A DNA stretch of 64,000 bases from a virus (IMGVR_UViG_3300029288_000056:160001-224000); one strand, 5' to 3'. Shown: positions 1-64,000, counted from the stretch's first letter. Translations and numbers: made by a program. Notes: a model not told the origin generated them from the letters alone.

Positions 1-416
1 TTGCTCACATTCCATGCTTGACGGCTTATCACTATTTTTCCGAGTTCGCAAAACATCATCAATTCCATTATACACAATCAGCCATCGCCAGTTTGTGGAT
101 AGGTCAAGATCGAGCTCTTGAATCTGAGTACTGTCTGGGTCGAACCCAAGAACTCCACGTACCCGCATGGCTTTTCAAGTTAACTTCCAAACGAACAGTC
201 ATTTCTTCTAATTTCCAAATCAACCAAATATGGCCCAGACAATCCGGTGTAATCATCGTTGGCTCTGGACAAAGTGAGCCAAGCCAGTTAAGCTTTTCCT
301 CAAGCCAATCCAACCCTTCGGCAGAAAGTGCTTTTTGTCGTTCACTCTCTTCTGGAAATGTCCATCCGTCTTTTAGTGCCCGTAACTCGTCAATCCGATC
401 TTTTATCATATCACTC

Positions 417-1061
417 CTAGTTATCGAACCAAAAAACGATTCTAACGTCTTCCGGTTTACCCAAGGCTTGTAGTCTTGGGATACATCTGCGATGAAAATG
501 CTCTGTCTCTTTATAATAGGTTGTTTCCCAAAACACTTGCGTATAGTAATGACTTTCCTTGGGCGGGTTTTCGAGTAGCTTATCCATCTCTTCGTTACTG
601 ACCTTAACGACGGCACCACCAACGTCGCCTGCATAAGTCTGAGGCGCCCTACCCCATTTGAACCGCTTATATTCCTCTAAATCGACAAAGCCGCATAGTG
701 TGGCTTTTTGCTGCCAGTCAAAGGCCATCAGTTCTCTCAGGTACAAGAAGCTGTGTGAATGGCCGTCAATACCGTAACGATCCGACAGTCGCTTTACTCC
801 CGCCGTGACGTCTTCAGGGAGGTCTCTTGGCACCGAGATGGGCCAGAAGACCCTTCTTTCTTCTCCGTAAGGGCCTCGCTCGTTTCTCACGCCGGCAAGT
901 ATAGCAAAGAGATTGTAGTTTCTTTCGCAATAAGGCTCGTCTATGTAGAACTCGCTCCAGTCGTACTGTGGCAAATACATGTCGTTCTCGAACCGCTTAC
1001 CGGCCTTAACCCATTTTCCATTACGTATGTACTCAGCGTACGCGTGTATATCGCAACCCAT
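417..1061 (-). CDS. conserved phage hypothetical protein (MGCDIH... family)
   Basis: N-terminal MGCDIH, internal RNYNLFAILAGVRN and C-terminal RIVFWFDN, a pattern typical of a widespread phage hypothetical family; AGGAG SD upstream. Confidence 0.7.
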   Translation of the reverse strand: MGCDIHAYAEYIRNGKWVKAGKRFENDMYLPQYDWSEFYIDEPYCERNYNLFAILAGVRNERGPYGEERRVFWPISVPRDLPEDVTAGVKRLSDRYGIDGHSHSFLYLRELMAFDWQQKATLCGFVDLEEYKRFKWGRAPQTYAGDVGGAVVKVSNEEMDKLLENPPKESHYYTQVFWETTYYKETEHFHRRCIPRLQALGKPEDVRIVFWFDN

Positions 1062-1859
1062 TTTAGTCTCCTTTTATAACATAGTTTTCAGAAAAGTCAA
1101 GCTCTATTTTTGGGATCTTAGGGACAAACTCTATCCAGTTATTCTCCGTCTCGTCACAATCTTTCAGCACCAGCACTCGGTTTCTATTAACTACCTCCAC
1201 AATCATCGGTTCCTCAACCTCACCACAGATCTCTTTCCAAGCTTTTTGGGCTAATTTGATGGCGCGCTTTTTGTCTCTCGCAGCCACTAGGAAGCCTTGA
1301 TTGTTCGGCTCTGGTGGATCCAACAGATCGCCGGCCGTTTCGCTCTCGAACCATATCTCATAGAGAATCATTTAATAACCTTTCTCTGCTCTACTTTGCC
1401 GCAAATCTTACATTTTTCTATCATGAGTTTTCATCTCCAATATCTTCCTCAGTTATATCTAATGACACTATAGTAACTATTTTGCCGGGGATATATTTCA
1501 TTTTCTCACAAGCTAATCTAACATCGCCGCCATCAGCATTTACTATGATTCTATTTCCCCCAATTCTTAGAGTGTAATCCGTCTTTCCAATGTCGTTAAA
1601 ATATTTTTCTACAGTTTCTTCGATACCAATAAAATAATCTGGTATTGTTAATACTAAATTCTTCGCACAATAAAGTCCATGAATAATGACAGACCAACCG
1701 TTCTTGTCCTTTTTATTTAAAAACAAATGATAACGCCCCCAAAATTCCCCACAACCACTTTTGATACACTCATGGTTATACTGGCATTCGATTACGGCAC
1801 AACCTTTTTTGGGGTCAAAGTTATCTATACGGTGCCCATAATTATGTTTACAATTCATT

Positions 1860-1941
1860 TGTCGAGGGAGGGAATCGAACCCTCACGCCCGAAGGCTTCG
1901 GTTTTTAAGACCGAAACGGCTGCCAATTACGTCACCCCGAC
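1860..1941 (-). tRNA. tRNA-Leu(UAA), CCA not encoded
   Basis: Reverse complement folds: acceptor GTCGGGG/CCTCGAC, anticodon arm TCGGT-CTTAAAA-ACCGA, long variable arm GCC-TTCG-GGC, T-loop TTCGATT, discriminator A. Confidence 0.95.
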
Positions 1942-2489
1942 AATTTAATATAACTTATATTCTGTTCACTAAAATACAACTCGGTTAGCGAAATTATGTT
2001 AAAATTCTTATTTTGCTTTATACAAACAACCACTTGTTCTTTTAAGAATTCATGGAGCTTACTATGTGCACTTCTTGTTACCACCAATAGATTACCAGTA
2101 ATGTTATTTGTATTATCACCATCTATATGATGGACCACTTCTCCGGTTTTAAGTTTCCTTCCTAAAATAGACTCTGCAAGTTCTCTATGCGCATATCTAT
2201 TACTCTTGCCACCATGATCATTTTTAAGCCAGCCCATATACTCATAATTATTATCACAATTATTAGAGATTGATTTTCTTAGAACATTACATTCTTGACA
2301 TAATCTTGATCCTTTACGCTGGGAGATATAATTATCACCACATGCAGCACATTGTTTATGATATATTGTATGCCCTTTTTCTAGGTATCTCTGTTTCGCC
2401 CTTTCCCTTGCATCTTTCTTATGACAATCACAGCACACTCTTCTACCGAGAGCTCTAGGCCCTCCACATTTAGTACATATTAAGTCCAA
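1932..2489 (-). CDS. HNH homing endonuclease with N-terminal Zn-finger motifs
   Basis: YAHR...VVHHIDGDNTNN...NL (HNH_3-like); CxxC pairs; AT-rich; stop TGA lies inside tRNA-Leu(UAA). Confidence 0.85.
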   Translation of the reverse strand: MDLICTKCGGPRALGRRVCCDCHKKDARERAKQRYLEKGHTIYHKQCAACGDNYISQRKGSRLCQECNVLRKSISNNCDNNYEYMGWLKNDHGGKSNRYAHRELAESILGRKLKTGEVVHHIDGDNTNNITGNLLVVTRSAHSKLHEFLKEQVVVCIKQNKNFNIISLTELYFSEQNISYIKLSG

Positions 2490-3845
2490 TTATCTTTCCT
2501 TATCTCTACAAATCGAGTCTAGTAGGTAAATTCCGTGATATTGCATCCTTCTCGCAGTTATGAGTGCTTGGCGAACAGCATTGGCAAATTCTTCAAGCTG
2601 CGACTCTTCACCTTCTGGTGAAGAGCACTCTTGACGCCAAATCCCGAAGAGGTGGCCAATAACATCAGGATAATTAAGAAGATTATTCCCTATCCTATGG
2701 AATTCTTCTCGAAGATCATCAAACCGCTTAGATATTTCCCTAGTTCTAGGTGTGTCGGGAAAAATATCCGGAGTAAGATCATAACCGGAATGACAAAAGT
2801 ACCCGTCACTGACTTCTACAATCCTGTTATCTTTAATCTCACGGATCTCTTGTAGCTTAGCATCACAAAAAACCTTGTCACCAACACTGTAGCTCATTTC
2901 TATCTCCTTTATTCTATTTATTTCTCCCCTATAATCCCAAATAAAATGGTGTAGTTTTTCCACCCGGATACAATTGATCCTTGTCTGTCTTCCAGTGCCT
3001 TAGACATTCAGTCATCATACTCATGGCGGAAAATGCAATCATACCTTTCTCATGTTCCGAAGCCGCGTCATAAATATCCTTACCATCTAGCCAATTATTC
3101 GGAAGTTGCGGCCATCCAGCATAACCCTTGGCACTCTCAAAGTATCTTATAACACTACGCATCCACTCTTGAAATGCATCATAGTGTCTAAGTTCAATAC
3201 CATTGAGGATGGTTTTGTTTAGCCCGTTATAATAGTTGTAATAACAAAGCTCTTCTGCTTTATATTCCTTTACATTATGTGGCAAATTCATTTTGTCCCC
3301 TTACTTTATTAGCCATACCTTACAGTTCCTAAACCCTTCCGGCTGATTGTCACCCAGTAAAAGGATGGTACCTCCTAGTGGATGATAGCCACGAGCTGTG
3401 TAAACCGCGATTGATCCGTCCGGAAACTCTACCAATAGCTCTGCTCCAACCCAAATATCACGGCTGCAGACCAAACACGAATTCGGCCGTGTAAACATCT
3501 TCATCTGAAACTCGTCCCATATTTCGGTGATGTTGGAGTCCTTCGTATACATCAAGTAGTCCGTAATGCCGGGAAGCAGTTTGTATTTGTCGCCCCACGT
3601 TACGATCTTATCCTCAACCTTAAGGGGTGTGCGAGTTTCGCTCTTAACTTCCAGAGATGACATAACAAGAGACAGAAACATTATCGTTAGGCACCCTATA
3701 AAAGTGAGACCTATCACGAACCCGTAAATGAACGAGTCTCGTTCTTGTGCGGTTTTCCTATCATGTAGGAGCATTAAAAATCCGACTCCTGCTATTACAA
3801 ACCCGACAAGACCAAGTATAAAAAAGTATAGTCCCACGTCTCCTC

Positions 3846-5684
3846 CTATGTTCGTTTCTGTCCGTACAATTCGAACAGAATATCACCGATTAGTTTGTCG
3901 ATCTTTCCCATGTCGTGCTCTGCTGGCAACGTGGACTTCTCGTGAGCCAGAACGATCTCATTCTCAAGATCTTCTTTCATCACAAAGATTTGGTCCAGAG
4001 TATACTCGCCGTTTTTGATTGCGATCAGTTGCTCGGCGTCGATACCCCGACGATCCACATTAATGACTCCGGTCTTGAGGGCTTCAATGCCTTGTCTCAA
4101 CATCAGCACGAGGTAGCAGGCGTTTTTACTATTGCCATGAATAGCTGGCCGTCCATTATTACGCGTAATTAACGTACCATTAGGAACATCGAAGCAAACA
4201 ATTCTATGGTCAGAAACTAGTTTTTCCTTTATATTGTAGCCCGCTTTCTTGCCGCGGGAATCATATTTTATTTCTGCGTTATGCGGCAAAAAGTTACGTT
4301 TATAAATACAATGAAAACCCTTTGTGATATTAGACTTCATAACCTGATACATAGTCGTATCACCATAGGGGCCACCCTTTGTGTCATAACCACCATATAC
4401 TACACAAGGAATACCAGCTATAATCATAATCGCTTGCAAATCATCGGCTAATCGTTTATAACTTGTATAAATTATATCATTCTGCTTTTTTCTTGTGCCA
4501 TCTCCGGCCATCCAAGCATCCCACAGTATCATGGATTGGCGTGCAGATAAATTAAAACACCATAATGGGACATGTTTATAATTTGAGCCGTTATCCCTAT
4601 TACATCCACAATCTTCTAAAATTTGTTTAGCTATTTTCCCATGTAATACCCAAACGGCGCATTTCTCATAATTATAACTTTTAATTGGAAACACACTCAT
4701 GAGATTATCTATTATCTTGCGGTATTCTCCGCATTTCTTTTGGGTAAAAGAAACACACTTAAATTGTCCGTTTTCACGAAATTGAGCAGACCCATCTGAT
4801 AAATATAAACCAACTAGTTGTATGTATTCATCAGATATGTCGTATTCTTTCTGCTTAATATTCGGTATCGTTCTAATATGAAAGCAATCATCTCTTGATT
4901 TCATAAGATTTTCTAATGATATTAATTCCCAATTAGCAGTGCTCTCATTATAAATAATAGAGTGATTATTAGACTTTTGACGATGCGCGTGGGCTAATAG
5001 TAACCTATGGTTAGGTGTTACAATCGCGCGTGAGCTATGGGTATCTATTTGATACATAAAGCCGCTATATAATTGGTCCGTTTTACTATTATAATGTTGA
5101 AATTCTAGCTCCCCATTACTAATATTGAGTGTGGCTAATCTTGTATTGGGATTTATTTCGTCAAATTTTTTCCACCCTGAATCGGTTAGAAATTCGGTTG
5201 TTACCTCTTCGTAACAGTCGTAGCCGTATTTCTCCTCGTATTCTTTTCTTACTCTTCCGCGCTCACCTTGTCTCAACTTACCGATCAGCTTTTGGTACTG
5301 ATTATAGGCAAAGCCTCTGAAAGTACCGAACAGCTTCTTAGTGATGAACAAGTCTCTATTTTCCATCAGCCTTTCCCAGATCTCGTGCTTATAAGACACG
5401 AACTCATCAGGAAAGAATAGAGTATTCAGGATGCTCGGATTCGAATTGCTCAAGAGCTTCACGTACTTTTGGATCTCATAGATTAGAACGTCGTAGTCGT
5501 CTCGTTGAATTTCTACTTGTTCCCATCTGTTAAGTTCCCAAAAGTCTTTCGGATCAAGGTAAGACACACCAAAGACGTCAGTATCGTGATGTGAAGTCTT
5601 AATGCCAAACACATCACTACCGCGATAACTCAGGAACAATGGTGTCCTGAGCGCTTCAATCTCAAATGGAATCTCTAGTTTCAT
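3846..5684 (-). CDS. Pol-beta-superfamily nucleotidyltransferase (RlaP/YcgL-like, RNA-repair associated), intein-containing
   Basis: GS-x-x-FG-x6-DTD motif, SNPSIL, KYGYD|SK..YL; interrupted by an intein. Confidence 0.8.
   Translation of the reverse strand: MKLEIPFEIEALRTPLFLSYRGSDVFGIKTSHHDTDVFGVSYLDPKDFWELNRWEQVEIQRDDYDVLIYEIQKYVKLLSNSNPSILNTLFFPDEFVSYKHEIWERLMENRDLFITKKLFGTFRGFAYNQYQKLIGKLRQGERGRVRKEYEEKYGYDCYEEVTTEFLTDSGWKKFDEINPNTRLATLNISNGELEFQHYNSKTDQLYSGFMYQIDTHSSRAIVTPNHRLLLAHAHRQKSNNHSIIYNESTANWELISLENLMKSRDDCFHIRTIPNIKQKEYDISDEYIQLVGLYLSDGSAQFRENGQFKCVSFTQKKCGEYRKIIDNLMSVFPIKSYNYEKCAVWVLHGKIAKQILEDCGCNRDNGSNYKHVPLWCFNLSARQSMILWDAWMAGDGTRKKQNDIIYTSYKRLADDLQAIMIIAGIPCVVYGGYDTKGGPYGDTTMYQVMKSNITKGFHCIYKRNFLPHNAEIKYDSRGKKAGYNIKEKLVSDHRIVCFDVPNGTLITRNNGRPAIHGNSKNACYLVLMLRQGIEALKTGVINVDRRGIDAEQLIAIKNGEYTLDQIFVMKEDLENEIVLAHEKSTLPAEHDMGKIDKLIGDILFELYGQKRT
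4131..5216 (-). mobile_element. intein with LAGLIDADG endonuclease (362 aa)
   Basis: Starts CYEEVTTEFLTDSGWK; block B VTPNHRLL; LAGLIDADG helices LVGLYLSDGS and WDAWMAGDGT; block F VCFDVPNG; ends IHGN followed by +1 Ser; visibly more AT-rich than the flanking exteins. Confidence 0.92.
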
Positions 5685-5690
5685 AGTCTT

Positions 5691-5718
5691 ATTCTATCAC
5701 ATTTCTTAGAAAAGTCAA
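5691..5718 (-). promoter_or_regulatory. sigma70-type promoter TTGACT-16-TAGAAT, -10 box 6 nt from the ATG
   Basis: GCTTGACTTTTCTAAGAAATGTGATAGAATAAGACT-ATG. Confidence 0.8.
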
Positions 5719-5724
5719 GCGTTT

Positions 5725-6255
5725 TTATAGACTCAGTATCGTAAAGGGTGGCTTAACATAACAGTCGTGTTCAACCGCGGCTTCTAGGGCCTCAATCAGT
5801 CTTTCCTCTGGTGTCATCCCAAGTACTTTGGCGGTCGTAAAAAGGGACCCTATGGAATAAAACGCTCCCGATCCTATGGCCGCATACTCCCTTGTAGACT
5901 GTACAGCTGATCCATCCTTACCCATCCAAAATAACTTTCCTTGAGTCCCTATCAGTAGTTCAACACCAAGTTCGTCGTCGTCTTTAAATTCGTGTTCCGC
6001 TAGACATTTTCGCATAGCTGCAGAGAAACTTGAGCACATGTACGAATCCAGATCCTTCTTTACTTTTGGCGGAACAAACGCGTGCCGTATAATTTGAGAA
6101 AATCTCAACAAACCTGCACAACCAATTATAAAATCACCCTTAACACAGATCTTGGGCACATTTGTTAGGGAATAAAAACCGTCCTCCCTAGAAATCATAC
6201 CGTCTGTGCCCAAATAAACTTTACCTTCACTAATGATACCTGCTATTGCTGTCAC
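5725..6255 (-). CDS. HslV/proteasome-beta-like Ntn threonine peptidase
   Basis: N-terminal M-T-A-I-A-G nucleophile context, conserved Lys (VPKI), AIGSG motif. Confidence 0.8.
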   Translation of the reverse strand: MTAIAGIISEGKVYLGTDGMISREDGFYSLTNVPKICVKGDFIIGCAGLLRFSQIIRHAFVPPKVKKDLDSYMCSSFSAAMRKCLAEHEFKDDDELGVELLIGTQGKLFWMGKDGSAVQSTREYAAIGSGAFYSIGSLFTTAKVLGMTPEERLIEALEAAVEHDCYVKPPFTILSL

Positions 6256-7171
6256 TTATCTCCTAGTCATAAAAGTAGTTTCCGTCGAATAGGGTGGGGT
6301 TCTTGTCGGACTCGCTGACGTACCCACCCGTTTCAGGGTCAAACTTGTATATGTGAGTCTTCTCGTCACCATAAGTCGCACTATAGGTAGAATCACTATA
6401 ACCGCCGCCGTAACCGCCGCCGTAACCACTCCAGCCCCCGTAAATACGGCTTTTGTAACCAAGGCTAACGGCTGCGCACATGTTATCCCAGAACTTCTTT
6501 GTAGCGTTCTTCATGTTAGCCAGACTACCCTTGAGTGAAGCCGAAGAGAAAGCGTCCAAAGAGTTGTAAATATTTCTTGACTTCATCGCGCAAGAGTACT
6601 CAGCCATCGTCATCACGGTATCGTCTGAAATATCAGTCATGGTATTCTTATCCAAAGAGAGACCGTAGTCGTATCTTGGATAAGTATACGCAGGATATGC
6701 GGGATACGATTGCTTCTTTTGCTTCTTTATTTTCTTCGCTCTGATTCTAGAGCGTATTTTCTTTCCTCGTCTTTTTCGGCTCATTATAAGCTCCTCCTCT
6801 GTAAGCTCGTCGTCAAGTCCCTCGATTAGCCAATCTACCTCGTGCGCACCATTCCCACCGTCGTCCTCACCGTCGTCCTCATAATAAAGAAGGTCGCCCG
6901 GTCTCAGTATATCGCAAGACATACAAGCCCGTCGATAGCCTTTCTCGGTTAGGATAATGTCGTAGCTCTCAACCCACGTATCGCATTGAGGGCACCGTTC
7001 TACACCCATATCAGAGGCAATGAACTCCAGCTCGAAGAGTTCCATTCCGAGCGCGTCGGCTTCCTCGAAACCCAAGTCCTGAGTTCCGATTAAAGCCCAA
7101 ACAACATCCTCAGCTTGCTCCCTCATCTTCTGTGTTATTACTGTCATCGCCATCTTTTCCCTTTCTACTAC

Positions 7172-7200
7172 AATATAACATAGAACGAGTAAAAAGTCAA
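7172..7200 (-). promoter_or_regulatory. sigma70-type promoter TTGACT-17-TATATT
   Basis: Conserved GCTTGACTTTT...TATGT-TATATT. Confidence 0.8.
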
Positions 7201-7203
7201 GCG

Positions 7204-7722
7204 TTATTTTTCAACAATTTTGCAGCACCACATATCGGCCCAGTGCAAAAGTAAAGTCATGGGTTGCTCTTTTTGAGCATAAGAAGCGTTGTCGGGAACG
7301 TAAAGCCCATCATGGGCCCGAATCGCTTGAACCTCGTCAACATTTAGATCCACCTTTCCAGCCAACAGATGAAGGCTTCGTGTCGGGGTATCTATGTACG
7401 TCAGCGCGGCGTTTACTCTGTGTGCCTTCCCGTCCCACAAATACAGAGGCTTGCCCGGTTCGCCCACCTTCCCGAGGTCGTGAAACAGTCCGCAAATAAC
7501 ACAGGACTCGTCGGTTATTTCGGGTCTCATCAGGTTCTTAAGTTTTAACACGGTCTCTGTCACGTTAAGAGAATGGACTATAAGCCCGCCCGGTTGGCAA
7601 CAATGGAATTTCGTGGATGCGGGAGCTGTCTTCCAAACAGTGTTTTGGTTCAACCAATTTAGGAAGTTTACGACCTGCTCTTTGCGCGGGCCCAACATCT
7701 CAACTAACTGTTCGATATGCAT
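7204..7722 (-). CDS. HD-domain phosphohydrolase (YhaM-like HD module)
   Basis: PAS-x-x-FH...GGL-x-x-HS, FHDLGK, HDG, HWAD. Confidence 0.85.
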   Translation of the reverse strand: MHIEQLVEMLGPRKEQVVNFLNWLNQNTVWKTAPASTKFHCCQPGGLIVHSLNVTETVLKLKNLMRPEITDESCVICGLFHDLGKVGEPGKPLYLWDGKAHRVNAALTYIDTPTRSLHLLAGKVDLNVDEVQAIRAHDGLYVPDNASYAQKEQPMTLLLHWADMWCCKIVEK

Positions 7723-8012
7723 TTTTCTCCTTCATAGAGTTCTATTGTTATTCTTACTTTACGATCACCGTTAATGATCTCAAATACACGCGGTCCCTCG
7801 GTCATAATTTTCCAGCCTTCGTATCCTAAAGCCGTCACGCCGTTGGGGTAACGAAAACTGTCGCCAATAAGGATTTCTCCGATACATTCATCAATCTCGC
7901 GCCTTACATTCCAAATTTGCTTTACTGCGTCACTATTATTCGCAAGTAACTTATACTTCTCTGGTACCTTTACATCGTAGGTAAATTCACCCATCTTAAT
8001 CACCTCCAAAAC

Positions 8013-8033
8013 AAAAAACAGCCGTGCGGCTGT
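8013..8033 (-). terminator. intrinsic terminator
   Basis: ACAGCCG/CGGCTGT inverted repeat followed by a T-run on the minus strand. Confidence 0.55.
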
Positions 8034-9237
8034 CTTTATGGGTTGTGTAAAATTTAGTTTATGCCGCTATCACCTATAACAATATTATAAGTGAAATATC
8101 CCATCAAAGTCCTTTCTTGATCTCCACTGAAGGAGCGCTCTCATTAACATGTTTTCCTTAGATTTGGTGTACTCACTGATCGTCGTTAGATCGCCTATCC
8201 GGCTTGCTAAGTCGGCTAGGGCTTTTTGATAAGCTGAAGCCTTAGGGTTGTCGGTCCTAATGAGTACCATGTTTTCCAGTATCTCAGCCCTATTTAGCTG
8301 CCACATTAACAGTATAATTCTGCCCACGAGGTATTCTTCAAACGCGTTTTCGGCCACATAGACCGTTCTTACCGCATTCGCAAAATCCTTAAACATCCTC
8401 TCATCCTCTACATCAGGCAACACGACATTGTGTGGTACAAATAACTTAATTCTCGGCTTGTTACGCGACCGTGCTACAGGACCATTGATCGCGTTTCGTA
8501 TATCTTCGGCGGTTGCTTTTTGTGCTTCTTGAATCTCTTGAGGTTGAGAAGGGACAAGGTCTTTACTCTCTTGTTCTTCTTCGGACATAACACACAGTCT
8601 AAGTTATAAACACATTTAAAGTCGACACGGTTAATCTTCTTCATTTTCTTCAGAAATTTCTGCAGAATCTTCATGTCTAAGTTGTTCACAGGTTTTTGGA
8701 ATAACAAATGCTTCAAAACGATATCCCTTGCCTGTCTCTGGCCTATGAGATATTGCGGTTCGCAATTTTCCATTATTAACAGCTATGGGTATTCCGAGTC
8801 CACCAATGACGGCGGTCTTATCGGCGTCAACATAACACCAAGATCGCTTACATTTGCAGTAGACTTTTTCTTTTCCACTGATGGCGCGAACATCTTCGCA
8901 ATCAGGGCAATACAGTAGTTTCATAATTAACCTTCTATTTTCGGTTTTCTTGTGTATTTTCTCTTCTTAACCGCTTCCACGGGTACTTCGGTTTTTTCAG
9001 GCTCAATCTCTCTATTTCCAACGACCTTGGGTCTACAGAAGTTGAGCTTATTTTTTTCATGGCTACAGCGGCCGGTTTCGTCCATATAGAACTGGCATGC
9101 CGGTCGTCTATGCGGTTTGGTTGAAGAGATAACTTCTGGATTTTCACCAATAGCCTCTAGAAAATCACAGTGATACACGAATAGATAATTGTTAAACATA
9201 GTCTTCCTCCTACACGGTTACGTATCTTCACGATACA

Positions 9238-9492
9238 CTAAATTCTTCTCTTTATAATAGAAATATCATTTGTATAAACAGGGTGTATTTCACCTGTACT
9301 AGTTGCCCATATAATATCACAGTAATAATACCCCGGTGATACATTTGTTTCGGTAGGTGTGAGATTAAATATGGCTACACCCTGACTACCTCTGGTAGTG
9401 ACGTCAGCATTTTTAGTTAAAATAATATTAAAATAAAGACCATTGTTGATAAATGGGTATAAAAATACACCCTTTTTAGAGGGTGTATTATA
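9238..9492 (-). pseudogene. start-less reading frame resembling a BppU-like baseplate protein fragment
   Basis: Open frame with no ATG/GTG/TTG encoding ...GVAIFNLTPTETNVSPGYYYCDIIW... Confidence 0.4.
9461..9489. terminator. terminator-like hairpin downstream of def
   Basis: AATACACCCT/AGGGTGTATT 10-bp stem with an A/T run. Confidence 0.7.
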
Positions 9493-9511
9493 TCATCGGG
9501 GAAAACTGTTT

Positions 9512-10042
9512 TTAATTAGTTTTTAATTGCTCTATTCGCTTCCTCAGCTGCCGCACCATGTTACCAACCTTGATGCGTTCCATCGTGCTGATTCTCTCAA
9601 GCATCGTTATTCCGTTAAGGTGGTCAACTTCATGATACGCAATACGCGCTTCAAACTCTGTAAACTCGGTTTGAACCCTGTTACCACTGATGTCGTTAAA
9701 CTCAACCGTCAGTTTGGTGGGTCGCTGCACTGTTATGTAAAGGTCGGGAAAACTAAGGCATCCCTCGTAGTCCCTGATCTTTATTCCGTCTTCACTGATG
9801 ATTGTCGGATTTGTCAGTGTGGCGTACCCGACAACCTCGTAGCTGTCTTTAACCGGCTTTACTCTGGCCACGATGCACATTTGTTTGTTTATGCCGATCT
9901 GATTCGCAGCTAGCCCCATCGCTTTCTTTTCAAGAAAGACACTGACCAGCTCTTTTTCAAGTTCAGCCACGGTCTCGTCAAAGGCCTCAATTGGCTGACA
10001 GACTTCTTTTAGGATAGGATCTCCAAAGTACCTAAGTGGCAT
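9512..10042 (-). CDS. def: peptide deformylase
   Basis: GLAANQIG, EGCLS and HEVDHLNG motifs; start at MPLRYFGDP after AAAGGG. Confidence 0.95.
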   Translation of the reverse strand: MPLRYFGDPILKEVCQPIEAFDETVAELEKELVSVFLEKKAMGLAANQIGINKQMCIVARVKPVKDSYEVVGYATLTNPTIISEDGIKIRDYEGCLSFPDLYITVQRPTKLTVEFNDISGNRVQTEFTEFEARIAYHEVDHLNGITMLERISTMERIKVGNMVRQLRKRIEQLKTN

Positions 10043-10211
10043 TTTTACCCTTTCTGTTTTCGTATCGGTTTCCACACCCGACTCCGCTCAGAAGTGTGTG
10101 TACTTCGTCGCACATATGGATATTGGTAGTATAAAATGAATTGCAGCTCATTCTATAGTACCTCACAACATATTTCAACCAAAGCCCTGCAAGGCTCACG
10201 AAAACAGTCTA

Positions 10212-10240
10212 ATACTATCATAAACTTGTGCAAAAGTCAA
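10212..10240 (-). promoter_or_regulatory. sigma70-type promoter TTGACT-17-TAGTAT
   Basis: Conserved motif copy. Confidence 0.8.
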
Positions 10241-10248
10241 GCGTTATT

Positions 10249-11700
10249 TTAAACCTCAACCCCGTAAACGTCGCTCCAGTCGTCCATTGTCAAGACTGGT
10301 GTACAAATTCCGTTTGCGTCGGGTGCGATTTCAATCTCATCATCAAGGAATATGTCGGCCCGGTTAATGATTTTTCCAGCACTGATGGTGAACAAGCTTT
10401 GTGATGCCCCAGAACCGGATCTCATTTGACCTACTGAAAACGGAGAGGCTCCAACGAAGGACCCGTTAACTATCCACTTACCGTAACCGGACTTTCCGCC
10501 TTCTGACGGTCTGTGGAAATGGCCTATCTTGGTGTACTTCGGTGGTCTTCCTGTGAGCTCAGCAAACTGTCCGATTGCTCTATCAAGGCCGTAATAAGGG
10601 AACTGCAGGTGGGAACGGATACTGTCACCATGGAAGATAAGGTGTCTCTTGCCCGGGAACTCAGGTATCTCGTAGATCAGACCTTCGCCGGTAGAGACAT
10701 AGATGTTTACCCCTTCACACGGCTTAGACCCTCGCCAAGGCAGAAACATACGTTGAAGATTTCTGTAAACGGCGTAGTCAAAGTTGCTGCGTTTGTGATG
10801 ATTCTTGTTCGTCCTTCCGTGGTTTCCATAGACGCAAAAGATGTCTATTGGAATATCCGGGTAGCGCTCAGCAACAGACCCAATGACGCGCGCCAGCTCG
10901 TCGCAAGCCATATACATTGCGTCAAAAGGCTCGAGATCTAAGTACCGTTGTTGGCCGGGATAGATGTCTATACCTTCAATGAAGTCGCCGAGTAAGTCAA
11001 TGACAATTCTAGACGGCATATAGCCGGTATCGAGCGCGTCTTGAATCTTGTGGAAGTGCTCGATCCATCGGTCAACTTTTTGCGGAATGATCTTTGAGTT
11101 GTATTCCCACATTCCCAAAACGTCGCCAGACTTGAAACATTCACCAATTTGCCAATCACCCAAGAGACAGTTCGTGACAAACTTGCCGTCTGTGTGTCGT
11201 GTCTCTTTGCGCTTAATTCTTAAACGTGACGGTCTTCGCAACGACGCTCGAAGGATGGCGTCATCAAATCTAGCCCACCAATTCACGAGTTCATCGTTCT
11301 TTTTACGAAGTCTTTCAATTTCGTCCCAATAAGGGCGTAGGCCCTCGTCGTCTTCGTAACCGATGTCTCGCGCTTTCTCTCTCAGGCTGTTTAAAGACCT
11401 GCCGTAAAAACCTTCTTCAAATATTTGCTTACACTTGTCATTAATTGATCCTGAAATAGAGTTAAGCTTTCCCCTAAACTCTTCTTCTTGTTCGTCAGTC
11501 CACGTCAACCCCGCATAGTTGTCGTTTTCAAAGTCGTTTCCAATACCTAATACCGCGATGCGCTTTTCAATCGACTTATACGACCGATCTAATACTCCTG
11601 AATTAGCTAGGTTGATACATTTTTCAGTCTTCGTTCTTCCTGTTACGGTTGGATAATGCTCTTTTAATAAACAATCTTCTTCTTCGGTCCATAAATTCAC
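10249..11700 (-). CDS. calcineurin-like metallophosphoesterase with N-terminal Myb/HTH-like repeats
   Basis: GDWQ, GDFIEG, GNHG, HGD, GHFH; WTEEED/WTDEQE repeats at the N-terminus. Confidence 0.8.
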   Translation of the reverse strand: MNLWTEEEDCLLKEHYPTVTGRTKTEKCINLANSGVLDRSYKSIEKRIAVLGIGNDFENDNYAGLTWTDEQEEEFRGKLNSISGSINDKCKQIFEEGFYGRSLNSLREKARDIGYEDDEGLRPYWDEIERLRKKNDELVNWWARFDDAILRASLRRPSRLRIKRKETRHTDGKFVTNCLLGDWQIGECFKSGDVLGMWEYNSKIIPQKVDRWIEHFHKIQDALDTGYMPSRIVIDLLGDFIEGIDIYPGQQRYLDLEPFDAMYMACDELARVIGSVAERYPDIPIDIFCVYGNHGRTNKNHHKRSNFDYAVYRNLQRMFLPWRGSKPCEGVNIYVSTGEGLIYEIPEFPGKRHLIFHGDSIRSHLQFPYYGLDRAIGQFAELTGRPPKYTKIGHFHRPSEGGKSGYGKWIVNGSFVGASPFSVGQMRSGSGASQSLFTISAGKIINRADIFLDDEIEIAPDANGICTPVLTMDDWSDVYGVEV

Positions 11701-11750
11701 TATAAAACTCCTTGTATAGGTTATACTCTACTTAACACGATCTAAGTAAA

Positions 11751-12083
11751 TTAGTCCCAAATTATATACGGTAAAGCTAAATTGTATTTTAATACGTTAT
11801 CTACGTAAACATCGATCTCGCACTTACTGTTTGGAACAGTAACATCTTGAGACGCACCGGAATGAGCCTTTAAGACGAATTTTAAAGTCTTATAGTCCTC
11901 AAACACCGTGCTATCTTCCTCGGCCGCCGTGATGTAGATTTCAATCTTCGAGTCCACGTCGGAGGAGTTCATCATCTTAACATGTAGCACAGTAGTCTTG
12001 TCGCTATTGTAAGACGGGGACAAAGAAATATACTCTGCGAATGTAAACGAGAATAACAACAATAGAATGGCTAGTATCTTCAT
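11751..12083 (-). CDS. exported protein with signal peptide
   Basis: MKILAILLLLFSFTFA-E; start corrected to exclude the tRNA-Ser overlap. Confidence 0.6.
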   Translation of the reverse strand: MKILAILLLLFSFTFAEYISLSPSYNSDKTTVLHVKMMNSSDVDSKIEIYITAAEEDSTVFEDYKTLKFVLKAHSGASQDVTVPNSKCEIDVYVDNVLKYNLALPYIIWD

Positions 12084-12100
12084 ATTATCACTTCCTTTTG

Positions 12101-12189
12101 CGGAGAACGCAGGACTTGAACCTGCAAGGCGCAGTTGAATACGCCGGTGGACTTCCAATCCACTGCCTTACCAATTAGACTAGTTCTCC
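12101..12189 (-). tRNA. tRNA-Ser(GGA)
   Basis: Acceptor GGAGAAC/GTTCTCC, anticodon arm GTGGA-TTGGAAG-TCCAC, long variable arm, T-loop TTCAAGT, G73. Confidence 0.93.
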
Positions 12190-12713
12190 TATCCGAAACT
12201 TTCTTGCTCAACCAGATCTCTTAGTTTCTTTTTCAGCGCTATGGCGTCCGTGGTGAGCTTGTCGTCATCTTCTTTGGCATATTCAAACCAAATAAGACAA
12301 AAGTCTTGTTGAAACTCAAACCACGCCGTTATCATGTCTTTATGATGTCCAATGATGCCGCAATGAGGATACTCGCAAATCCACAAATCGTTTTCCTTGT
12401 ACATTTTCACTAAAATCGGTTCATAAAAATAAAGCCTAACAGTGTTATCCGTCACCATTGATATTTCATTATCGCCGCTTTTTATAACTTCCTTAACTAC
12501 TTCAACTTCAGGTTCATCCATCCATAATTTCTCCATGTTTAGCCCTAAATGGCGCGACATACGAAAAGCAAACTCAGATTGTATATTAGGAACTACACCT
12601 TCCGCGTCTAACTCATAGTCTTTCCACCAATCCGGCAAAACATATTCAAGTAGCCATTCCTTAGTATAACCGGCTTTAGATAAACAATCGTACATTTTTT
12701 GTAATTCTATCAT
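12189..12713 (-). CDS. hypothetical protein
   Basis: 174-aa ORF in operon context; the last base of its TAG stop is G1 of tRNA-Ser(GGA). Confidence 0.65.
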   Translation of the reverse strand: MIELQKMYDCLSKAGYTKEWLLEYVLPDWWKDYELDAEGVVPNIQSEFAFRMSRHLGLNMEKLWMDEPEVEVVKEVIKSGDNEISMVTDNTVRLYFYEPILVKMYKENDLWICEYPHCGIIGHHKDMITAWFEFQQDFCLIWFEYAKEDDDKLTTDAIALKKKLRDLVEQESFG

Positions 12714-13063
12714 AATACGGGCTCCGCTTTTTCTTCTCCTGTAATTATATACTTAAACGGATATTCTTCTTTTGGTTCAACATAAACAAAGGTCTTTTCT
12801 GTGTCAGAAAACACCCAACCTCCGCATTTACTACAGTCTCTTGCGGGATTCCAGCAATTACAACTCATATGAACTCCTTTAAAAATAGTTAGGTGGTGTG
12901 CTAACCTGCGACCTCTTTCAGCTAACATCTTCTCCTAAATCTTACGGCGGCTGGACATGATGGTGAATCTCTTTTGGCCAATCCCGAACGCTCAGTCCTT
13001 TTGGAATGCACTGTGAATCTTACCTAGGCAATTCACAGGAGAGCCATCGTTCCGTAACCATTG

Positions 13064-13145
13064 CGGAGGAAGAGGGATTTGAACCCCCAAGCCCTTGCGG
13101 GCGGCAGATTTCAAGTCTGCTGCGTTACCGTTACGCTATTCCTCC
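13064..13145 (-). tRNA. tRNA-Ser(UGA)
   Basis: Acceptor GGAGGAA/TTCCTCC, GCAGA-CTTGAAA-TCTGC, variable arm GCCC-GCAA-GGGC, T-loop TTCAAAT, G73. Confidence 0.95.
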
Positions 13146-13603
13146 AGAACTCTATGGAATATCTCTTGTTCTATTTCCCATTATTCCTCCTGTGATCTAA
13201 CTTCTGATACTGCCGTTATCTGTAGGTCGTACTTGAGTGTAACAACAAGCCCGTCTTCCGATAGTTTACACTCATCATTAGGACAGAAGAACGGAAACTC
13301 ATCTTCACCCCATAGATTGTTGGGCTCTTGATCTTCAATCTCTATTCTTATTTCGGTGCCGCATTTAGGGCACTTAACGATTAAGTCGTAAGGTGTGTCT
13401 AAATACTTCACTCTGTCCATATCGATTTTGCGGTCTGTGCGAATTATAGTAGTTATCGGTTTTGCAATACAATCATGAGTTGGTTGGTTGATAGTGCACC
13501 CACCGCATTCCATCATATTAGTGCAATTATAGACCGCGTATAATCCTGCAAACTCACCCATGTAAGGGCACTTATACTTTATTTCTTCCATTAGATCTCC
13601 TTT

Positions 13604-13685
13604 CGGAAGACGCTGGATTTGAACCAACATGGCCTTGCGGCCGCCGCTGTTCGGGAGCGGTGTCTTACCGTTAGACTAGTCTTCC
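13604..13685 (-). tRNA. tRNA-Ser(CGA), atypical C33
   Basis: Acceptor GGAAGAC/GTCTTCC, CCGCT-CCCGAAC-AGCGG, variable arm GGCC-GCAA-GGCC, T-loop TTCAAAT, G73. Confidence 0.88.
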
Positions 13686-14384
13686 TTATTCTTCTCGCTC
13701 ATCAACGATCTCCAATATCTTCTTCATAACTTCAGATCCCACCGTTAGTGGTGTCTCCCACCACAGGCTTGGGGTACGGCAAGTACCGTACTTAAACCAA
13801 AGCGGAGCGGCTTGCCAAGCTGGTATCTCACTTATTATCTCAAGCCTTTCCTTAGTCGTTACATTCATCAGCTCTTTGTGAGACAATTGCGAACTGGCAA
13901 ACATGCTTATTGCGTTCTTAATCGCATCGCGGCTTCGCCAAACGAAGTAGTTACCTACGTCCTCAGTCGGTACGTTAAAAACTCTAGCATCAAATGTTGC
14001 ATTACTGACTGGGCTTAAAGCACCATCCACCACTTTAAGTATCTCACTGTTAAAAGCCGCAGTTACAATAGATGCGGTAACAGAGGCTATTTTCTGAGTC
14101 CTACCAGCGAACCAATTTTCACTTTCGAATGTTCGGTAGTTCTTCACGAAGATAGATATCTCATCTGACTGTATGAACGCAATTTCTGCACCCATAATAC
14201 TCTGCATGGCGCTCTTCGCTGCTTCACAAAGAGCCTCGTGTATTCTTAAATCATACGGGTGTTGAAACCTCTTACAATAAGTGTGGAAACACCTACCATC
14301 AACACGAATCATTACGGGAGTGCGCGGCATAAGAACGCCGTCGGCACTCTTCTCGTACGCCTTCATCCTGTCAGATAGTTCCAT
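13686..14384 (-). CDS. Thg1-like 3'-5' nucleotidyltransferase (TLP)
   Basis: RMKAYE, RVDGRCFH, QSDEIS, FDARVF, YFVWR-x-x-DA-x-KN. Confidence 0.93.
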   Translation of the reverse strand: MELSDRMKAYEKSADGVLMPRTPVMIRVDGRCFHTYCKRFQHPYDLRIHEALCEAAKSAMQSIMGAEIAFIQSDEISIFVKNYRTFESENWFAGRTQKIASVTASIVTAAFNSEILKVVDGALSPVSNATFDARVFNVPTEDVGNYFVWRSRDAIKNAISMFASSQLSHKELMNVTTKERLEIISEIPAWQAAPLWFKYGTCRTPSLWWETPLTVGSEVMKKILEIVDEREE

Positions 14385-14847
14385 GGTCCCCTCCTAGTAG
14401 TTCCAACATTCTTTTGTTTCCGGTTTTCTTGCACTCTTCTATAATATGTTTCATAATCGCCTCACGAAGATCCTTTTCATACTTCCATTCTGCTTTCCGG
14501 CCTAATGAACACCCGATAGTCTCGGTGAAGAATGAAGGATGATCGTAACGCACATGCGGGCAGTCTTCACAATAAGGAGTACAAGCAATGTATTTGTTGA
14601 AAGGCGGCTTAAAGATCGCATCCCGCACCTCTTGTATTGTTCTGTACACCTCGTCTAGCTTCGCGCCGCAAAAAGGACAGTAGTTCAGTATGAATGCTTC
14701 GGTAGCGACGTTACCATATTCGACTCTAGTTGCGAATACGCGGCACTTCCTACCCTTGCTGTCTTTAAAATCGTCATCTCTGATGTGCCCTGCAAGCATC
14801 ATCATCGTCATACCTTCACAACAGTTTTCCATTTTTACTCCTTTAAT

Positions 14848-14933
14848 TGCCGGAGGCGAGAGTCGAACTCGCACGCCCTTGCGGGCACTTGCTTCTAAGG
14901 CAAGCGGGTCTGCCTAAGTTCCCCCACTCCGGC
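14848..14933 (-). tRNA. tRNA-Leu(UAG)
   Basis: Acceptor GCCGGAG/CTCCGGC, CTTGC-CTTAGAA-GCAAG, variable arm GCCC-GCAA-GGGC, T-loop TTCGACT, A73. Confidence 0.95.
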
Positions 14934-15402
14934 ATTTCTTTCCAGCGCCACTATTATTGGGTTCTAATGCGTGGCAATTTGGGCATAAAATTTCTAAATT
15001 TTCCAATCTATTATCACTAGCTACACCATTTTTATGATGTATTTCCAGTGGAATATTTCTTCCCATCCAGTTATCTAATCCACATAATTCGCATTTTCTT
15101 TCTTTTAATCCGTCCTCAAAAAGTTTGTTTTTAAGTTTATAAGAGCTAACACAACTAGATGTTTCTATATAACATAACGCACTCATTTTATGGGGAGACG
15201 TATACCCTTTATGCCCCATATTCCCGGCATAAACTATTCCAAGTCTTTTAAGATGAGAATTTAAAGTAATTGGTCTACAATTAAATTCCACACACATAGA
15301 CGCCTTACTTCTATTCTCTGCTACCCACTGTTTTATTTCGTCTGCTCTTTCTAAAATATCAGTTCTCAAATATCTATTCCTTTTTAAGCTTGCCATCCAC
15401 AA
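14914..15402 (-). CDS. HNH endonuclease
   Basis: CELCG...LEIHHKNG..SDNRLENLEILCPNCH; AT-rich; TAG stop lies 20 nt inside tRNA-Leu(UAG). Confidence 0.9.
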   Translation of the reverse strand: MWMASLKRNRYLRTDILERADEIKQWVAENRSKASMCVEFNCRPITLNSHLKRLGIVYAGNMGHKGYTSPHKMSALCYIETSSCVSSYKLKNKLFEDGLKERKCELCGLDNWMGRNIPLEIHHKNGVASDNRLENLEILCPNCHALEPNNSGAGKKCRSGGT

Positions 15403-15943
15403 GTCTCCCTAACTCTGCGGCCACCGCTAAGTCGTCCGATTTAACATACATATTCATAATGTCGCGGATCCTAATCGCGTCTTCCTTCCGTACAATCAGT
15501 TCGTAATCAACCATATGGTACTTGCGGTGATTCCACACGTATTTGATGGCTTCCCAAATTCTTTTAAAAACTCCGTCGTTCTCAATCGTTTGCATCCTAA
15601 CGATTGGCTCGTCAACAACTTGCCAACCACTCTCATAGGCTTTCTTCTCGTATTCTATGATCATTGCATGGCCTGTATCATAACAAGCACACCAAATCGT
15701 CTCGCGCACATACTCGGTCTCACCCGGAGATTCTGGTGTTCCGTCCGACAACAGGCCGTTAGGTTCAGTTCTTATTTCCACGACTCTCCCTTATTTTTTC
15801 TACTCTCGCTATAACTTCATCGTATTCGTCATCTTCAAATAAACTCATAATGCGATTCCATTCTGCAATACTGACGCCGAGCCGCTCAAGTGTGTCCTCT
15901 AACATGGCCCTCATCTCGTCTTTTTCTTTCCTAGTAAAACAAC

Positions 15944-16294
15944 TCATTTTACTACTCTAACATCGCCTAAACGATCTCCGCCATGTTCATAAATCTGGAA
16001 TCTTCCCTCGATATGAGATCCGACCGGTGCTCTCTCGATAACCCTGTCGTCGTACATCTCATAGTTACCGACCGTAGTCTTAATGTACCCACAATTAGTG
16101 CGATTAAAAAGTCCACCAGTATTCCAACTGAAGCGGGCCTCTAACACCGTACCTAAGTCTCGCCATTCATATACTGGCTCGGGCATGTTGCAGCCACCAC
16201 TTAAAGCAAAGATCCAAAGGCCGACGAATACAACCAATATAAGGATCGCAAATGCAACATTAAACACTTCGTCTAACATAGTCATCCTTTCCAA
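15944..16294 (-). CDS. membrane-anchored small protein, dispersed WxDLGTV/TxxGNY family
   Basis: Hydrophobic N-terminus ending GGC; EWRDLGTVL, IKTTVGNYE. Confidence 0.6.
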   Translation of the reverse strand: MERMTMLDEVFNVAFAILILVVFVGLWIFALSGGCNMPEPVYEWRDLGTVLEARFSWNTGGLFNRTNCGYIKTTVGNYEMYDDRVIERAPVGSHIEGRFQIYEHGGDRLGDVRVVK

Positions 16295-16341
16295 CTCGTA
16301 AGGATTACTTACAAGTTCAAAAACTAGTGTTGGTCAAGCTT

Positions 16342-16666
16342 TGGAAGCGCCGGGTACTGCCCCCGGGTCCGATAAAAGGCTCCTACAAAATTCACTCACA
16401 AGCTTAGCATCTACCTGATGCAAGGTACTAACTTTTTTGTTTTGCCACTTAATTTCGCAACAAGACCGTGGCCTTCTCATTGCTAGATTGTTTTCCGAGC
16501 GTTACTCCTGCCAACAATCAATTTCGGGTAACGCCCTAGTTTCAAGAACTAGGAAGTAGTTTTTAGGCTGCTTTTATTGTTCTGTCGGTTCTTTAACGAC
16601 CACTCCAACAGAAAGGTCGGCTTGCATTCTGTATCTCCATTCTACCGTCGAATCTGAGTCGCTCCC
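16342..16666 (-). ncRNA. ssrA: tmRNA, one-piece, tag frame GCA-GCC-TAA
   Basis: 5' GGGAGCG-ACTCAGATTCGACGG; 3' GGAC-CCGGG-GGCAGTA-CCCGG-CGCTTCC-A; G3.U70 pair; PK1 stems CGACC/GGTCG and TTCTGTTGG/CCGACAGAA; dedicated promoter upstream. Confidence 0.92.
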
Positions 16667-16683
16667 TTTTTAATTCTATAGAT

Positions 16684-16712
16684 AGTTTATCACACTTCTA
16701 CGCAAAAGTCAA
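16684..16712 (-). promoter_or_regulatory. sigma70-type promoter of the tmRNA, TTGACT-17-TAAACT
   Basis: Conserved motif copy; the -35 box overlaps the HNH stop codon. Confidence 0.8.
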
Positions 16713-17344
16713 GCGTTATTTTCATTTAAAACAGAGTTTAATATCACAGTATTTTGAAATAAATATTCAAATTGCTCCTCTTTACCATAAGTTTTAAGAT
16801 GGCATTCTCTACATAATGTAATTCCATTGTTAACATCAAGTCTTAAATATGGATATTGAGTAAACCCCTTGATGTGATGTACCTGTATTTTTTTATTTGA
16901 GTAACATGATTGACAAATATAATAATCTCTCTTTCTAATCCAATATTGCCATCGCTGATATTCAAAACTTTTTCTAATTTGTTTTTCTTCTGGCGTAATA
17001 CCACCTTTCCAATTATGGTGATTTTTACCAGAATGTTTTTCTTTAACCCTCGAATCCATCCATGATTCTCTAACCCCATTTCTTGCATTTTCTATTTGTT
17101 CTTTTGTTAAAATCCTCCCTTTTAATGTATCACTTATTCTTTTACGAGTTTCTTCAGAAACTATTCTATCCTTTGCTATTTTACCAATCTTTTCGCGGGT
17201 TTCTGGTGTATGTTTTCTGCCCAAATGCCATTCTCTATTCTTTTGTTTTGTTTCTGGCGATTGATGTTTACCCCTATTACTATGCCCATTAATAAATCTT
17301 CTCCCGGGTTTTGCATCTTCTCCACACCCGCATTCGCACTTCAT
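16709..17344 (-). CDS. HNH homing endonuclease with NUMOD3-like repeats
   Basis: CECGCG; GKHQSPETK and GRKHTPETREKI repeats; NWKGG; VHHIK...NNGITLCRECH. Confidence 0.88.
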   Translation of the reverse strand: MKCECGCGEDAKPGRRFINGHSNRGKHQSPETKQKNREWHLGRKHTPETREKIGKIAKDRIVSEETRKRISDTLKGRILTKEQIENARNGVRESWMDSRVKEKHSGKNHHNWKGGITPEEKQIRKSFEYQRWQYWIRKRDYYICQSCYSNKKIQVHHIKGFTQYPYLRLDVNNGITLCRECHLKTYGKEEQFEYLFQNTVILNSVLNENNA

Positions 17345-17958
17345 TTATACATTGCCCTTATGGTTCCCAGAGTTGTTGTTTCTATATTAGAATTACCCGC
17401 ATTGGTTATTAAGGCGCGAGCAGTTCCTTTTCCATAATTAGGATGCTCCCAACCATCCCCTATATTTGCCCAATCATAAGGGCCGAAACCGGTATTATCC
17501 ACACCAAAAGCATCACAGTTTGGATAATCATACAAGAAACAAATGCCAATTAAAAATTTCCCAGAACATCCTATGGTTAAATTAAACTGAGGTTCAATAA
17601 CTTGTGTAATCCAATTACCACCAATATTTGGATTGTATATCAACTGTCCATTAATTGGCCAAATTATATCTGTAGGCACATTATTAATTACATTCCAACA
17701 ACCAACGCTAAAGCCCTGATAAGTGCTGTCGGGCCAACCCTGTGACCAAACATAATACTTGATGCCCTCAAGATACCAATTGGGAATTTCGTCTTCAACT
17801 GGTGGAACATCATATTGGTCGCCAACATATGAATTACTACCAACCATCGGGAACCAAGCATTGGCAATATTACCGTTATCTCGCGATAATTCACCTTCGA
17901 TTAAATATCCAAAACTTAATCCAATTATCATTAGTACTAATATTATAATCTTTTTCAT
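17341..17958 (-). CDS. exported protein with C-terminal IETTTLGTIRAMYK motif
   Basis: Signal peptide MKKIIILVLMIIGLSFG; beta-rich body; characteristic C-terminal tail. Confidence 0.65.
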   Translation of the reverse strand: MKKIIILVLMIIGLSFGYLIEGELSRDNGNIANAWFPMVGSNSYVGDQYDVPPVEDEIPNWYLEGIKYYVWSQGWPDSTYQGFSVGCWNVINNVPTDIIWPINGQLIYNPNIGGNWITQVIEPQFNLTIGCSGKFLIGICFLYDYPNCDAFGVDNTGFGPYDWANIGDGWEHPNYGKGTARALITNAGNSNIETTTLGTIRAMYK

Positions 17959-18169
17959 TCTCTCTCCTTAATATTCATCTTCGTCCTTCTTGTTTCTTTC
18001 TCTCCACTCACCGTATTCAGATTGTGAAATCATCGCCCCTGTAACCAGAAGCACACCTAAGAACCACAATGAATCCCAACCCACCGAAAAATGAACACAT
18101 CCTATACCAGTCCACAAAACGATTGAGTTGATAACTACCCACCACCAACGTTTCATCTTTCCTCCTTTT

Positions 18170-18251
18170 TTGCCCCGAAGGGAGTTGAACCCTTATGCCC
18201 GAAGGCACTGCGTTTTGAGCGCAGCACGTCTTCCAATTTCGTCACAGGGCA
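18170..18251 (-). tRNA. tRNA-Leu(CAA)
   Basis: Acceptor TGCCCTG/CGGGGCA, CTGCG-CTCAAAA-CGCAG, variable arm TGCC-TTCG-GGCA, T-loop TTCAACT. Confidence 0.9.
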
Positions 18252-18419
18252 CTAAACTAGAATTATTCTAAAATGTTCTATCGCATGCTTAGCGAATACG
18301 TTGGCCGCCTTTACCACATGGCTTCCAAAAGGGACCGCTATGTCGATATTCGCGTCATAGATCAGCCATCCTACCATCAATGCGACGATTATGGCCGCTA
18401 AAGCGATAAGTCTTTTCAC
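18252..18419 (-). CDS. small membrane protein (55 aa, not in ORF track)
   Basis: GAGGA SD, GTG start, MKRLIALAAIIVALMVGWLIY...; TAG stop flush with tRNA-Leu(CAA). Confidence 0.55.
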   Translation of the reverse strand: MKRLIALAAIIVALMVGWLIYDANIDIAVPFGSHVVKAANVFAKHAIEHFRIILV

Positions 18420-18592
18420 TTTTCCTCTTTCTCGATGCGATCCATTATGGTCAGCACATTCTTATAGGCGTCTTCGCTGTCTGATTGAAGGAAGGACTTA
18501 TCCCAAAATTTTATCGATGATGTCTCTCCTATCAGCTTTTTCAACTCATCCCTCAATGCTGTCCACTTATCCATAGTTATCACCTCAAAGAG

Positions 18593-18620
18593 ATTGTAAC
18601 ATACTTATCCTAAAAGTCAA
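18593..18620 (-). promoter_or_regulatory. sigma70-type promoter TTGACT-16-TACAAT
   Basis: Conserved motif copy. Confidence 0.75.
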
Positions 18621-18795
18621 GCGTTTTCTTCTCGGCTGTCCATTATCGTCAGTTCCGCGTCCACGGCGCTACACCCTTTGCATTGGTATTCTTTCTTAAC
18701 GGCGGGGTTTGGATGCTCGTCACTCAAGGCGCACGGGACCTTCAGTACGTACTGGTGGAACCCCAGTCTCTCGCAGTAATGATTTTTTATTTTTC

Positions 18796-21015
18796 TCAGT
18801 TGCATTTGCTATATCCGCAATCAAGACATCGCCAGCATCCAGAATCACTTTGCATCTTTTTACCGCATTCTGGACAGACTTCACCCTGACCGATCTCTTC
18901 CCTCTCTACTTCAAGATCGAGATGCTCAACAATGAGCCTTCCTATCGCGTCAGGGCAGCTTAAAATCTGCTTACCTTCGTACCAACAAGGCTTCGGACAG
19001 ATCAGCCCCAAACTCATATTGGCGATTTCTTTCGGTGAGACCCCCGCTCGGATGGCAGTCGAGATGATTCGTCCGCCCCATTCCAAGAACGTCTTGATAC
19101 AGTCGCCGGACTTCCCGAGTTGGGCGAATACCTCACACAGACCTTGCTCGTCGGAGTTCATTGTAACGTACAGATTTCCGCAAGCCGTTGTGACTTTTGG
19201 TGTAACACCGACAAGGACATCAGGTCGAGGTCGTGGCATAAAACCGTTGGCCGACATAACGACGGACTTCTCCTCTGCACCCTTACCTAAAGTGAGTACT
19301 TGTTCGAGCCTACTTCCGTCACGATAGACGGTTATACCTTTGCACCCCGACTTAAAAGCGGTTAGGTACGCGTTGTAAACATCGTCTCGTGTAGCCTCGT
19401 TAGGAAAGTTGATCGTCTTAGAAACGGCGTTGTGCGTATACAATTGAAAGGCCGCTTGCATCTTAATGTGCCACTCGTAGTCAACGTCAAACGTCGTAAG
19501 GAACACAGCCTTAACGTCCTCTGGGATCCCTTCAATGTCTTTAAGACTGCCTTTCCTCTTTACTTCTTCAATCATTTCTTCAGAATAGAATCCCCGCTCC
19601 TTAGCTACTTGTTCAAAGAACGGATTAACAATCGTAAACGTCCTGTCAAGGATATGTCTGTCGTACGCCAAGGAGAAGTACGGCTCAATTCCAGAGGAGC
19701 AGCCCATAATCGTGCTGATCGTACCGGTTGGGGCAATCGTAGTTAAGGTTGCGTTTCTCATGGGAATATCGTAAGTACTATTATCATAATTCATTTGGTT
19801 AATTTCAAAATAAATAGACTTATCCCAGTTCTCAAAACATCCTTTCTTTTCGGCTATCTCGGAGCTCTTCTTACTGGCCATGTCTGTAATCCGCTCCATT
19901 AAATTCTTAGCCAGACTGACCGCCTGTTCGCTATTATACGGAATCCCGAGCTTAACTAACATATCGGCCCAGCCCATTACGCCAAGACCGATCTTACGGT
20001 TAGCTACCGTTTTTTCCTCTATTGCGGGCAATGGGTAGTGGTTCGCATCAATAACATTATCTAGGAAGCAAACTGATAGTTCAACGACCTGCTTAAGTCT
20101 GTTCCAATCAACCGTTCCGTTAGACACGAAGTTAGAAAGGTTGATGCTGCCAAGGTTACATGACTCATGGGGTAGGAGAGGCTGTTCGCCGCAAGGATTT
20201 GTTGCTTCTATTCTTCCTAACGAAATCAGTGGGTTAGAGTTGTTAATTGTGTCAATAAATACAACGCCCGGCTCCCCATTGTTCCAAGCTGAGTCAACGA
20301 TCATATCGAACAACTTGCGTGCGGGTATACTTCCGCACTCCTGCCCGTTTCTGGGATTTATGAAATTCCACTCTAAGTCGTCCTCAACGCACTTCATAAA
20401 ATGATCCGATATTGCGACCGAGATGTTGAAATTTTTAAACGATCCTTCTTCTTTTTTACAATTTATGAATTCTACAATGTTCGGGTGAGAGACGTTGAGA
20501 ATACCCATGCACGCTCCGCGTCTACTTCCGCCCTGTTTTACGACGTCAGTGGCGGCGTCAAACACTTTCATGAATGAGATCGGCCCTGAGCTTACTCCCT
20601 TCGTACTGCTGACCACGTCGCTGCTGGGACGAAGTCTCGAAAAGGAGAAACCAGTTCCACCACCCGCCTTTTGAATAAGAGATGAGTCTTTCACGGCGTC
20701 AAAGATGCTTTCCATGTTATCTTCTACTGGTAATACGAAGCATGCCGAAAGCATACCGTTTCTCTTACCGGCGTTAAAAAGGGTGGGTGAGTTCGGGCAG
20801 AAGTCTCCGTCGCTCATTATCTCATAGAACCGATCCTCTAGTTCTTTAATTTCCTCTTCGGTTGCATCGTACTCCGACTCTACCGCCGCGATTGCGCGCG
20901 CAACTCTTCGCCACATCTCGGATGGTGTCTCAATGAGATTACCGTGCTCGTCCTTTCGCAGGTACCGTTTGTTGAGGATAGTGAGTGATGTTTGATCTAA
21001 AACAAGTTTATCCAT
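18796..21015 (-). CDS. nrdJ: class II (B12-dependent) ribonucleotide reductase with C-terminal TSCPD-like/Zn-ribbon domain
   Basis: PNSPTL, SACFV, GGGTG, TNPCGEQ, IAPTGT, SKTIN, KGITVYRDGSR, LSCPD. Confidence 0.93.
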   Translation of the reverse strand: MDKLVLDQTSLTILNKRYLRKDEHGNLIETPSEMWRRVARAIAAVESEYDATEEEIKELEDRFYEIMSDGDFCPNSPTLFNAGKRNGMLSACFVLPVEDNMESIFDAVKDSSLIQKAGGGTGFSFSRLRPSSDVVSSTKGVSSGPISFMKVFDAATDVVKQGGSRRGACMGILNVSHPNIVEFINCKKEEGSFKNFNISVAISDHFMKCVEDDLEWNFINPRNGQECGSIPARKLFDMIVDSAWNNGEPGVVFIDTINNSNPLISLGRIEATNPCGEQPLLPHESCNLGSINLSNFVSNGTVDWNRLKQVVELSVCFLDNVIDANHYPLPAIEEKTVANRKIGLGVMGWADMLVKLGIPYNSEQAVSLAKNLMERITDMASKKSSEIAEKKGCFENWDKSIYFEINQMNYDNSTYDIPMRNATLTTIAPTGTISTIMGCSSGIEPYFSLAYDRHILDRTFTIVNPFFEQVAKERGFYSEEMIEEVKRKGSLKDIEGIPEDVKAVFLTTFDVDYEWHIKMQAAFQLYTHNAVSKTINFPNEATRDDVYNAYLTAFKSGCKGITVYRDGSRLEQVLTLGKGAEEKSVVMSANGFMPRPRPDVLVGVTPKVTTACGNLYVTMNSDEQGLCEVFAQLGKSGDCIKTFLEWGGRIISTAIRAGVSPKEIANMSLGLICPKPCWYEGKQILSCPDAIGRLIVEHLDLEVEREEIGQGEVCPECGKKMQSDSGCWRCLDCGYSKCN

Positions 21016-22379
21016 TTAAAAATCCTTTATCCAATCTATAGGAATAGGGTTAAATTCGTTGTAATGAAAAATATGTATGTTTTCTATATACCAAAAACGC
21101 TGTGAGTCTTCATTCTGGCTTACTAACATTATGTTCAGTCGCATAACGACGTCGTTGTTGGTGTTGTTTTTAAGGCTCCATTCGTCATACTCTGCTATCG
21201 CTTCGTATCCACTCAAATTAAGATCAGCATAAACACCATCTCCCCTTACTTCAACTACGTTTAATTCACCTATCTCTGTCTCTACTATCTTTTCTAATTC
21301 GTAACGTGTGTAAATTATCTTCGCCATCACAAAATCCGCATCGTAGTTATTAACGGCTTCTATAAGCCGCTCCTCATACTCTGCACCACGGAATTTATAT
21401 ACGACAGTCATTAACGGTGAAATACATTAGGACTATAAAGATATACCGACTCTGGATAATGTATAGTCTTACTACCCGTTTCGTCAGTTACGATCTTTGT
21501 GCTAATAATTAATCTAGCTTCGGATACCTTGGTAAAATTGAAACTCTCAACAAGGTTTATTTCGGCGTATATGATGTTATTCTCTACATACAAAGACGTA
21601 ACATGCCCAACATCGTCGTATTTAAAATCACAATCATCCAAACTAACAAAGACGGCCTTAATAGCTAAGACGTTAAAGTTACTGACCGCGGTTAAGAACG
21701 TACCTCTCGATAGTATAGGTATGTCATCTAAGTTACAGACCTTAAAAATCATTACGCCTCCATTAAGAAGATAAAATCAATATAATCTATTATGTTTCCC
21801 TCGTGCGTCGCCTTAAGTAGTTTGTAAGTGAAGTGAGCAACCTTTAAGTTCTCACTCTTCATCTTATTAAAGGCAGTATCGTTCACATCAAGTGTAACAT
21901 ACACTCTAACGTCTACAGTCCTAATATTACTAACTACACCAAAAAATGATGCTCGCTTTTCTTTGTCTTGATAAAAGACGGGAATGTTATACAACTTCAG
22001 CTCGGAATTCTCGATAGCCTGCTTAAACGCGGCATCCTCGTCCGTCAAGACGCCCAATTGAAATTCTTTAATAAGAGCCATATTCCACCTCAATGTTTGG
22101 TATAACCCACATTCCCCATTCGAACTGCTCGTTAGGGAAGACAAACTCTAGTGTGTCTTTCATTGCTAGCGCGTTTTTAGACCACTCGTTAATTGGGATC
22201 GGTATTCGAGTGGCCGTATCATCAAGAGGAAAGGTCTGGATAAACCCAATATACCTTTCACCGTTTGTGTCCTGCATACAATTAACCGGTATCTGTATGA
22301 TACCGCTGTCGATTATCTCTCTCATTGTGAGAGTCGTTCTTGCACCAAAGACTACACTGCAATTAATGTTGATTATCAT
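21016..22379 (-). other. four tandem divergent paralogous small genes (22068-22379, 21752-22081, 21411-21752, 21016-21411)
   Basis: Shared A(V/I)xN...(I/A)(P/K)V...G-x-(V/L/I)...(V/I)Y(A/V)x(L/I) pattern; abutting or overlapping starts and stops. Confidence 0.55.
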
Positions 22380-23578
22380 GCAGCTTTTTCTATCATTGGA
22401 CCATCAACGACGAAGTTCGTTTGTGAAGTGTTGGGCAGGTCGTAAATCCAATTCACAAGGACCCTCTCAAGTATTGATCTCAAACCACGTGCTCCTGTGT
22501 TTCGTTCAACTGCTTCCTCTGCAATCATTTGCAGTGCTTTGTCTCTAAATTCCAGCTTTTTACCCTCACTAGCAAATAGCCATTGATACTGCTTGACCAA
22601 TGCGTTCTTAGGTTCGGTCAAGATTTGTATCAACTCATCGCGGCTTAGTTTGTTAGTCGAGGTTATAATCGGAAGCCGGCCTATCAACTCCGGTATAAGT
22701 CCGAAGCTATGAAGATCGTCCGGCTCCAGTTGAGTTATAAGCTCATTAAAGTCGTCGCCTTTCTTGGGCGCGAGTTTGGAACCGAACCCGATAACCGTTT
22801 CTTTGCAGACTCGTTTTTTAATGACGTCTTCAATCCCTTCAAAACTGCCGCCGCAGATAAACAAGATCTTGCTGGTGTCGATCTGAATACACTCTTGTTG
22901 TGGGTGTTTACGCCCACCTTGAGGTGGAACACTTGCAATCGTCCCCTCTAATATCTTTAACAACGCCTGCTGCACACCTTCCCCTGAAACATCACGAGTA
23001 ATAGAGGCGTTTTCCCCTTTGCGACCGATCTTGTCAATTTCGTCTATGTAGATGATTCCCTTCTCTGCCCGATCAATGTCATAATCGGCGTTCTGGATAA
23101 GTCTGACTAGAACGTTTTCAACGTCGTCACCAACGTAGCCCGCCTCAGTAAGGGTCGTAGCGTCGGCGATTGCGAAAGGAACGTTCAATTTCTTTGCGAG
23201 GCACTGAGCTATCAGAGTCTTGCCTGTCCCTGTAGGACCAGTGATTAAGACGTTGGATTTTTCACATTCGATATCCTCAAACCCTTCAACTACGGGAGAG
23301 AGAATGTGTTTGTAGTGTTTGAATACGGCGACGGCCACATCTCGCTTTGCTCTTTCTTGACCGATAACGTACTGATTGAGGTACTCATGAATAGCGCGAG
23401 GAGTAAAGTCGTCACCTATCTCAATAGTAGTCTCGTCTTTCTTGGTGAATCTCTTTCTTAATTCCACTTCACCTAAAACCATCATGTCATTAAAACAATG
23501 TCCACAATAAAGGCCTAGGGGTGTAGACACTTCTACTGGCTCTTGGTTGCAAATACTGCATAAAATTTTTTCGCTCAC
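22376..23578 (-). CDS. clpX: ATP-dependent Clp protease ATPase subunit ClpX
   Basis: N-terminal C4 Zn domain, [12 protein letters not shown] pore loop, [18 protein letters not shown] loop, IGF loop, GARGLR. Confidence 0.97.
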
Positions 23579-23586
23579 ACAACCTC

Positions 23587-24222
23587 CTAAGTTGCTATTA
23601 TCTTACAGTTCATTTTAATACATTGGATTATTTCGCCCGATGTATTAAACTCGCTATTCTCATTCTCATACATTGTAACATAAAAACCTAAGGAAGTCAA
23701 GCGCGAAATTAGGTCTTTTCCGTGTCTTCTTAAATGATCATTCTGCACTAAAAGGTTGGCCTTCTCGTCTTCTGTTGCATTTTCTCTTTCAATAGTATGG
23801 TCAATCAATGGCGGTAACTGTAACAAAAGAACCCCATCATGTCTCAAGACTCTAAAGATCTCCGTCAGTGCCACATCGTCATCTTTCACATGCTCTAAGA
23901 CATGGCTGCAAATAACTATATCAAAAGTGTCAGATGCGCATGTAAGGTACTCTAAATCCATTACAAAGTCTAACCCCTTGTACTTCCTCACATCAACAGA
24001 GATAACTTCTATGTTTGTCATTGCCCTGATATTTTGGAGAAGCGGAATGAACGGCGCAATGTGAAGTACAGTAAAGTGTCTCTTCTTTGATAGACCTTGC
24101 AAAAACAACCATAAAAGCCGTTGTCTTTCTAGTGAGCCACAATGAGGACAGCGAGCATTAGGCCTAGCGCCCTGCTCCAACCACTTGTCCACTTTCTCGT
24201 TACAAATTGGACACTTCATCAT
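23587..24222 (-). CDS. class I SAM-dependent methyltransferase
   Basis: [13 protein letters not shown], [17 protein letters not shown]. Confidence 0.85.
23672..23700 (-). promoter_or_regulatory. internal sigma70-type promoter upstream of clpX, TTGACT-17-TACAAT
   Basis: Motif copy embedded in the methyltransferase 3' end. Confidence 0.65.
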
Positions 24223-24393
24223 TCTTAACTTTCGTAAACTTTTGCCACTTCAGGTCGGGGAACTTCATGCCATGCCCGTCGCAAAGTACGGCTTGGCTAA
24301 CCGAAGCATCGTACCACTTTGCAGCTTCCTCACCTTCAAGAATCAGGATGGTCCCGTCTTCGAAATCAAGTTGAACTCTAACGGTTTTAGCGT

Positions 24394-24714
24394 TCATTTT
24401 ATCTCCTCTATATCGGTTAACTGGATTCCTCGAAAACGTTCTTCGGTTAAAACTTTTCCTTTATAGTGATGCCCAACAATGATATGATTTAAGATCTGTT
24501 TATCATCCCTACCGTACATAACCTCATAATTACCCGAGGTGGTGATAATTGTATAGGTATATTCAGATGTTGAGATTTGCAATACCGTCCCAATGTCTTG
24601 CCATTTCCCCAATGTAGAGTTAAGCGGATGGCCTTCACACCCTATCAGAAGATTAGTGGCCATAAACATATAGAGGCCAGCTAAGAATATTGGAACGATT
24701 TTAAAGCCTTTCAT
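24394..24714 (-). CDS. predicted lipoprotein, WxDIGTV/TxxGNY family
   Basis: Lipobox-like LIGC; KWQDIGTVL, IITTSGNYE. Confidence 0.6.
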   Translation of the reverse strand: MKGFKIVPIFLAGLYMFMATNLLIGCEGHPLNSTLGKWQDIGTVLQISTSEYTYTIITTSGNYEVMYGRDDKQILNHIIVGHHYKGKVLTEERFRGIQLTDIEEIK

Positions 24715-25469
24715 TTTAGCTCCTTATAACTGGGAATTATACCGTCACTCTTTGCAAATAGCAATATCTGTTCTATGCGATTTCTGATTTGAGATTCAAA
24801 ATCAACACTGTTATCGAGGACACCCCACCCATCAATATAGGGGACAAAGTTTTTACCTCCGCCACCATTTTTAGGTGTCCATACCCCATCAACCCACCAA
24901 TCGCCACCTCTTTTTGTATAATCGTATATGGTGATTCTAAAAGCATCATCACTGTTTATTATAATACCATCATCAGACACCAAACTGCACGACATTACCG
25001 CGGATACACACGGATAGTAGGCATCAGATTTTAAGTGATAGGACGGTTTATCGCCAAAAATGGACTTAACTAAATCATAAATCTCTTGTAACTTATTCAT
25101 TTTATCTCCTTTTGGTATATCGTTTCATCGTAACGCACTTGATAGCGACAGGATGGGTACCAAACATTCAATGATGGAGCCTTAACGGCCTCTGTCACGT
25201 TAACGCCGACACCAGTTAACACCCTAGTAGCTACATCAAGAAAGTCTTGATGTCCCGTTTTTCCCTCTTTAGTACATGAGCCGGGCGAAATACTGAATGC
25301 GACGGATTGTTCACTGGTGGGGAATATATACAGGCAGCCAGCCTTCTTAAGGGTATCTACTACTAACCTAGTTGTAGTATTCATTTGCACCTTTCAAATT
25401 AGTTGTGGAAGAAGGATTCACACCTTCACCATTCCCATGGAATATTCTAATTAAACTATTCCACAACCT

Positions 25470-26672
25470 CTATTCGTCTTTTTCCTTAAGCAAGAACTGG
25501 TTAGAAATCGCCTTGAAGCTCTTCTTGCTGAACGAGCAATCTACGTCGTTCTGGTTTCTGAACACAAGTCCCTCTCTCCGGCCGGCTGGGTAAATCACGG
25601 AATTCCCGTCAGCCATACTCAAGAGGTTGCCAATTATAGATCCGCGAGACTGATTGAATCTAGCTATGAGATCCTTGTCAATCTCAGCGCGGTCTATGAC
25701 GGCTTTTCGTTCCTGAGTAGCCTTGATCAAGTCTGCGCAAGCATCCTTAAATTCTGGTCTAGCCGAAATCACAAAGTCAGTTTCAATTACAGGAACAAAC
25801 TCAAGTCCCAATTCCGCAACAACAGACTTCATTTCGTCAAGGCTCAAGAACTTTTGAGTACTTATGTTGAAGACGTTGAACACGAACAACTTCTGTCCAG
25901 CAATCTTGTACTTGTTACCCTGAATTCCTTCGCCCACGATTTCACCCTGAATAGCGAAGTCGAAGCCGTTCTTTTCCCTGTAAGCCCGCATCTTCTCTTC
26001 TATATCATTCCAAAGAGCGACCTTCCAGTAGACGTTGTTTTCCTTCTTGCGAGGCTTGTAGCCCGTCACCTTATTCCAAATGGATCTAATCCAAGAAATC
26101 TTCTCCGGAAGATCCATCCGCTTCCAAGCGAGGTTTCTACTGCACACATCAAACATGTCCTTATGCAACATGAATGTGACAGAAGTTCCATCTAACTTCT
26201 CGGTGATGTAGAATCTCTCATCTATGAGGCCTTCGATTTCGCGGCCAAGATTCTGAATTCGCTCTTCGTCGGTCTTAGGCACACAACCGGGGAACAAACC
26301 TTTCGCATCTCCCCCGAGGCTTGCTGAAACCTTCGGCTCATAGAGCACAATGCCCAAGGCGTCAGTAACATCGTCGTCCTCGTTCCACTTACCCTTCGGC
26401 AAGATGGAAAGAGGAAAGCAAATACCCTGTGAAATTTGGCCGCGCAATTTTATGCTCTTAATACGAAACTTGCGATCCCTCAAGAACTCAAACTCTGGCT
26501 TCTCAGGAAAGACGGAATCAATTTCGCAAAATATGATTTTATCTCCCGCCTTATAAGCTTCGGACTTAAGAACAACGACGGCCCATCCTCCAACACGAAC
26601 ACCCTCTATAGAGTCGGCTCCCTCAATTGGGAATACCTCGTCCACTCGTCTAATTGTAGCTAATTTACGCAT
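25470..26672 (-). CDS. RNA ligase, Rnl2/DRB0094-like family
   Basis: RKLATIRR, EIDS, LRGQISQG, PKTDEERIQN, motif I TEKLDGTS, QGEIVG, EGLV, FKAISN. Confidence 0.92.
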   Translation of the reverse strand: MRKLATIRRVDEVFPIEGADSIEGVRVGGWAVVVLKSEAYKAGDKIIFCEIDSVFPEKPEFEFLRDRKFRIKSIKLRGQISQGICFPLSILPKGKWNEDDDVTDALGIVLYEPKVSASLGGDAKGLFPGCVPKTDEERIQNLGREIEGLIDERFYITEKLDGTSVTFMLHKDMFDVCSRNLAWKRMDLPEKISWIRSIWNKVTGYKPRKKENNVYWKVALWNDIEEKMRAYREKNGFDFAIQGEIVGEGIQGNKYKIAGQKLFVFNVFNISTQKFLSLDEMKSVVAELGLEFVPVIETDFVISARPEFKDACADLIKATQERKAVIDRAEIDKDLIARFNQSRGSIIGNLLSMADGNSVIYPAGRREGLVFRNQNDVDCSFSKKSFKAISNQFLLKEKDE

Positions 26673-27011
26673 TTTAAGCTCTCCTTATGATGCTTCTCAA
26701 TGACTTTTCCAATAATCAGTGACGTTTGGCATTTCTCCACGTTTAGCCTTTTCGACAGCCGGGAGTTCATACTTAATAAGCATTTCAAGTTCTCTTACAA
26801 CAGAATCAAAATCAATGTCACTACTTATAGGGTGATCTTCTGGCCATCTTTTCCTATAATCCTCTGTGCAAGGGTTAACAGCGAAGAATTTTTCTGCTGT
26901 TTGCCATACACCAAACCCCTTTTCGGTAGGAAGAATGTAAAATCCTAACTCAAGAGCCTGCTTAATTATTTTGGCCTGTCTATTAAACATTTTTCCTCCT
27001 ATTTTCAAGTC

Positions 27012-27133
27012 ATAATATCATAGGTCGTTACAAAAGTCAAGCACTTTTTTCGGAATTAGTTCTAGAAAGTTTCCCATATGTTATACTGTAAGCGAAGATT
27101 TAGCTTGACTTTTTGGCCATCTTATGTTATATT
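27012..27133. promoter_or_regulatory. divergent promoter pair (minus 27012-27040; plus 27105-27133)
   Basis: TTGACT-17-TATTAT and TTGACT-17-TATATT, both with TATG extension. Confidence 0.8.
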
Positions 27134-27153
27134 GTATTCATAGAAAGGAAGTT

Positions 27154-28365
27154 ATGGATTCTAAAACACAGAAAAACGAACTACAATTTGAGCTGGCACC
27201 TGAGGCTATAGCGCTTATACAGAGTGCTCAAGACTTCCTGAACCAGTTTAACCAATCATCCGAAGAGTTTAATCAGCTCTCAAGTTCTACAATTGCGAGT
27301 ATAGCTAATCGGTTGAAGATTTTCAGAATGAACCCCACTGAAGATCAGCAGATAGCTCTTCTTAATAATCTGTTAGACATATTCAGTGAGATTGAGACTA
27401 ACTACAATGACGCGATATTGAACTTCGCCAACTACGTAGGCAACGCTTCGCTAGAATTGGCAGGTAGGTTTATGGGCAAGGATCATGGACCGATACCGGG
27501 TAAACTCAAGGTAGTTTTCTCACCAAAAATGTCTGCTACAAATCCGGGGGCTTATTCCCCATCAGCAGGTAAACCGGCCAAGGCCGTAAACGACTGGCTG
27601 TCAATACCAGACATTGCTAAGTACATCACGGTCGTTGAACCACAAGCTGCAACGCCAGAAGAAATATCAGGCGCCCATAATCAGTTCTACGTTTATGGAA
27701 TCCTGAATAGGGTTATCGCGAACGGATTTGGTAACTATAACGCCGAAGTCGCAGCTTCACTACCTTATACAAGTGGCGCAATGATAACGGCAGCGTTGAT
27801 CGCTCTAGAGGATAAGACAGCAGTTTGCGCACCAACTTCTGGGTTTCATCATGCAACTTACAGTGGTGGTGGAGGCTTCTGCACATTCAACGGATTAATG
27901 GTTGCAGCAGTTGAACTCCTGAAAGAGGGTCTAGTAAAAAAGGTGGGTATCCTCGATTGTGATGAGCATTACGGAAACGGAACGGATAACATCATTAGAA
28001 AGCTTGACCTTGGTGGTAAGATAATGCACTTCACAATGGGCGATCTTTTCACAAACGCCGCACAAGCAAAGTACTTCTTGTCGGTTCTACCGGAGATAGT
28101 GGAGCACATGGCTCAGAACTGCGACATCATCTTCTATCAAGCCGGCGCGGATCCTCACATCAACGACCCACTTGGTGGTTGGCTAACAGACGAACAGCTT
28201 CAAGAGAGAGATAGAATCGTATTCACTACGGTTAAGAAATATAACACGCCTCTCGTGTGGAACTTAGCCGGTGGATATCAGGTCGGTGTTAACGGAGATC
28301 TCGAAAAGGTCCTTAGGATTCACCGCAATACAATTAAGGAAGCTATCAACGCTTACGCTTCATAA
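27154..28365 (+). CDS. Zn-dependent histone-deacetylase-family protein with extra N-terminal helical domain
   Basis: GFHHA, GGFC, LDCDEHYGNGT, QAGAD..DPLG, GGY; own promoter and AAGGA SD; only plus-strand gene. Confidence 0.9.
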   Translation: MDSKTQKNELQFELAPEAIALIQSAQDFLNQFNQSSEEFNQLSSSTIASIANRLKIFRMNPTEDQQIALLNNLLDIFSEIETNYNDAILNFANYVGNASLELAGRFMGKDHGPIPGKLKVVFSPKMSATNPGAYSPSAGKPAKAVNDWLSIPDIAKYITVVEPQAATPEEISGAHNQFYVYGILNRVIANGFGNYNAEVAASLPYTSGAMITAALIALEDKTAVCAPTSGFHHATYSGGGGFCTFNGLMVAAVELLKEGLVKKVGILDCDEHYGNGTDNIIRKLDLGGKIMHFTMGDLFTNAAQAKYFLSVLPEIVEHMAQNCDIIFYQAGADPHINDPLGGWLTDEQLQERDRIVFTTVKKYNTPLVWNLAGGYQVGVNGDLEKVLRIHRNTIKEAINAYAS

Positions 28366-28399
28366 AAAAGTCCTCTAGTTTATCTAGAGGATTTTTTTT
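28364..28399. terminator. bidirectional intrinsic terminator
   Basis: A-run, TCCTCTAG/CTAGAGGA stem, T-run, at the junction of convergent genes. Confidence 0.8.
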
Positions 28400-29450
28400 G
28401 CCCAAAAGCTTTTAAAACTTCGTCAGCTATCATTCTCGGCGTTATTTCTTGCCAACATCTTCCATAACCGTATTCGTCCGGGTGCTGGCAAGGTTCGTCC
28501 CATTTTTTCCAACAAGGTATACACGGCAGTTGGGACGACTCCAAGATTCTAACGCGGGGATGATACTTTGTTCTTGCATAAGAGGATGAAGGCCCAAACA
28601 GACCGACGGTCGGTGTTTGAAAAGCGGCACCCAAATGAAGGGCTGCGCTATCACAAGAAACAATCACATCGGCTAAACTAATGAGCGCAACAAAGTCGTC
28701 TATGGTTGGGGTTATTCCAGTCATAACTCTCGTCTTGTAGCCCTTAAGCCAATTGAAGTCAGCTACATTAGGGTCTTCGTTCAACGACATTATTTGATCC
28801 GGATAACCAATCATAAGACAGTTGGCCGTCTGTGCGATTATCTCAGCCGCCTCTAGAAGCTGTCGCGGAGGATAGGTCCTCAATAACGAACTCGCAGCTA
28901 ACTGCCAAATCACTAAAGGCCTGTTATCCCAGTGAGATGTGTAGAAGTTATTATGTATTCCTAGAGTCTTCCCCTTAAACCACGATATGTACTTTGAGAC
29001 GTTTTCTTCTTTTGGATAACACTCTAAAGTATGGTCCGTCAGTTCTAACCCAAACTGTTGAGCTATAACATCAATACCATCCCCACTGAAATCATGTAGA
29101 AGTCCATGATCCATAACTACGAGGTTTTTACCCAGTAGTAGATCCTTCTTGATGGGGAACAGCCAAATGTTTTCTAGGTTAGGATTATTTTGCAGAACGG
29201 TCGCACCATAGGAGGAGACCAGACTGACCTTCTTGCCAAGGGCCCTAAGTGTTGGAGTAAACATTAGTGCGTCCCCAATTGCAAGCTGCATAGCAATAAC
29301 GACGTCGTTAAGACCCGTCGTTTGTTGCCAATCTAGAAGGTTAATACCTTCCCAATCATCCTCTATTGTTTCTCCGGGAGCGCAATCTTTGAAGTTATAC
29401 GGTGTTAAGTATACGTCTTGGCCACAGCGAGAAAACGTAAATAAACTCAT
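28380..29450 (-). CDS. glycosyltransferase family 9 (heptosyltransferase-like)
   Basis: AIGDAL..TP, DSAALHLGAA..PTVGLFGP, CxPC motifs. Confidence 0.88.
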   Translation of the reverse strand: MSLFTFSRCGQDVYLTPYNFKDCAPGETIEDDWEGINLLDWQQTTGLNDVVIAMQLAIGDALMFTPTLRALGKKVSLVSSYGATVLQNNPNLENIWLFPIKKDLLLGKNLVVMDHGLLHDFSGDGIDVIAQQFGLELTDHTLECYPKEENVSKYISWFKGKTLGIHNNFYTSHWDNRPLVIWQLAASSLLRTYPPRQLLEAAEIIAQTANCLMIGYPDQIMSLNEDPNVADFNWLKGYKTRVMTGITPTIDDFVALISLADVIVSCDSAALHLGAAFQTPTVGLFGPSSSYARTKYHPRVRILESSQLPCIPCWKKWDEPCQHPDEYGYGRCWQEITPRMIADEVLKAFGQKKSSR

Positions 29451-30037
29451 AGTTCAAAATGAGCAGAAAATACTTTGCGAATTCTCTCTTGAACGGTTTG
29501 CTCTGAGAAATTAGAGTTAACAACCGTTATGCGTTCCGGGTTACTGTATGCAAGACTTTGGTATCCGCATTGAATGTTGAACAGTGAATTAGAGAGCGAC
29601 TCTCTGTCATCCGTCCCAGCCTCGTCTCTCTTCTCAATACGCTCTATAGCTTTATCAACCTCAATGTCTAACAGGATGGTGAGACTAGGTTTAATTGTGT
29701 AGAACCGTTCGTACAAGTCGTTATAGTAGTTAAGCCCAGCGCCGTAAATTTGGTAGGCGTAGAAGCTGTCAAAGTAGCGGTCTATTATAACAAATCCTTT
29801 TCTTCGCCCAGTGAGAAGTGGTTCGATCTGGTTGGTAAGGTTGTGTAGGTCTGCCAAATAAAGAAGAGCCTTAGTGTCTTGGTCGTAGTCCTTCATCGTC
29901 AGATCCTTAATATCCTTAACATAAGGAGCTTTCAGCGCCATAGCTTGGTGACCGTTTTCTTTCAACCACTGAGCTAACAGGGCAGACTGGTACGTCTTAC
30001 CCGAACCGTCAATTCCTTCTAATGTAATGAGCTTCAC
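29447..30037 (-). CDS. tmk: thymidylate kinase
   Basis: [16 protein letters not shown]. Confidence 0.93.
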
Positions 30038-31038
30038 GTAGTCACCTTATTTGCTATTTTTTCTCTAACCTTTGCTTCGATCTCGTCGGAAATGTCTGGG
30101 TGTTCCTCTAACCATTCCTTGGTTTTTTCAATCCCATGGCCTATTCTCGTTTCCCCGTAACTGTACCACGTTCCTGATTTGTCCACAATCTTATATTCAA
30201 CACCAAGCTCTATGATCTCCCCTAACTTACTGATACCTTTTCCATACACGATATCGAACTCCGTCGTTTGAAACGGAATGGCTAGCTTGTTCTTTGCGAT
30301 CTTAACTTTGGTCCTTCCGCCGGAAATTGTGTCTCCCGTAGTTATCTGCCCTGTTCTACGAATATCAATACGGACAGATGCATAGAACTTAAGTGCGCGC
30401 CCTCCTGTCGTTACGGTTGGATCACCATACATGACGCCGATCTTCTCGCGCAATTGGTTAATGAAGATACAGCAGGTATTTGTCTTACTGATAACGAACG
30501 TGAGTTTCCTTAAGGCCTGAGACATAAGTCTTGCATGAAGGCCCATGTGTGAGTCACCGAAGTCTCCCTCAATCTCAGCCTTAGGAACCAAAGCTGCTAC
30601 CGAGTCAATAACAATAACATCAAAGGACTTGGATTTAATCAAAGACTCCACAATACCTAAAGCTTGCTCTCCAGAGTCAGGTTGAGACACGTAAAGCTTA
30701 GTAACGTCAACCCCTAGAGCTTGAGCATAGGGAATCGAAAGCGCATTTTCTACGTCGATGAAGGCTGCGTATCCACCATTTTTTTGAGCGTTAGCAATGA
30801 TGTGAAGGCTTAGAGTCGTCTTACCTGATGCGTCAGGCCCGAATATTTCAACTATTCTTCCCCTAGGGACGCCACCTATGCCTAAGGCGTTATCCAGACC
30901 AATACTGCCGGTACTGATAACATCGACGTCTTTGGTTACTTGAGACTCACCCATATACATAACAGAGCCTTTACCATAATTCTTTTCTAATGCTTCAATT
31001 GCGTCTTGTATTGCTTTAAATTTTTCACTGTCTTCCAT
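30034..31038 (-). CDS. recA: recombinase A
   Basis: [37 protein letters not shown]. Confidence 0.97.
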
Positions 31039-31978
31039 TTTTATTCTCCTATTTTTATATGCGGTCCAAATATATATCTGTGCCGGGATACTTGTTTCTT
31101 AGTTCTTCGTCCTTCTCCCACCAATATTCTTCGTAAAACTTATCTTCAATTTCTCTTTCTTTTTCCCACTCTTTTTCATCCCATTCTTTTCTGTCTTCCT
31201 CGTCATTTGCATATCTTATATTTAGCTCAATGTGTCCGCACTCTGGATCACTATGTAGACTGATCTCAATTTTTCTAACGCCGAAGTATTCCTTAATCTT
31301 CTCTATAACGGGCTTCAGGTCGTCCACCAGACCTCTGCGCATCATCAGGTACTCTACAAGCTCTTCTTTTGTCATAACAATCCAACATGACTCTGGCGGA
31401 ACGATTTTGTCACTTAAGAACTCGCGAACCTTAGCTAGTTCCTTTTTACTGTTCTCGAGTATTTCACTATCTTCGTCAGACTTTACAGAATAGAACATTC
31501 TCTCAAAAACGCTTAGGCGATACTCATCCCAAGTCATGTCATAACGCCCAAAATCTATTTCTTTGATATGATTAAACTCATCCTCATCACACAAGTCGTC
31601 AGATGATTGCCCCCAAAGAACGTATTCACCATCTTCATCCTTCATGTAAAAAAGTTCACACAACTCTACATCACCGGATAAGTGCTGTACAAAGGCATAC
31701 ATCCAATGATGCTCTAGTTCACGGAACTCACTGGCATTATGCAGTAGGTCTCTCTCGTCATAAACCTTAATAAAAACGCTCATGTTTTCTCCGTATCTGT
31801 TAAGTCTTTATTCTCTTCCTCTAACTTCCTCCAAGAACCATGCATATGCTCTCTTAAATTCAGGAAGGGATTTTCGTTATCTCCGCTACCCCAACATTTA
31901 TCACAGATACAAGGTCTTATAACATTATAGAACGCCGTCCAAATACTATTATTAAAATAGTATAATTCTCCCATACCG

Positions 31979-32563
31979 TTACATTTTAGACAAGTCATTT
32001 GGTGCCCAACAAAATGCTACGTGAGTATTCTTAACGTGGAAGATCTCAAGGTTTTGGCTTAGGAGGTTTACCGCTCGGGTCACACCGTCGATCTCAGTGT
32101 AGTCGTGCCAAATAATCAGCCCATCCTTAGGCCTTAATGATTGTAACGCTAGCACAGAATCCACAAGGCATTGCTCATAACTGTGGCCACCGTCTACCAA
32201 TACAACGGCCTGCAAAATCATATCATAGAGTCGTGAAGAATCGCACCAAAGTTGGCGTATATTGGGCGCGGTGTACAGTTTGTTCTCGCGATTAGGGTAG
32301 CTATCCCCGGGACTAAACGGTATTAACGGTTTAACGTCGGACGGAATGTCAGTCGTGAGAATGTGAACTTCTGGAAAATTGATAGCTATATTTTGCGCGG
32401 TGATTCCACGAAAAGTCCCTATCTCGAGAAGGCGCTTCAGATCCTTAACTTTACTCAGGAGCGTGAGCACAACCAGTAAATCGTTTCCCGGCATATCTCC
32501 GCTAATGGGCTCAAATTCAACCGTCTTAAATTCTCCCACTTCAATTTCAGTTTCTTTTACCAT
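31979..32563 (-). CDS. class I SAM-dependent methyltransferase (Methyltransf_24-like)
   Basis: LEIGTFRG, VDGGHSYE, IIWHDY. Confidence 0.8.
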   Translation of the reverse strand: MVKETEIEVGEFKTVEFEPISGDMPGNDLLVVLTLLSKVKDLKRLLEIGTFRGITAQNIAINFPEVHILTTDIPSDVKPLIPFSPGDSYPNRENKLYTAPNIRQLWCDSSRLYDMILQAVVLVDGGHSYEQCLVDSVLALQSLRPKDGLIIWHDYTEIDGVTRAVNLLSQNLEIFHVKNTHVAFCWAPNDLSKM

Positions 32564-33570
32564 TATTCCTCTTTCATATCTCCCATAAAGTCTTGTGCCA
32601 TCTCATGAACGATAAGTCTTCGCTCATGAAGAACGATCTCTGATTGGAATATAGAGCTATATGTCTTACCCACGACCTGCTTGATAACCTCGTCTATCAG
32701 ATTACTCAGTTGCTTGCCTGAGGAGATGTTCTTCTCAAACCAATCTACCTCTAGGGAATAGCAGTGCACCATAAAGTTTCCGTCTTGCATCCAAATATCA
32801 AAACGGAAACCGTTATCCTCCATAACTTTTTTGTTATGCGCGGTCCACTTATTGAGGTTCTTTAGCCCCTGTTCTATCGATTGCATAGCTCTCCTTGTAG
32901 TAACAAACTTTCACAATCTTCGTCCCATATAATTCAAAAATAATTACCACCAATATGAGGGCTATCTTGGCTAGATTAACTAGCCTTGATACCCTCTTAC
33001 TGTAGGGTGGTGACGGGTGAAGCTTCATACAGGACTTTGTATAATAGCCGTTCGTGGGTCTGAGTAAGTGCAGCCCATCATAACGCACACCATAATTATA
33101 GCAAACGCCGCAAAAAGGATCGGCACAAGCGAGTCATGCCAGATTTTATCATCTACTGGGTGGGCGATAATACAAGCAAAGAACTTGGCGAGAGTGAATA
33201 ATCCACCCGCGATAATGATCATAATAACTAACGACACTAGTGTTGATATCATCTGCCACCTACCATTTGAAGTATTTAGTATTCTTGTCGGCCATTTCCA
33301 ATGTAATTTCTGTATGCTTCCACCTAGCTGATAGCATTATTGTCCACAATGCCACTTGCGGTATCATTGAATATATGAACACTATTATATTGGTTGGGGA
33401 TGGTAAAACCCAAACTATCCAAATGTTAATTAATGCCGCTACTACTGGTATCACTATCTGCCACCAATAACGACTGTCCCTAATATAAGGGAAGTCTGTT
33501 ATACTCCTTCGCCCGCTATCAGCTATTCCACTCATGATAAAGCCATTCATGTATCCCCTTAAGTAAAAGT

Positions 33571-33592
33571 GCGGCGGGGTTGCCCCCGCCGC
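33571..33592 (-). terminator. intrinsic terminator
   Basis: GCGGCGGGG-GCAA-CCCCGCCGC followed by ACTTTT. Confidence 0.7.
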
Positions 33593-33607
33593 TCATATCT
33601 TATGTTC

Positions 33608-34600
33608 TTATGCCGCTAAACCCGCTATCAGGTTTCCGCCAAGTCTCTGAAGAACTAGCATCCTGTTTTGGCTCTCAACTTCCTCGGACTTACGTGTAAC
33701 TGCATTGACTAGGTTGAAAACTGTTATGTTACTGTGACCCTCGTTTTGAGCCTCGTTGTTTATTCTCGTTTTGAAGTCCTCTAATTCCTTTCGCCCAATG
33801 AATCCGCGAAGGATGAAGCGATCAAGAACTCTATCAAGGTCACTGATCGATGTTGCCTTAGCCCAAATGATTCGTTCTGCGAGATAACCGTCTGCGTTGA
33901 ACGCTTTGCTAATCGCCACTATCATATTGTCGTAGATGATCTCGGTCGGTACCCCGCGGTGCCACTGATGATACTGATACTCCTCGGCCTGAAATCCAAA
34001 AATCATTCCGTTGGAGCAGATTGACCTGTAGTAGAATGGAACCACCGAGACTGCGTGGTCACCAATTTCGGAGTTGGCAATCAGAACTCCACCCTTAAAC
34101 GTCTCTCCTGCGATTTCTTTGGTGTTTGGTGTGAGAAGTTTAAAGTAAAACTTGTCTGGGCTGTATGTAACTGAGAAAGGAACGACACCCACGTTTGGGA
34201 GGACTCGGTCGAGAGCTTCTAACATAGGCTTGTTATCCATAATTGAATAACCCCCAGACAGAACCGCGCGCACACCTTCGTTGTCTGTTCTGAACAAAAG
34301 GTCCGCTCTGTTGCGTTCCATATTCCTGTAGACGTAGTTAAAGATGTCCGACTGAAGATTCACTGGAAGTCTACCGACAAACTTTGATTGCTTACAACCC
34401 GCCTTGAAGCAGAGTTGCGTAAAGGCGTGATCCGTAAAGCCGTAAGTACCACTGTCTAAACCCTGAACAGCCAAGCTTGTGCCATCACCCAAAAAGGTGA
34501 GCTGGTCTCCTTGCTGCCTGATGTCCTGATAGCCCCGATGGGACTCGTCCATGAGAGTTACTAACTCTGATGGGTTAAACGTTCTTGTTTTTAGACTCAT
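33608..34600 (-). CDS. DUF932-like phage protein
   Basis: RAVLS..Y..DN, NSEIG, YRSICSNG, H.G, NAVT. Confidence 0.7.
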   Translation of the reverse strand: MSLKTRTFNPSELVTLMDESHRGYQDIRQQGDQLTFLGDGTSLAVQGLDSGTYGFTDHAFTQLCFKAGCKQSKFVGRLPVNLQSDIFNYVYRNMERNRADLLFRTDNEGVRAVLSGGYSIMDNKPMLEALDRVLPNVGVVPFSVTYSPDKFYFKLLTPNTKEIAGETFKGGVLIANSEIGDHAVSVVPFYYRSICSNGMIFGFQAEEYQYHQWHRGVPTEIIYDNMIVAISKAFNADGYLAERIIWAKATSISDLDRVLDRFILRGFIGRKELEDFKTRINNEAQNEGHSNITVFNLVNAVTRKSEEVESQNRMLVLQRLGGNLIAGLAA

Positions 34601-34619
34601 TTTCATCTCCTTTAACGAC

Positions 34620-34648
34620 ACTGTAACATATACAAAACAAAAAGTCAA
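34620..34648 (-). promoter_or_regulatory. sigma70-type promoter TTGACT-17-TACAGT
   Basis: Conserved motif copy. Confidence 0.78.
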
Positions 34649-35209
34649 GCATTATTTTACGCTCCATAAATCCTGTAGATTTGTAGTATACTCCCGTGTT
34701 CCGCATATATCGCACTCGAGATAAGGATCGTGTCTTTTCCATTCCTGATACCAATAAGCAGGGATCATAAATACCTGCTCGCTGCCGCAGTTGGGACAAC
34801 TTTTACCCGGGTAATACTGAACAACTTTTTTCTTCTTCCCAAATATACTCATTTAGTCTCCTTTAGACGTGCCATTCTCCAATATTATTCATGGCTTTAG
34901 TTATTTCGTCATCATCAACATACTGTAATAGAACCCGGCAAGCCCTCTCATGCTGTTTGCTACCATCACGGACATAACTATTCAACTTCTCCATAAGTAT
35001 TTCTTTATCCCTACTTTTATCTTTGGGTGGATTAAAATCAATTTGCAAGATACCACCCCAAAGAAAAGCATTTGCCACAAAAAAAGCGGTAAGTAAATCA
35101 CCCATTATAGCTAGTACACCAAAACATGTCGCGGAATACAATAACTGTTTTAAAACAGAATACCATACTTCACTCATTTCTTCCCCCTTTCGTTCATTTT
35201 TACCCTATT

Positions 35210-35785
35210 TTATAAATGCATAATATCCTTATATATCATCATTGCTAATACAACAGAGTGGCCCATTATCCGGCTACTGTCCTCAACTACCTCTTCAAAA
35301 GATAAGTCCCCAATATCGTATCCGTCAAAATCAAATAAACAGACGTCTTGTTCTTGCACAAGCTTTTGGAGTTGTTTAAAGGCCTCAGTTTCTTTTGCGG
35401 CCTTTACGTACAAAGGAATATAAATCCGTCGGCGCGCTGTGATGTAGCCTAGTTTCTCCCCATCCCAATAAGAGTAAAGGGGCTTAACGCCTTTGCCCAT
35501 TGTGTAACGAACCGCTCGCGGGTTACTCCATCCTTTTTGTGCCCATTCAAAATACTTTTGGGTAGGATCTCCATTTTCGTCTGCGAATTGAGGATAGACC
35601 TTACAGTATTGCCAAGCATTTTCCATCGTCTCTGACACGCGTCCGCCATAAAGCTCAACAGGCCCTAGAAGAAAAGGACTAAGTTGCCGCATACAATCCG
35701 TAGCATGAGACGTAACATCTATAACCCTAAAACCCTCCGGTACTTTGTCGCGTGGGCCGATGATTTTAATCATTTTCGTTAACAT
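35210..35785 (-). CDS. NADAR-like protein
   Basis: LSPF, ENAWQYCKV, ARRRIYIPLY and GHS pattern; family assignment tentative. Confidence 0.5.
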   Translation of the reverse strand: MLTKMIKIIGPRDKVPEGFRVIDVTSHATDCMRQLSPFLLGPVELYGGRVSETMENAWQYCKVYPQFADENGDPTQKYFEWAQKGWSNPRAVRYTMGKGVKPLYSYWDGEKLGYITARRRIYIPLYVKAAKETEAFKQLQKLVQEQDVCLFDFDGYDIGDLSFEEVVEDSSRIMGHSVVLAMMIYKDIMHL

Positions 35786-36038
35786 TCTCTACAAAGTTGA
35801 TTCTATCTATGTCGACCGACACGAGCTTAGGTGTCATCTTACCATGTAGATGTTGACCCGGCTTTATGTTAATGGCGTCCCAGTAACCGATTGCATAGTT
35901 GCCCTTTGACGTTATCAGTACCATACAGCCTTTCGCCGGATACAACCCAGCCGCTATACCGAGATCGGTTCTAGATGGAGTAACCGTTTGGCTTGCGCAA
36001 CCTAGCGCTAAGAGTAAGATAAGTAATAGTTTTTTCAT
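35766..36038 (-). CDS. predicted lipoprotein, DLG/TxxGNY family
   Basis: Lipobox-like LALGC; RTDLGI, LITSKGNY. Confidence 0.6.
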   Translation of the reverse strand: MKKLLLILLLALGCASQTVTPSRTDLGIAAGLYPAKGCMVLITSKGNYAIGYWDAINIKPGQHLHGKMTPKLVSVDIDRINFVENVNEND

Positions 36039-37336
36039 TCTGTGACCTCTTTTTCTTCAATTGTTTCAAGTGGGCAATCTTCTATTTCCCTATAGTATCC
36101 ACCTTCAAAGTCGCATTCAATTCCTTGACCTTTCCTTGTGGGGTAACTACATTTACATTCATAACTATCATCACCATAAAATGGACATTTCTTAAACCCT
36201 TCATATCTACAATCAGGGTCAGCAACGTCATCACTATAGTGATCTTTAATTTCCTTCACATCAAAAATATATTCATTACCGTCAATCACGGTACGCTTAA
36301 TTATGACGTTATAACATTCAAAAAGTAGTCTAACGCCCTCATCCGGTACAGCTTCAAAGACTTGATTATTATATTGAAATCTCTGACGCTTTTGAGTTTT
36401 ATTCGCCCTCCATTGTGCCCATTGTTTTGAATAAGATACGCCGCAACCACGAGGGGATAAAAGATCAAATTCTTCTATCCTATCCTCTGCTATTTTAAAA
36501 ACACGTTCAAATATATCATTCTCGGTTGGCCGGTTGCACTGTGGACACTTCTCACCATTAGTCTCTGCTGTATACCCGCAAAAACTACATACGTATATTG
36601 TCTTTTCTTTCACCTAACATCTCCCACTACGTTCTTGGTCTCGTTGTAATAGACTTCATAGGTCTTACCGGGCACCAACTTGACATAGGCGCTATTACGA
36701 ATGAAGTAGCCTCGCTCCGAGAAGGTTACGGCATGCTCCGTTGAGTAGGTGAGGTTAAGCTCTGCCGGGTTTCTCAACTCACCATTATCCTTCAGATAGG
36801 TGCCGGCGTAAACCCAAGAGCACTTATCATTTGTCTGTTTGTGACCGCAACTAATCAGACAAAGTATCAGTAGTATTACGCATAGGTACTTCATTTTGAT
36901 CCTCCAAAGGTTGAAAGTGCCCGTCATATTCCTCAACTAAGTGGTTAATTTTGTATCTGAGACGCTCGCGTTCTGCGATAAGTTTAGGGTCTTCTTCTAA
37001 GGATTTAACCCAAGGCCCATCGTGAAATTCCTGTAATTCACAACTATAATTAGGTTCCACAACTATACGCATAGGACATTTGTATATGCGCGCACTTAAC
37101 AATAAGGTTCCACTCCTACTTTTAATACGGAGTATCCAATCATCCTCATTGTATTTTCTGTTATTTTCACGACTTATGATAACAGGCCAAATATTCGAAA
37201 GCTCCACCTTATTATACCCATTAGCTTGTAGTATATTCGCCGCTTTCTTAGCGACGAGCAACCCCTTGGCTTTAATCTCTTTGTTTCTCGCCTCGAGCTT
37301 ATCAACTTCCTCTTTGAGTTCCTCTAACATTATCCC

Positions 37337-38395
37337 TCACTTTACTATGTATTCGTCTCCGGAACCGAATTTCTGAAGCTCTCTCACTAATGAAGAGCTC
37401 ACATGATTAAGATCGTTATCGCAGAAGAAGTAGACTGGATTCGTGACGCCATTTCTACAAAGGTAGTCGCTCATATTCTTCTCCGCCTGTAGGTCGGAAA
37501 TGTTGCGCAGCCCTCGAATCAACCGATAGGTGATTCCGGTGCCACGAGCGTCAAGCTTAAGTTTGTCCATAAAATCAACTAACAGGCCGTCAAATTCGGT
37601 ACAGTAGTGTTGGCTCTTGACCTTCTCGGGTGGAAACGGAAACTGCTGGTCTTCCTTTGCCCTAACTACCATAACCTCGTCAAATACGTCACTGGCTTGC
37701 TCAAGTATGTTGAGATGGCCGATGTGGAACGGATTGAACGATCCCACGTAAACACCTACGTTCTTAGGCCGAATTATGTAAGATGCTTGCGCTATAATCC
37801 CTTCACATATCTTGGTCTGCATCGTGGGGTTAAATTTTTCCCAACCCTTATCAACACTCAGCCTGTTGTACAATCCGTCCAAGAACTGTATTCTAGCCTT
37901 CCAATATTCGTCGTACCTTACGTCTAGATGCTCAGCTCTGATATTCTGCTCGGTGATGTAAAAGGTGTGTTCAGTAAAACCGATAAGATCGTAAAGACAG
38001 ATCACATACATGATCGTCTGGTCTTCTGGATTCTCCGTGTAACAAGGTAGCGCGCTTGGCGTGTGTTCTTGAGTTGCCAGAATACATCTGACTGCCGATT
38101 TCACAACAGGATCATCAAAGTCTTTGGCGTGTTCCAAGAGAAACGCCGCGGATTTAATTTCCGCTTCCGCACCAATTATAACGTCGTGAAAGAGAATAGC
38201 CAAACGCAGAGCTTCGTCTTCCTTTTCCATAACAGGAAACGCCATATTGATGTGAGTCTCAAGCATGTGAGCTATGTGATTATTGTTGTGGTATACCCTA
38301 CCCGGAGCCTTGTATAAGTCCACAAGGTCGCTCCAACTAATATTGGTATACTTTTTTAGTATATCGTAGGTCTTTTCATTTTCTTGAAAATTCAT
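37337..38395 (-). CDS. HD-domain / CoaD-like (HIGH nucleotidyltransferase) fusion
   Basis: N-terminal YH...H, FHD; C-terminal YVGSFNPFHIGH, IRGLR, VSSSLVRE. Confidence 0.85.
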   Translation of the reverse strand: MNFQENEKTYDILKKYTNISWSDLVDLYKAPGRVYHNNNHIAHMLETHINMAFPVMEKEDEALRLAILFHDVIIGAEAEIKSAAFLLEHAKDFDDPVVKSAVRCILATQEHTPSALPCYTENPEDQTIMYVICLYDLIGFTEHTFYITEQNIRAEHLDVRYDEYWKARIQFLDGLYNRLSVDKGWEKFNPTMQTKICEGIIAQASYIIRPKNVGVYVGSFNPFHIGHLNILEQASDVFDEVMVVRAKEDQQFPFPPEKVKSQHYCTEFDGLLVDFMDKLKLDARGTGITYRLIRGLRNISDLQAEKNMSDYLCRNGVTNPVYFFCDNDLNHVSSSLVRELQKFGSGDEYIVK

Positions 38396-38508
38396 TATAG
38401 CCCCCATATCCAAGGTCTGATAACAAACCACCAAAGAGAAAAGAAGGCCCAGAAGAAAATAGCCCCACTTATAATATATGCTATCCATTGTTTCCAAGTC
38501 CAGCCCAT
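38395..38508 (-). CDS. 37-aa Trp-rich membrane peptide (not in ORF track)
   Basis: AGGAGG SD after the promoter; MGWTWKQWIAYIISGAIFFWAFFSLWWFVIRPWIWGL; TAATG coupling to the next gene. Confidence 0.6.
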   Translation of the reverse strand: MGWTWKQWIAYIISGAIFFWAFFSLWWFVIRPWIWGL

Positions 38509-38525
38509 TTTATCCTCCTAAAGTC

Positions 38526-38554
38526 AGTCTAACACACTCCATCCCAAAAGTCAA
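38526..38554 (-). promoter_or_regulatory. sigma70-type promoter TTGACT-17-TAGACT
   Basis: Conserved motif copy. Confidence 0.78.
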
Positions 38555-38819
38555 GCGTTTTTACCATTCACTACATTCGGATTCAGGTATGTCAGGATTC
38601 AAATCGGGGTCAAGGATAGCGCTAATAATTTCCGTTAGTGGCTCGGTAAAGTAGCAAAACGAGGGGTAGTCCTCTTTAGTTTGTCTATCCTCTTTGCACA
38701 GTTCATGAATAATGCATTTATCACAACCCTTACCATCAACCCATGCTACGGCGTTATCCAGTCTTGCCAAGACCTCTTGTTTTGTAAATAGTTTTTCCAT
38801 TTTATCTCCTAAGTTAAGC

Positions 38820-38849
38820 AAAAAAATGGGGGCCCGTTAAGAGCCCCCA
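38820..38849 (-). terminator. intrinsic terminator
   Basis: TGGGGGC/GCCCCCA stem and T-run after the XRE gene. Confidence 0.7.
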
Positions 38850-38854
38850 ATGCT

Positions 38855-39277
38855 TTAGCGGCCTTCGCCCCAGATAAAGTCGTAGCTTACGTTGAAGTAG
38901 TTAGCCAAAGTGATGGCAGTCGTTACGCGGGGCTTATGCTTGTTTTGCTCTATTCTGTAAAGAGCGCTGCAATCTATACCGATTTCCTTTGACAGTCGGT
39001 TGATTGTAATACCTTTTGCGCGCCGTAGTCCCCAAAGAATGTCGCCTACGGTGAGTTTGCTTGATGGCTTTGGAACACACATACCGTTAGCAATGCTATT
39101 CGGTTCCAAATTGAAGAACCTCGCCAGTTTTTGAGCAACTTGGCTACGTGGTTTCTTGGTCTTTCCTCTTTCAATTGCACTTACATGCTCTTGGGAAATA
39201 CCAATCATCTCCGCCAACCGCTCCTGAGACATTTTGGTCTCTTTCCGATAGCCACGAACGACCTGTCCTAATTTCAT
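38855..39277 (-). CDS. tandem XRE-family HTH regulator
   Basis: Two HTH_3-like repeats (MSQERLAEMIGIS...IERG; ITINRLSKEIGID...IEQN). Confidence 0.9.
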   Translation of the reverse strand: MKLGQVVRGYRKETKMSQERLAEMIGISQEHVSAIERGKTKKPRSQVAQKLARFFNLEPNSIANGMCVPKPSSKLTVGDILWGLRRAKGITINRLSKEIGIDCSALYRIEQNKHKPRVTTAITLANYFNVSYDFIWGEGR

Positions 39278-39278
39278 A

Positions 39279-40385
39279 CTACTCTCCTTTTGGTTGCCTA
39301 GCCATTTTCCAAACGAGCATATTCTCGTCTGGCTCTATCATTTTCCAAATAGCCTTATCATAAGGCCTATTATCTAACATTAAGAAGGCGAGAGCTCTGT
39401 AAGGGCTGTCCGCCATGTAAGCTGCGAATTCTTTTCGAGATTGAGCTTGAGTCTTACCGAGCTTAAATTCGTATTTCTCAAACAGTTCCTTCGCCGCCGT
39501 CTCGATTTCGTTGTACTTGGCTTGAAAGTCGTCGATCAGTTTCTTAATAACTTCATACTGCTCGTCCGGCATTCTCTCAAGCAGATCGTCCCTATGCTCT
39601 CCAGCCATCATCCATTCCCAAATTCGCTTCGTGGTGACTGAGAACATACACTTATGCAGAGTCAGATAGTCCTCGAACTTAACTTTAACACGCAAACCGT
39701 CCGGGAATCTGATTACGAAGCCTTCCTCGTTCGGCGTATTGAGGCCTTTGAGTTCGTCGATACTGGTTACACCGTCAAGCCGTTCAACAACCGGGAAGCC
39801 CGCATCGTTGTTGGCCAACATCTCGTCATAGGTCAATTCCCGACCAGACTTGGTTTCGAACATGGTTATAAGGAACAGATCCTCAGTCTTCCCGTAGTCA
39901 AGTACTACTCGGTTTTCAGGGTAGATGATTTCAAAGAGATACGAGTAGTTCGGATTGAGCTTAGACGCGTCGTAACGCTTTATCATCTCATTAGCCTTAA
40001 CCGCTCGCTCGCCGTCAAAACAACCACGAGTAGCTATGTAGGGCTTTCCATCCAAGAAGTAGAGCGTTCCGAGAGAACCGTCCATCTTCTTGGTGATTTC
40101 AAAGTCTATCTTATTAGATACCTGCCGTATGAAGGACAGTCTTTGAGTAAGAGGTGGATTTTGAGACGCCATCTCCTCTATATTGAAGAATTTTTCGACG
40201 CATCTGGACACTATGTTGAAGTTCTTATCCACAATTAAGCCGCGGCAAGCTAAGGTAACTTCGTTCCAAACGCGGTCAAACTGAGTATCCGCAGTATAAT
40301 TGAGGATCCACAGCTCGGCGGTCGGGTGCTTACGTTTAATCACGTACCCTTTCCGCATCATTTCGTTTAGAAGATTAATGTCCAT
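39279..40385 (-). CDS. RNA ligase, T4 Rnl1-like
   Basis: NY, CRGLI, KFFN, motif I KMDGSLG, ATRG, FEII, EGFV, RVKVK. Confidence 0.92.
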   Translation of the reverse strand: MDINLLNEMMRKGYVIKRKHPTAELWILNYTADTQFDRVWNEVTLACRGLIVDKNFNIVSRCVEKFFNIEEMASQNPPLTQRLSFIRQVSNKIDFEITKKMDGSLGTLYFLDGKPYIATRGCFDGERAVKANEMIKRYDASKLNPNYSYLFEIIYPENRVVLDYGKTEDLFLITMFETKSGRELTYDEMLANNDAGFPVVERLDGVTSIDELKGLNTPNEEGFVIRFPDGLRVKVKFEDYLTLHKCMFSVTTKRIWEWMMAGEHRDDLLERMPDEQYEVIKKLIDDFQAKYNEIETAAKELFEKYEFKLGKTQAQSRKEFAAYMADSPYRALAFLMLDNRPYDKAIWKMIEPDENMLVWKMARQPKGE

Positions 40386-40391
40386 ATTGTA

Positions 40392-40419
40392 ATCCTATCA
40401 TACTTTCCCAGAAAGTCAA
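40392..40419 (-). promoter_or_regulatory. sigma70-type promoter TTGACT-16-TAGGAT, -10 box 6 nt from the ATG
   Basis: Conserved motif copy. Confidence 0.78.
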
Positions 40420-40706
40420 GCTTTATTTTGGTAAAGTTCCAAACTTCAATTCCGTAATTAAGGCTTTAACCATAATTACCTTATTATCGCCCTGACGGTC
40501 AACTCCTTGTATGGTGATTTCAACTACATCAGTTGAGTTGGCCGTTTGGATCAAGTTAATTGCTTCGTCGAAATTGAATGGCTTACGAATTCTGTCGGTT
40601 GCACCAGATGGAACTCGTCCAATAACAACTCTTTCGACACGATCTCCATTACCATCATGAGTATCAAGAAATATTTCTTCTGTTGACATCTCAACCCTTT
40701 CTACTA

Positions 40707-41147
40707 TCAAGCTTTATTTACGATAATTATCTTATCCTCAAGGTAAGTGTCAAGGATCTCCTTCACCGCGTTCCAGTCAAGGTTTCCAAGACCACAACCC
40801 AGCTTCGGAGAGCAGATAAACGGTTTAATCCCAAGCCAAGACTTTGTGATCCGCTGAAGTTCTTGCGCACTTCTATGAATCAGCGGATACTCCGAGTCGT
40901 TCTTCCAGTGATTCTTAGTCGGAAAGGTTATGACCCGTTGCTTTGGAAATACGTAGACTTGGTTGCCATCATGAGCTAGCGCGTTTCCTAGCATCATTCG
41001 TATTTCTGGAAACTTTATTGCCGCTTGAAGTGCCACGCCCGCACCCATTACGGCGCGGCCGTCTCGATCTGTATTTCCGTTAGTCGGGACCACGACCCAG
41101 TAACCCATGGCGTGAAGGTCCCAAATGTCTCCGTTAATCTCTTCCAT
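40707..41147 (-). CDS. macrodomain (ADP-ribose-processing) protein
   Basis: GDIW, TN, MGAGVA, FPTK.HW, PKLGCGLG.L.W. Confidence 0.9.
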   Translation of the reverse strand: MEEINGDIWDLHAMGYWVVVPTNGNTDRDGRAVMGAGVALQAAIKFPEIRMMLGNALAHDGNQVYVFPKQRVITFPTKNHWKNDSEYPLIHRSAQELQRITKSWLGIKPFICSPKLGCGLGNLDWNAVKEILDTYLEDKIIIVNKA

Positions 41148-41704
41148 TACTTCACATCTCCAATAACCGATTCAAATCTCGGTTTGTTGTTTAGGATCTT
41201 TTTAGCGATTTCTGTATGACTCTCTTGTTCATCGTCAACCACCGTCGCCAATATGTTCATGTCGGCCATACTAAAATAGTCCGGGCGGAAGTAGTGATAC
41301 CAGTTGGCCCGGATAAAACTTGAATGGTCGGGGTTGTATTGCTGAATGTATCCAGCTATCACAAACATGTAGTACAATTTGAACATGATCCTGTGATATC
41401 TGTGTTGTACTCTCACTTGTCTACTCTTCATAAACATGCGCTGAATGGCACGTCTGAAGAGCGAGGTCTTAAACTCAACTCCACCGAAAGCGCTGGAATA
41501 CAACTGATACCTCTTGCTGTATTCTTCGCTTTCTTTTAACTTATCTTCCAATCCAAACCATTCTTTCCTGTAGGCATCTGCTTGAGCCGACAGCTCGAGA
41601 ATAGCGGTTGGAAGGTCAAACTCATCCAACGACACACTTTTACTAATGGATTTAATTATCTTGTTAACGTTCATACCTTTCCTTTGTTTGTCAGCATTTT
41701 CTAT

Positions 41705-41733
41705 ACCTTAACATACTCTTTTAGAAAAGTCAA
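41705..41733 (-). promoter_or_regulatory. sigma70-type promoter TTGACT-17-TAAGGT
   Basis: Conserved motif copy. Confidence 0.7.
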
Positions 41734-41740
41734 GCACTTT

Positions 41741-44700
41741 TTACGCGAGATGGACGTTGACTGCCCCAAAGGTGTCGCAAATCCTATCTATCAGATCCCA
41801 ATTAGCCTCAATGCGGTGGTTTGCGCTAGTCCTTATGAGTCTGTCCCCCATTCTCAAGTACAGGTCTAGACCTAAGGACTTTCCACTTGAACTGTTTTTC
41901 AAGAACTCCATATTGTCATCAGTCTGATTCTCATCGTTAATCTCTATGGTGATTTTTTGGAAATTGCGGCCTCTGTATTCGTTTAATTCGTATACTTGAT
42001 TGGCGATAATCTTCGGCAACTGCATACCTAGACTACTGGAACCAATCACGATAACAGGGTTATTAACCTTAAGTTTTCCAGACTGCTTCTTAAACAAGTC
42101 GGCAAAGACGATCATCTCAAACTCACCGGTCTTATCCTTGGCCTTTATGAAGGCCATTCGATTCCCCTTCTTGTCAATATGATCTCTCACGACTGTGATT
42201 ATGCCACCAACTATAACCGGCCTTTTCTCTTCGTAGGACGTCATGTCGGAAGCGAAGTCTTGAGTAAACAGGGACAGCCTCTCAATCTTTTCATTGAGCG
42301 GATTTCCACTAAGATAAAAACCTAGCGCGTCTTTCTCATGTTCTAGTTGTTCGTCGTCGCTCCACAGAGCGGGAATCGCCGAAAAGACGTCTTCAGTTTC
42401 GTCGCTCCAGAAGCCTACGGCCCCCTTCTTCTTTTCGGAATGTTTAGACTTCGAGATGCTTTCAACAATAGACATATACTCCGCACGGCTATGGCCAAAC
42501 TTATCGAAACAGCCGGCTTTTATCAAAGACTCGATTACTTTCTTATTCACCGTGTTGAGGTTTACCTTGTTACAAAAGTCGGTAAGGCTTACAAAGGCGC
42601 CCTTGGAGTCCCTAGTTTCTTCGATGTGTTTTGCGGCACCAATACCAACGTTCTTGAGCGCAGCCAAGCCGTAGAGAATAGAACCGTCTCTTATTGTAAA
42701 GTTAGCCTTACTCTCGTTGACATCGGGCAAAAGAAAGTTTATCTTATCTTTACGGCAAACCGTTATGTACTCGGAAATCTTCTCTGGATCGTTTGACTCA
42801 GAAGTTAAGCAAGAAGCCCAAAATTCTAGAGGATAGTGGTACTTCAGATAAGCCGTCTGATAAGCAAGAACCGCATAGGCCGTAGCATGAGGCTTGTTAA
42901 AACAGTAGTCAGCAAATGGAATGATGATGTTCAAAATCTGTTCTGCGACCGCCGTATCTACACCGTTAGCCTTGGCGCCTTCTAAGAAGCGCGGCTTAAT
43001 CTTGTCTAGGGCCGCGTAGTCACCTTTGGACATGATCTTTCGCAGTATATCACCCTCTGCAAGAGTGAACCCCGCAAGGGCTTGTGCCATCTGCATGATC
43101 TGTTCTTGGTAGAGGAACACGCCGTAAGTGTCTTTAAGGATGGGTTCGAGCTTCGGGTGAATATAGGTTATTTCCTTACTGTGAACCTTTGAGTTGATCC
43201 AACCATCCACCATACCACTACCTAACGGGCCGGGGCGATACAGGGCGTTGATAGCCATAAGGTCCTCTATGCAAGAGACTTTCCCTCGTTGACACAAATC
43301 CCTCATGCCGTCGGTTTCAAATTGAAAGACACCTTCACCCTTACCCGCTGCAATCATAGCAAAGACGGCTGGGTCGTCCAACTCCCTCATCCTAACCCTA
43401 GCTTCTTTGTCAACTAAGGAAAGCGTGTCTTCAATTAGGGTTAAGGTCTTTAGCCCTAGAATGTCAATCTTCAACAGGCCTACGTCGGTCACGGAATTCA
43501 TGTCGTAGCCAACCATGAGTTCATTCTTAGATCTACACATAGGAGCGTAGTCGGAAATATCACCCGGGGAGACTACCAACCCCGCTGCATGCATACCTAT
43601 ATTTCGGATCACACCCTCAAGTGGCAGACCTTTGTCTATTATATCGTGGCACTGGAAGTCTTCATCATACAGTTTACGCAGATCGGGAGAAACCCTCAAA
43701 GCCTCGTTCAAGTCTTTTGCGGTTTCTGGGATCGCTTTAGCCAGCTTGTCGGTAAGGGAGTAGTCTACACCCAACACCCGGCCTACATCTCTAACGACAC
43801 TTCTTGCACCCAGAGAGCCAAAGGTGATAATCTGGCTAACGGCGTTTTCTCCCCATCTAGTCTTAATGTAGTCTACGACTTCTCCCCTGCGAGAATCTTG
43901 GAAGTCAGTATCTATGTCGGGAGGTGAAATACGATCGGCGGTTAAGAACCGTTCAAACAGGAGGTTGAACCGCATTGGGTCTACGTTAGTGATTCCGAGA
44001 CAGTAACTAACTATAGCCCCACTAGCAGACCCTCGCCCGGGACTTACCGCTATACCTTGACTAACTGCGTATTTGATGATGTCCCACACAATCAGGAAAT
44101 AACCGGAGAAGCCGGTCTTCTCAATGACTGAGAGCTCGTATTCTATTCTCTCTCTGATCTTATCGTCGTATTCGCCATAGTTCTTTGTGGCGCCTTCTCT
44201 TACGAGTGACGCGAGGTACTCATACTCGGAACCGAACTCACTCGGAACATTGTATGAAGGGAGTCGGTTCACACCTAACTCAATATTAATGTCACATTGT
44301 TCTGCCACTTCCAGCGTATTCGTCAAGTACTCTTCGTCAAACTTTTCTCGCATCTCGTCAAAGTCTTTGAACCACATTTGATCTGAGGAAAATTTGAAGC
44401 GCTTCTCGTCGGACAGCTTAGATCCGGTTTGTATGCATAATAAGATCTCATGGGAGACAGCATCTCTGGCGTTAACATAGTGTGAGTCGTTCGTTGCCAC
44501 AACCTTAACACCCATCGTCTTGGCCAGTTCTATGAGCATTGGCATAACACGAATTTCGTCGTCAATGTTATGATCTTGAACCTCTACAAAAACCGACTCA
44601 GAGCCGTAGATTTGACGGTAGAAGTCCAACTCGGTTTTAGCTCCGTCAAGGTCCCCTCTTAATAAGAGCTGCGGAATCTTACCCTGTAGGCAGCCCGTCA

Positions 44701-45121
44701 GACAGACTAGTCCACTGTTCCACTGTTCTAATTCTGAGTGCGAGACACGGGGCTTATAGTAGAAGCCGTCCTTGTTGGCAAACGAGACTAACTTTAGGAG
44801 ATTGTGGTACCCCTCTTCGTTCTTGGCAAGAAGGATCAAGTGATTAAGCTTGTCGTCCTTATCTTTACGGCCTAAGTCGTCAGCCATGTAAAGCTCGGTA
44901 CCGATGATCGGCTTAACGCCTACATGTTGGCATGCTTTGTAAAAAGCGATCGCGCCCGAGACGTTTCCGTGATCTGTTATTGCTACAGCCGGCATTTTAA
45001 GAGAGACGATCTTATCAAAGAACAAGGTCTTCTCTTTATTATCCTTAGGCACACGACACATACCATCCAAAACGGAAAAATCCGTGTGTACATGGAGATG
45101 TACGAAATTCTTTTCTGTCAT
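41741..45121 (-). CDS. dnaE: DNA polymerase III alpha subunit
   Basis: PHP domain HLHVH/TDHG/NDSHY, GRGS, PDIDTD, KIDILGL, FNKPH, OB fold. Confidence 0.97.
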   Translation of the reverse strand: MTEKNFVHLHVHTDFSVLDGMCRVPKDNKEKTLFFDKIVSLKMPAVAITDHGNVSGAIAFYKACQHVGVKPIIGTELYMADDLGRKDKDDKLNHLILLAKNEEGYHNLLKLVSFANKDGFYYKPRVSHSELEQWNSGLVCLTGCLQGKIPQLLLRGDLDGAKTELDFYRQIYGSESVFVEVQDHNIDDEIRVMPMLIELAKTMGVKVVATNDSHYVNARDAVSHEILLCIQTGSKLSDEKRFKFSSDQMWFKDFDEMREKFDEEYLTNTLEVAEQCDINIELGVNRLPSYNVPSEFGSEYEYLASLVREGATKNYGEYDDKIRERIEYELSVIEKTGFSGYFLIVWDIIKYAVSQGIAVSPGRGSASGAIVSYCLGITNVDPMRFNLLFERFLTADRISPPDIDTDFQDSRRGEVVDYIKTRWGENAVSQIITFGSLGARSVVRDVGRVLGVDYSLTDKLAKAIPETAKDLNEALRVSPDLRKLYDEDFQCHDIIDKGLPLEGVIRNIGMHAAGLVVSPGDISDYAPMCRSKNELMVGYDMNSVTDVGLLKIDILGLKTLTLIEDTLSLVDKEARVRMRELDDPAVFAMIAAGKGEGVFQFETDGMRDLCQRGKVSCIEDLMAINALYRPGPLGSGMVDGWINSKVHSKEITYIHPKLEPILKDTYGVFLYQEQIMQMAQALAGFTLAEGDILRKIMSKGDYAALDKIKPRFLEGAKANGVDTAVAEQILNIIIPFADYCFNKPHATAYAVLAYQTAYLKYHYPLEFWASCLTSESNDPEKISEYITVCRKDKINFLLPDVNESKANFTIRDGSILYGLAALKNVGIGAAKHIEETRDSKGAFVSLTDFCNKVNLNTVNKKVIESLIKAGCFDKFGHSRAEYMSIVESISKSKHSEKKKGAVGFWSDETEDVFSAIPALWSDDEQLEHEKDALGFYLSGNPLNEKIERLSLFTQDFASDMTSYEEKRPVIVGGIITVVRDHIDKKGNRMAFIKAKDKTGEFEMIVFADLFKKQSGKLKVNNPVIVIGSSSLGMQLPKIIANQVYELNEYRGRNFQKITIEINDENQTDDNMEFLKNSSSGKSLGLDLYLRMGDRLIRTSANHRIEANWDLIDRICDTFGAVNVHLA

Positions 45122-45325
45122 TCTATCTTATAACCTAAGGTCTCTCTCAATTGCATCTCTGTTAAGATCTGGGCGTTTTGTTGGTACTCTTTAACCGCGA
45201 GGTGGTAAAAACGGCAGAACTCGATCAAGTCTTGCTCTGACTCAAATTCCCAACTAAATGATCCACTAAACTTTGCCGGTATCATAACACGATACGAGGC
45301 CCATTTGTCCCATACACTTACATTA

Positions 45326-45661
45326 GCTGTTATCTCTTGCATCAAAACTCCAGACTTGTTGTAAATCTTCCAACGTATATTCCCCTTCAACGGCTCCGTT
45401 GTCGTCAAGTCCGAAATAGGTGCCAACATTCATATAGGGGTTTTGCCCGTACCAATACTGCAGATTAAGAGCGGGAGGTGCCTTAATATCGGGATTCCAA
45501 TTATTCCAATCAATTAGCCTTGTAGTCCTGTGTATCATCGCACCTTTGGCGTGTTTAGGAACATGAGCCAAAACTGCGATTGTTTCAAGGGTTAATTCAC
45601 CGCGCACTGGGGGAGGAGGGTTAATGATGCGTGTTAAAAATTCGGCCGTTATCTCTTGCAT
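45326..45661 (-). repeat. 17-bp direct repeat (45326-45342, 45645-45661) at the starts of two adjacent genes
   Basis: ATGCAAGAGATAAC(A/G)GC, 16/17 identical, both encoding MQEITA. Confidence 0.7.
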
Positions 45662-48600
45662 TATTCTCCTTTAAAATGTCCACTGGCAACTCATACAACA
45701 ACTATGCTCAAGTTCCCTGCCACACCAAGGGCAATATTCCTTTGGTCTATGAATCCAGCACGGCGTAGAACACGGACAGTCGCCCTCTATGTCGCATTGG
45801 ATTAATTCTCCACGCCCAAGTGATTCGGCATAGGAAGTTGATGTCATTTGATAATTATATCTATAAGTAACATTTCCATTTTTATCTCTATGCCTTACAC
45901 CATTATCAGACATAGAAGGTGGGCCACAAAAACTCATTCTAATTCATCCTTATATCGTCCCGGTATGATAACACCGGAAGTTTCGCAAGTCCAACACTGC
46001 TCCTGTTTGGGTTCTCCAATCGGTTCGCTATTACAGAAATCACTTGGTTCCCCCTAGCTCCTTCTGCAGTACATCTTCTACCTTCCCATACTGTTCTACT
46101 AAACCTGTACAAACGCACTCAAGCGCAACCAAAAAACGGAGTCCGTCCGTCTGTGCTTCTGCAAGTTTATGGAATGATTCCCTTGCGTTTTCGGTCAATT
46201 CCTTACCGGCCGAATTACAGGAACGTTGAGCCGCATCAATTAATGCGCTGGCGAGACAGTCAACCAACTTGTCGCTCTCGATCCAAAGACCCTTCTTGCC
46301 GTCTTGTTCTAATTCCTTAATCATTTATTTCTCCTATCACCAATACGAGCGTCTTGACCCCGTCAACTTCGTGGACCTTAAGTCGTTTGTCAACATTATC
46401 CAACTCGTCAAAGTAAATTGTGTATTTTGTGTAAGGTTTTATCGGTGTGTTGTATACAATATCCCGATGTACGGGATGAGCATAAACACCCTCCAATTGT
46501 TCTAAATCCCGAAATTCACTCATTTTTATTCACCTTTCTCGGAAACACAACGACTTCGCCTTCTCCGCCGCAAGTCTGACATTTATTACGAGGTTTACTG
46601 TTGACCGGAAGAACGACCTTCATACTCCCGATACGTCGGATATTGGACTTCCCCTCACCCCCACAATCGGGACATTTTATGATCTTCGTTTCATCCTTAG
46701 TAACGAAGTATCCCTCAGTAGTGCTGCAGCCCCACTGTCCCATCGGCGTATTACAACAATTAGACTGTCCCGGATGGCACTTGGTGCAATGGCTTTCGCA
46801 ATCATCAAGGTTTTCAAAGTAGTCGTATTTTTTATCACTGCGCCAAAGCCCTTCAGGGTCTTCGCATCTCCATAATTCAGTGGCCATTATTTACCCCCAT
46901 TGTACTTGGTGTTTAACGATCGTGTCTCCACAAATACTCCATTAAAAAATGAGTAGGTTATGTCGATACCATCTTTGACTACTTCTGGTAAGTTCCTTAA
47001 TAATTCTTCGATAAATTTTCGAACGGTTTGTTCTGGTGTATCACCCATTATATTAAAAGCACTCCTCTCTTTCTGTTTTAACGCCATTAAGTACGTCAAT
47101 GCAGTCTTGTTCACTGTCGTACCCTTTGGTCGTAAAGCCGCAGTCGTGGCAGATCATTCCAAATGAACAACAGAAAGTCCTCATCGTCCCTCGCAATGTA
47201 CGAACTACCGTTGCAAGTGATCCGAAACCGGTCTTTAGCTTCCATTTTCTATCTCCATTCTATCAGTAATAGCCATCTGTTTTGATGTAACAGGAAGGAC
47301 AACCGTTAGAATCTCTAATGGCGCCCAACATTCAGGACAGTTTGTCATTGGGCACGGTCTCATTGGTGGGGGATAATCATAAGGAACCCCATCTTTCCAC
47401 CAGCCTACCTTAACCTTGTGTTTCTTATCCGCAGAACACACGGCCTTACCCAAGGTTATAGTTCGCTTAATTCCTATTGCTGTTATTTTCATTTACGCTC
47501 CTTAAATATCAATGTGATCGGCAACGAAGTATACTAAACACGCCACAATGACGACCCCGATAAACGTACCAATCATTTGGCAGATAATATTAATCATGGC
47601 TTTCCTTGATCTTCTTGACATACTCTAAAATTGCGTTGACTCCGTCGAGGGTCTTTCCGTCATCATCCACACTCTCAGCCACGTTTCTGTCGATATCGAT
47701 CCATGGCATAATAAACATTGCGCGCTGCCAAAGCGCCCACTTCCGGGCATCTTCTAAACACGTCTTAAGTGCATCTTGCGGTCCAATGCGCCGCTTCAAA
47801 TATTCGTCTTGTATCTCTTTTATCGTGGCCGCTTGATTTCGGCGCTCACGAATTTCTTGGCAAGTCTCACATTCTCCGTAAATCCCGATCTGATAACCGT
47901 CGTATACTTCCTTGCCGCAACTTCCACAAAGATAGACATAGCGCTTATCATCGTGAATCAGCGTGTCGACTGTTTGCTCAAGTTCCTTAATTCTCTTCGC
48001 TTTTAGCCCGAACATAATCCTCCCATAGTTTAGAAAAGTGTCCTTCCCATTTTGTTGATTCAAAGACGGGTCCTGATTTCCTATTAAAAAGATTTGGATT
48101 GGCCGCCTCAACTTCACAACGCATTAGATACTGCATGTCGTCACAAAACCTCAGTATATCGTAGTATAGTTTAGGCCATTTTATTCCCCTGATTTTATCG
48201 TTCATTCACATACCTTTGTCTTTAGCCATTGATCCTTCAATGGTCTTTTATCTGTTTCTTCTGAATCCTTATTGCACACTTTACATCTCAAGAATGAGTC
48301 GAAATGTAAATGAGCCCCATCGAGAGTACCATAATAAAAATTAGCTGGGATTATAAAAATATTTTCGCTACCGCAATTAGGGCACTCATGTCCAGACACG
48401 GGGTTACCCAGTTTTGGATCGTATAGATATGGCATTAAAATCCTTTCGTTAAACTTCTTAGAGTTTTTCCTTATCGAACTTTTCTTGTCGCTCTTTTTGG
48501 AATCTAGTAAGCCCGTCCAATAGATTCACACAAGCGCCCAGTGCGGTTGTGCCGGTACCCGGTCTCACGTCGCGAAAGTCCTGATCCTGTCTTTCTAGCT

Positions 48601-49602
48601 CAGTCTGCCACCGCTCGGCGCTCGCGCCCAATGGCGGAAAAAAGGTCAGTACGACAAACCTGTTGAGCTTTTTGGCGATATAGGCCATAGCCTCTGGTGC
48701 TGTCTCGAAATTACTCAACCTCATCACCTACTATTTTAGTCCACTCTAGTGTGTATGTATAACTAGGGCACTCTATACGATAAGGATAAGGTCCCGGTTT
48801 TGTGTTTCTGTTTATACCATAAGCGTCGGCAAGACCTTTTTGCTTTAGCAGCTTACCGGTCTCGTCCGCGGCCTCGTGAGTCTTAAATTCTTGTTCGTGT
48901 CGTTCTATTTTCATTTTATCCCTTTGTTAAGTCTAGAAGAGTCTGCGCGGATTGAGTATCGTTAGTTGAGTCCTCAATCCGGCGAATGAGTTGCTTTTTA
49001 ATCTCAGCAATAGCGGCTGGGCAAACGTCGGACAGCCTGTCTTTAGTAAGTTCAACCTCAATGCCGTTGTTTTTCACCAAACAGTAAATACCGTAGGTCA
49101 CCTTTTTTGACCTATATGATCCACTAGGGAAACGCCATAAAGAATGACGATCATGTGTTTTTGTGAACCCTTCCCCAGTCGCAATAGTGATCTGAACTAC
49201 GTCACAAATATCCTCCAACAACTCTAGTTCTTTTTCCATCGTCTCTCCTTAGTGAAAGAGTATGTACAGTATAATGATTAAAAGGATGATCTCCATTTAT
49301 TTCTCCTTTAAATTTCTTTCGTATTCTGCTACTGCTTTTTTAATGTCGTCCAAATTTGGTCTACCCTCGTCCATCTTGTCAACTATTAGTTTAACTTGAG
49401 CGTCGCTCATTCGATGAGTTCTGTAAGCCCAATAGATCTTCCCGCCGCCCTCTTTTCCGAATACGCTCCTCAAATACACTAGAGAATACTTCATCGGATC
49501 TTTGGTTTGCTTTCCCCACTCACTTAAACACCGGGACATCTCGGCCATGTCGCGCTCATACCTACGGTCAGAAGAACTATAGAGATTGAACATTATCTCC
49601 CC

Positions 49603-50025
49603 TTAAAGTGATTTTAAGAAACTAACGATTCCAACCATAGACGTACGGAACGCTTCTTCGCCACAATCCATTCCTTGAAACGTTATCTCAAATTTTTCGG
49701 TGTAGCGGCGCAACGTACAATCCCACTCATATCGCATAAAAATACGGGTTGCACTGTTTAGTATAGTCATCCTGTCCATCGTCTCATAGAATCTTTTAGA
49801 CTTCTCTTCGTTCAAGAACAACAGCAGATAACCCATCGCGCGCAAAGAACAACCGGTATCACCGTGGTGTCCCACGCAAGACATTACGGTCGCCACACCC
49901 TCAAGACCGTTTATCTCAATAAGGTACGGAACGATCTCTTTGTCTAAACGCTGCGGTTCGGATGCGAGTATTTCGTTGAACTCGTCCTTAATTTCTTTCT
50001 CGCGCTCTGGTGTTAAATACCTCAC
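49603..50025 (-). CDS. TYW3-like protein
   Basis: LDKEI..Y...IN...G..T..SC.GH pattern. Confidence 0.5.
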   Translation of the reverse strand: MRYLTPEREKEIKDEFNEILASEPQRLDKEIVPYLIEINGLEGVATVMSCVGHHGDTGCSLRAMGYLLLFLNEEKSKRFYETMDRMTILNSATRIFMRYEWDCTLRRYTEKFEITFQGMDCGEEAFRTSMVGIVSFLKSL

Positions 50026-51020
50026 TGCTCTACCTTTCTTTGCGGAATAAATATATACCACGTCAAATACGTTGGGTAACTAGTGCGGTAGTCCGGTTGC
50101 CACATTTTAATCTTGATCTCCGAACCGTCGTATTCGTAACCGTTGTGTACGCATCTTAACAGACCGAACTTTTCGTCCAAATCCCTAATGTTATCGGCTA
50201 TCCACTTAGCTATGTCTTTAAAGTCTATGTCCCAAATCTGAACCTTCTTGCGCTCCAAAAGCCTTACTTCGACAATTTGGGCAGTCAGATCAATATTTTG
50301 ATCCCGTATAACTTTGTAGTCTAACGACTCTAGATACGCAAAGATGATCTTTTCAAAGTGGTCGTAACCGACTAAGGCATAGCCGGAATAGACACTTACA
50401 TCTTCAATTATATTCATAGTTCCTCGTTTCCAATAATAATTTTTGTCCCACAAAATGGGCAAAAAGAGATCTGCTCCCGTCTTCTCGTCTCAAGGAAACT
50501 TGTAATTAAAAAAGAGTGTCTGTATTGATCCCAATGGTACTGTATTATTCCTTCTGATACAGCCATTTGTATTTTATCACAACACCATTTAATATCAGTC
50601 ATTAGTGATCCCTTCAACGGCTTTTAAAAGAATGGCTATGAAAGCAAAAGTACAAATTCCTATTGCTGCCGGAAAAACGTTGTCCCAGAACCAGCCGCTC
50701 AACTCGCTGTATAGTCCGTTAAAGGCCTTGTACGTTAGCCCCGCAATACAGCCACCACAAGTCGTCAGGAATGAGACGATGAAAATTACTACCGCTACTT
50801 CCATTACTCCCCAATGCTTCATTTACCATCCTATCTCTTTAGATATCTCAGGAGTCATACCGCCTAATTCATGAAAGCGATCTCTGAAATATACATATAA
50901 CGGTAAATCACCGTTAAAATATGGGTGTCCCGGTGGAGCAAACCGCCATAGACGCGCTAATTCAATTTGTGACATACTATCTATGACAGCCTTCTCTTGC
51001 TCAATCTCTTGATCGGTCAT

Positions 51021-51647
51021 TTAGTTCTCCTTTTCCGGATACACTTCTTCGTATCTATCTGATAATAGTTTCCCATTATACAACCAGTATGCAGTTCCTC
51101 TTACTCCCATTTTTACGTCTAAAAGCTTAGTGGATAGCGCGGAAAGAGTCGTTTCCTCGCCGTTATAACTAACCTTATTCTTATCGTTTACAACAGTAAC
51201 GGTTATGTCATTATCTTTGATGAAATTCAAAGTTGACCCAATCGGTATGCCTAACTTCTCGAAAGTCATTTGCGGACGATTCACTCTTAATTTGTTTCTT
51301 ACTTCAGTCGGCGTTAGACCTGAGTCAAGAGCTTTCTCAACTTCTGGCGTAACGTTTTCCACACTCACTAATTCTAAAACGGCAATTATCTTGTCGGGAT
51401 CTATTTTAAAAAATTCCCTCTGATGATTTACTCTAACAGATTCAAAAGCAAAATGAATGGTAGCCTCAACCCTTCTTGCGTCATTAACTCGGCAAGCATA
51501 TTCACAAGTAAACGGATAAGGAAGAGCGGATGTGTAAAGTTCCCTCATTCTCTCGTTGATGGATTTCTTTTCGGTAAACCCTATTTTGATTAATTCCGGC
51601 ATTGCGGGATTGCTCAAAATGTATACAACACCCTCTTTATCTTCCAT
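51021..51647 (-). CDS. GIY-YIG T5orf172-family nuclease
   Basis: GVVYILSNPAMPELIKIG, RM.ELY, E...H, REFF. Confidence 0.88.
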   Translation of the reverse strand: MEDKEGVVYILSNPAMPELIKIGFTEKKSINERMRELYTSALPYPFTCEYACRVNDARRVEATIHFAFESVRVNHQREFFKIDPDKIIAVLELVSVENVTPEVEKALDSGLTPTEVRNKLRVNRPQMTFEKLGIPIGSTLNFIKDNDITVTVVNDKNKVSYNGEETTLSALSTKLLDVKMGVRGTAYWLYNGKLLSDRYEEVYPEKEN

Positions 51648-52602
51648 TGTTTATCCAATCGTTTTTATATAGTGTGCGGGCTATCATTTAAATCCTCTTA
51701 TCCATGAATCTCGTCCCTAATTTCTCTGAAACTTTTATTCTTGTTGTGTGCTCCAATTCCAACTATGTTAATTATGTCATTCCTATACCTATTTAACAGA
51801 GCGTTAACTAACTTCAAATTGTGTCCATTTACATACATTGTTTCGCCTCTTATTTCAATACAATCTCCATCTTTCATTTCTGAGGGTATTTTAAGTATGT
51901 CCTCTATCATGTCTGCCAAATTAAATCCTTTGTTTCTTCTATCTTCAGATTCTTTTTCTAGACTCTTAATTCTTTCTCGGTTAGCATTCATTTCCTGATT
52001 TAATTTTTTACAACATGATATTTGATTATCCATTTTATTTATTAGTCTTTCTTCCATTCTATTTTTAAAATTTTTTATTAACTTATTTTTACATTTTACA
52101 GGAATAAACCAAATATTTTTAAACATCCTATTTAAATCATTATCCCATATTATCAATCGTTTATCCCATTGTTCATCATTAACAACATCACCCTTATTTT
52201 CTTTCGTAACCACATTGTTATATCTATTACTATTAACGGTATCCTTACACCACTTCACTACATCCATTCTAATAGTGTATATAAAAAATAAATCTCTTAA
52301 TATAACATACATTACGAATGTTGCAATTAAATAAATAACTGGAATATAAATAGGAATTAAAAGTGCTGTAGCAAAATGTAATCCTGCCCAAGAAATAGTT
52401 GTTAACGTTATACCATAGAATCCATTAAAATGAGTTAAAATATCATTTTTGGCACGCGGAAGATTACCCCAAATTCTTTCTATTGATTCACCGCAATTAC
52501 CATAATGTTTAACATGAATAGTGAGAAAGCCATAAACAGTCAATGCGCCTCCCAAAAGAGCAAATATTAACCAAGCCAAATCCAATGTAATCATTTTTCT
52601 CC

Positions 52603-54705
52603 CTAAAATAGTTCTTCCGGTTTATCTTCTATCTCAACCTTCTGCACAATTACAAAATCCCAATAGTGTATAGCGTTCAGCAACTTACTCAATTTCCCTT
52701 TTAACCAAGCCCGCAGTTCCTTATCTCTGCCCCAGTTTTTCTCATCTCTGGTTCTGATGGCTTCCTGAATTTCGCTCACTGTGCTGTCCAAGCAGGGTTC
52801 TTCTTTATATTTATTTAGAACTGCTTCAACTGCCCTTGTTTGTTCTGGGGTGCCAAAGCGAAGTCTACGGTGGATGCCTACGAATCCCACCCAATTGTTA
52901 GTATAATTATGATTGCTTTCTCCTAAAAGATTCCATAAAATCAAGTAGGTTAGAATCAATTGGCACTCTTTATTATTAAAATCTCGCGGCATATGAGTAT
53001 ATGCCTCATTAAATTGTAGAGGTGTTGCAACAGGCACAGTTAGTCTAGGATTAGCACTAATAGTTGACCAAAGTGAATAAATTAATTCTGAAGGAAATCC
53101 ATTAAAACTAATGTCCGCCTTCACATTAGCAGGAATAACTCGCGATCCTCCGCCTTTTGGTTTACAATGAAACATTGGCGGTTGCGGCACATTAAAAACC
53201 TCTTTATGTGCGACACACAACTCACCCTCAATACCATCCCGTTGATCGTATCTCCAACCGTCTTTTAAAAAGAATCCTTCTTGAAGTTCAACTGTTTTAT
53301 CATAGCAATCAAACTTGAGGTCTAAATGATTAGTTGAACCGCCAAATTTCCACAAAGTGAGAGCAATAGGTTTGTCCCCAGAAACTTCGTTAAAGTCATC
53401 GCCTGAAAGAATCAGACCTTCAAGAAAAGTAAAGTTAGAGAGCAACTCTTTTAAAAGTTTATTGTATCTACGCCGCCCCAAAAAAATTCCCGCAGGGCAA
53501 TAAAAAGCAAGATAACCACTACCCAAAATTTTCATCATCTCAACGGTTTGTCCAATAGTAGGTAGTATAAGGTCGCCTCGCCCATATTGCAAAAGTTCAT
53601 CTCTGTAATTTATTGCGATTTTGCGACTAACATCCACACCATCATCAACTAATGTATTGGTCGCCACAGTTCCAAACGGCGGATTAAAATAAAACAGATT
53701 CTCCCCAGATAATCCCCACTTTCTAATCAGTTCTGCCGCCGTTACACTTATACAGTCTATGTTGTCAAAGACCGCATCATAACCTTCAAATTGTAACTTT
53801 GCAATCGCAATCGCATTAGGGTCAATATCGTTGCCTATTATCTTTACACCTTCTGCGGCAAACGGCACTAATAAAGAACCTGTCCCGGAATAAGGATCCA
53901 CAATAACGGAAGGGTTAATGTGTTTGAGGATAAGGTCGTGAACCTTTGCTGTCGTGTGAGGCTTGGTATAAAACTGACCCAGACTTCTCCTCTTGCTTAT
54001 TTCCTCGTATTCGTCCAAGTGGTCAGACAGTTCAGTTATATCGTGAGGTGTGATTCGTAACGACTTGACAAAATGCTCGTCTTCCGGCTTGATTCTTTTA
54101 CTCGCCACAACAGAACCGTCCACCGTATCAACAATCCCGCCTGATTTGATTAAAGCGATTTCGCCCTTATTGATATAGACATCGGCAATCTTACTTATCA
54201 GTTCCTTGATGTTAATATCGTATCGTTCCAGCCGGGTTATCACATAAAAAATATTTTTCGGCGAAATAAAGATGTAGGGAACAGTAAAGTCCAGAGGCGA
54301 GTCGTAATTATTAGTGCAAAATGGCGCACCTAAAATTTCACGTGCTTTTCTATTTAATTCAGCATTTCCAACTAATGAAGGTGAAACCGTAGAATCAATA
54401 CTGTTATAAAAGTCTTTAAGCACAGAGTAAGGCGGAACTTTATAGAACTGAATTTCTGAAGCCGTTGCCAATCCAAAGACCTGAGGTATAAAGTCATATT
54501 CATTTCCACCAAAGGTTCTAAATGCTCCATACAATAATTGACATGCCGCAAAATGAGAAGGCTTCACTTCTATGTAAATGTTGTTGAACGCGTCAATCAC
54601 GTCGCAAAAGTAGTTAGCCGGCGCAACTTGGAAATTAAAATCTCCAGTTGAAAGTTTGCGCGCTATCTTACGTTGCAAGTCTCTCTCGTCAGCAAAATTA
54701 ATCAT
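52603..54705 (-). CDS. type IIG-like restriction-modification fusion (PD-(D/E)xK nuclease plus amino-methyltransferase)
   Basis: D...YIEVK near the N-terminus; GQFYT, DPYSGTGSL, NDID, NPPF. Confidence 0.75.
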   Translation of the reverse strand: MINFADERDLQRKIARKLSTGDFNFQVAPANYFCDVIDAFNNIYIEVKPSHFAACQLLYGAFRTFGGNEYDFIPQVFGLATASEIQFYKVPPYSVLKDFYNSIDSTVSPSLVGNAELNRKAREILGAPFCTNNYDSPLDFTVPYIFISPKNIFYVITRLERYDINIKELISKIADVYINKGEIALIKSGGIVDTVDGSVVASKRIKPEDEHFVKSLRITPHDITELSDHLDEYEEISKRRSLGQFYTKPHTTAKVHDLILKHINPSVIVDPYSGTGSLLVPFAAEGVKIIGNDIDPNAIAIAKLQFEGYDAVFDNIDCISVTAAELIRKWGLSGENLFYFNPPFGTVATNTLVDDGVDVSRKIAINYRDELLQYGRGDLILPTIGQTVEMMKILGSGYLAFYCPAGIFLGRRRYNKLLKELLSNFTFLEGLILSGDDFNEVSGDKPIALTLWKFGGSTNHLDLKFDCYDKTVELQEGFFLKDGWRYDQRDGIEGELCVAHKEVFNVPQPPMFHCKPKGGGSRVIPANVKADISFNGFPSELIYSLWSTISANPRLTVPVATPLQFNEAYTHMPRDFNNKECQLILTYLILWNLLGESNHNYTNNWVGFVGIHRRLRFGTPEQTRAVEAVLNKYKEEPCLDSTVSEIQEAIRTRDEKNWGRDKELRAWLKGKLSKLLNAIHYWDFVIVQKVEIEDKPEELF

Positions 54706-54710
54706 TCGTT

Positions 54711-54739
54711 ATCCTATCACACCTTTTCGCAAAAGTCAA
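54711..54739 (-). promoter_or_regulatory. sigma70-type promoter TTGACT-17-TAGGAT, -10 box 5 nt from the ATG
   Basis: Conserved motif copy. Confidence 0.78.
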
Positions 54740-56286
54740 GCATTATTCTTGTTCTATGATATCGGTAATTTTATTCCCATCTGCAACAATTTTATACACC
54801 TTACCGATTTTCATGTTAAGGATTTTATCTTCGATGGCGGGGTCGTAATGAGCATACACACTGGCCACCCCGTTATAGTTAAACATAACCTCGTCATAAG
54901 ATGAGTGAATATCTATATCCTTAAGTGTAATGATACTAGTATCCACCTCATAACTTGACTGACACGCAATTGCAAGTGCAAAGACTACACCTACAACCAG
55001 AATAGTTAACCACTTATTCATGTCACATCTCCTTTAACATCTTGTACACGTCTGTAAACAACGGGACCGTTGATGGATCTTTCCGATAATCCATGTAGTA
55101 AACATCACAGTGATCAAATCCGGCATGTGTTACGTTAACACCGTCAGGCACGATTATGTTAAAACGGTCCACTCCGCAGCAGCGATCTGGTATAATGAAG
55201 TCTTCCGTCGCGATGTACCAGCTCCAATTGAAGTCGTAGTCGCGAGTATGAGTCACCTTGCCGCCGCGCTCTAAATAGCCTTTGAGCCACAGCGCATAGT
55301 CTGCGGCGGTAGCCCGCTTCAGGGTGGACATTAGGTCTGGTTTCCCTAAGACGCCGCCTCTGTATACATAGCCTGCAGGTTTCAAGATCTTTTTAGCCTC
55401 CTCAATAAGGTCTGGGTTTTTGATACTTCTCAGCGCCTTTAAAATGTGCGCTTCTCTAAAACCATGTCCCTCGATTTTACTCTCAACCTCAAACTCCACT
55501 TGCTTGAAGTACACACGGTCGAAAGTGTCATCAAGGTATTGAATTATTTTATCGTCCATCTTTCTCCTAAAAGTATTTACAATTAGACATATCGAAGGTA
55601 TGATACTCTTCTATGTGCTCTTCCATAAGGTCGGCGATTTTCTGCAAATGAGAATATGGATAGCAAGTATCGGCCTGAAGCGTATGGCAACCCTGCAATG
55701 TTCGCAATGCTCGCTTTAGTCTGAGAAACGAGTATCCTCTTTTGGTCAGATCTCTTGCCCAGCTGTCAGGAAAGAAATCGGGATAATCGGACTCGACGGT
55801 TGCGACAAGGTCTTCAAGGTTCATTCTTTTTAAGTTCTTAATCGGACAGTCGTCAGAAAGCCCACTCAAAGGACACATGAGACACTCGCACACACTCGTG
55901 TAAATATCGTCGTGATACTGTGTGCACATTTCGAAGAGCTTTAGTATTCCGTCTTTAAATTCCATTTGCGCCCCTAATCTTCTGGTACGGATTGTCTCGG
56001 AAGGTCCTCGTCTGACGGAATCTCACCGTGCGTAATGGTAACTGGATGGATATTGCACTTATGCGCCAATCTGTCGCCATATTCGTCTTTGGCAGGGAAG
56101 ATACAGATTTTGAAGAGGTACTTCCCTTCGATCATAAGTGTGTCGTCAACTTCACACAAAGGGATACAGTGTTCACATATAGGTGGAATAGGCTTGCCTA
56201 GACAGTCTTTCCTTCCGTTTACGTATCCTAAATGTAAACAGAACCATTTGTTTTGAGTTCTATCGCTCATCTCTCCTCCTGACGAC

Positions 56287-56315
56287 ATACTAACACAGTC
56301 TCTAGGAAAAGTCAA
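56287..56315 (-). promoter_or_regulatory. sigma70-type promoter TTGACT-17-TAGTAT
   Basis: Conserved motif copy, AGGAGG SD downstream. Confidence 0.8.
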
Positions 56316-59300
56316 GCGTTATTTTTACTTTTTAAAGTCCTTACATTGGTGAAGTTTCTGTCTCCTCCAGCGCTTTTTGTCGTCAGCTTTACAAAGCACC
56401 TTCCACTCACTCGTTTTAGTTTCATGGTCGAGACTACCAAGTTCGTCTAAACAATGTCTGCATTTCCCACAAAGCGATTCTGGTTCCATGTATGACATCT
56501 CTACTCCTTTAGTTTATTGTCCATTGTATCTCAGCCAAATTTGATCGGTACCTTCTTTTACGACGTATTGGATCATCTCGTCGTTCGTCTTGCCTAGACT
56601 ACGCAGTTCGTTCATCATCTTACAAGCATCAAATGCCACCAACACTACGGTAAGATCCTGCTCTAACTGCTCTTTAGTCATCGTGATTGTGTCTGCCATC
56701 TTATTCACCTCGTTTTGTAAAAGTACCATCTATGGCGTCGCATTGAGGAGCTTCGCTAAATCGCAAGACTAGGTCAATGCGACATTTCCCATCAACAAAC
56801 TCACTGCAGTCTTCTCGCTTTACAAACCATCGCTCTTGGTGCCCGCACCAAACTATATTTTCGGGGGGTAACATACTAACACACTCTCTAACCCACCTCT
56901 AATGGCGTCTTCCAACTCGTATTCATGTATATCATCTGTGGTAACCATTTCTATTCTTTTCATTGCGGACGTAATTATTCTTCCGTTCTCCACAACAAAT
57001 GAAAGTACATCCGCATCCTCATCCACAGCTAGTGCTGCGGATCTCATAGCCCATACAACTAATCCATCCTCAGTTCTATCTTCACCACTTAGCCAATTAT
57101 TAGCCCATTTACTCCAGACTTCATCCTTGTAAACCAACTTAACCAATCGAATGATAGTCTCCACTTGCTCGGTTGTTAGTCTTGGTAATTCCACCTTAGC
57201 ACCCAGCTTAAGTCTTCTTGCGCCGCATTTCATTCCGTCCTCCAACACATCGCCGTCCGTCTCACACGCAAAACAGAGGGGACTAGATATATTGGCGTGA
57301 TAAGGGTTCATCAACACTGCGATGTATTTGTTGGGGTAGTAGTGCAACCAACCTTTATTACAAAGGCTGCTGCTCCAGTTTGATTTTTTACCTTTTGGTT
57401 CCTGCCACTTTCCAACTTTCCACTTATAGTTGCCGTGGGTAGTCATGTCCTGTCTTAGAAGCTTTACCATTTTATCTCCTTGGTGTTATTGCTGCTGCAC
57501 TAATATACTCGGCTATGAAGGTCCAATAATCAGGTTGGTGAGCGGGAAACCCAAGACTGTCATTCTCGCCCTGCTGCTCTATGAAGTCGTCAGACGCCGC
57601 CTTCATTATCGCGGCAAACTCGGACTTAGGAATCCAAACGCCTTCAGTTGTAACACATTCTTTTCCGTCCCACTCTATACAGTCATCGCCGCCGCATCCA
57701 CAACAAAGACATAGTTCGTCGTGATCAGGGCGATACTGTCTAACGTCCATTTCTATATTAATTGCTGCCATTTTCTTCCTCGCTTTCCATTTGGCAAATA
57801 TCCATTATTCTGTCGGGATGGAAACAATGTGTTTCCCCGAAAGTGTAGTCTGGCTTGCACATCTTACAATCCTCGGCCATCTCGTATTCTAAACCTGTTA
57901 ATGGACAGATCATTTATCTACCTCTTTCATCAGTTCCTCACGACGCGCTTTGCCGTCTCGGTAGCCGGTGTCATAACTTGATTTATCGGAATCCAAAGGA
58001 CCGAGTGGATTCGCCATGTATTCATATCTACTACATAAATCTACATATCCATCAATATATCCTTGCCTATAATCTTGGTCGTATTGCTTGATGCTCTTGT
58101 CAACACACCCCGCCATGAGCAGGGCCATAAGGCAGAACAAAATATACTTTGCCATTTTACTCCTCACTCCGGTTCATAGGGACTGTTGGGATCGTCAAAC
58201 TTAACTTTGCCCGATTCTAGGTAGTCAGCAATTCTATCCAAAGAATCGTAGTTATCGCCGATAAATCTATAAACTTGGGAAGCAACGCCCTCACCCATTG
58301 AATAACCCCCGTTGCTATAAACACGCAACAATTCAGCGACTACTTCTTTATCGTCTTCAAAAATAGGATATGACATTTTACTCCTCGCTTTCAGGATAAA
58401 GATGTTCAAACAACGCTAAAAACGCATACTGTTTTCCACGTGCAAAATCGGAGTCTGCGGCTTTTTTACCGTATTGCTCCCGGAGATACGCTCTGGTCTC
58501 TATACATTCCCGCGCCAGCGCGACACAGTTATCCACGCTGCCAAACTCGTTATTGATGGCAGTGAGTTGCCGTTTGCTTTCTCTTAACGAATCAAGACAT
58601 GAATCGGCGATGAAGTTGCATGGCAACTTAACTTCTTCCCCACATATTACACAAAGGTTTTTGGCCGTCCTCACTTTTCCTCCTTATCCATCGAAACAAG
58701 CGCGGCTTGGAGTTCCACCTTGAGCATATCCATTGTTGAAAATGGAGAGCCTTGGATGAATGCCATCTGCAGCGCCTTATCTATTGCCTTCATAATTTCT
58801 TTCACCGTATATCTCGGCTTATCTAATGAGGCGCGGATCTCAATGAGCGTGGGGAGGTACGGTTTCAACACACCTCTCGACATAGACTTGATGGCGGGGT
58901 CTGATATAAATGTTATAAGCTCGTTCAGATCGTCCTGTGCTTTACTCATTAGTGTCTCCTTTTAATGTGTCGATCAAGAACCCTAGTTGATGAAAATAAG
59001 CGCATGTTATGGCATTATAGGGTATCTCTGATTGCAGAGTGACACGAAGTTCACCGATAAACTTTAGCGCATCGCCCACTCGCTTCTGACTCTCGGCAAG
59101 CTGACCACCTGCTACGGCTGCGACGGAGCGAAGAGTGCAAATGATAAAAGCAATATCCTCGAGAGTCACGACCATTCCCGTAACGCCTTCGGTTGCGAAT
59201 TTAAAGCGCTCTTCCAAGTAGTCGGCCAGCTTAATACACTCACCGCTTGCGATGCGGGCTGTAACGTCGTCCATTATGTTCATTTCATCTCCAATTTCTT

Positions 59301-62023
59301 TGCCAGCTCGGAACGCTGCGGTTCGGGGAGGGGGGAGAGTAGTGCGGTTAGGGCTTTATTAAATGCCTCGACCAATCCAGACATGCTACAACCCCAGCCT
59401 TTTACCTCATCATTATTTTTTTGATATATTTGGAATGCAAACGGCATTGTAATACATGATTCTGTTTCAGGCAGACGGGGAATTGGTTGAAATCCCTCAT
59501 TAAGCAATATTTCTATCCTCTTCACCATCTTCGCGCTCTCGGCGGCTTTGGCAAGCTCAGCTTGTGCCGCTGTAAGTTTATCTTCGCGCTCAAACCATTT
59601 CTTGTCAAAGACACTTCTGATAAACAGTGCGCCGAGAGCCAATAGCGACGCTAACGCACCTACAATAAATAGTCCCATAGCTATACTACAGAACAACGGT
59701 ACTGTCATAGTACTTCCTACTGCACCGTGATGAGTAGTTATGGGAACAACATACGGCATTGGTACTAACATTTAATTTCCTTCCACTGTAAAGTCCTTAG
59801 GGACTTTGGGAGATTTCCAACCTTCACATTGAGGTATACAATCGTTATTAGCTAATGGGCATAAGTTCTGATTGCATGGCAAATTAAACGCCCTATCCAT
59901 AAAAAAGCAGTATGTGGACGGCGAGGTTCTTTTACAATACCCCTTTACATACCCCTCTTCAAATATCGTCATATGCCGCAAGGTCTGCGCATACTCCCAA
60001 TCTGCGTATGAAGGATACGGTTTACCGTCTTCGTCACAAGGAACGTCCTTGAGCGATCCCCAACACCGAGGTATACGATTCCTATATGGAAACGAACAGC
60101 GAATCACTGGCATATACTTACAACTACAATGCCCTTCGGAATGGTTTTTATCGCACTCTGCCATAAACTCTCGCCAGCCATAGAGCTCGTCGTATTCGGG
60201 GCAAAGATGAGCAAGACGCGCGAAGAATTCATCCCAATTTGTAGATGGGGAGTAAACGTCTGAAAACATTATACCCTTTTCAATGGCTATGTCAATTAAT
60301 TTATGCTTTTGCTCCACAGTCAGTCTTGCCACTATTCCTCCAATTCCGAAAGATCATAGACCTTAGTTAAATCGCCAAAATCAAAAAAGCTGGGGCTAAA
60401 GGTTGCTAATACATCAGACGAACCCATGGGTTCATGCTGACATTCCAAAATAATATCGTCCCTCAGACAATTAGGGGCGGAAAATCGGGCATACTTATAG
60501 CCCAGTTTTTTGGCAGACAAAAGCATGTTGGTCTTAAAATTCTTAGTCACAGATATATGGCTTCTGGCGGTAGTGATTACCGCCAACGAGCCGGTTATGC
60601 CCATAATGAGCACAAGTAACAATAGTAATTCTCCCATTTCATTCCTCCACTGGTTTAAAGTATATCCATTTTTTACCGGTTGATTCCTCCACAACCATCA
60701 CCGGTGCGCCACAGCTACAGTTAAATATCGTAAACAGCTCTCTGCCCTTTCCCTCTAGCCCGGTGATAATCTCACAAGGTATCCAAGGTGTGGTCCTTTT
60801 GTTCCATGCCTCCACCTTAATCATATGGGTGGGGTCCTTACTACATTGGGCAATATAGCTCATCTGCGATCCTCGCTATCTATAGCCATTTACGATCCTC
60901 ATATCTATATCCATCAACTAGGCGCTCCGCATATAGCGACTTCATATAGTGCTCTAAGTGAGAATGCCCGCCCCTGTCTTTTCGCTTAGGTGGATTATTG
61001 GGGTCCCTAGGCTCACTACAGCTTACGCCGTATGCGCCGTAATATTGGCGAGAGGTCCATTCACAACGCTCACCATTTGCCTCACAGCCATCTGCGTTGG
61101 GACACCAACGCCACCTCTCGTCACCAAGAGCGATTATCCTGTACTTGTCTTCGAGGTTTCCACCCAGTCCTGCAAGAGCGAGCCCTAATAGCAGTCCCAC
61201 AAAGAAAATAGCAAAAGTAATCGTGTCGTCGTGTGTAGGGTTGGGTAGTGACGAAAAGGCGTATGAGCCTATAGCACCAAAGATGATGAAGATCCATCCA
61301 ACAACGGCCGTATAACCCCAAAACTGTCGCCAAAAATAATACCATTTGTAAGATTTCATTAGTCTTCCATTTCACCCTTTACTAAGGTCCACACCATCAT
61401 TGATACCATGGCGATACCGACCAACAAGTCTCCCAGCCACCAAAGGCTCGGGTCACCCTTTACCATTGCGACGGCGAGAAAGGCCAACAGGAAGTGTCCG
61501 AAGCTCCAAAGGTTCATCCAGAGTCTAATCATTAAGCCACTCCTCCCAAGTGCTGCAGAACAGTGCGAGGGCAAACATAAAAAAGATTATACCCATCGGA
61601 ATAGCAACCCACTCAGTCAGCCCCGCGTTGAATAGCAGGATGGGTATCGCAATAGACCCGATGAAACAAGCGGCGTAAAACAACATCACAAACATTACAC
61701 GAATGTAACCCCAAAAATCTTCCATTATTCCCCTTCGGTAGCGCCTGAGGGTTTGATTTCTAATAAATCATAAGCACCACAGCCGCGATGTTGTTGTATA
61801 AGTATCCAATCACCTTGTTTAACCCAAGCATGCATATAGTTCGGGGTATAGTTACCTTCCCAAAAGCCGCCGTCAACATCACGGACAGCCCACAGTTTAC
61901 CGTCTATGTGGATACTATCAACATGAACCCATGTCGGTTTAGCGTCACAACATATCAGCGTCATCATCAATAGTAAGGAAACCTTCATCATGTTTTTAAC
62001 TTTCATTATTATCCTCCATCAAC

Positions 62024-62052
62024 AATCTATCATAGGTCTATTCTGAAGTCAA
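62024..62052 (-). promoter_or_regulatory. sigma70-type promoter TTGACT-17-TAGATT
   Basis: Conserved motif copy, GGAGG SD downstream. Confidence 0.78.
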
Positions 62053-64000
62053 GCGATATTTTAGAGATACGCTATCCAGTTAATTAACGGATAGATAGCG
62101 ACTAATACTAAGATCCCAACTGCAATAATGAGCGCCCAGAATAAAGTCTGTATAGCTCGATCCATCTTCAAGGAACCTTGCATACGCTTCCGCCAAAACT
62201 CCACGCGTTTCCTGTATATCTCCCTTTGAGGAGAGTCGAGCAGTATGCTATACATATGATAGCTGTGAGCTTCTGCCCAGCTCGGGAACTTGAATATAGT
62301 AGCAACGACGCTGAGTGTGACGACTAGCAGTGTTATAATGGGAATCAGTATCATTATTCCTCCTTAAGAACTTTCTCAATAGTCTCGTCCAGTGCCTTAC
62401 TGAGTTCCACCAAGAAGTCAGTACGCACCAGATCAAACGCTTCCGCACCTTCATAATCTTCTTTGTCTGTATAAGTTCTGCGATGTGTTTCGAACAACCG
62501 AGATGTCGTCTGAAGTGCCCTGTTTCTAACACGCATCAATTTTTCACAAAGGGTTATGTAGGTGACCGCGTCTTTGCGCGTTTTAAAGCCACCCTCGTCT
62601 GCACAGGAGCCGGAACATTCGATTATCCATTCATCTTCATCATAGCATCCGGTTTCACTTTTGTATATACTTAAAGTTCCGGCGCATTTTGGGCATCTAA
62701 AAGTTTTCTCCATTACTCTCCTTTTCGGTTATGCCGAGTTTATCGAGAACTTCCATAATCATCTCTATCACCATATTCACAAGACTGGCGTTACCCATTC
62801 CCGGGCCGACGATTGCACAGACTTTCTCTCGCAGATTCTCGATCTGTCCTGCGAATAAGTACTCATCCTTAAAACTCGCCGCCACTCTTTCGGCCATGTT
62901 TGCGCGCTCATCCTGCCTGATTCGCTCATCATGTTCTTTTTGATAATTTTCTTTCCAGATAACGAGTTCATCGGTTAAGCGAGTGATTTCCGCATAACAG
63001 TCCTTCACGTGACCCCACTTATGCGATTCACTGGTGTGACAGTTCCAATCGTTTATATCTATTCGCTCAAACATATTCTTCTCCATCGATGTTTAATTTA
63101 GTCATCACATAAAGCACCCGAATACCCAGTGGTATCCCGATGATACTCACGAAACACACAATGGCCACTAAGAACAGAACAAGATAAGCCATAACTTTGA
63201 GTATGAATATCATTTTTTGCTTCTTATCCTCGCCAGCTCTGATGCATAGAAGTCCTTATAGCTTTGTTCTAATGCATTAAGCTGGCGGCCTGCTGATATT
63301 GCTGCTATCATGAGTGCGATAAACATCGCTAACCCAACTCCAATAATTATCCAAAGAAATGTAGAATCCATTACTCCTCCAAACTATAGTAGGATGCCTT
63401 AACGGCGTTGATTATAGAGGACAAAACCATAATGAGCGCGGCCACAAACATCATGATTATAACCCATACACCCACATGATATCCAAAGTTTTGCACAGGA
63501 TTATCACCCATCATTTTCACACCCAGACACGATAGACCGAATAAGACTGGCGCGAGAATGATCTGATATATCGCCATCAACAAGTGACGAACTACTTTAT
63601 CCATTTTGTTTCTCCAAGTATCGTTTCAACTGAAGTAACGACCTTTCTACACCGTCTATTACTTCGTCCGTGAATGTCGCAAGGTTTGCCCAAAACTCTT
63701 TCCCCTCTTCTGATACTTGACTGAAGGCTTCGGGAAATTCACCTGCCACGCTTTTTCGCGCCATCATAACTAAAAGGCGCATGCCTTCGGAGAAACTTAG
63801 TTCGTCCATTTAATCCTCGTCTCTGTAGAAATGGCTACTAAGAACATCATAGAGTTCGTTAACTTGGCCGATGCCTTGTGTTGCCTCCTCTAATCTAGCA
63901 ACACGCCTCTCTAGCACCGGAATTTCGTATTGCTTTGCAACCGCTTCTATCCTTCTCACGGCACTAGAGACAGCATCCTCTACCTTACTCTTCGTGTCGT

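Follow-up and report, generated by a model that had tools for sequence, protein, structure and literature searches.

Can a tRNA gene that begins at or over the stop codon of the preceding gene act as punctuation, so that tRNA maturation strips the stop and delivers a nonstop message to a ribosome rescue route of the phage itself? The question is raised by a stretch of 64,000 nucleotides (IMGVR_UViG_3300029288_000056:160001-224000, called the window in the following) of a phage genome of 297 kb that is 94% complete. The same phage is present in two other metagenomes, with identical sequence. A search for relatives by protein identity gave none above 45% (Thg1) or 37% (DnaE); the nearest relative found is called G001 here and the other relative used for comparison G002. 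The genome carries 39 tRNA genes scattered over more than 250 kb, and the six in the window, all on the minus strand, are set singly within long minus-strand operons. A reading of the window by sequence only had proposed that these tRNAs, together with a phage tmRNA and ClpX, form an undescribed and self-contained control circuit, with simple genome compaction as the alternative.

Junctions between ORFs and tRNA genes

The tRNA ends were taken from Infernal/Rfam and each junction was verified base by base on the sequence. For both leucine tRNAs (UAA and UAG) ARAGORN places the start 1 nt further upstream than Infernal; U8, A14 and the G1-C72/A73 pairing speak for the Infernal positions, which the earlier reading had also used. 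The tRNA genes and the ORFs that abut or enter them are the following.

1860..1941, minus strand: tRNA-Leu(UAA), Rfam tRNA 51.4 bits, also found by ARAGORN; CCA not encoded
1932..2489, minus strand: HNH endonuclease ORF, 185 aa (Pfam HNH_3, E=3.5e-10; PHROG HNH families)
12101..12189, minus strand: tRNA-Ser(GGA), Rfam 53 bits
12189..12713, minus strand: ORF of 174 aa without family match
13064..13145, minus strand: tRNA-Ser(UGA), Rfam 64 bits; the sole window tRNA set off from the upstream stop by a true spacer (35 nt)
13604..13685, minus strand: tRNA-Ser(CGA), Rfam 50.1 bits
13686..14384, minus strand: Thg1-like protein, 232 aa (Pfam Thg1, E=4.8e-30)
14848..14933, minus strand: tRNA-Leu(UAG), Rfam 50.8 bits
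14914..15402, minus strand: HNH endonuclease ORF, 162 aa (Pfam HNH/HNH_3)
18170..18251, minus strand: tRNA-Leu(CAA), Rfam 50.1 bits; U1-A72 pair
18252..18419, minus strand: small ORF, 55 aa

The TGA stop of HNH gene 1932-2489 (1934-1932) forms positions 8-10 of tRNA-Leu(UAA), an overlap of 10 nt, and the TAG stop of HNH gene 14914-15402 (14916-14914) forms positions 18-20 of tRNA-Leu(UAG), an overlap of 20 nt. The final G of the TAG of ORF 12189-12713 is G1 of tRNA-Ser(GGA). The TAA stop of the Thg1-like gene is flush with base 1 of tRNA-Ser(CGA), as is the TAG stop of ORF 18252-18419 with U1 of tRNA-Leu(CAA), and ORF 13181-13630 has its stop 35 nt ahead of tRNA-Ser(UGA). In four of the six cases, an SD and an ATG come ~13-21 nt past the tRNA 3' end. 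The geometry described earlier, with five of six tRNAs beginning at or over the upstream stop, is thus reproduced by the Infernal ends and the base-by-base reading, and the mRNA ends predicted to remain after RNase P (...AAA UU, ...AAA U and ...GGA UA) are correct as claimed. That excision yields nonstop mRNAs for three window genes follows logically if RNase P cuts at +1; genome-wide, such cleavage would strip the stop codons from seven or eight genes.

These junctions resemble mitochondrial tRNA punctuation, where tRNAs likewise part the coding regions of polycistronic transcripts with almost no spacer. They differ in that the stop codons are encoded in full, partly within the tRNA gene, and in that transcription is deduced from sequence here. 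It is extremely improbable that mRNAs ending in U or UA after RNase P are completed in the mitochondrial manner, with 3' adenylation restoring UAA. Addition of A would indeed give UAA at ...AAA U (HNH 14914-15402), at ...GGA UA (ORF 12189-12713) and at an end in ...U at genome position 126733, but this is automatic for overlaps of 1-2 nt, since all stop codons begin with U, and the remaining four or five junctions would yield UUA, AAA, GUA or AUA. Moreover, the only PolyA_pol-family enzyme of the phage scores as CCA-adding (302 bits) over PcnB (173 bits). The rebuilding of incomplete stops by polyadenylation was rejected, with no stop incomplete in the DNA and UAA restorable at only three of seven junctions.

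Genome packing, nuclease genes and transcription

Genome-wide, 20 close CDS-to-tRNA junctions were compared with 310 CDS-to-CDS junctions, the gene starts coming from a crude in-house caller. Overlaps account for 8 of the 20 (40%), with 3 further junctions flush and a median gap of 0, as compared to 174 of 310 (56%) and a median gap of -1 for pairs of protein genes (Fisher p=0.17, Mann-Whitney p=0.61). Over these 20 and 310 junctions of the whole genome, CDS-tRNA overlaps are not enriched over gene-gene packing. The compaction that had been named as the alternative is sufficient, the overlap frequency being that of general gene-gene packing. The tRNA sequence itself contributes: a stop triplet (TAG, TAA or TGA) stands at positions 8-10 in 24 of the 39 tRNAs, and a gene reading in therefore ends at once. 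Reading frames that enter a tRNA close mostly at +10 or +15, and the observed overlaps of -10 (three times), -15 and -20 are in line with this.

We consider it the best explanation, with a probability of about 0.68, that stop codons abutting or entering tRNA 5' ends represent the ordinary gene overlap of a phage genome packed very tightly, here with a tRNA as the downstream gene. A gene ahead of a tRNA could do without its own stop codon: UAG, UAA or UGA stands at positions 8-10 of most tRNAs, often with another stop at 13-15, and the frame would close within 1-26 nt of the tRNA, adding a short unconserved tail. Free-standing HNH genes would settle next to tRNA genes, as the T4 SegB and T5 F-Tfl genes do. 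If ORFs and tRNAs are co-transcribed, as we infer, RNase P cleavage would turn part of the upstream mRNAs into nonstop mRNAs. Most likely these would be tolerated as a by-product or, at most, slightly curb expression of the upstream gene; they would be handled by the ribosome rescue of the infected cell, to which the phage tmRNA may contribute.

The nuclease genes call for a separate account, for which one further feature is needed.

16709..17344, minus strand: third HNH ORF (NUMOD3 and HNH, Pfam), ending 42 nt before the tmRNA gene

Of the 12 HNH ORFs, six have a tRNA or tmRNA gene no more than 50 nt away, three of them lying upstream of it and three downstream, versus 11% of all ORFs (p=0.0009). 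A homing-type nuclease domain is present in 1932-2489, 14914-15402 and 16709-17344 (Pfam HNH_3/HNH, PHROG), and the junction sequences place the HNH genes between or against tRNA genes, not within an intron or intein. By these assignments, the nucleases 1932-2489 and 14914-15402 are classed as free-standing HNH homing-type genes. Two nucleases occur among the overlapping genes because HNH genes dock beside tRNA genes on both sides; HNH and GIY-YIG genes within phage tRNA clusters have already been documented (PMC2330249; PMC6409571). HNH 14914-15402 shares 51% identity over 144 residues with an HNH protein of Erwinia phage Cronus (AWD90574). The alignment stops at residue 155 of 162, and the tRNA-encoded tail CRSGGT falls past the end of the Cronus homologue.

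The formation of nonstop mRNAs presupposes that the tRNAs are transcribed from upstream. The promoter motif (TTGACTTTT, spacer, TRTGWTAnnnT) occurs in 44 copies on the minus strand of the genome versus 0.85 expected, in a search that covered one promoter class. The six window tRNAs lie 342-4495 nt downstream of a copy, the shortest of these distances belonging to the following one.

18593..18620, minus strand: strong promoter motif, 342 nt upstream of tRNA-Leu(CAA), with two small ORFs in between

The earlier statement that the motif never stands directly ahead of a window tRNA holds, with 0 of 44 copies so placed. Only one strong minus-strand terminator is present within positions 1-20000, at 8037-8014. 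Predicted co-transcription of the tRNAs with the upstream ORFs fits the lack of dedicated strong promoters and is compatible with the layout. The tRNAs might instead be made from separate promoters lying inside the upstream ORFs, at their 3' ends, or the long transcripts might be processed slowly; intact ORF mRNAs would then dominate and few nonstop mRNAs would arise. A weak sigma-70-like match (9/12; 14977-14950) does end 17 nt before tRNA-Leu(UAG), a tRNA-Gln gene elsewhere (genome 136565-136635) has a strong promoter 10 nt upstream, and the search covered a single promoter class. We nevertheless regard this as improbable: 9/12 matches scarcely exceed the shuffled expectation (62 versus 42), none of the 44 strong motifs is ahead of the six window tRNAs, and read-through transcripts would still be processed even with a separate tRNA start.

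Similar layouts in other phages and in bacteria

In coliphage T5 (AY543070), three ORFs run into a tRNA gene: hegD into tRNA-Gln by 23 nt, hegC into tRNA-Ser(GGA) by 14 nt and T5.069 into tRNA-Asn by 24 nt. A fourth, T5.065, ends flush with tRNA-Lys. As in the window, tRNAs occur singly or in small groups interspersed among small ORFs and HNH genes (hegC = F-TflI, hegD = F-TflII) on one strand, and tRNA-Ser(GGA) is among the overlapped tRNAs in both phages; the likeness of the HNH genes is one of layout. The T5 tRNAs are packed in a region of ~13 kb, whereas the 39 of this phage span more than 250 kb. Neither tmRNA nor ClpX was found in T5, whereas both are encoded here.

The T4 segB gene is a free-standing homing endonuclease gene in a tRNA operon that is transcribed within the tRNA precursor (Brok-Volchanskaya et al. 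2008, PMC2330249). Its authors proposed that maturation of tRNA-Arg severs the stop codon from the last sense codon and thereby reduces SegB expression, and they extended this to the T5 F-Tfl genes (PMC2330249). SegB is a GIY-YIG enzyme, whereas the window nucleases belong to the HNH class; the segB stop lies 5 nt before tRNA-Arg in the T4 record and not inside it, and SegB homing was experimentally shown whereas the HNH genes described here are known from their sequences. The ORF-tRNA layout is real and already known in kind from T5 and T4 segB. The suggestion of an undescribed system does not survive, the layout being annotated in T5 and stop loss by tRNA maturation having been proposed earlier for T4 segB and T5 (PMC2330249).

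Outside phages, the selB-selC locus of Proteobacteria and Nitrospirae also has a protein ORF that ends within, or spans, a same-strand tRNA gene, and tRNA folding or processing was proposed to repress the full-length protein (Mukai 2021, PMC8124441). This is a cellular single locus with a functional link between protein and tRNA, whereas the upstream genes of the window are unrelated to the tRNA. The gene for AWD90574 of Cronus (Tevenvirinae) likewise abuts tRNA-Leu(UAG) within a tRNA cluster, between two tRNAs at gaps of 2-3 nt. It differs in following tRNA-Leu(UAG) and preceding tRNA-Tyr, with its own stop 3 nt before the latter.

These precedents bear on the possibility that the layout is a selected form of attenuation that needs no phage rescue route, in which tRNA maturation removes the stop or 3' end, destabilises the mRNA and limits potentially harmful homing nucleases. 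Such control has been proposed in print for T4 segB and T5 F-TflI/II/IV (PMC2330249), with selB-selC as an analogous model (PMC8124441); T5 hegC and hegD share the layout, and three of the eight overlapping ORFs genome-wide encode nucleases (two HNH, one endonuclease-I-like). The other five, however, cannot be recognised as nucleases. Three further HNH genes follow a tRNA gene, a position in which such a mechanism has no effect, and one HNH gene, 42 nt upstream of the tmRNA gene, has its own stop. The overlap rate is also not above that of ordinary gene pairs, and the Cronus homologue retains its own stop ahead of the tRNA. We consider selected attenuation unlikely.

The phage tmRNA and ClpX

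The components of the proposed circuit are located in the same part of the window.

16341..16666, minus strand: phage tmRNA, full length (Rfam RF00023, 72.9 bits)
16684..16712, minus strand: strong promoter motif ahead of the tmRNA gene, its -35 hexamer overlapping the stop of the third HNH gene
22376..23578, minus strand: phage ClpX, 400 aa (NCBIfam ClpX equivalog, 544 bits versus a cut-off of 359)

The tag frame of the tmRNA consists of the resume codon GCA (16571-16569), GCC and UAA, giving the tag (A)AA, in which nothing but the final Ala-Ala of the canonical ...LAA remains. The ClpX sequence has the N-terminal Cys4 motif and the GYVG, RKH and IGF loops, and its gene is 5.7 kb from that of the tmRNA. 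Downstream of clpX lie four small ORFs, none of which matches a Pfam family. A search of the 94%-complete genome gave no match to PF01668 (SmpB) or PF00574 (ClpP).

In the circuit as first conceived, tRNA excision would produce nonstop mRNAs, the phage tmRNA would add (A)AA and the phage ClpX would clear the products. The stop-in-tRNA junctions that it builds on are real, the phage encodes a tmRNA of full length that has a two-codon tag and is preceded by a strong promoter of its own, and ClpX is complete, with its IGF loop, at a short distance. Nonetheless, we find such a circuit very unlikely. Without ClpP and SmpB the phage would depend on its host, and the overlaps do not exceed gene-gene packing. 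T5, Cronus (no tmRNA above the Rfam cut-off) and G002 are devoid of tmRNA, yet T5 and G002 have overlaps, whereas G001, whose tmRNA encodes a long tag (...PLAA), lacks ClpX and shows almost no overlaps. The median CDS-CDS gap of G001 is 32 and its tRNA gaps are mostly +4 to +45; G002 has a median gap of 3 and CDS-tRNA overlaps of -1 and -10. CDS-tRNA spacing in the relatives tracks the packing of each genome, not the presence of tmRNA. In this small sample of relatives, the expected tie between overlaps and tmRNA fails, and the self-contained character of the circuit is lost with the absence of ClpP and SmpB and with ClpX and tmRNA not co-occurring in relatives. Nothing connects the stop-in-tRNA layout to the phage tmRNA and ClpX, and such a connection is unsupported.

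Compaction, our preferred reading of the junctions, does not explain why a tmRNA with a two-codon tag and a strong promoter to itself is encoded within the same 8 kb as a full ClpX. The absence of avoidance of stop-in-tRNA overlaps could reflect their buffering by the phage tmRNA. There is a slim chance that the operons shed nonstop mRNAs and that the tmRNA with its (A)AA tag is retained to free stalled ribosomes, the products being marked for phage ClpX with host ClpP, or spared the full degron of the host. If this were true, the tight packing of ORFs and tRNAs and the rescue RNA of the phage would be functionally coupled.

Stop codons at the tRNA genes of the window

The 297,328-bp record (estimated to be ca. 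94% complete), from which the window takes bases 160001-224000, carries nearly all its genes on the minus strand; ORFs read with translation table 11 cover 93% of its length. ARAGORN and Infernal agree on six minus-strand tRNAs in the window, which are only of the Leu or Ser type. The tRNA ends were taken from Infernal and are backed by U8, A14 and acceptor pairing in the sequence. With these boundaries, and on reading the sequence itself, the junction geometry described in the sequence-only reading was borne out. Tight junctions with upstream ORFs are listed below; tRNA-Ser(UGA) is the sole tRNA of the window with a spacer (35 nt) after the upstream stop.

Junctions between ORFs and tRNA genes in the window
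1932-2489, minus strand: HNH ORF before tRNA-Leu(UAA); TGA stop at tRNA positions 8-10, overlap of 10 nt
14914-15402, minus strand: HNH ORF before tRNA-Leu(UAG); TAG stop at tRNA positions 18-20, overlap of 20 nt
12189-12713, minus strand: ORF before tRNA-Ser(GGA); the final G of the TAG stop doubles as G1 of the tRNA
13686-14384, minus strand: Thg1-like gene; stop flush with base 1 of the tRNA
18252-18419, minus strand: 55-codon ORF; stop flush with base 1 of the tRNA

Profile matches upheld the HNH identity of 1932-2489 and 14914-15402 as well as the Thg1 assignment of 13686-14384. The earlier remark that an SD or ATG soon follows the tRNA also holds, with an SD and ATG ca. 13-21 nt 3′ of four window tRNAs. 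None of the six tRNAs encodes CCA; the phage encodes a CCA-adding enzyme. A spike in metagenome depth at window 12553-13139 does not come from this phage; it is due to unrelated contigs that match the conserved tRNA-Ser(UGA).

Junction spacing, genome packing and homing nucleases

The geometry had been taken to mean that tRNA maturation strips stop codons and feeds nonstop mRNAs into a phage tmRNA-ClpX route, with simple compaction as the alternative. The whole genome holds 39 tRNAs, and 20 CDS-to-tRNA junctions were counted in which an ORF on the same strand has its end no more than 35 nt from the tRNA 5′ end. Eight of these overlap, by 1, 2, 10, 10, 10, 15, 20 and 26 nt (the last involving a doubtful ORF of 52 codons), and three are flush. 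Among close CDS-CDS junctions, with gene starts from our own simple ORF caller, 174 of 310 overlap, many by 8-20 nt, and the median gap is -1. The two classes of junction do not differ significantly (Fisher p=0.17; Mann-Whitney p=0.61); gene-gene junctions are packed the same as, or tighter than, CDS-to-tRNA junctions. The triplets TAG, TAA or TGA occur at positions 8-10 in 24 of the 39 tRNAs, and frames running into a tRNA close most often at +10 or +15, so that stop triplets within the tRNA sequence explain where entering frames end.

Outside the window, one more nuclease, the third in all, takes its stop from a tRNA: an endonuclease-I/Holliday-resolvase-like ORF of 289 amino acids (L010:1046-1915, genome 233046-233915) stops 15 nt inside tRNA-Gly(UCC). 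In the same stretch, the longest ORF at L010:2856-4007 (genome 234856-236007) swallows tRNA-Asp (genome 235808-235880); its real start probably lies downstream of that tRNA, an example of ORF callers mishandling tRNA junctions. A 92-nt tRNA-like gene at L011:5480-5571 (genome 265480-265571) scores 34 bits against Rfam and receives from ARAGORN a two-base anticodon and no assignment.

When close relatives were sought in the phage collection with blastn, only short tRNA and HNH matches came up. Loci found through Thg1 were at most 45% identical and had no tRNAs nearby, and those found through DnaE were at most 37% identical. The nearest relative found, G001 (392 kb, Thg1 45% identical), has a tmRNA (L021:1504-1901) with a normal 26-residue tag ending in PLAA and no ClpX. 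It is loosely packed, with a CDS-CDS median gap of 32, CDS-to-tRNA gaps mostly of +4 to +45 and at most one credible overlap, whereas the comparison phage G002 (196 kb), which has no tmRNA, is tightly packed (median gap 3) and shows overlaps of 1 and 10 nt. In this small sample, spacing thus tracks packing and not the presence of a tmRNA, contrary to the expectation that overlaps would be commoner in tmRNA-bearing relatives. Contigs from three DNA runs matched the window exactly and showed neither variants nor HNH-less alleles; a look-up for window 11700-19000 gave no RNA run containing this sequence. The phage occurs at landfill and groundwater sites.

Of the 12 HNH-domain ORFs in this genome, 6 are at most 50 nt away from a tRNA or tmRNA gene (three upstream and three downstream of it), as compared to 11% of all ORFs (p=0.0009). 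Free-standing homing endonucleases are known to settle in phage tRNA clusters in this way (PMC2330249; PMC6409571). The HNH protein encoded at 14914-15402 is 51% identical to one from the T4-like Erwinia phage Cronus (L020:1462-1995), whose gene retains a stop codon of its own and is squeezed in, with gaps of 2-3 nt, between tRNA-Leu(UAG) and tRNA-Tyr. The Cronus gene lies 2 nt downstream of tRNA-Leu(UAG), whereas the gene studied here lies upstream of and overlaps the tRNA with the same anticodon, which suggests that this HNH family has the tRNA-Leu(UAG) gene as its target or moves together with it. In the protein encoded here seven residues extend beyond the alignment end, against three in the Cronus homologue; the tail CRSGGT, which the tRNA encodes, is thus an addition that is not conserved.

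Plausible co-transcription and precedents for nonstop messages

A very uniform promoter family of the sigma-70 type with an extended -10 (TTGACTTTT, a spacer of ca. 10 nt, TRTGWTAnnnT) has 44 copies on the minus strand of the whole genome, against 0.85 expected, and 4 on the plus strand. Examples in the window, all on the minus strand, are:

5691-5718, minus strand: promoter-family copy
7172-7200, minus strand: promoter-family copy
10212-10240, minus strand: promoter-family copy
16684-16712, minus strand: promoter-family copy
18593-18620, minus strand: promoter-family copy

As predicted from sequence, this family would define operon starts. In agreement with the earlier statement that no copy directly precedes a tRNA, the nearest copies lie 342-4495 nt upstream of the six window tRNAs. 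A separate copy stands in front of the tmRNA, with its end 18 nt away. Because the tRNAs are far from promoter copies and window 1-20000 contains only one good minus-strand terminator candidate, co-transcription of ORFs and tRNAs is plausible.

The step from such transcripts to nonstop mRNAs is logically sound but had already been proposed. T4 segB is transcribed as part of a tRNA precursor, and maturation of tRNA-Arg was suggested to cut between the final codon and the stop codon, impairing the message; a comparable drop in expression through transcript processing is said to have been proposed for the T5 F-Tfl nucleases (PMC2330249). In the T4 record, 5 nt separate the segB stop from the tRNA-Arg gene that follows it. 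In coliphage T5, three genes stop inside a tRNA (hegD 23 nt into tRNA-Gln(CUG), hegC 14 nt into tRNA-Ser(GGA), T5.069 24 nt into tRNA-Asn) and a fourth, T5.065, abuts tRNA-Lys without a gap; both tmRNA and ClpX are missing from the T5 genome. For selB-selC, a trade-off of this sort was put forward by Mukai 2021 (PMC8124441). We found no paper tying nonstop mRNAs made by RNase P to phage tmRNAs, and the huge-phage paper merely lists tmRNAs among translation genes.

Other readings of the junctions were rejected. Stop completion by polyadenylation agrees only with those junctions at which it would arise automatically or by chance, and the enzyme of the phage resembles a CCA-adding enzyme. Thg1-like repair of tRNAs truncated at the 5′ end by cleavage past the stop was set aside for the overlaps of 10-26 nt, since templated repair could, by reasoning, restore only the 7-nt acceptor strand. 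Against recoding of stop codons, the genome yielded no suppressor tRNA, and table-11 ORFs cover 93% of it. The 39 CCA-less tRNAs coexist with a dense set of RNA-repair and tRNA-care genes, namely an RlaP-like nucleotidyltransferase, the Thg1-like protein, two RNA ligases and the CCA-adding enzyme (window 3846-5684, 13686-14384, 25470-26672 and 39279-40385; L038:568-1935), which fits a phage replacing and repairing tRNAs under host attack.

The tmRNA, ClpX and the meaning of borrowed stops

The tmRNA at 16341-16666 is full-length (Rfam 72.9 bits) and was missed by ARAGORN. Its tag frame (window 16563-16571), located by aligning the RNA to the family consensus and from the AAUA-NNN-GCA context, has only two codons, GCA GCC UAA. 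The phage ClpX, a complete equivalog, carries Zn-finger-like cysteines as well as GYVG, RKH and IGF loops. The protein (22376-23578) ends in ...IEKAA, a C-terminal Ala-Ala that resembles the tag expected from the tmRNA nearby. ClpP and SmpB are absent from the ca. 94% complete genome, so the tmRNA-ClpX route cannot be self-contained, and the proposed undescribed circuit is unsupported. A hidden ClpP was sought among four small, translationally coupled ORFs directly downstream of clpX (window 21016-22379); none has a Pfam match at E up to 1. Nothing tested ties the tmRNA and ClpX genes to the tRNA junctions, and a coupling of the junctions to the short-tag tmRNA is a testable idea of low probability.

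The best reading of the borrowed stops is compaction, the alternative named at the outset, together with docking of homing nucleases. Tight packing and HNH docking would place genes against a tRNA, which would then supply the stop codon; nonstop messages would be a by-product that is tolerated, or would at most slightly restrain the upstream gene. A link to the two-codon-tag tmRNA and ClpX, not favoured by present evidence, would if true give a phage tmRNA a first functional role. For annotation, pipelines are prone to dropping or trimming genes whose stop lies inside a tRNA. The junctions provide a concrete set for the old T4/T5 proposal that the upstream gene is held back when the tRNA matures, and borrowing of a stop codon from the next tRNA would be a regular result of tight packing and homing-nuclease docking in tRNA-rich phages.
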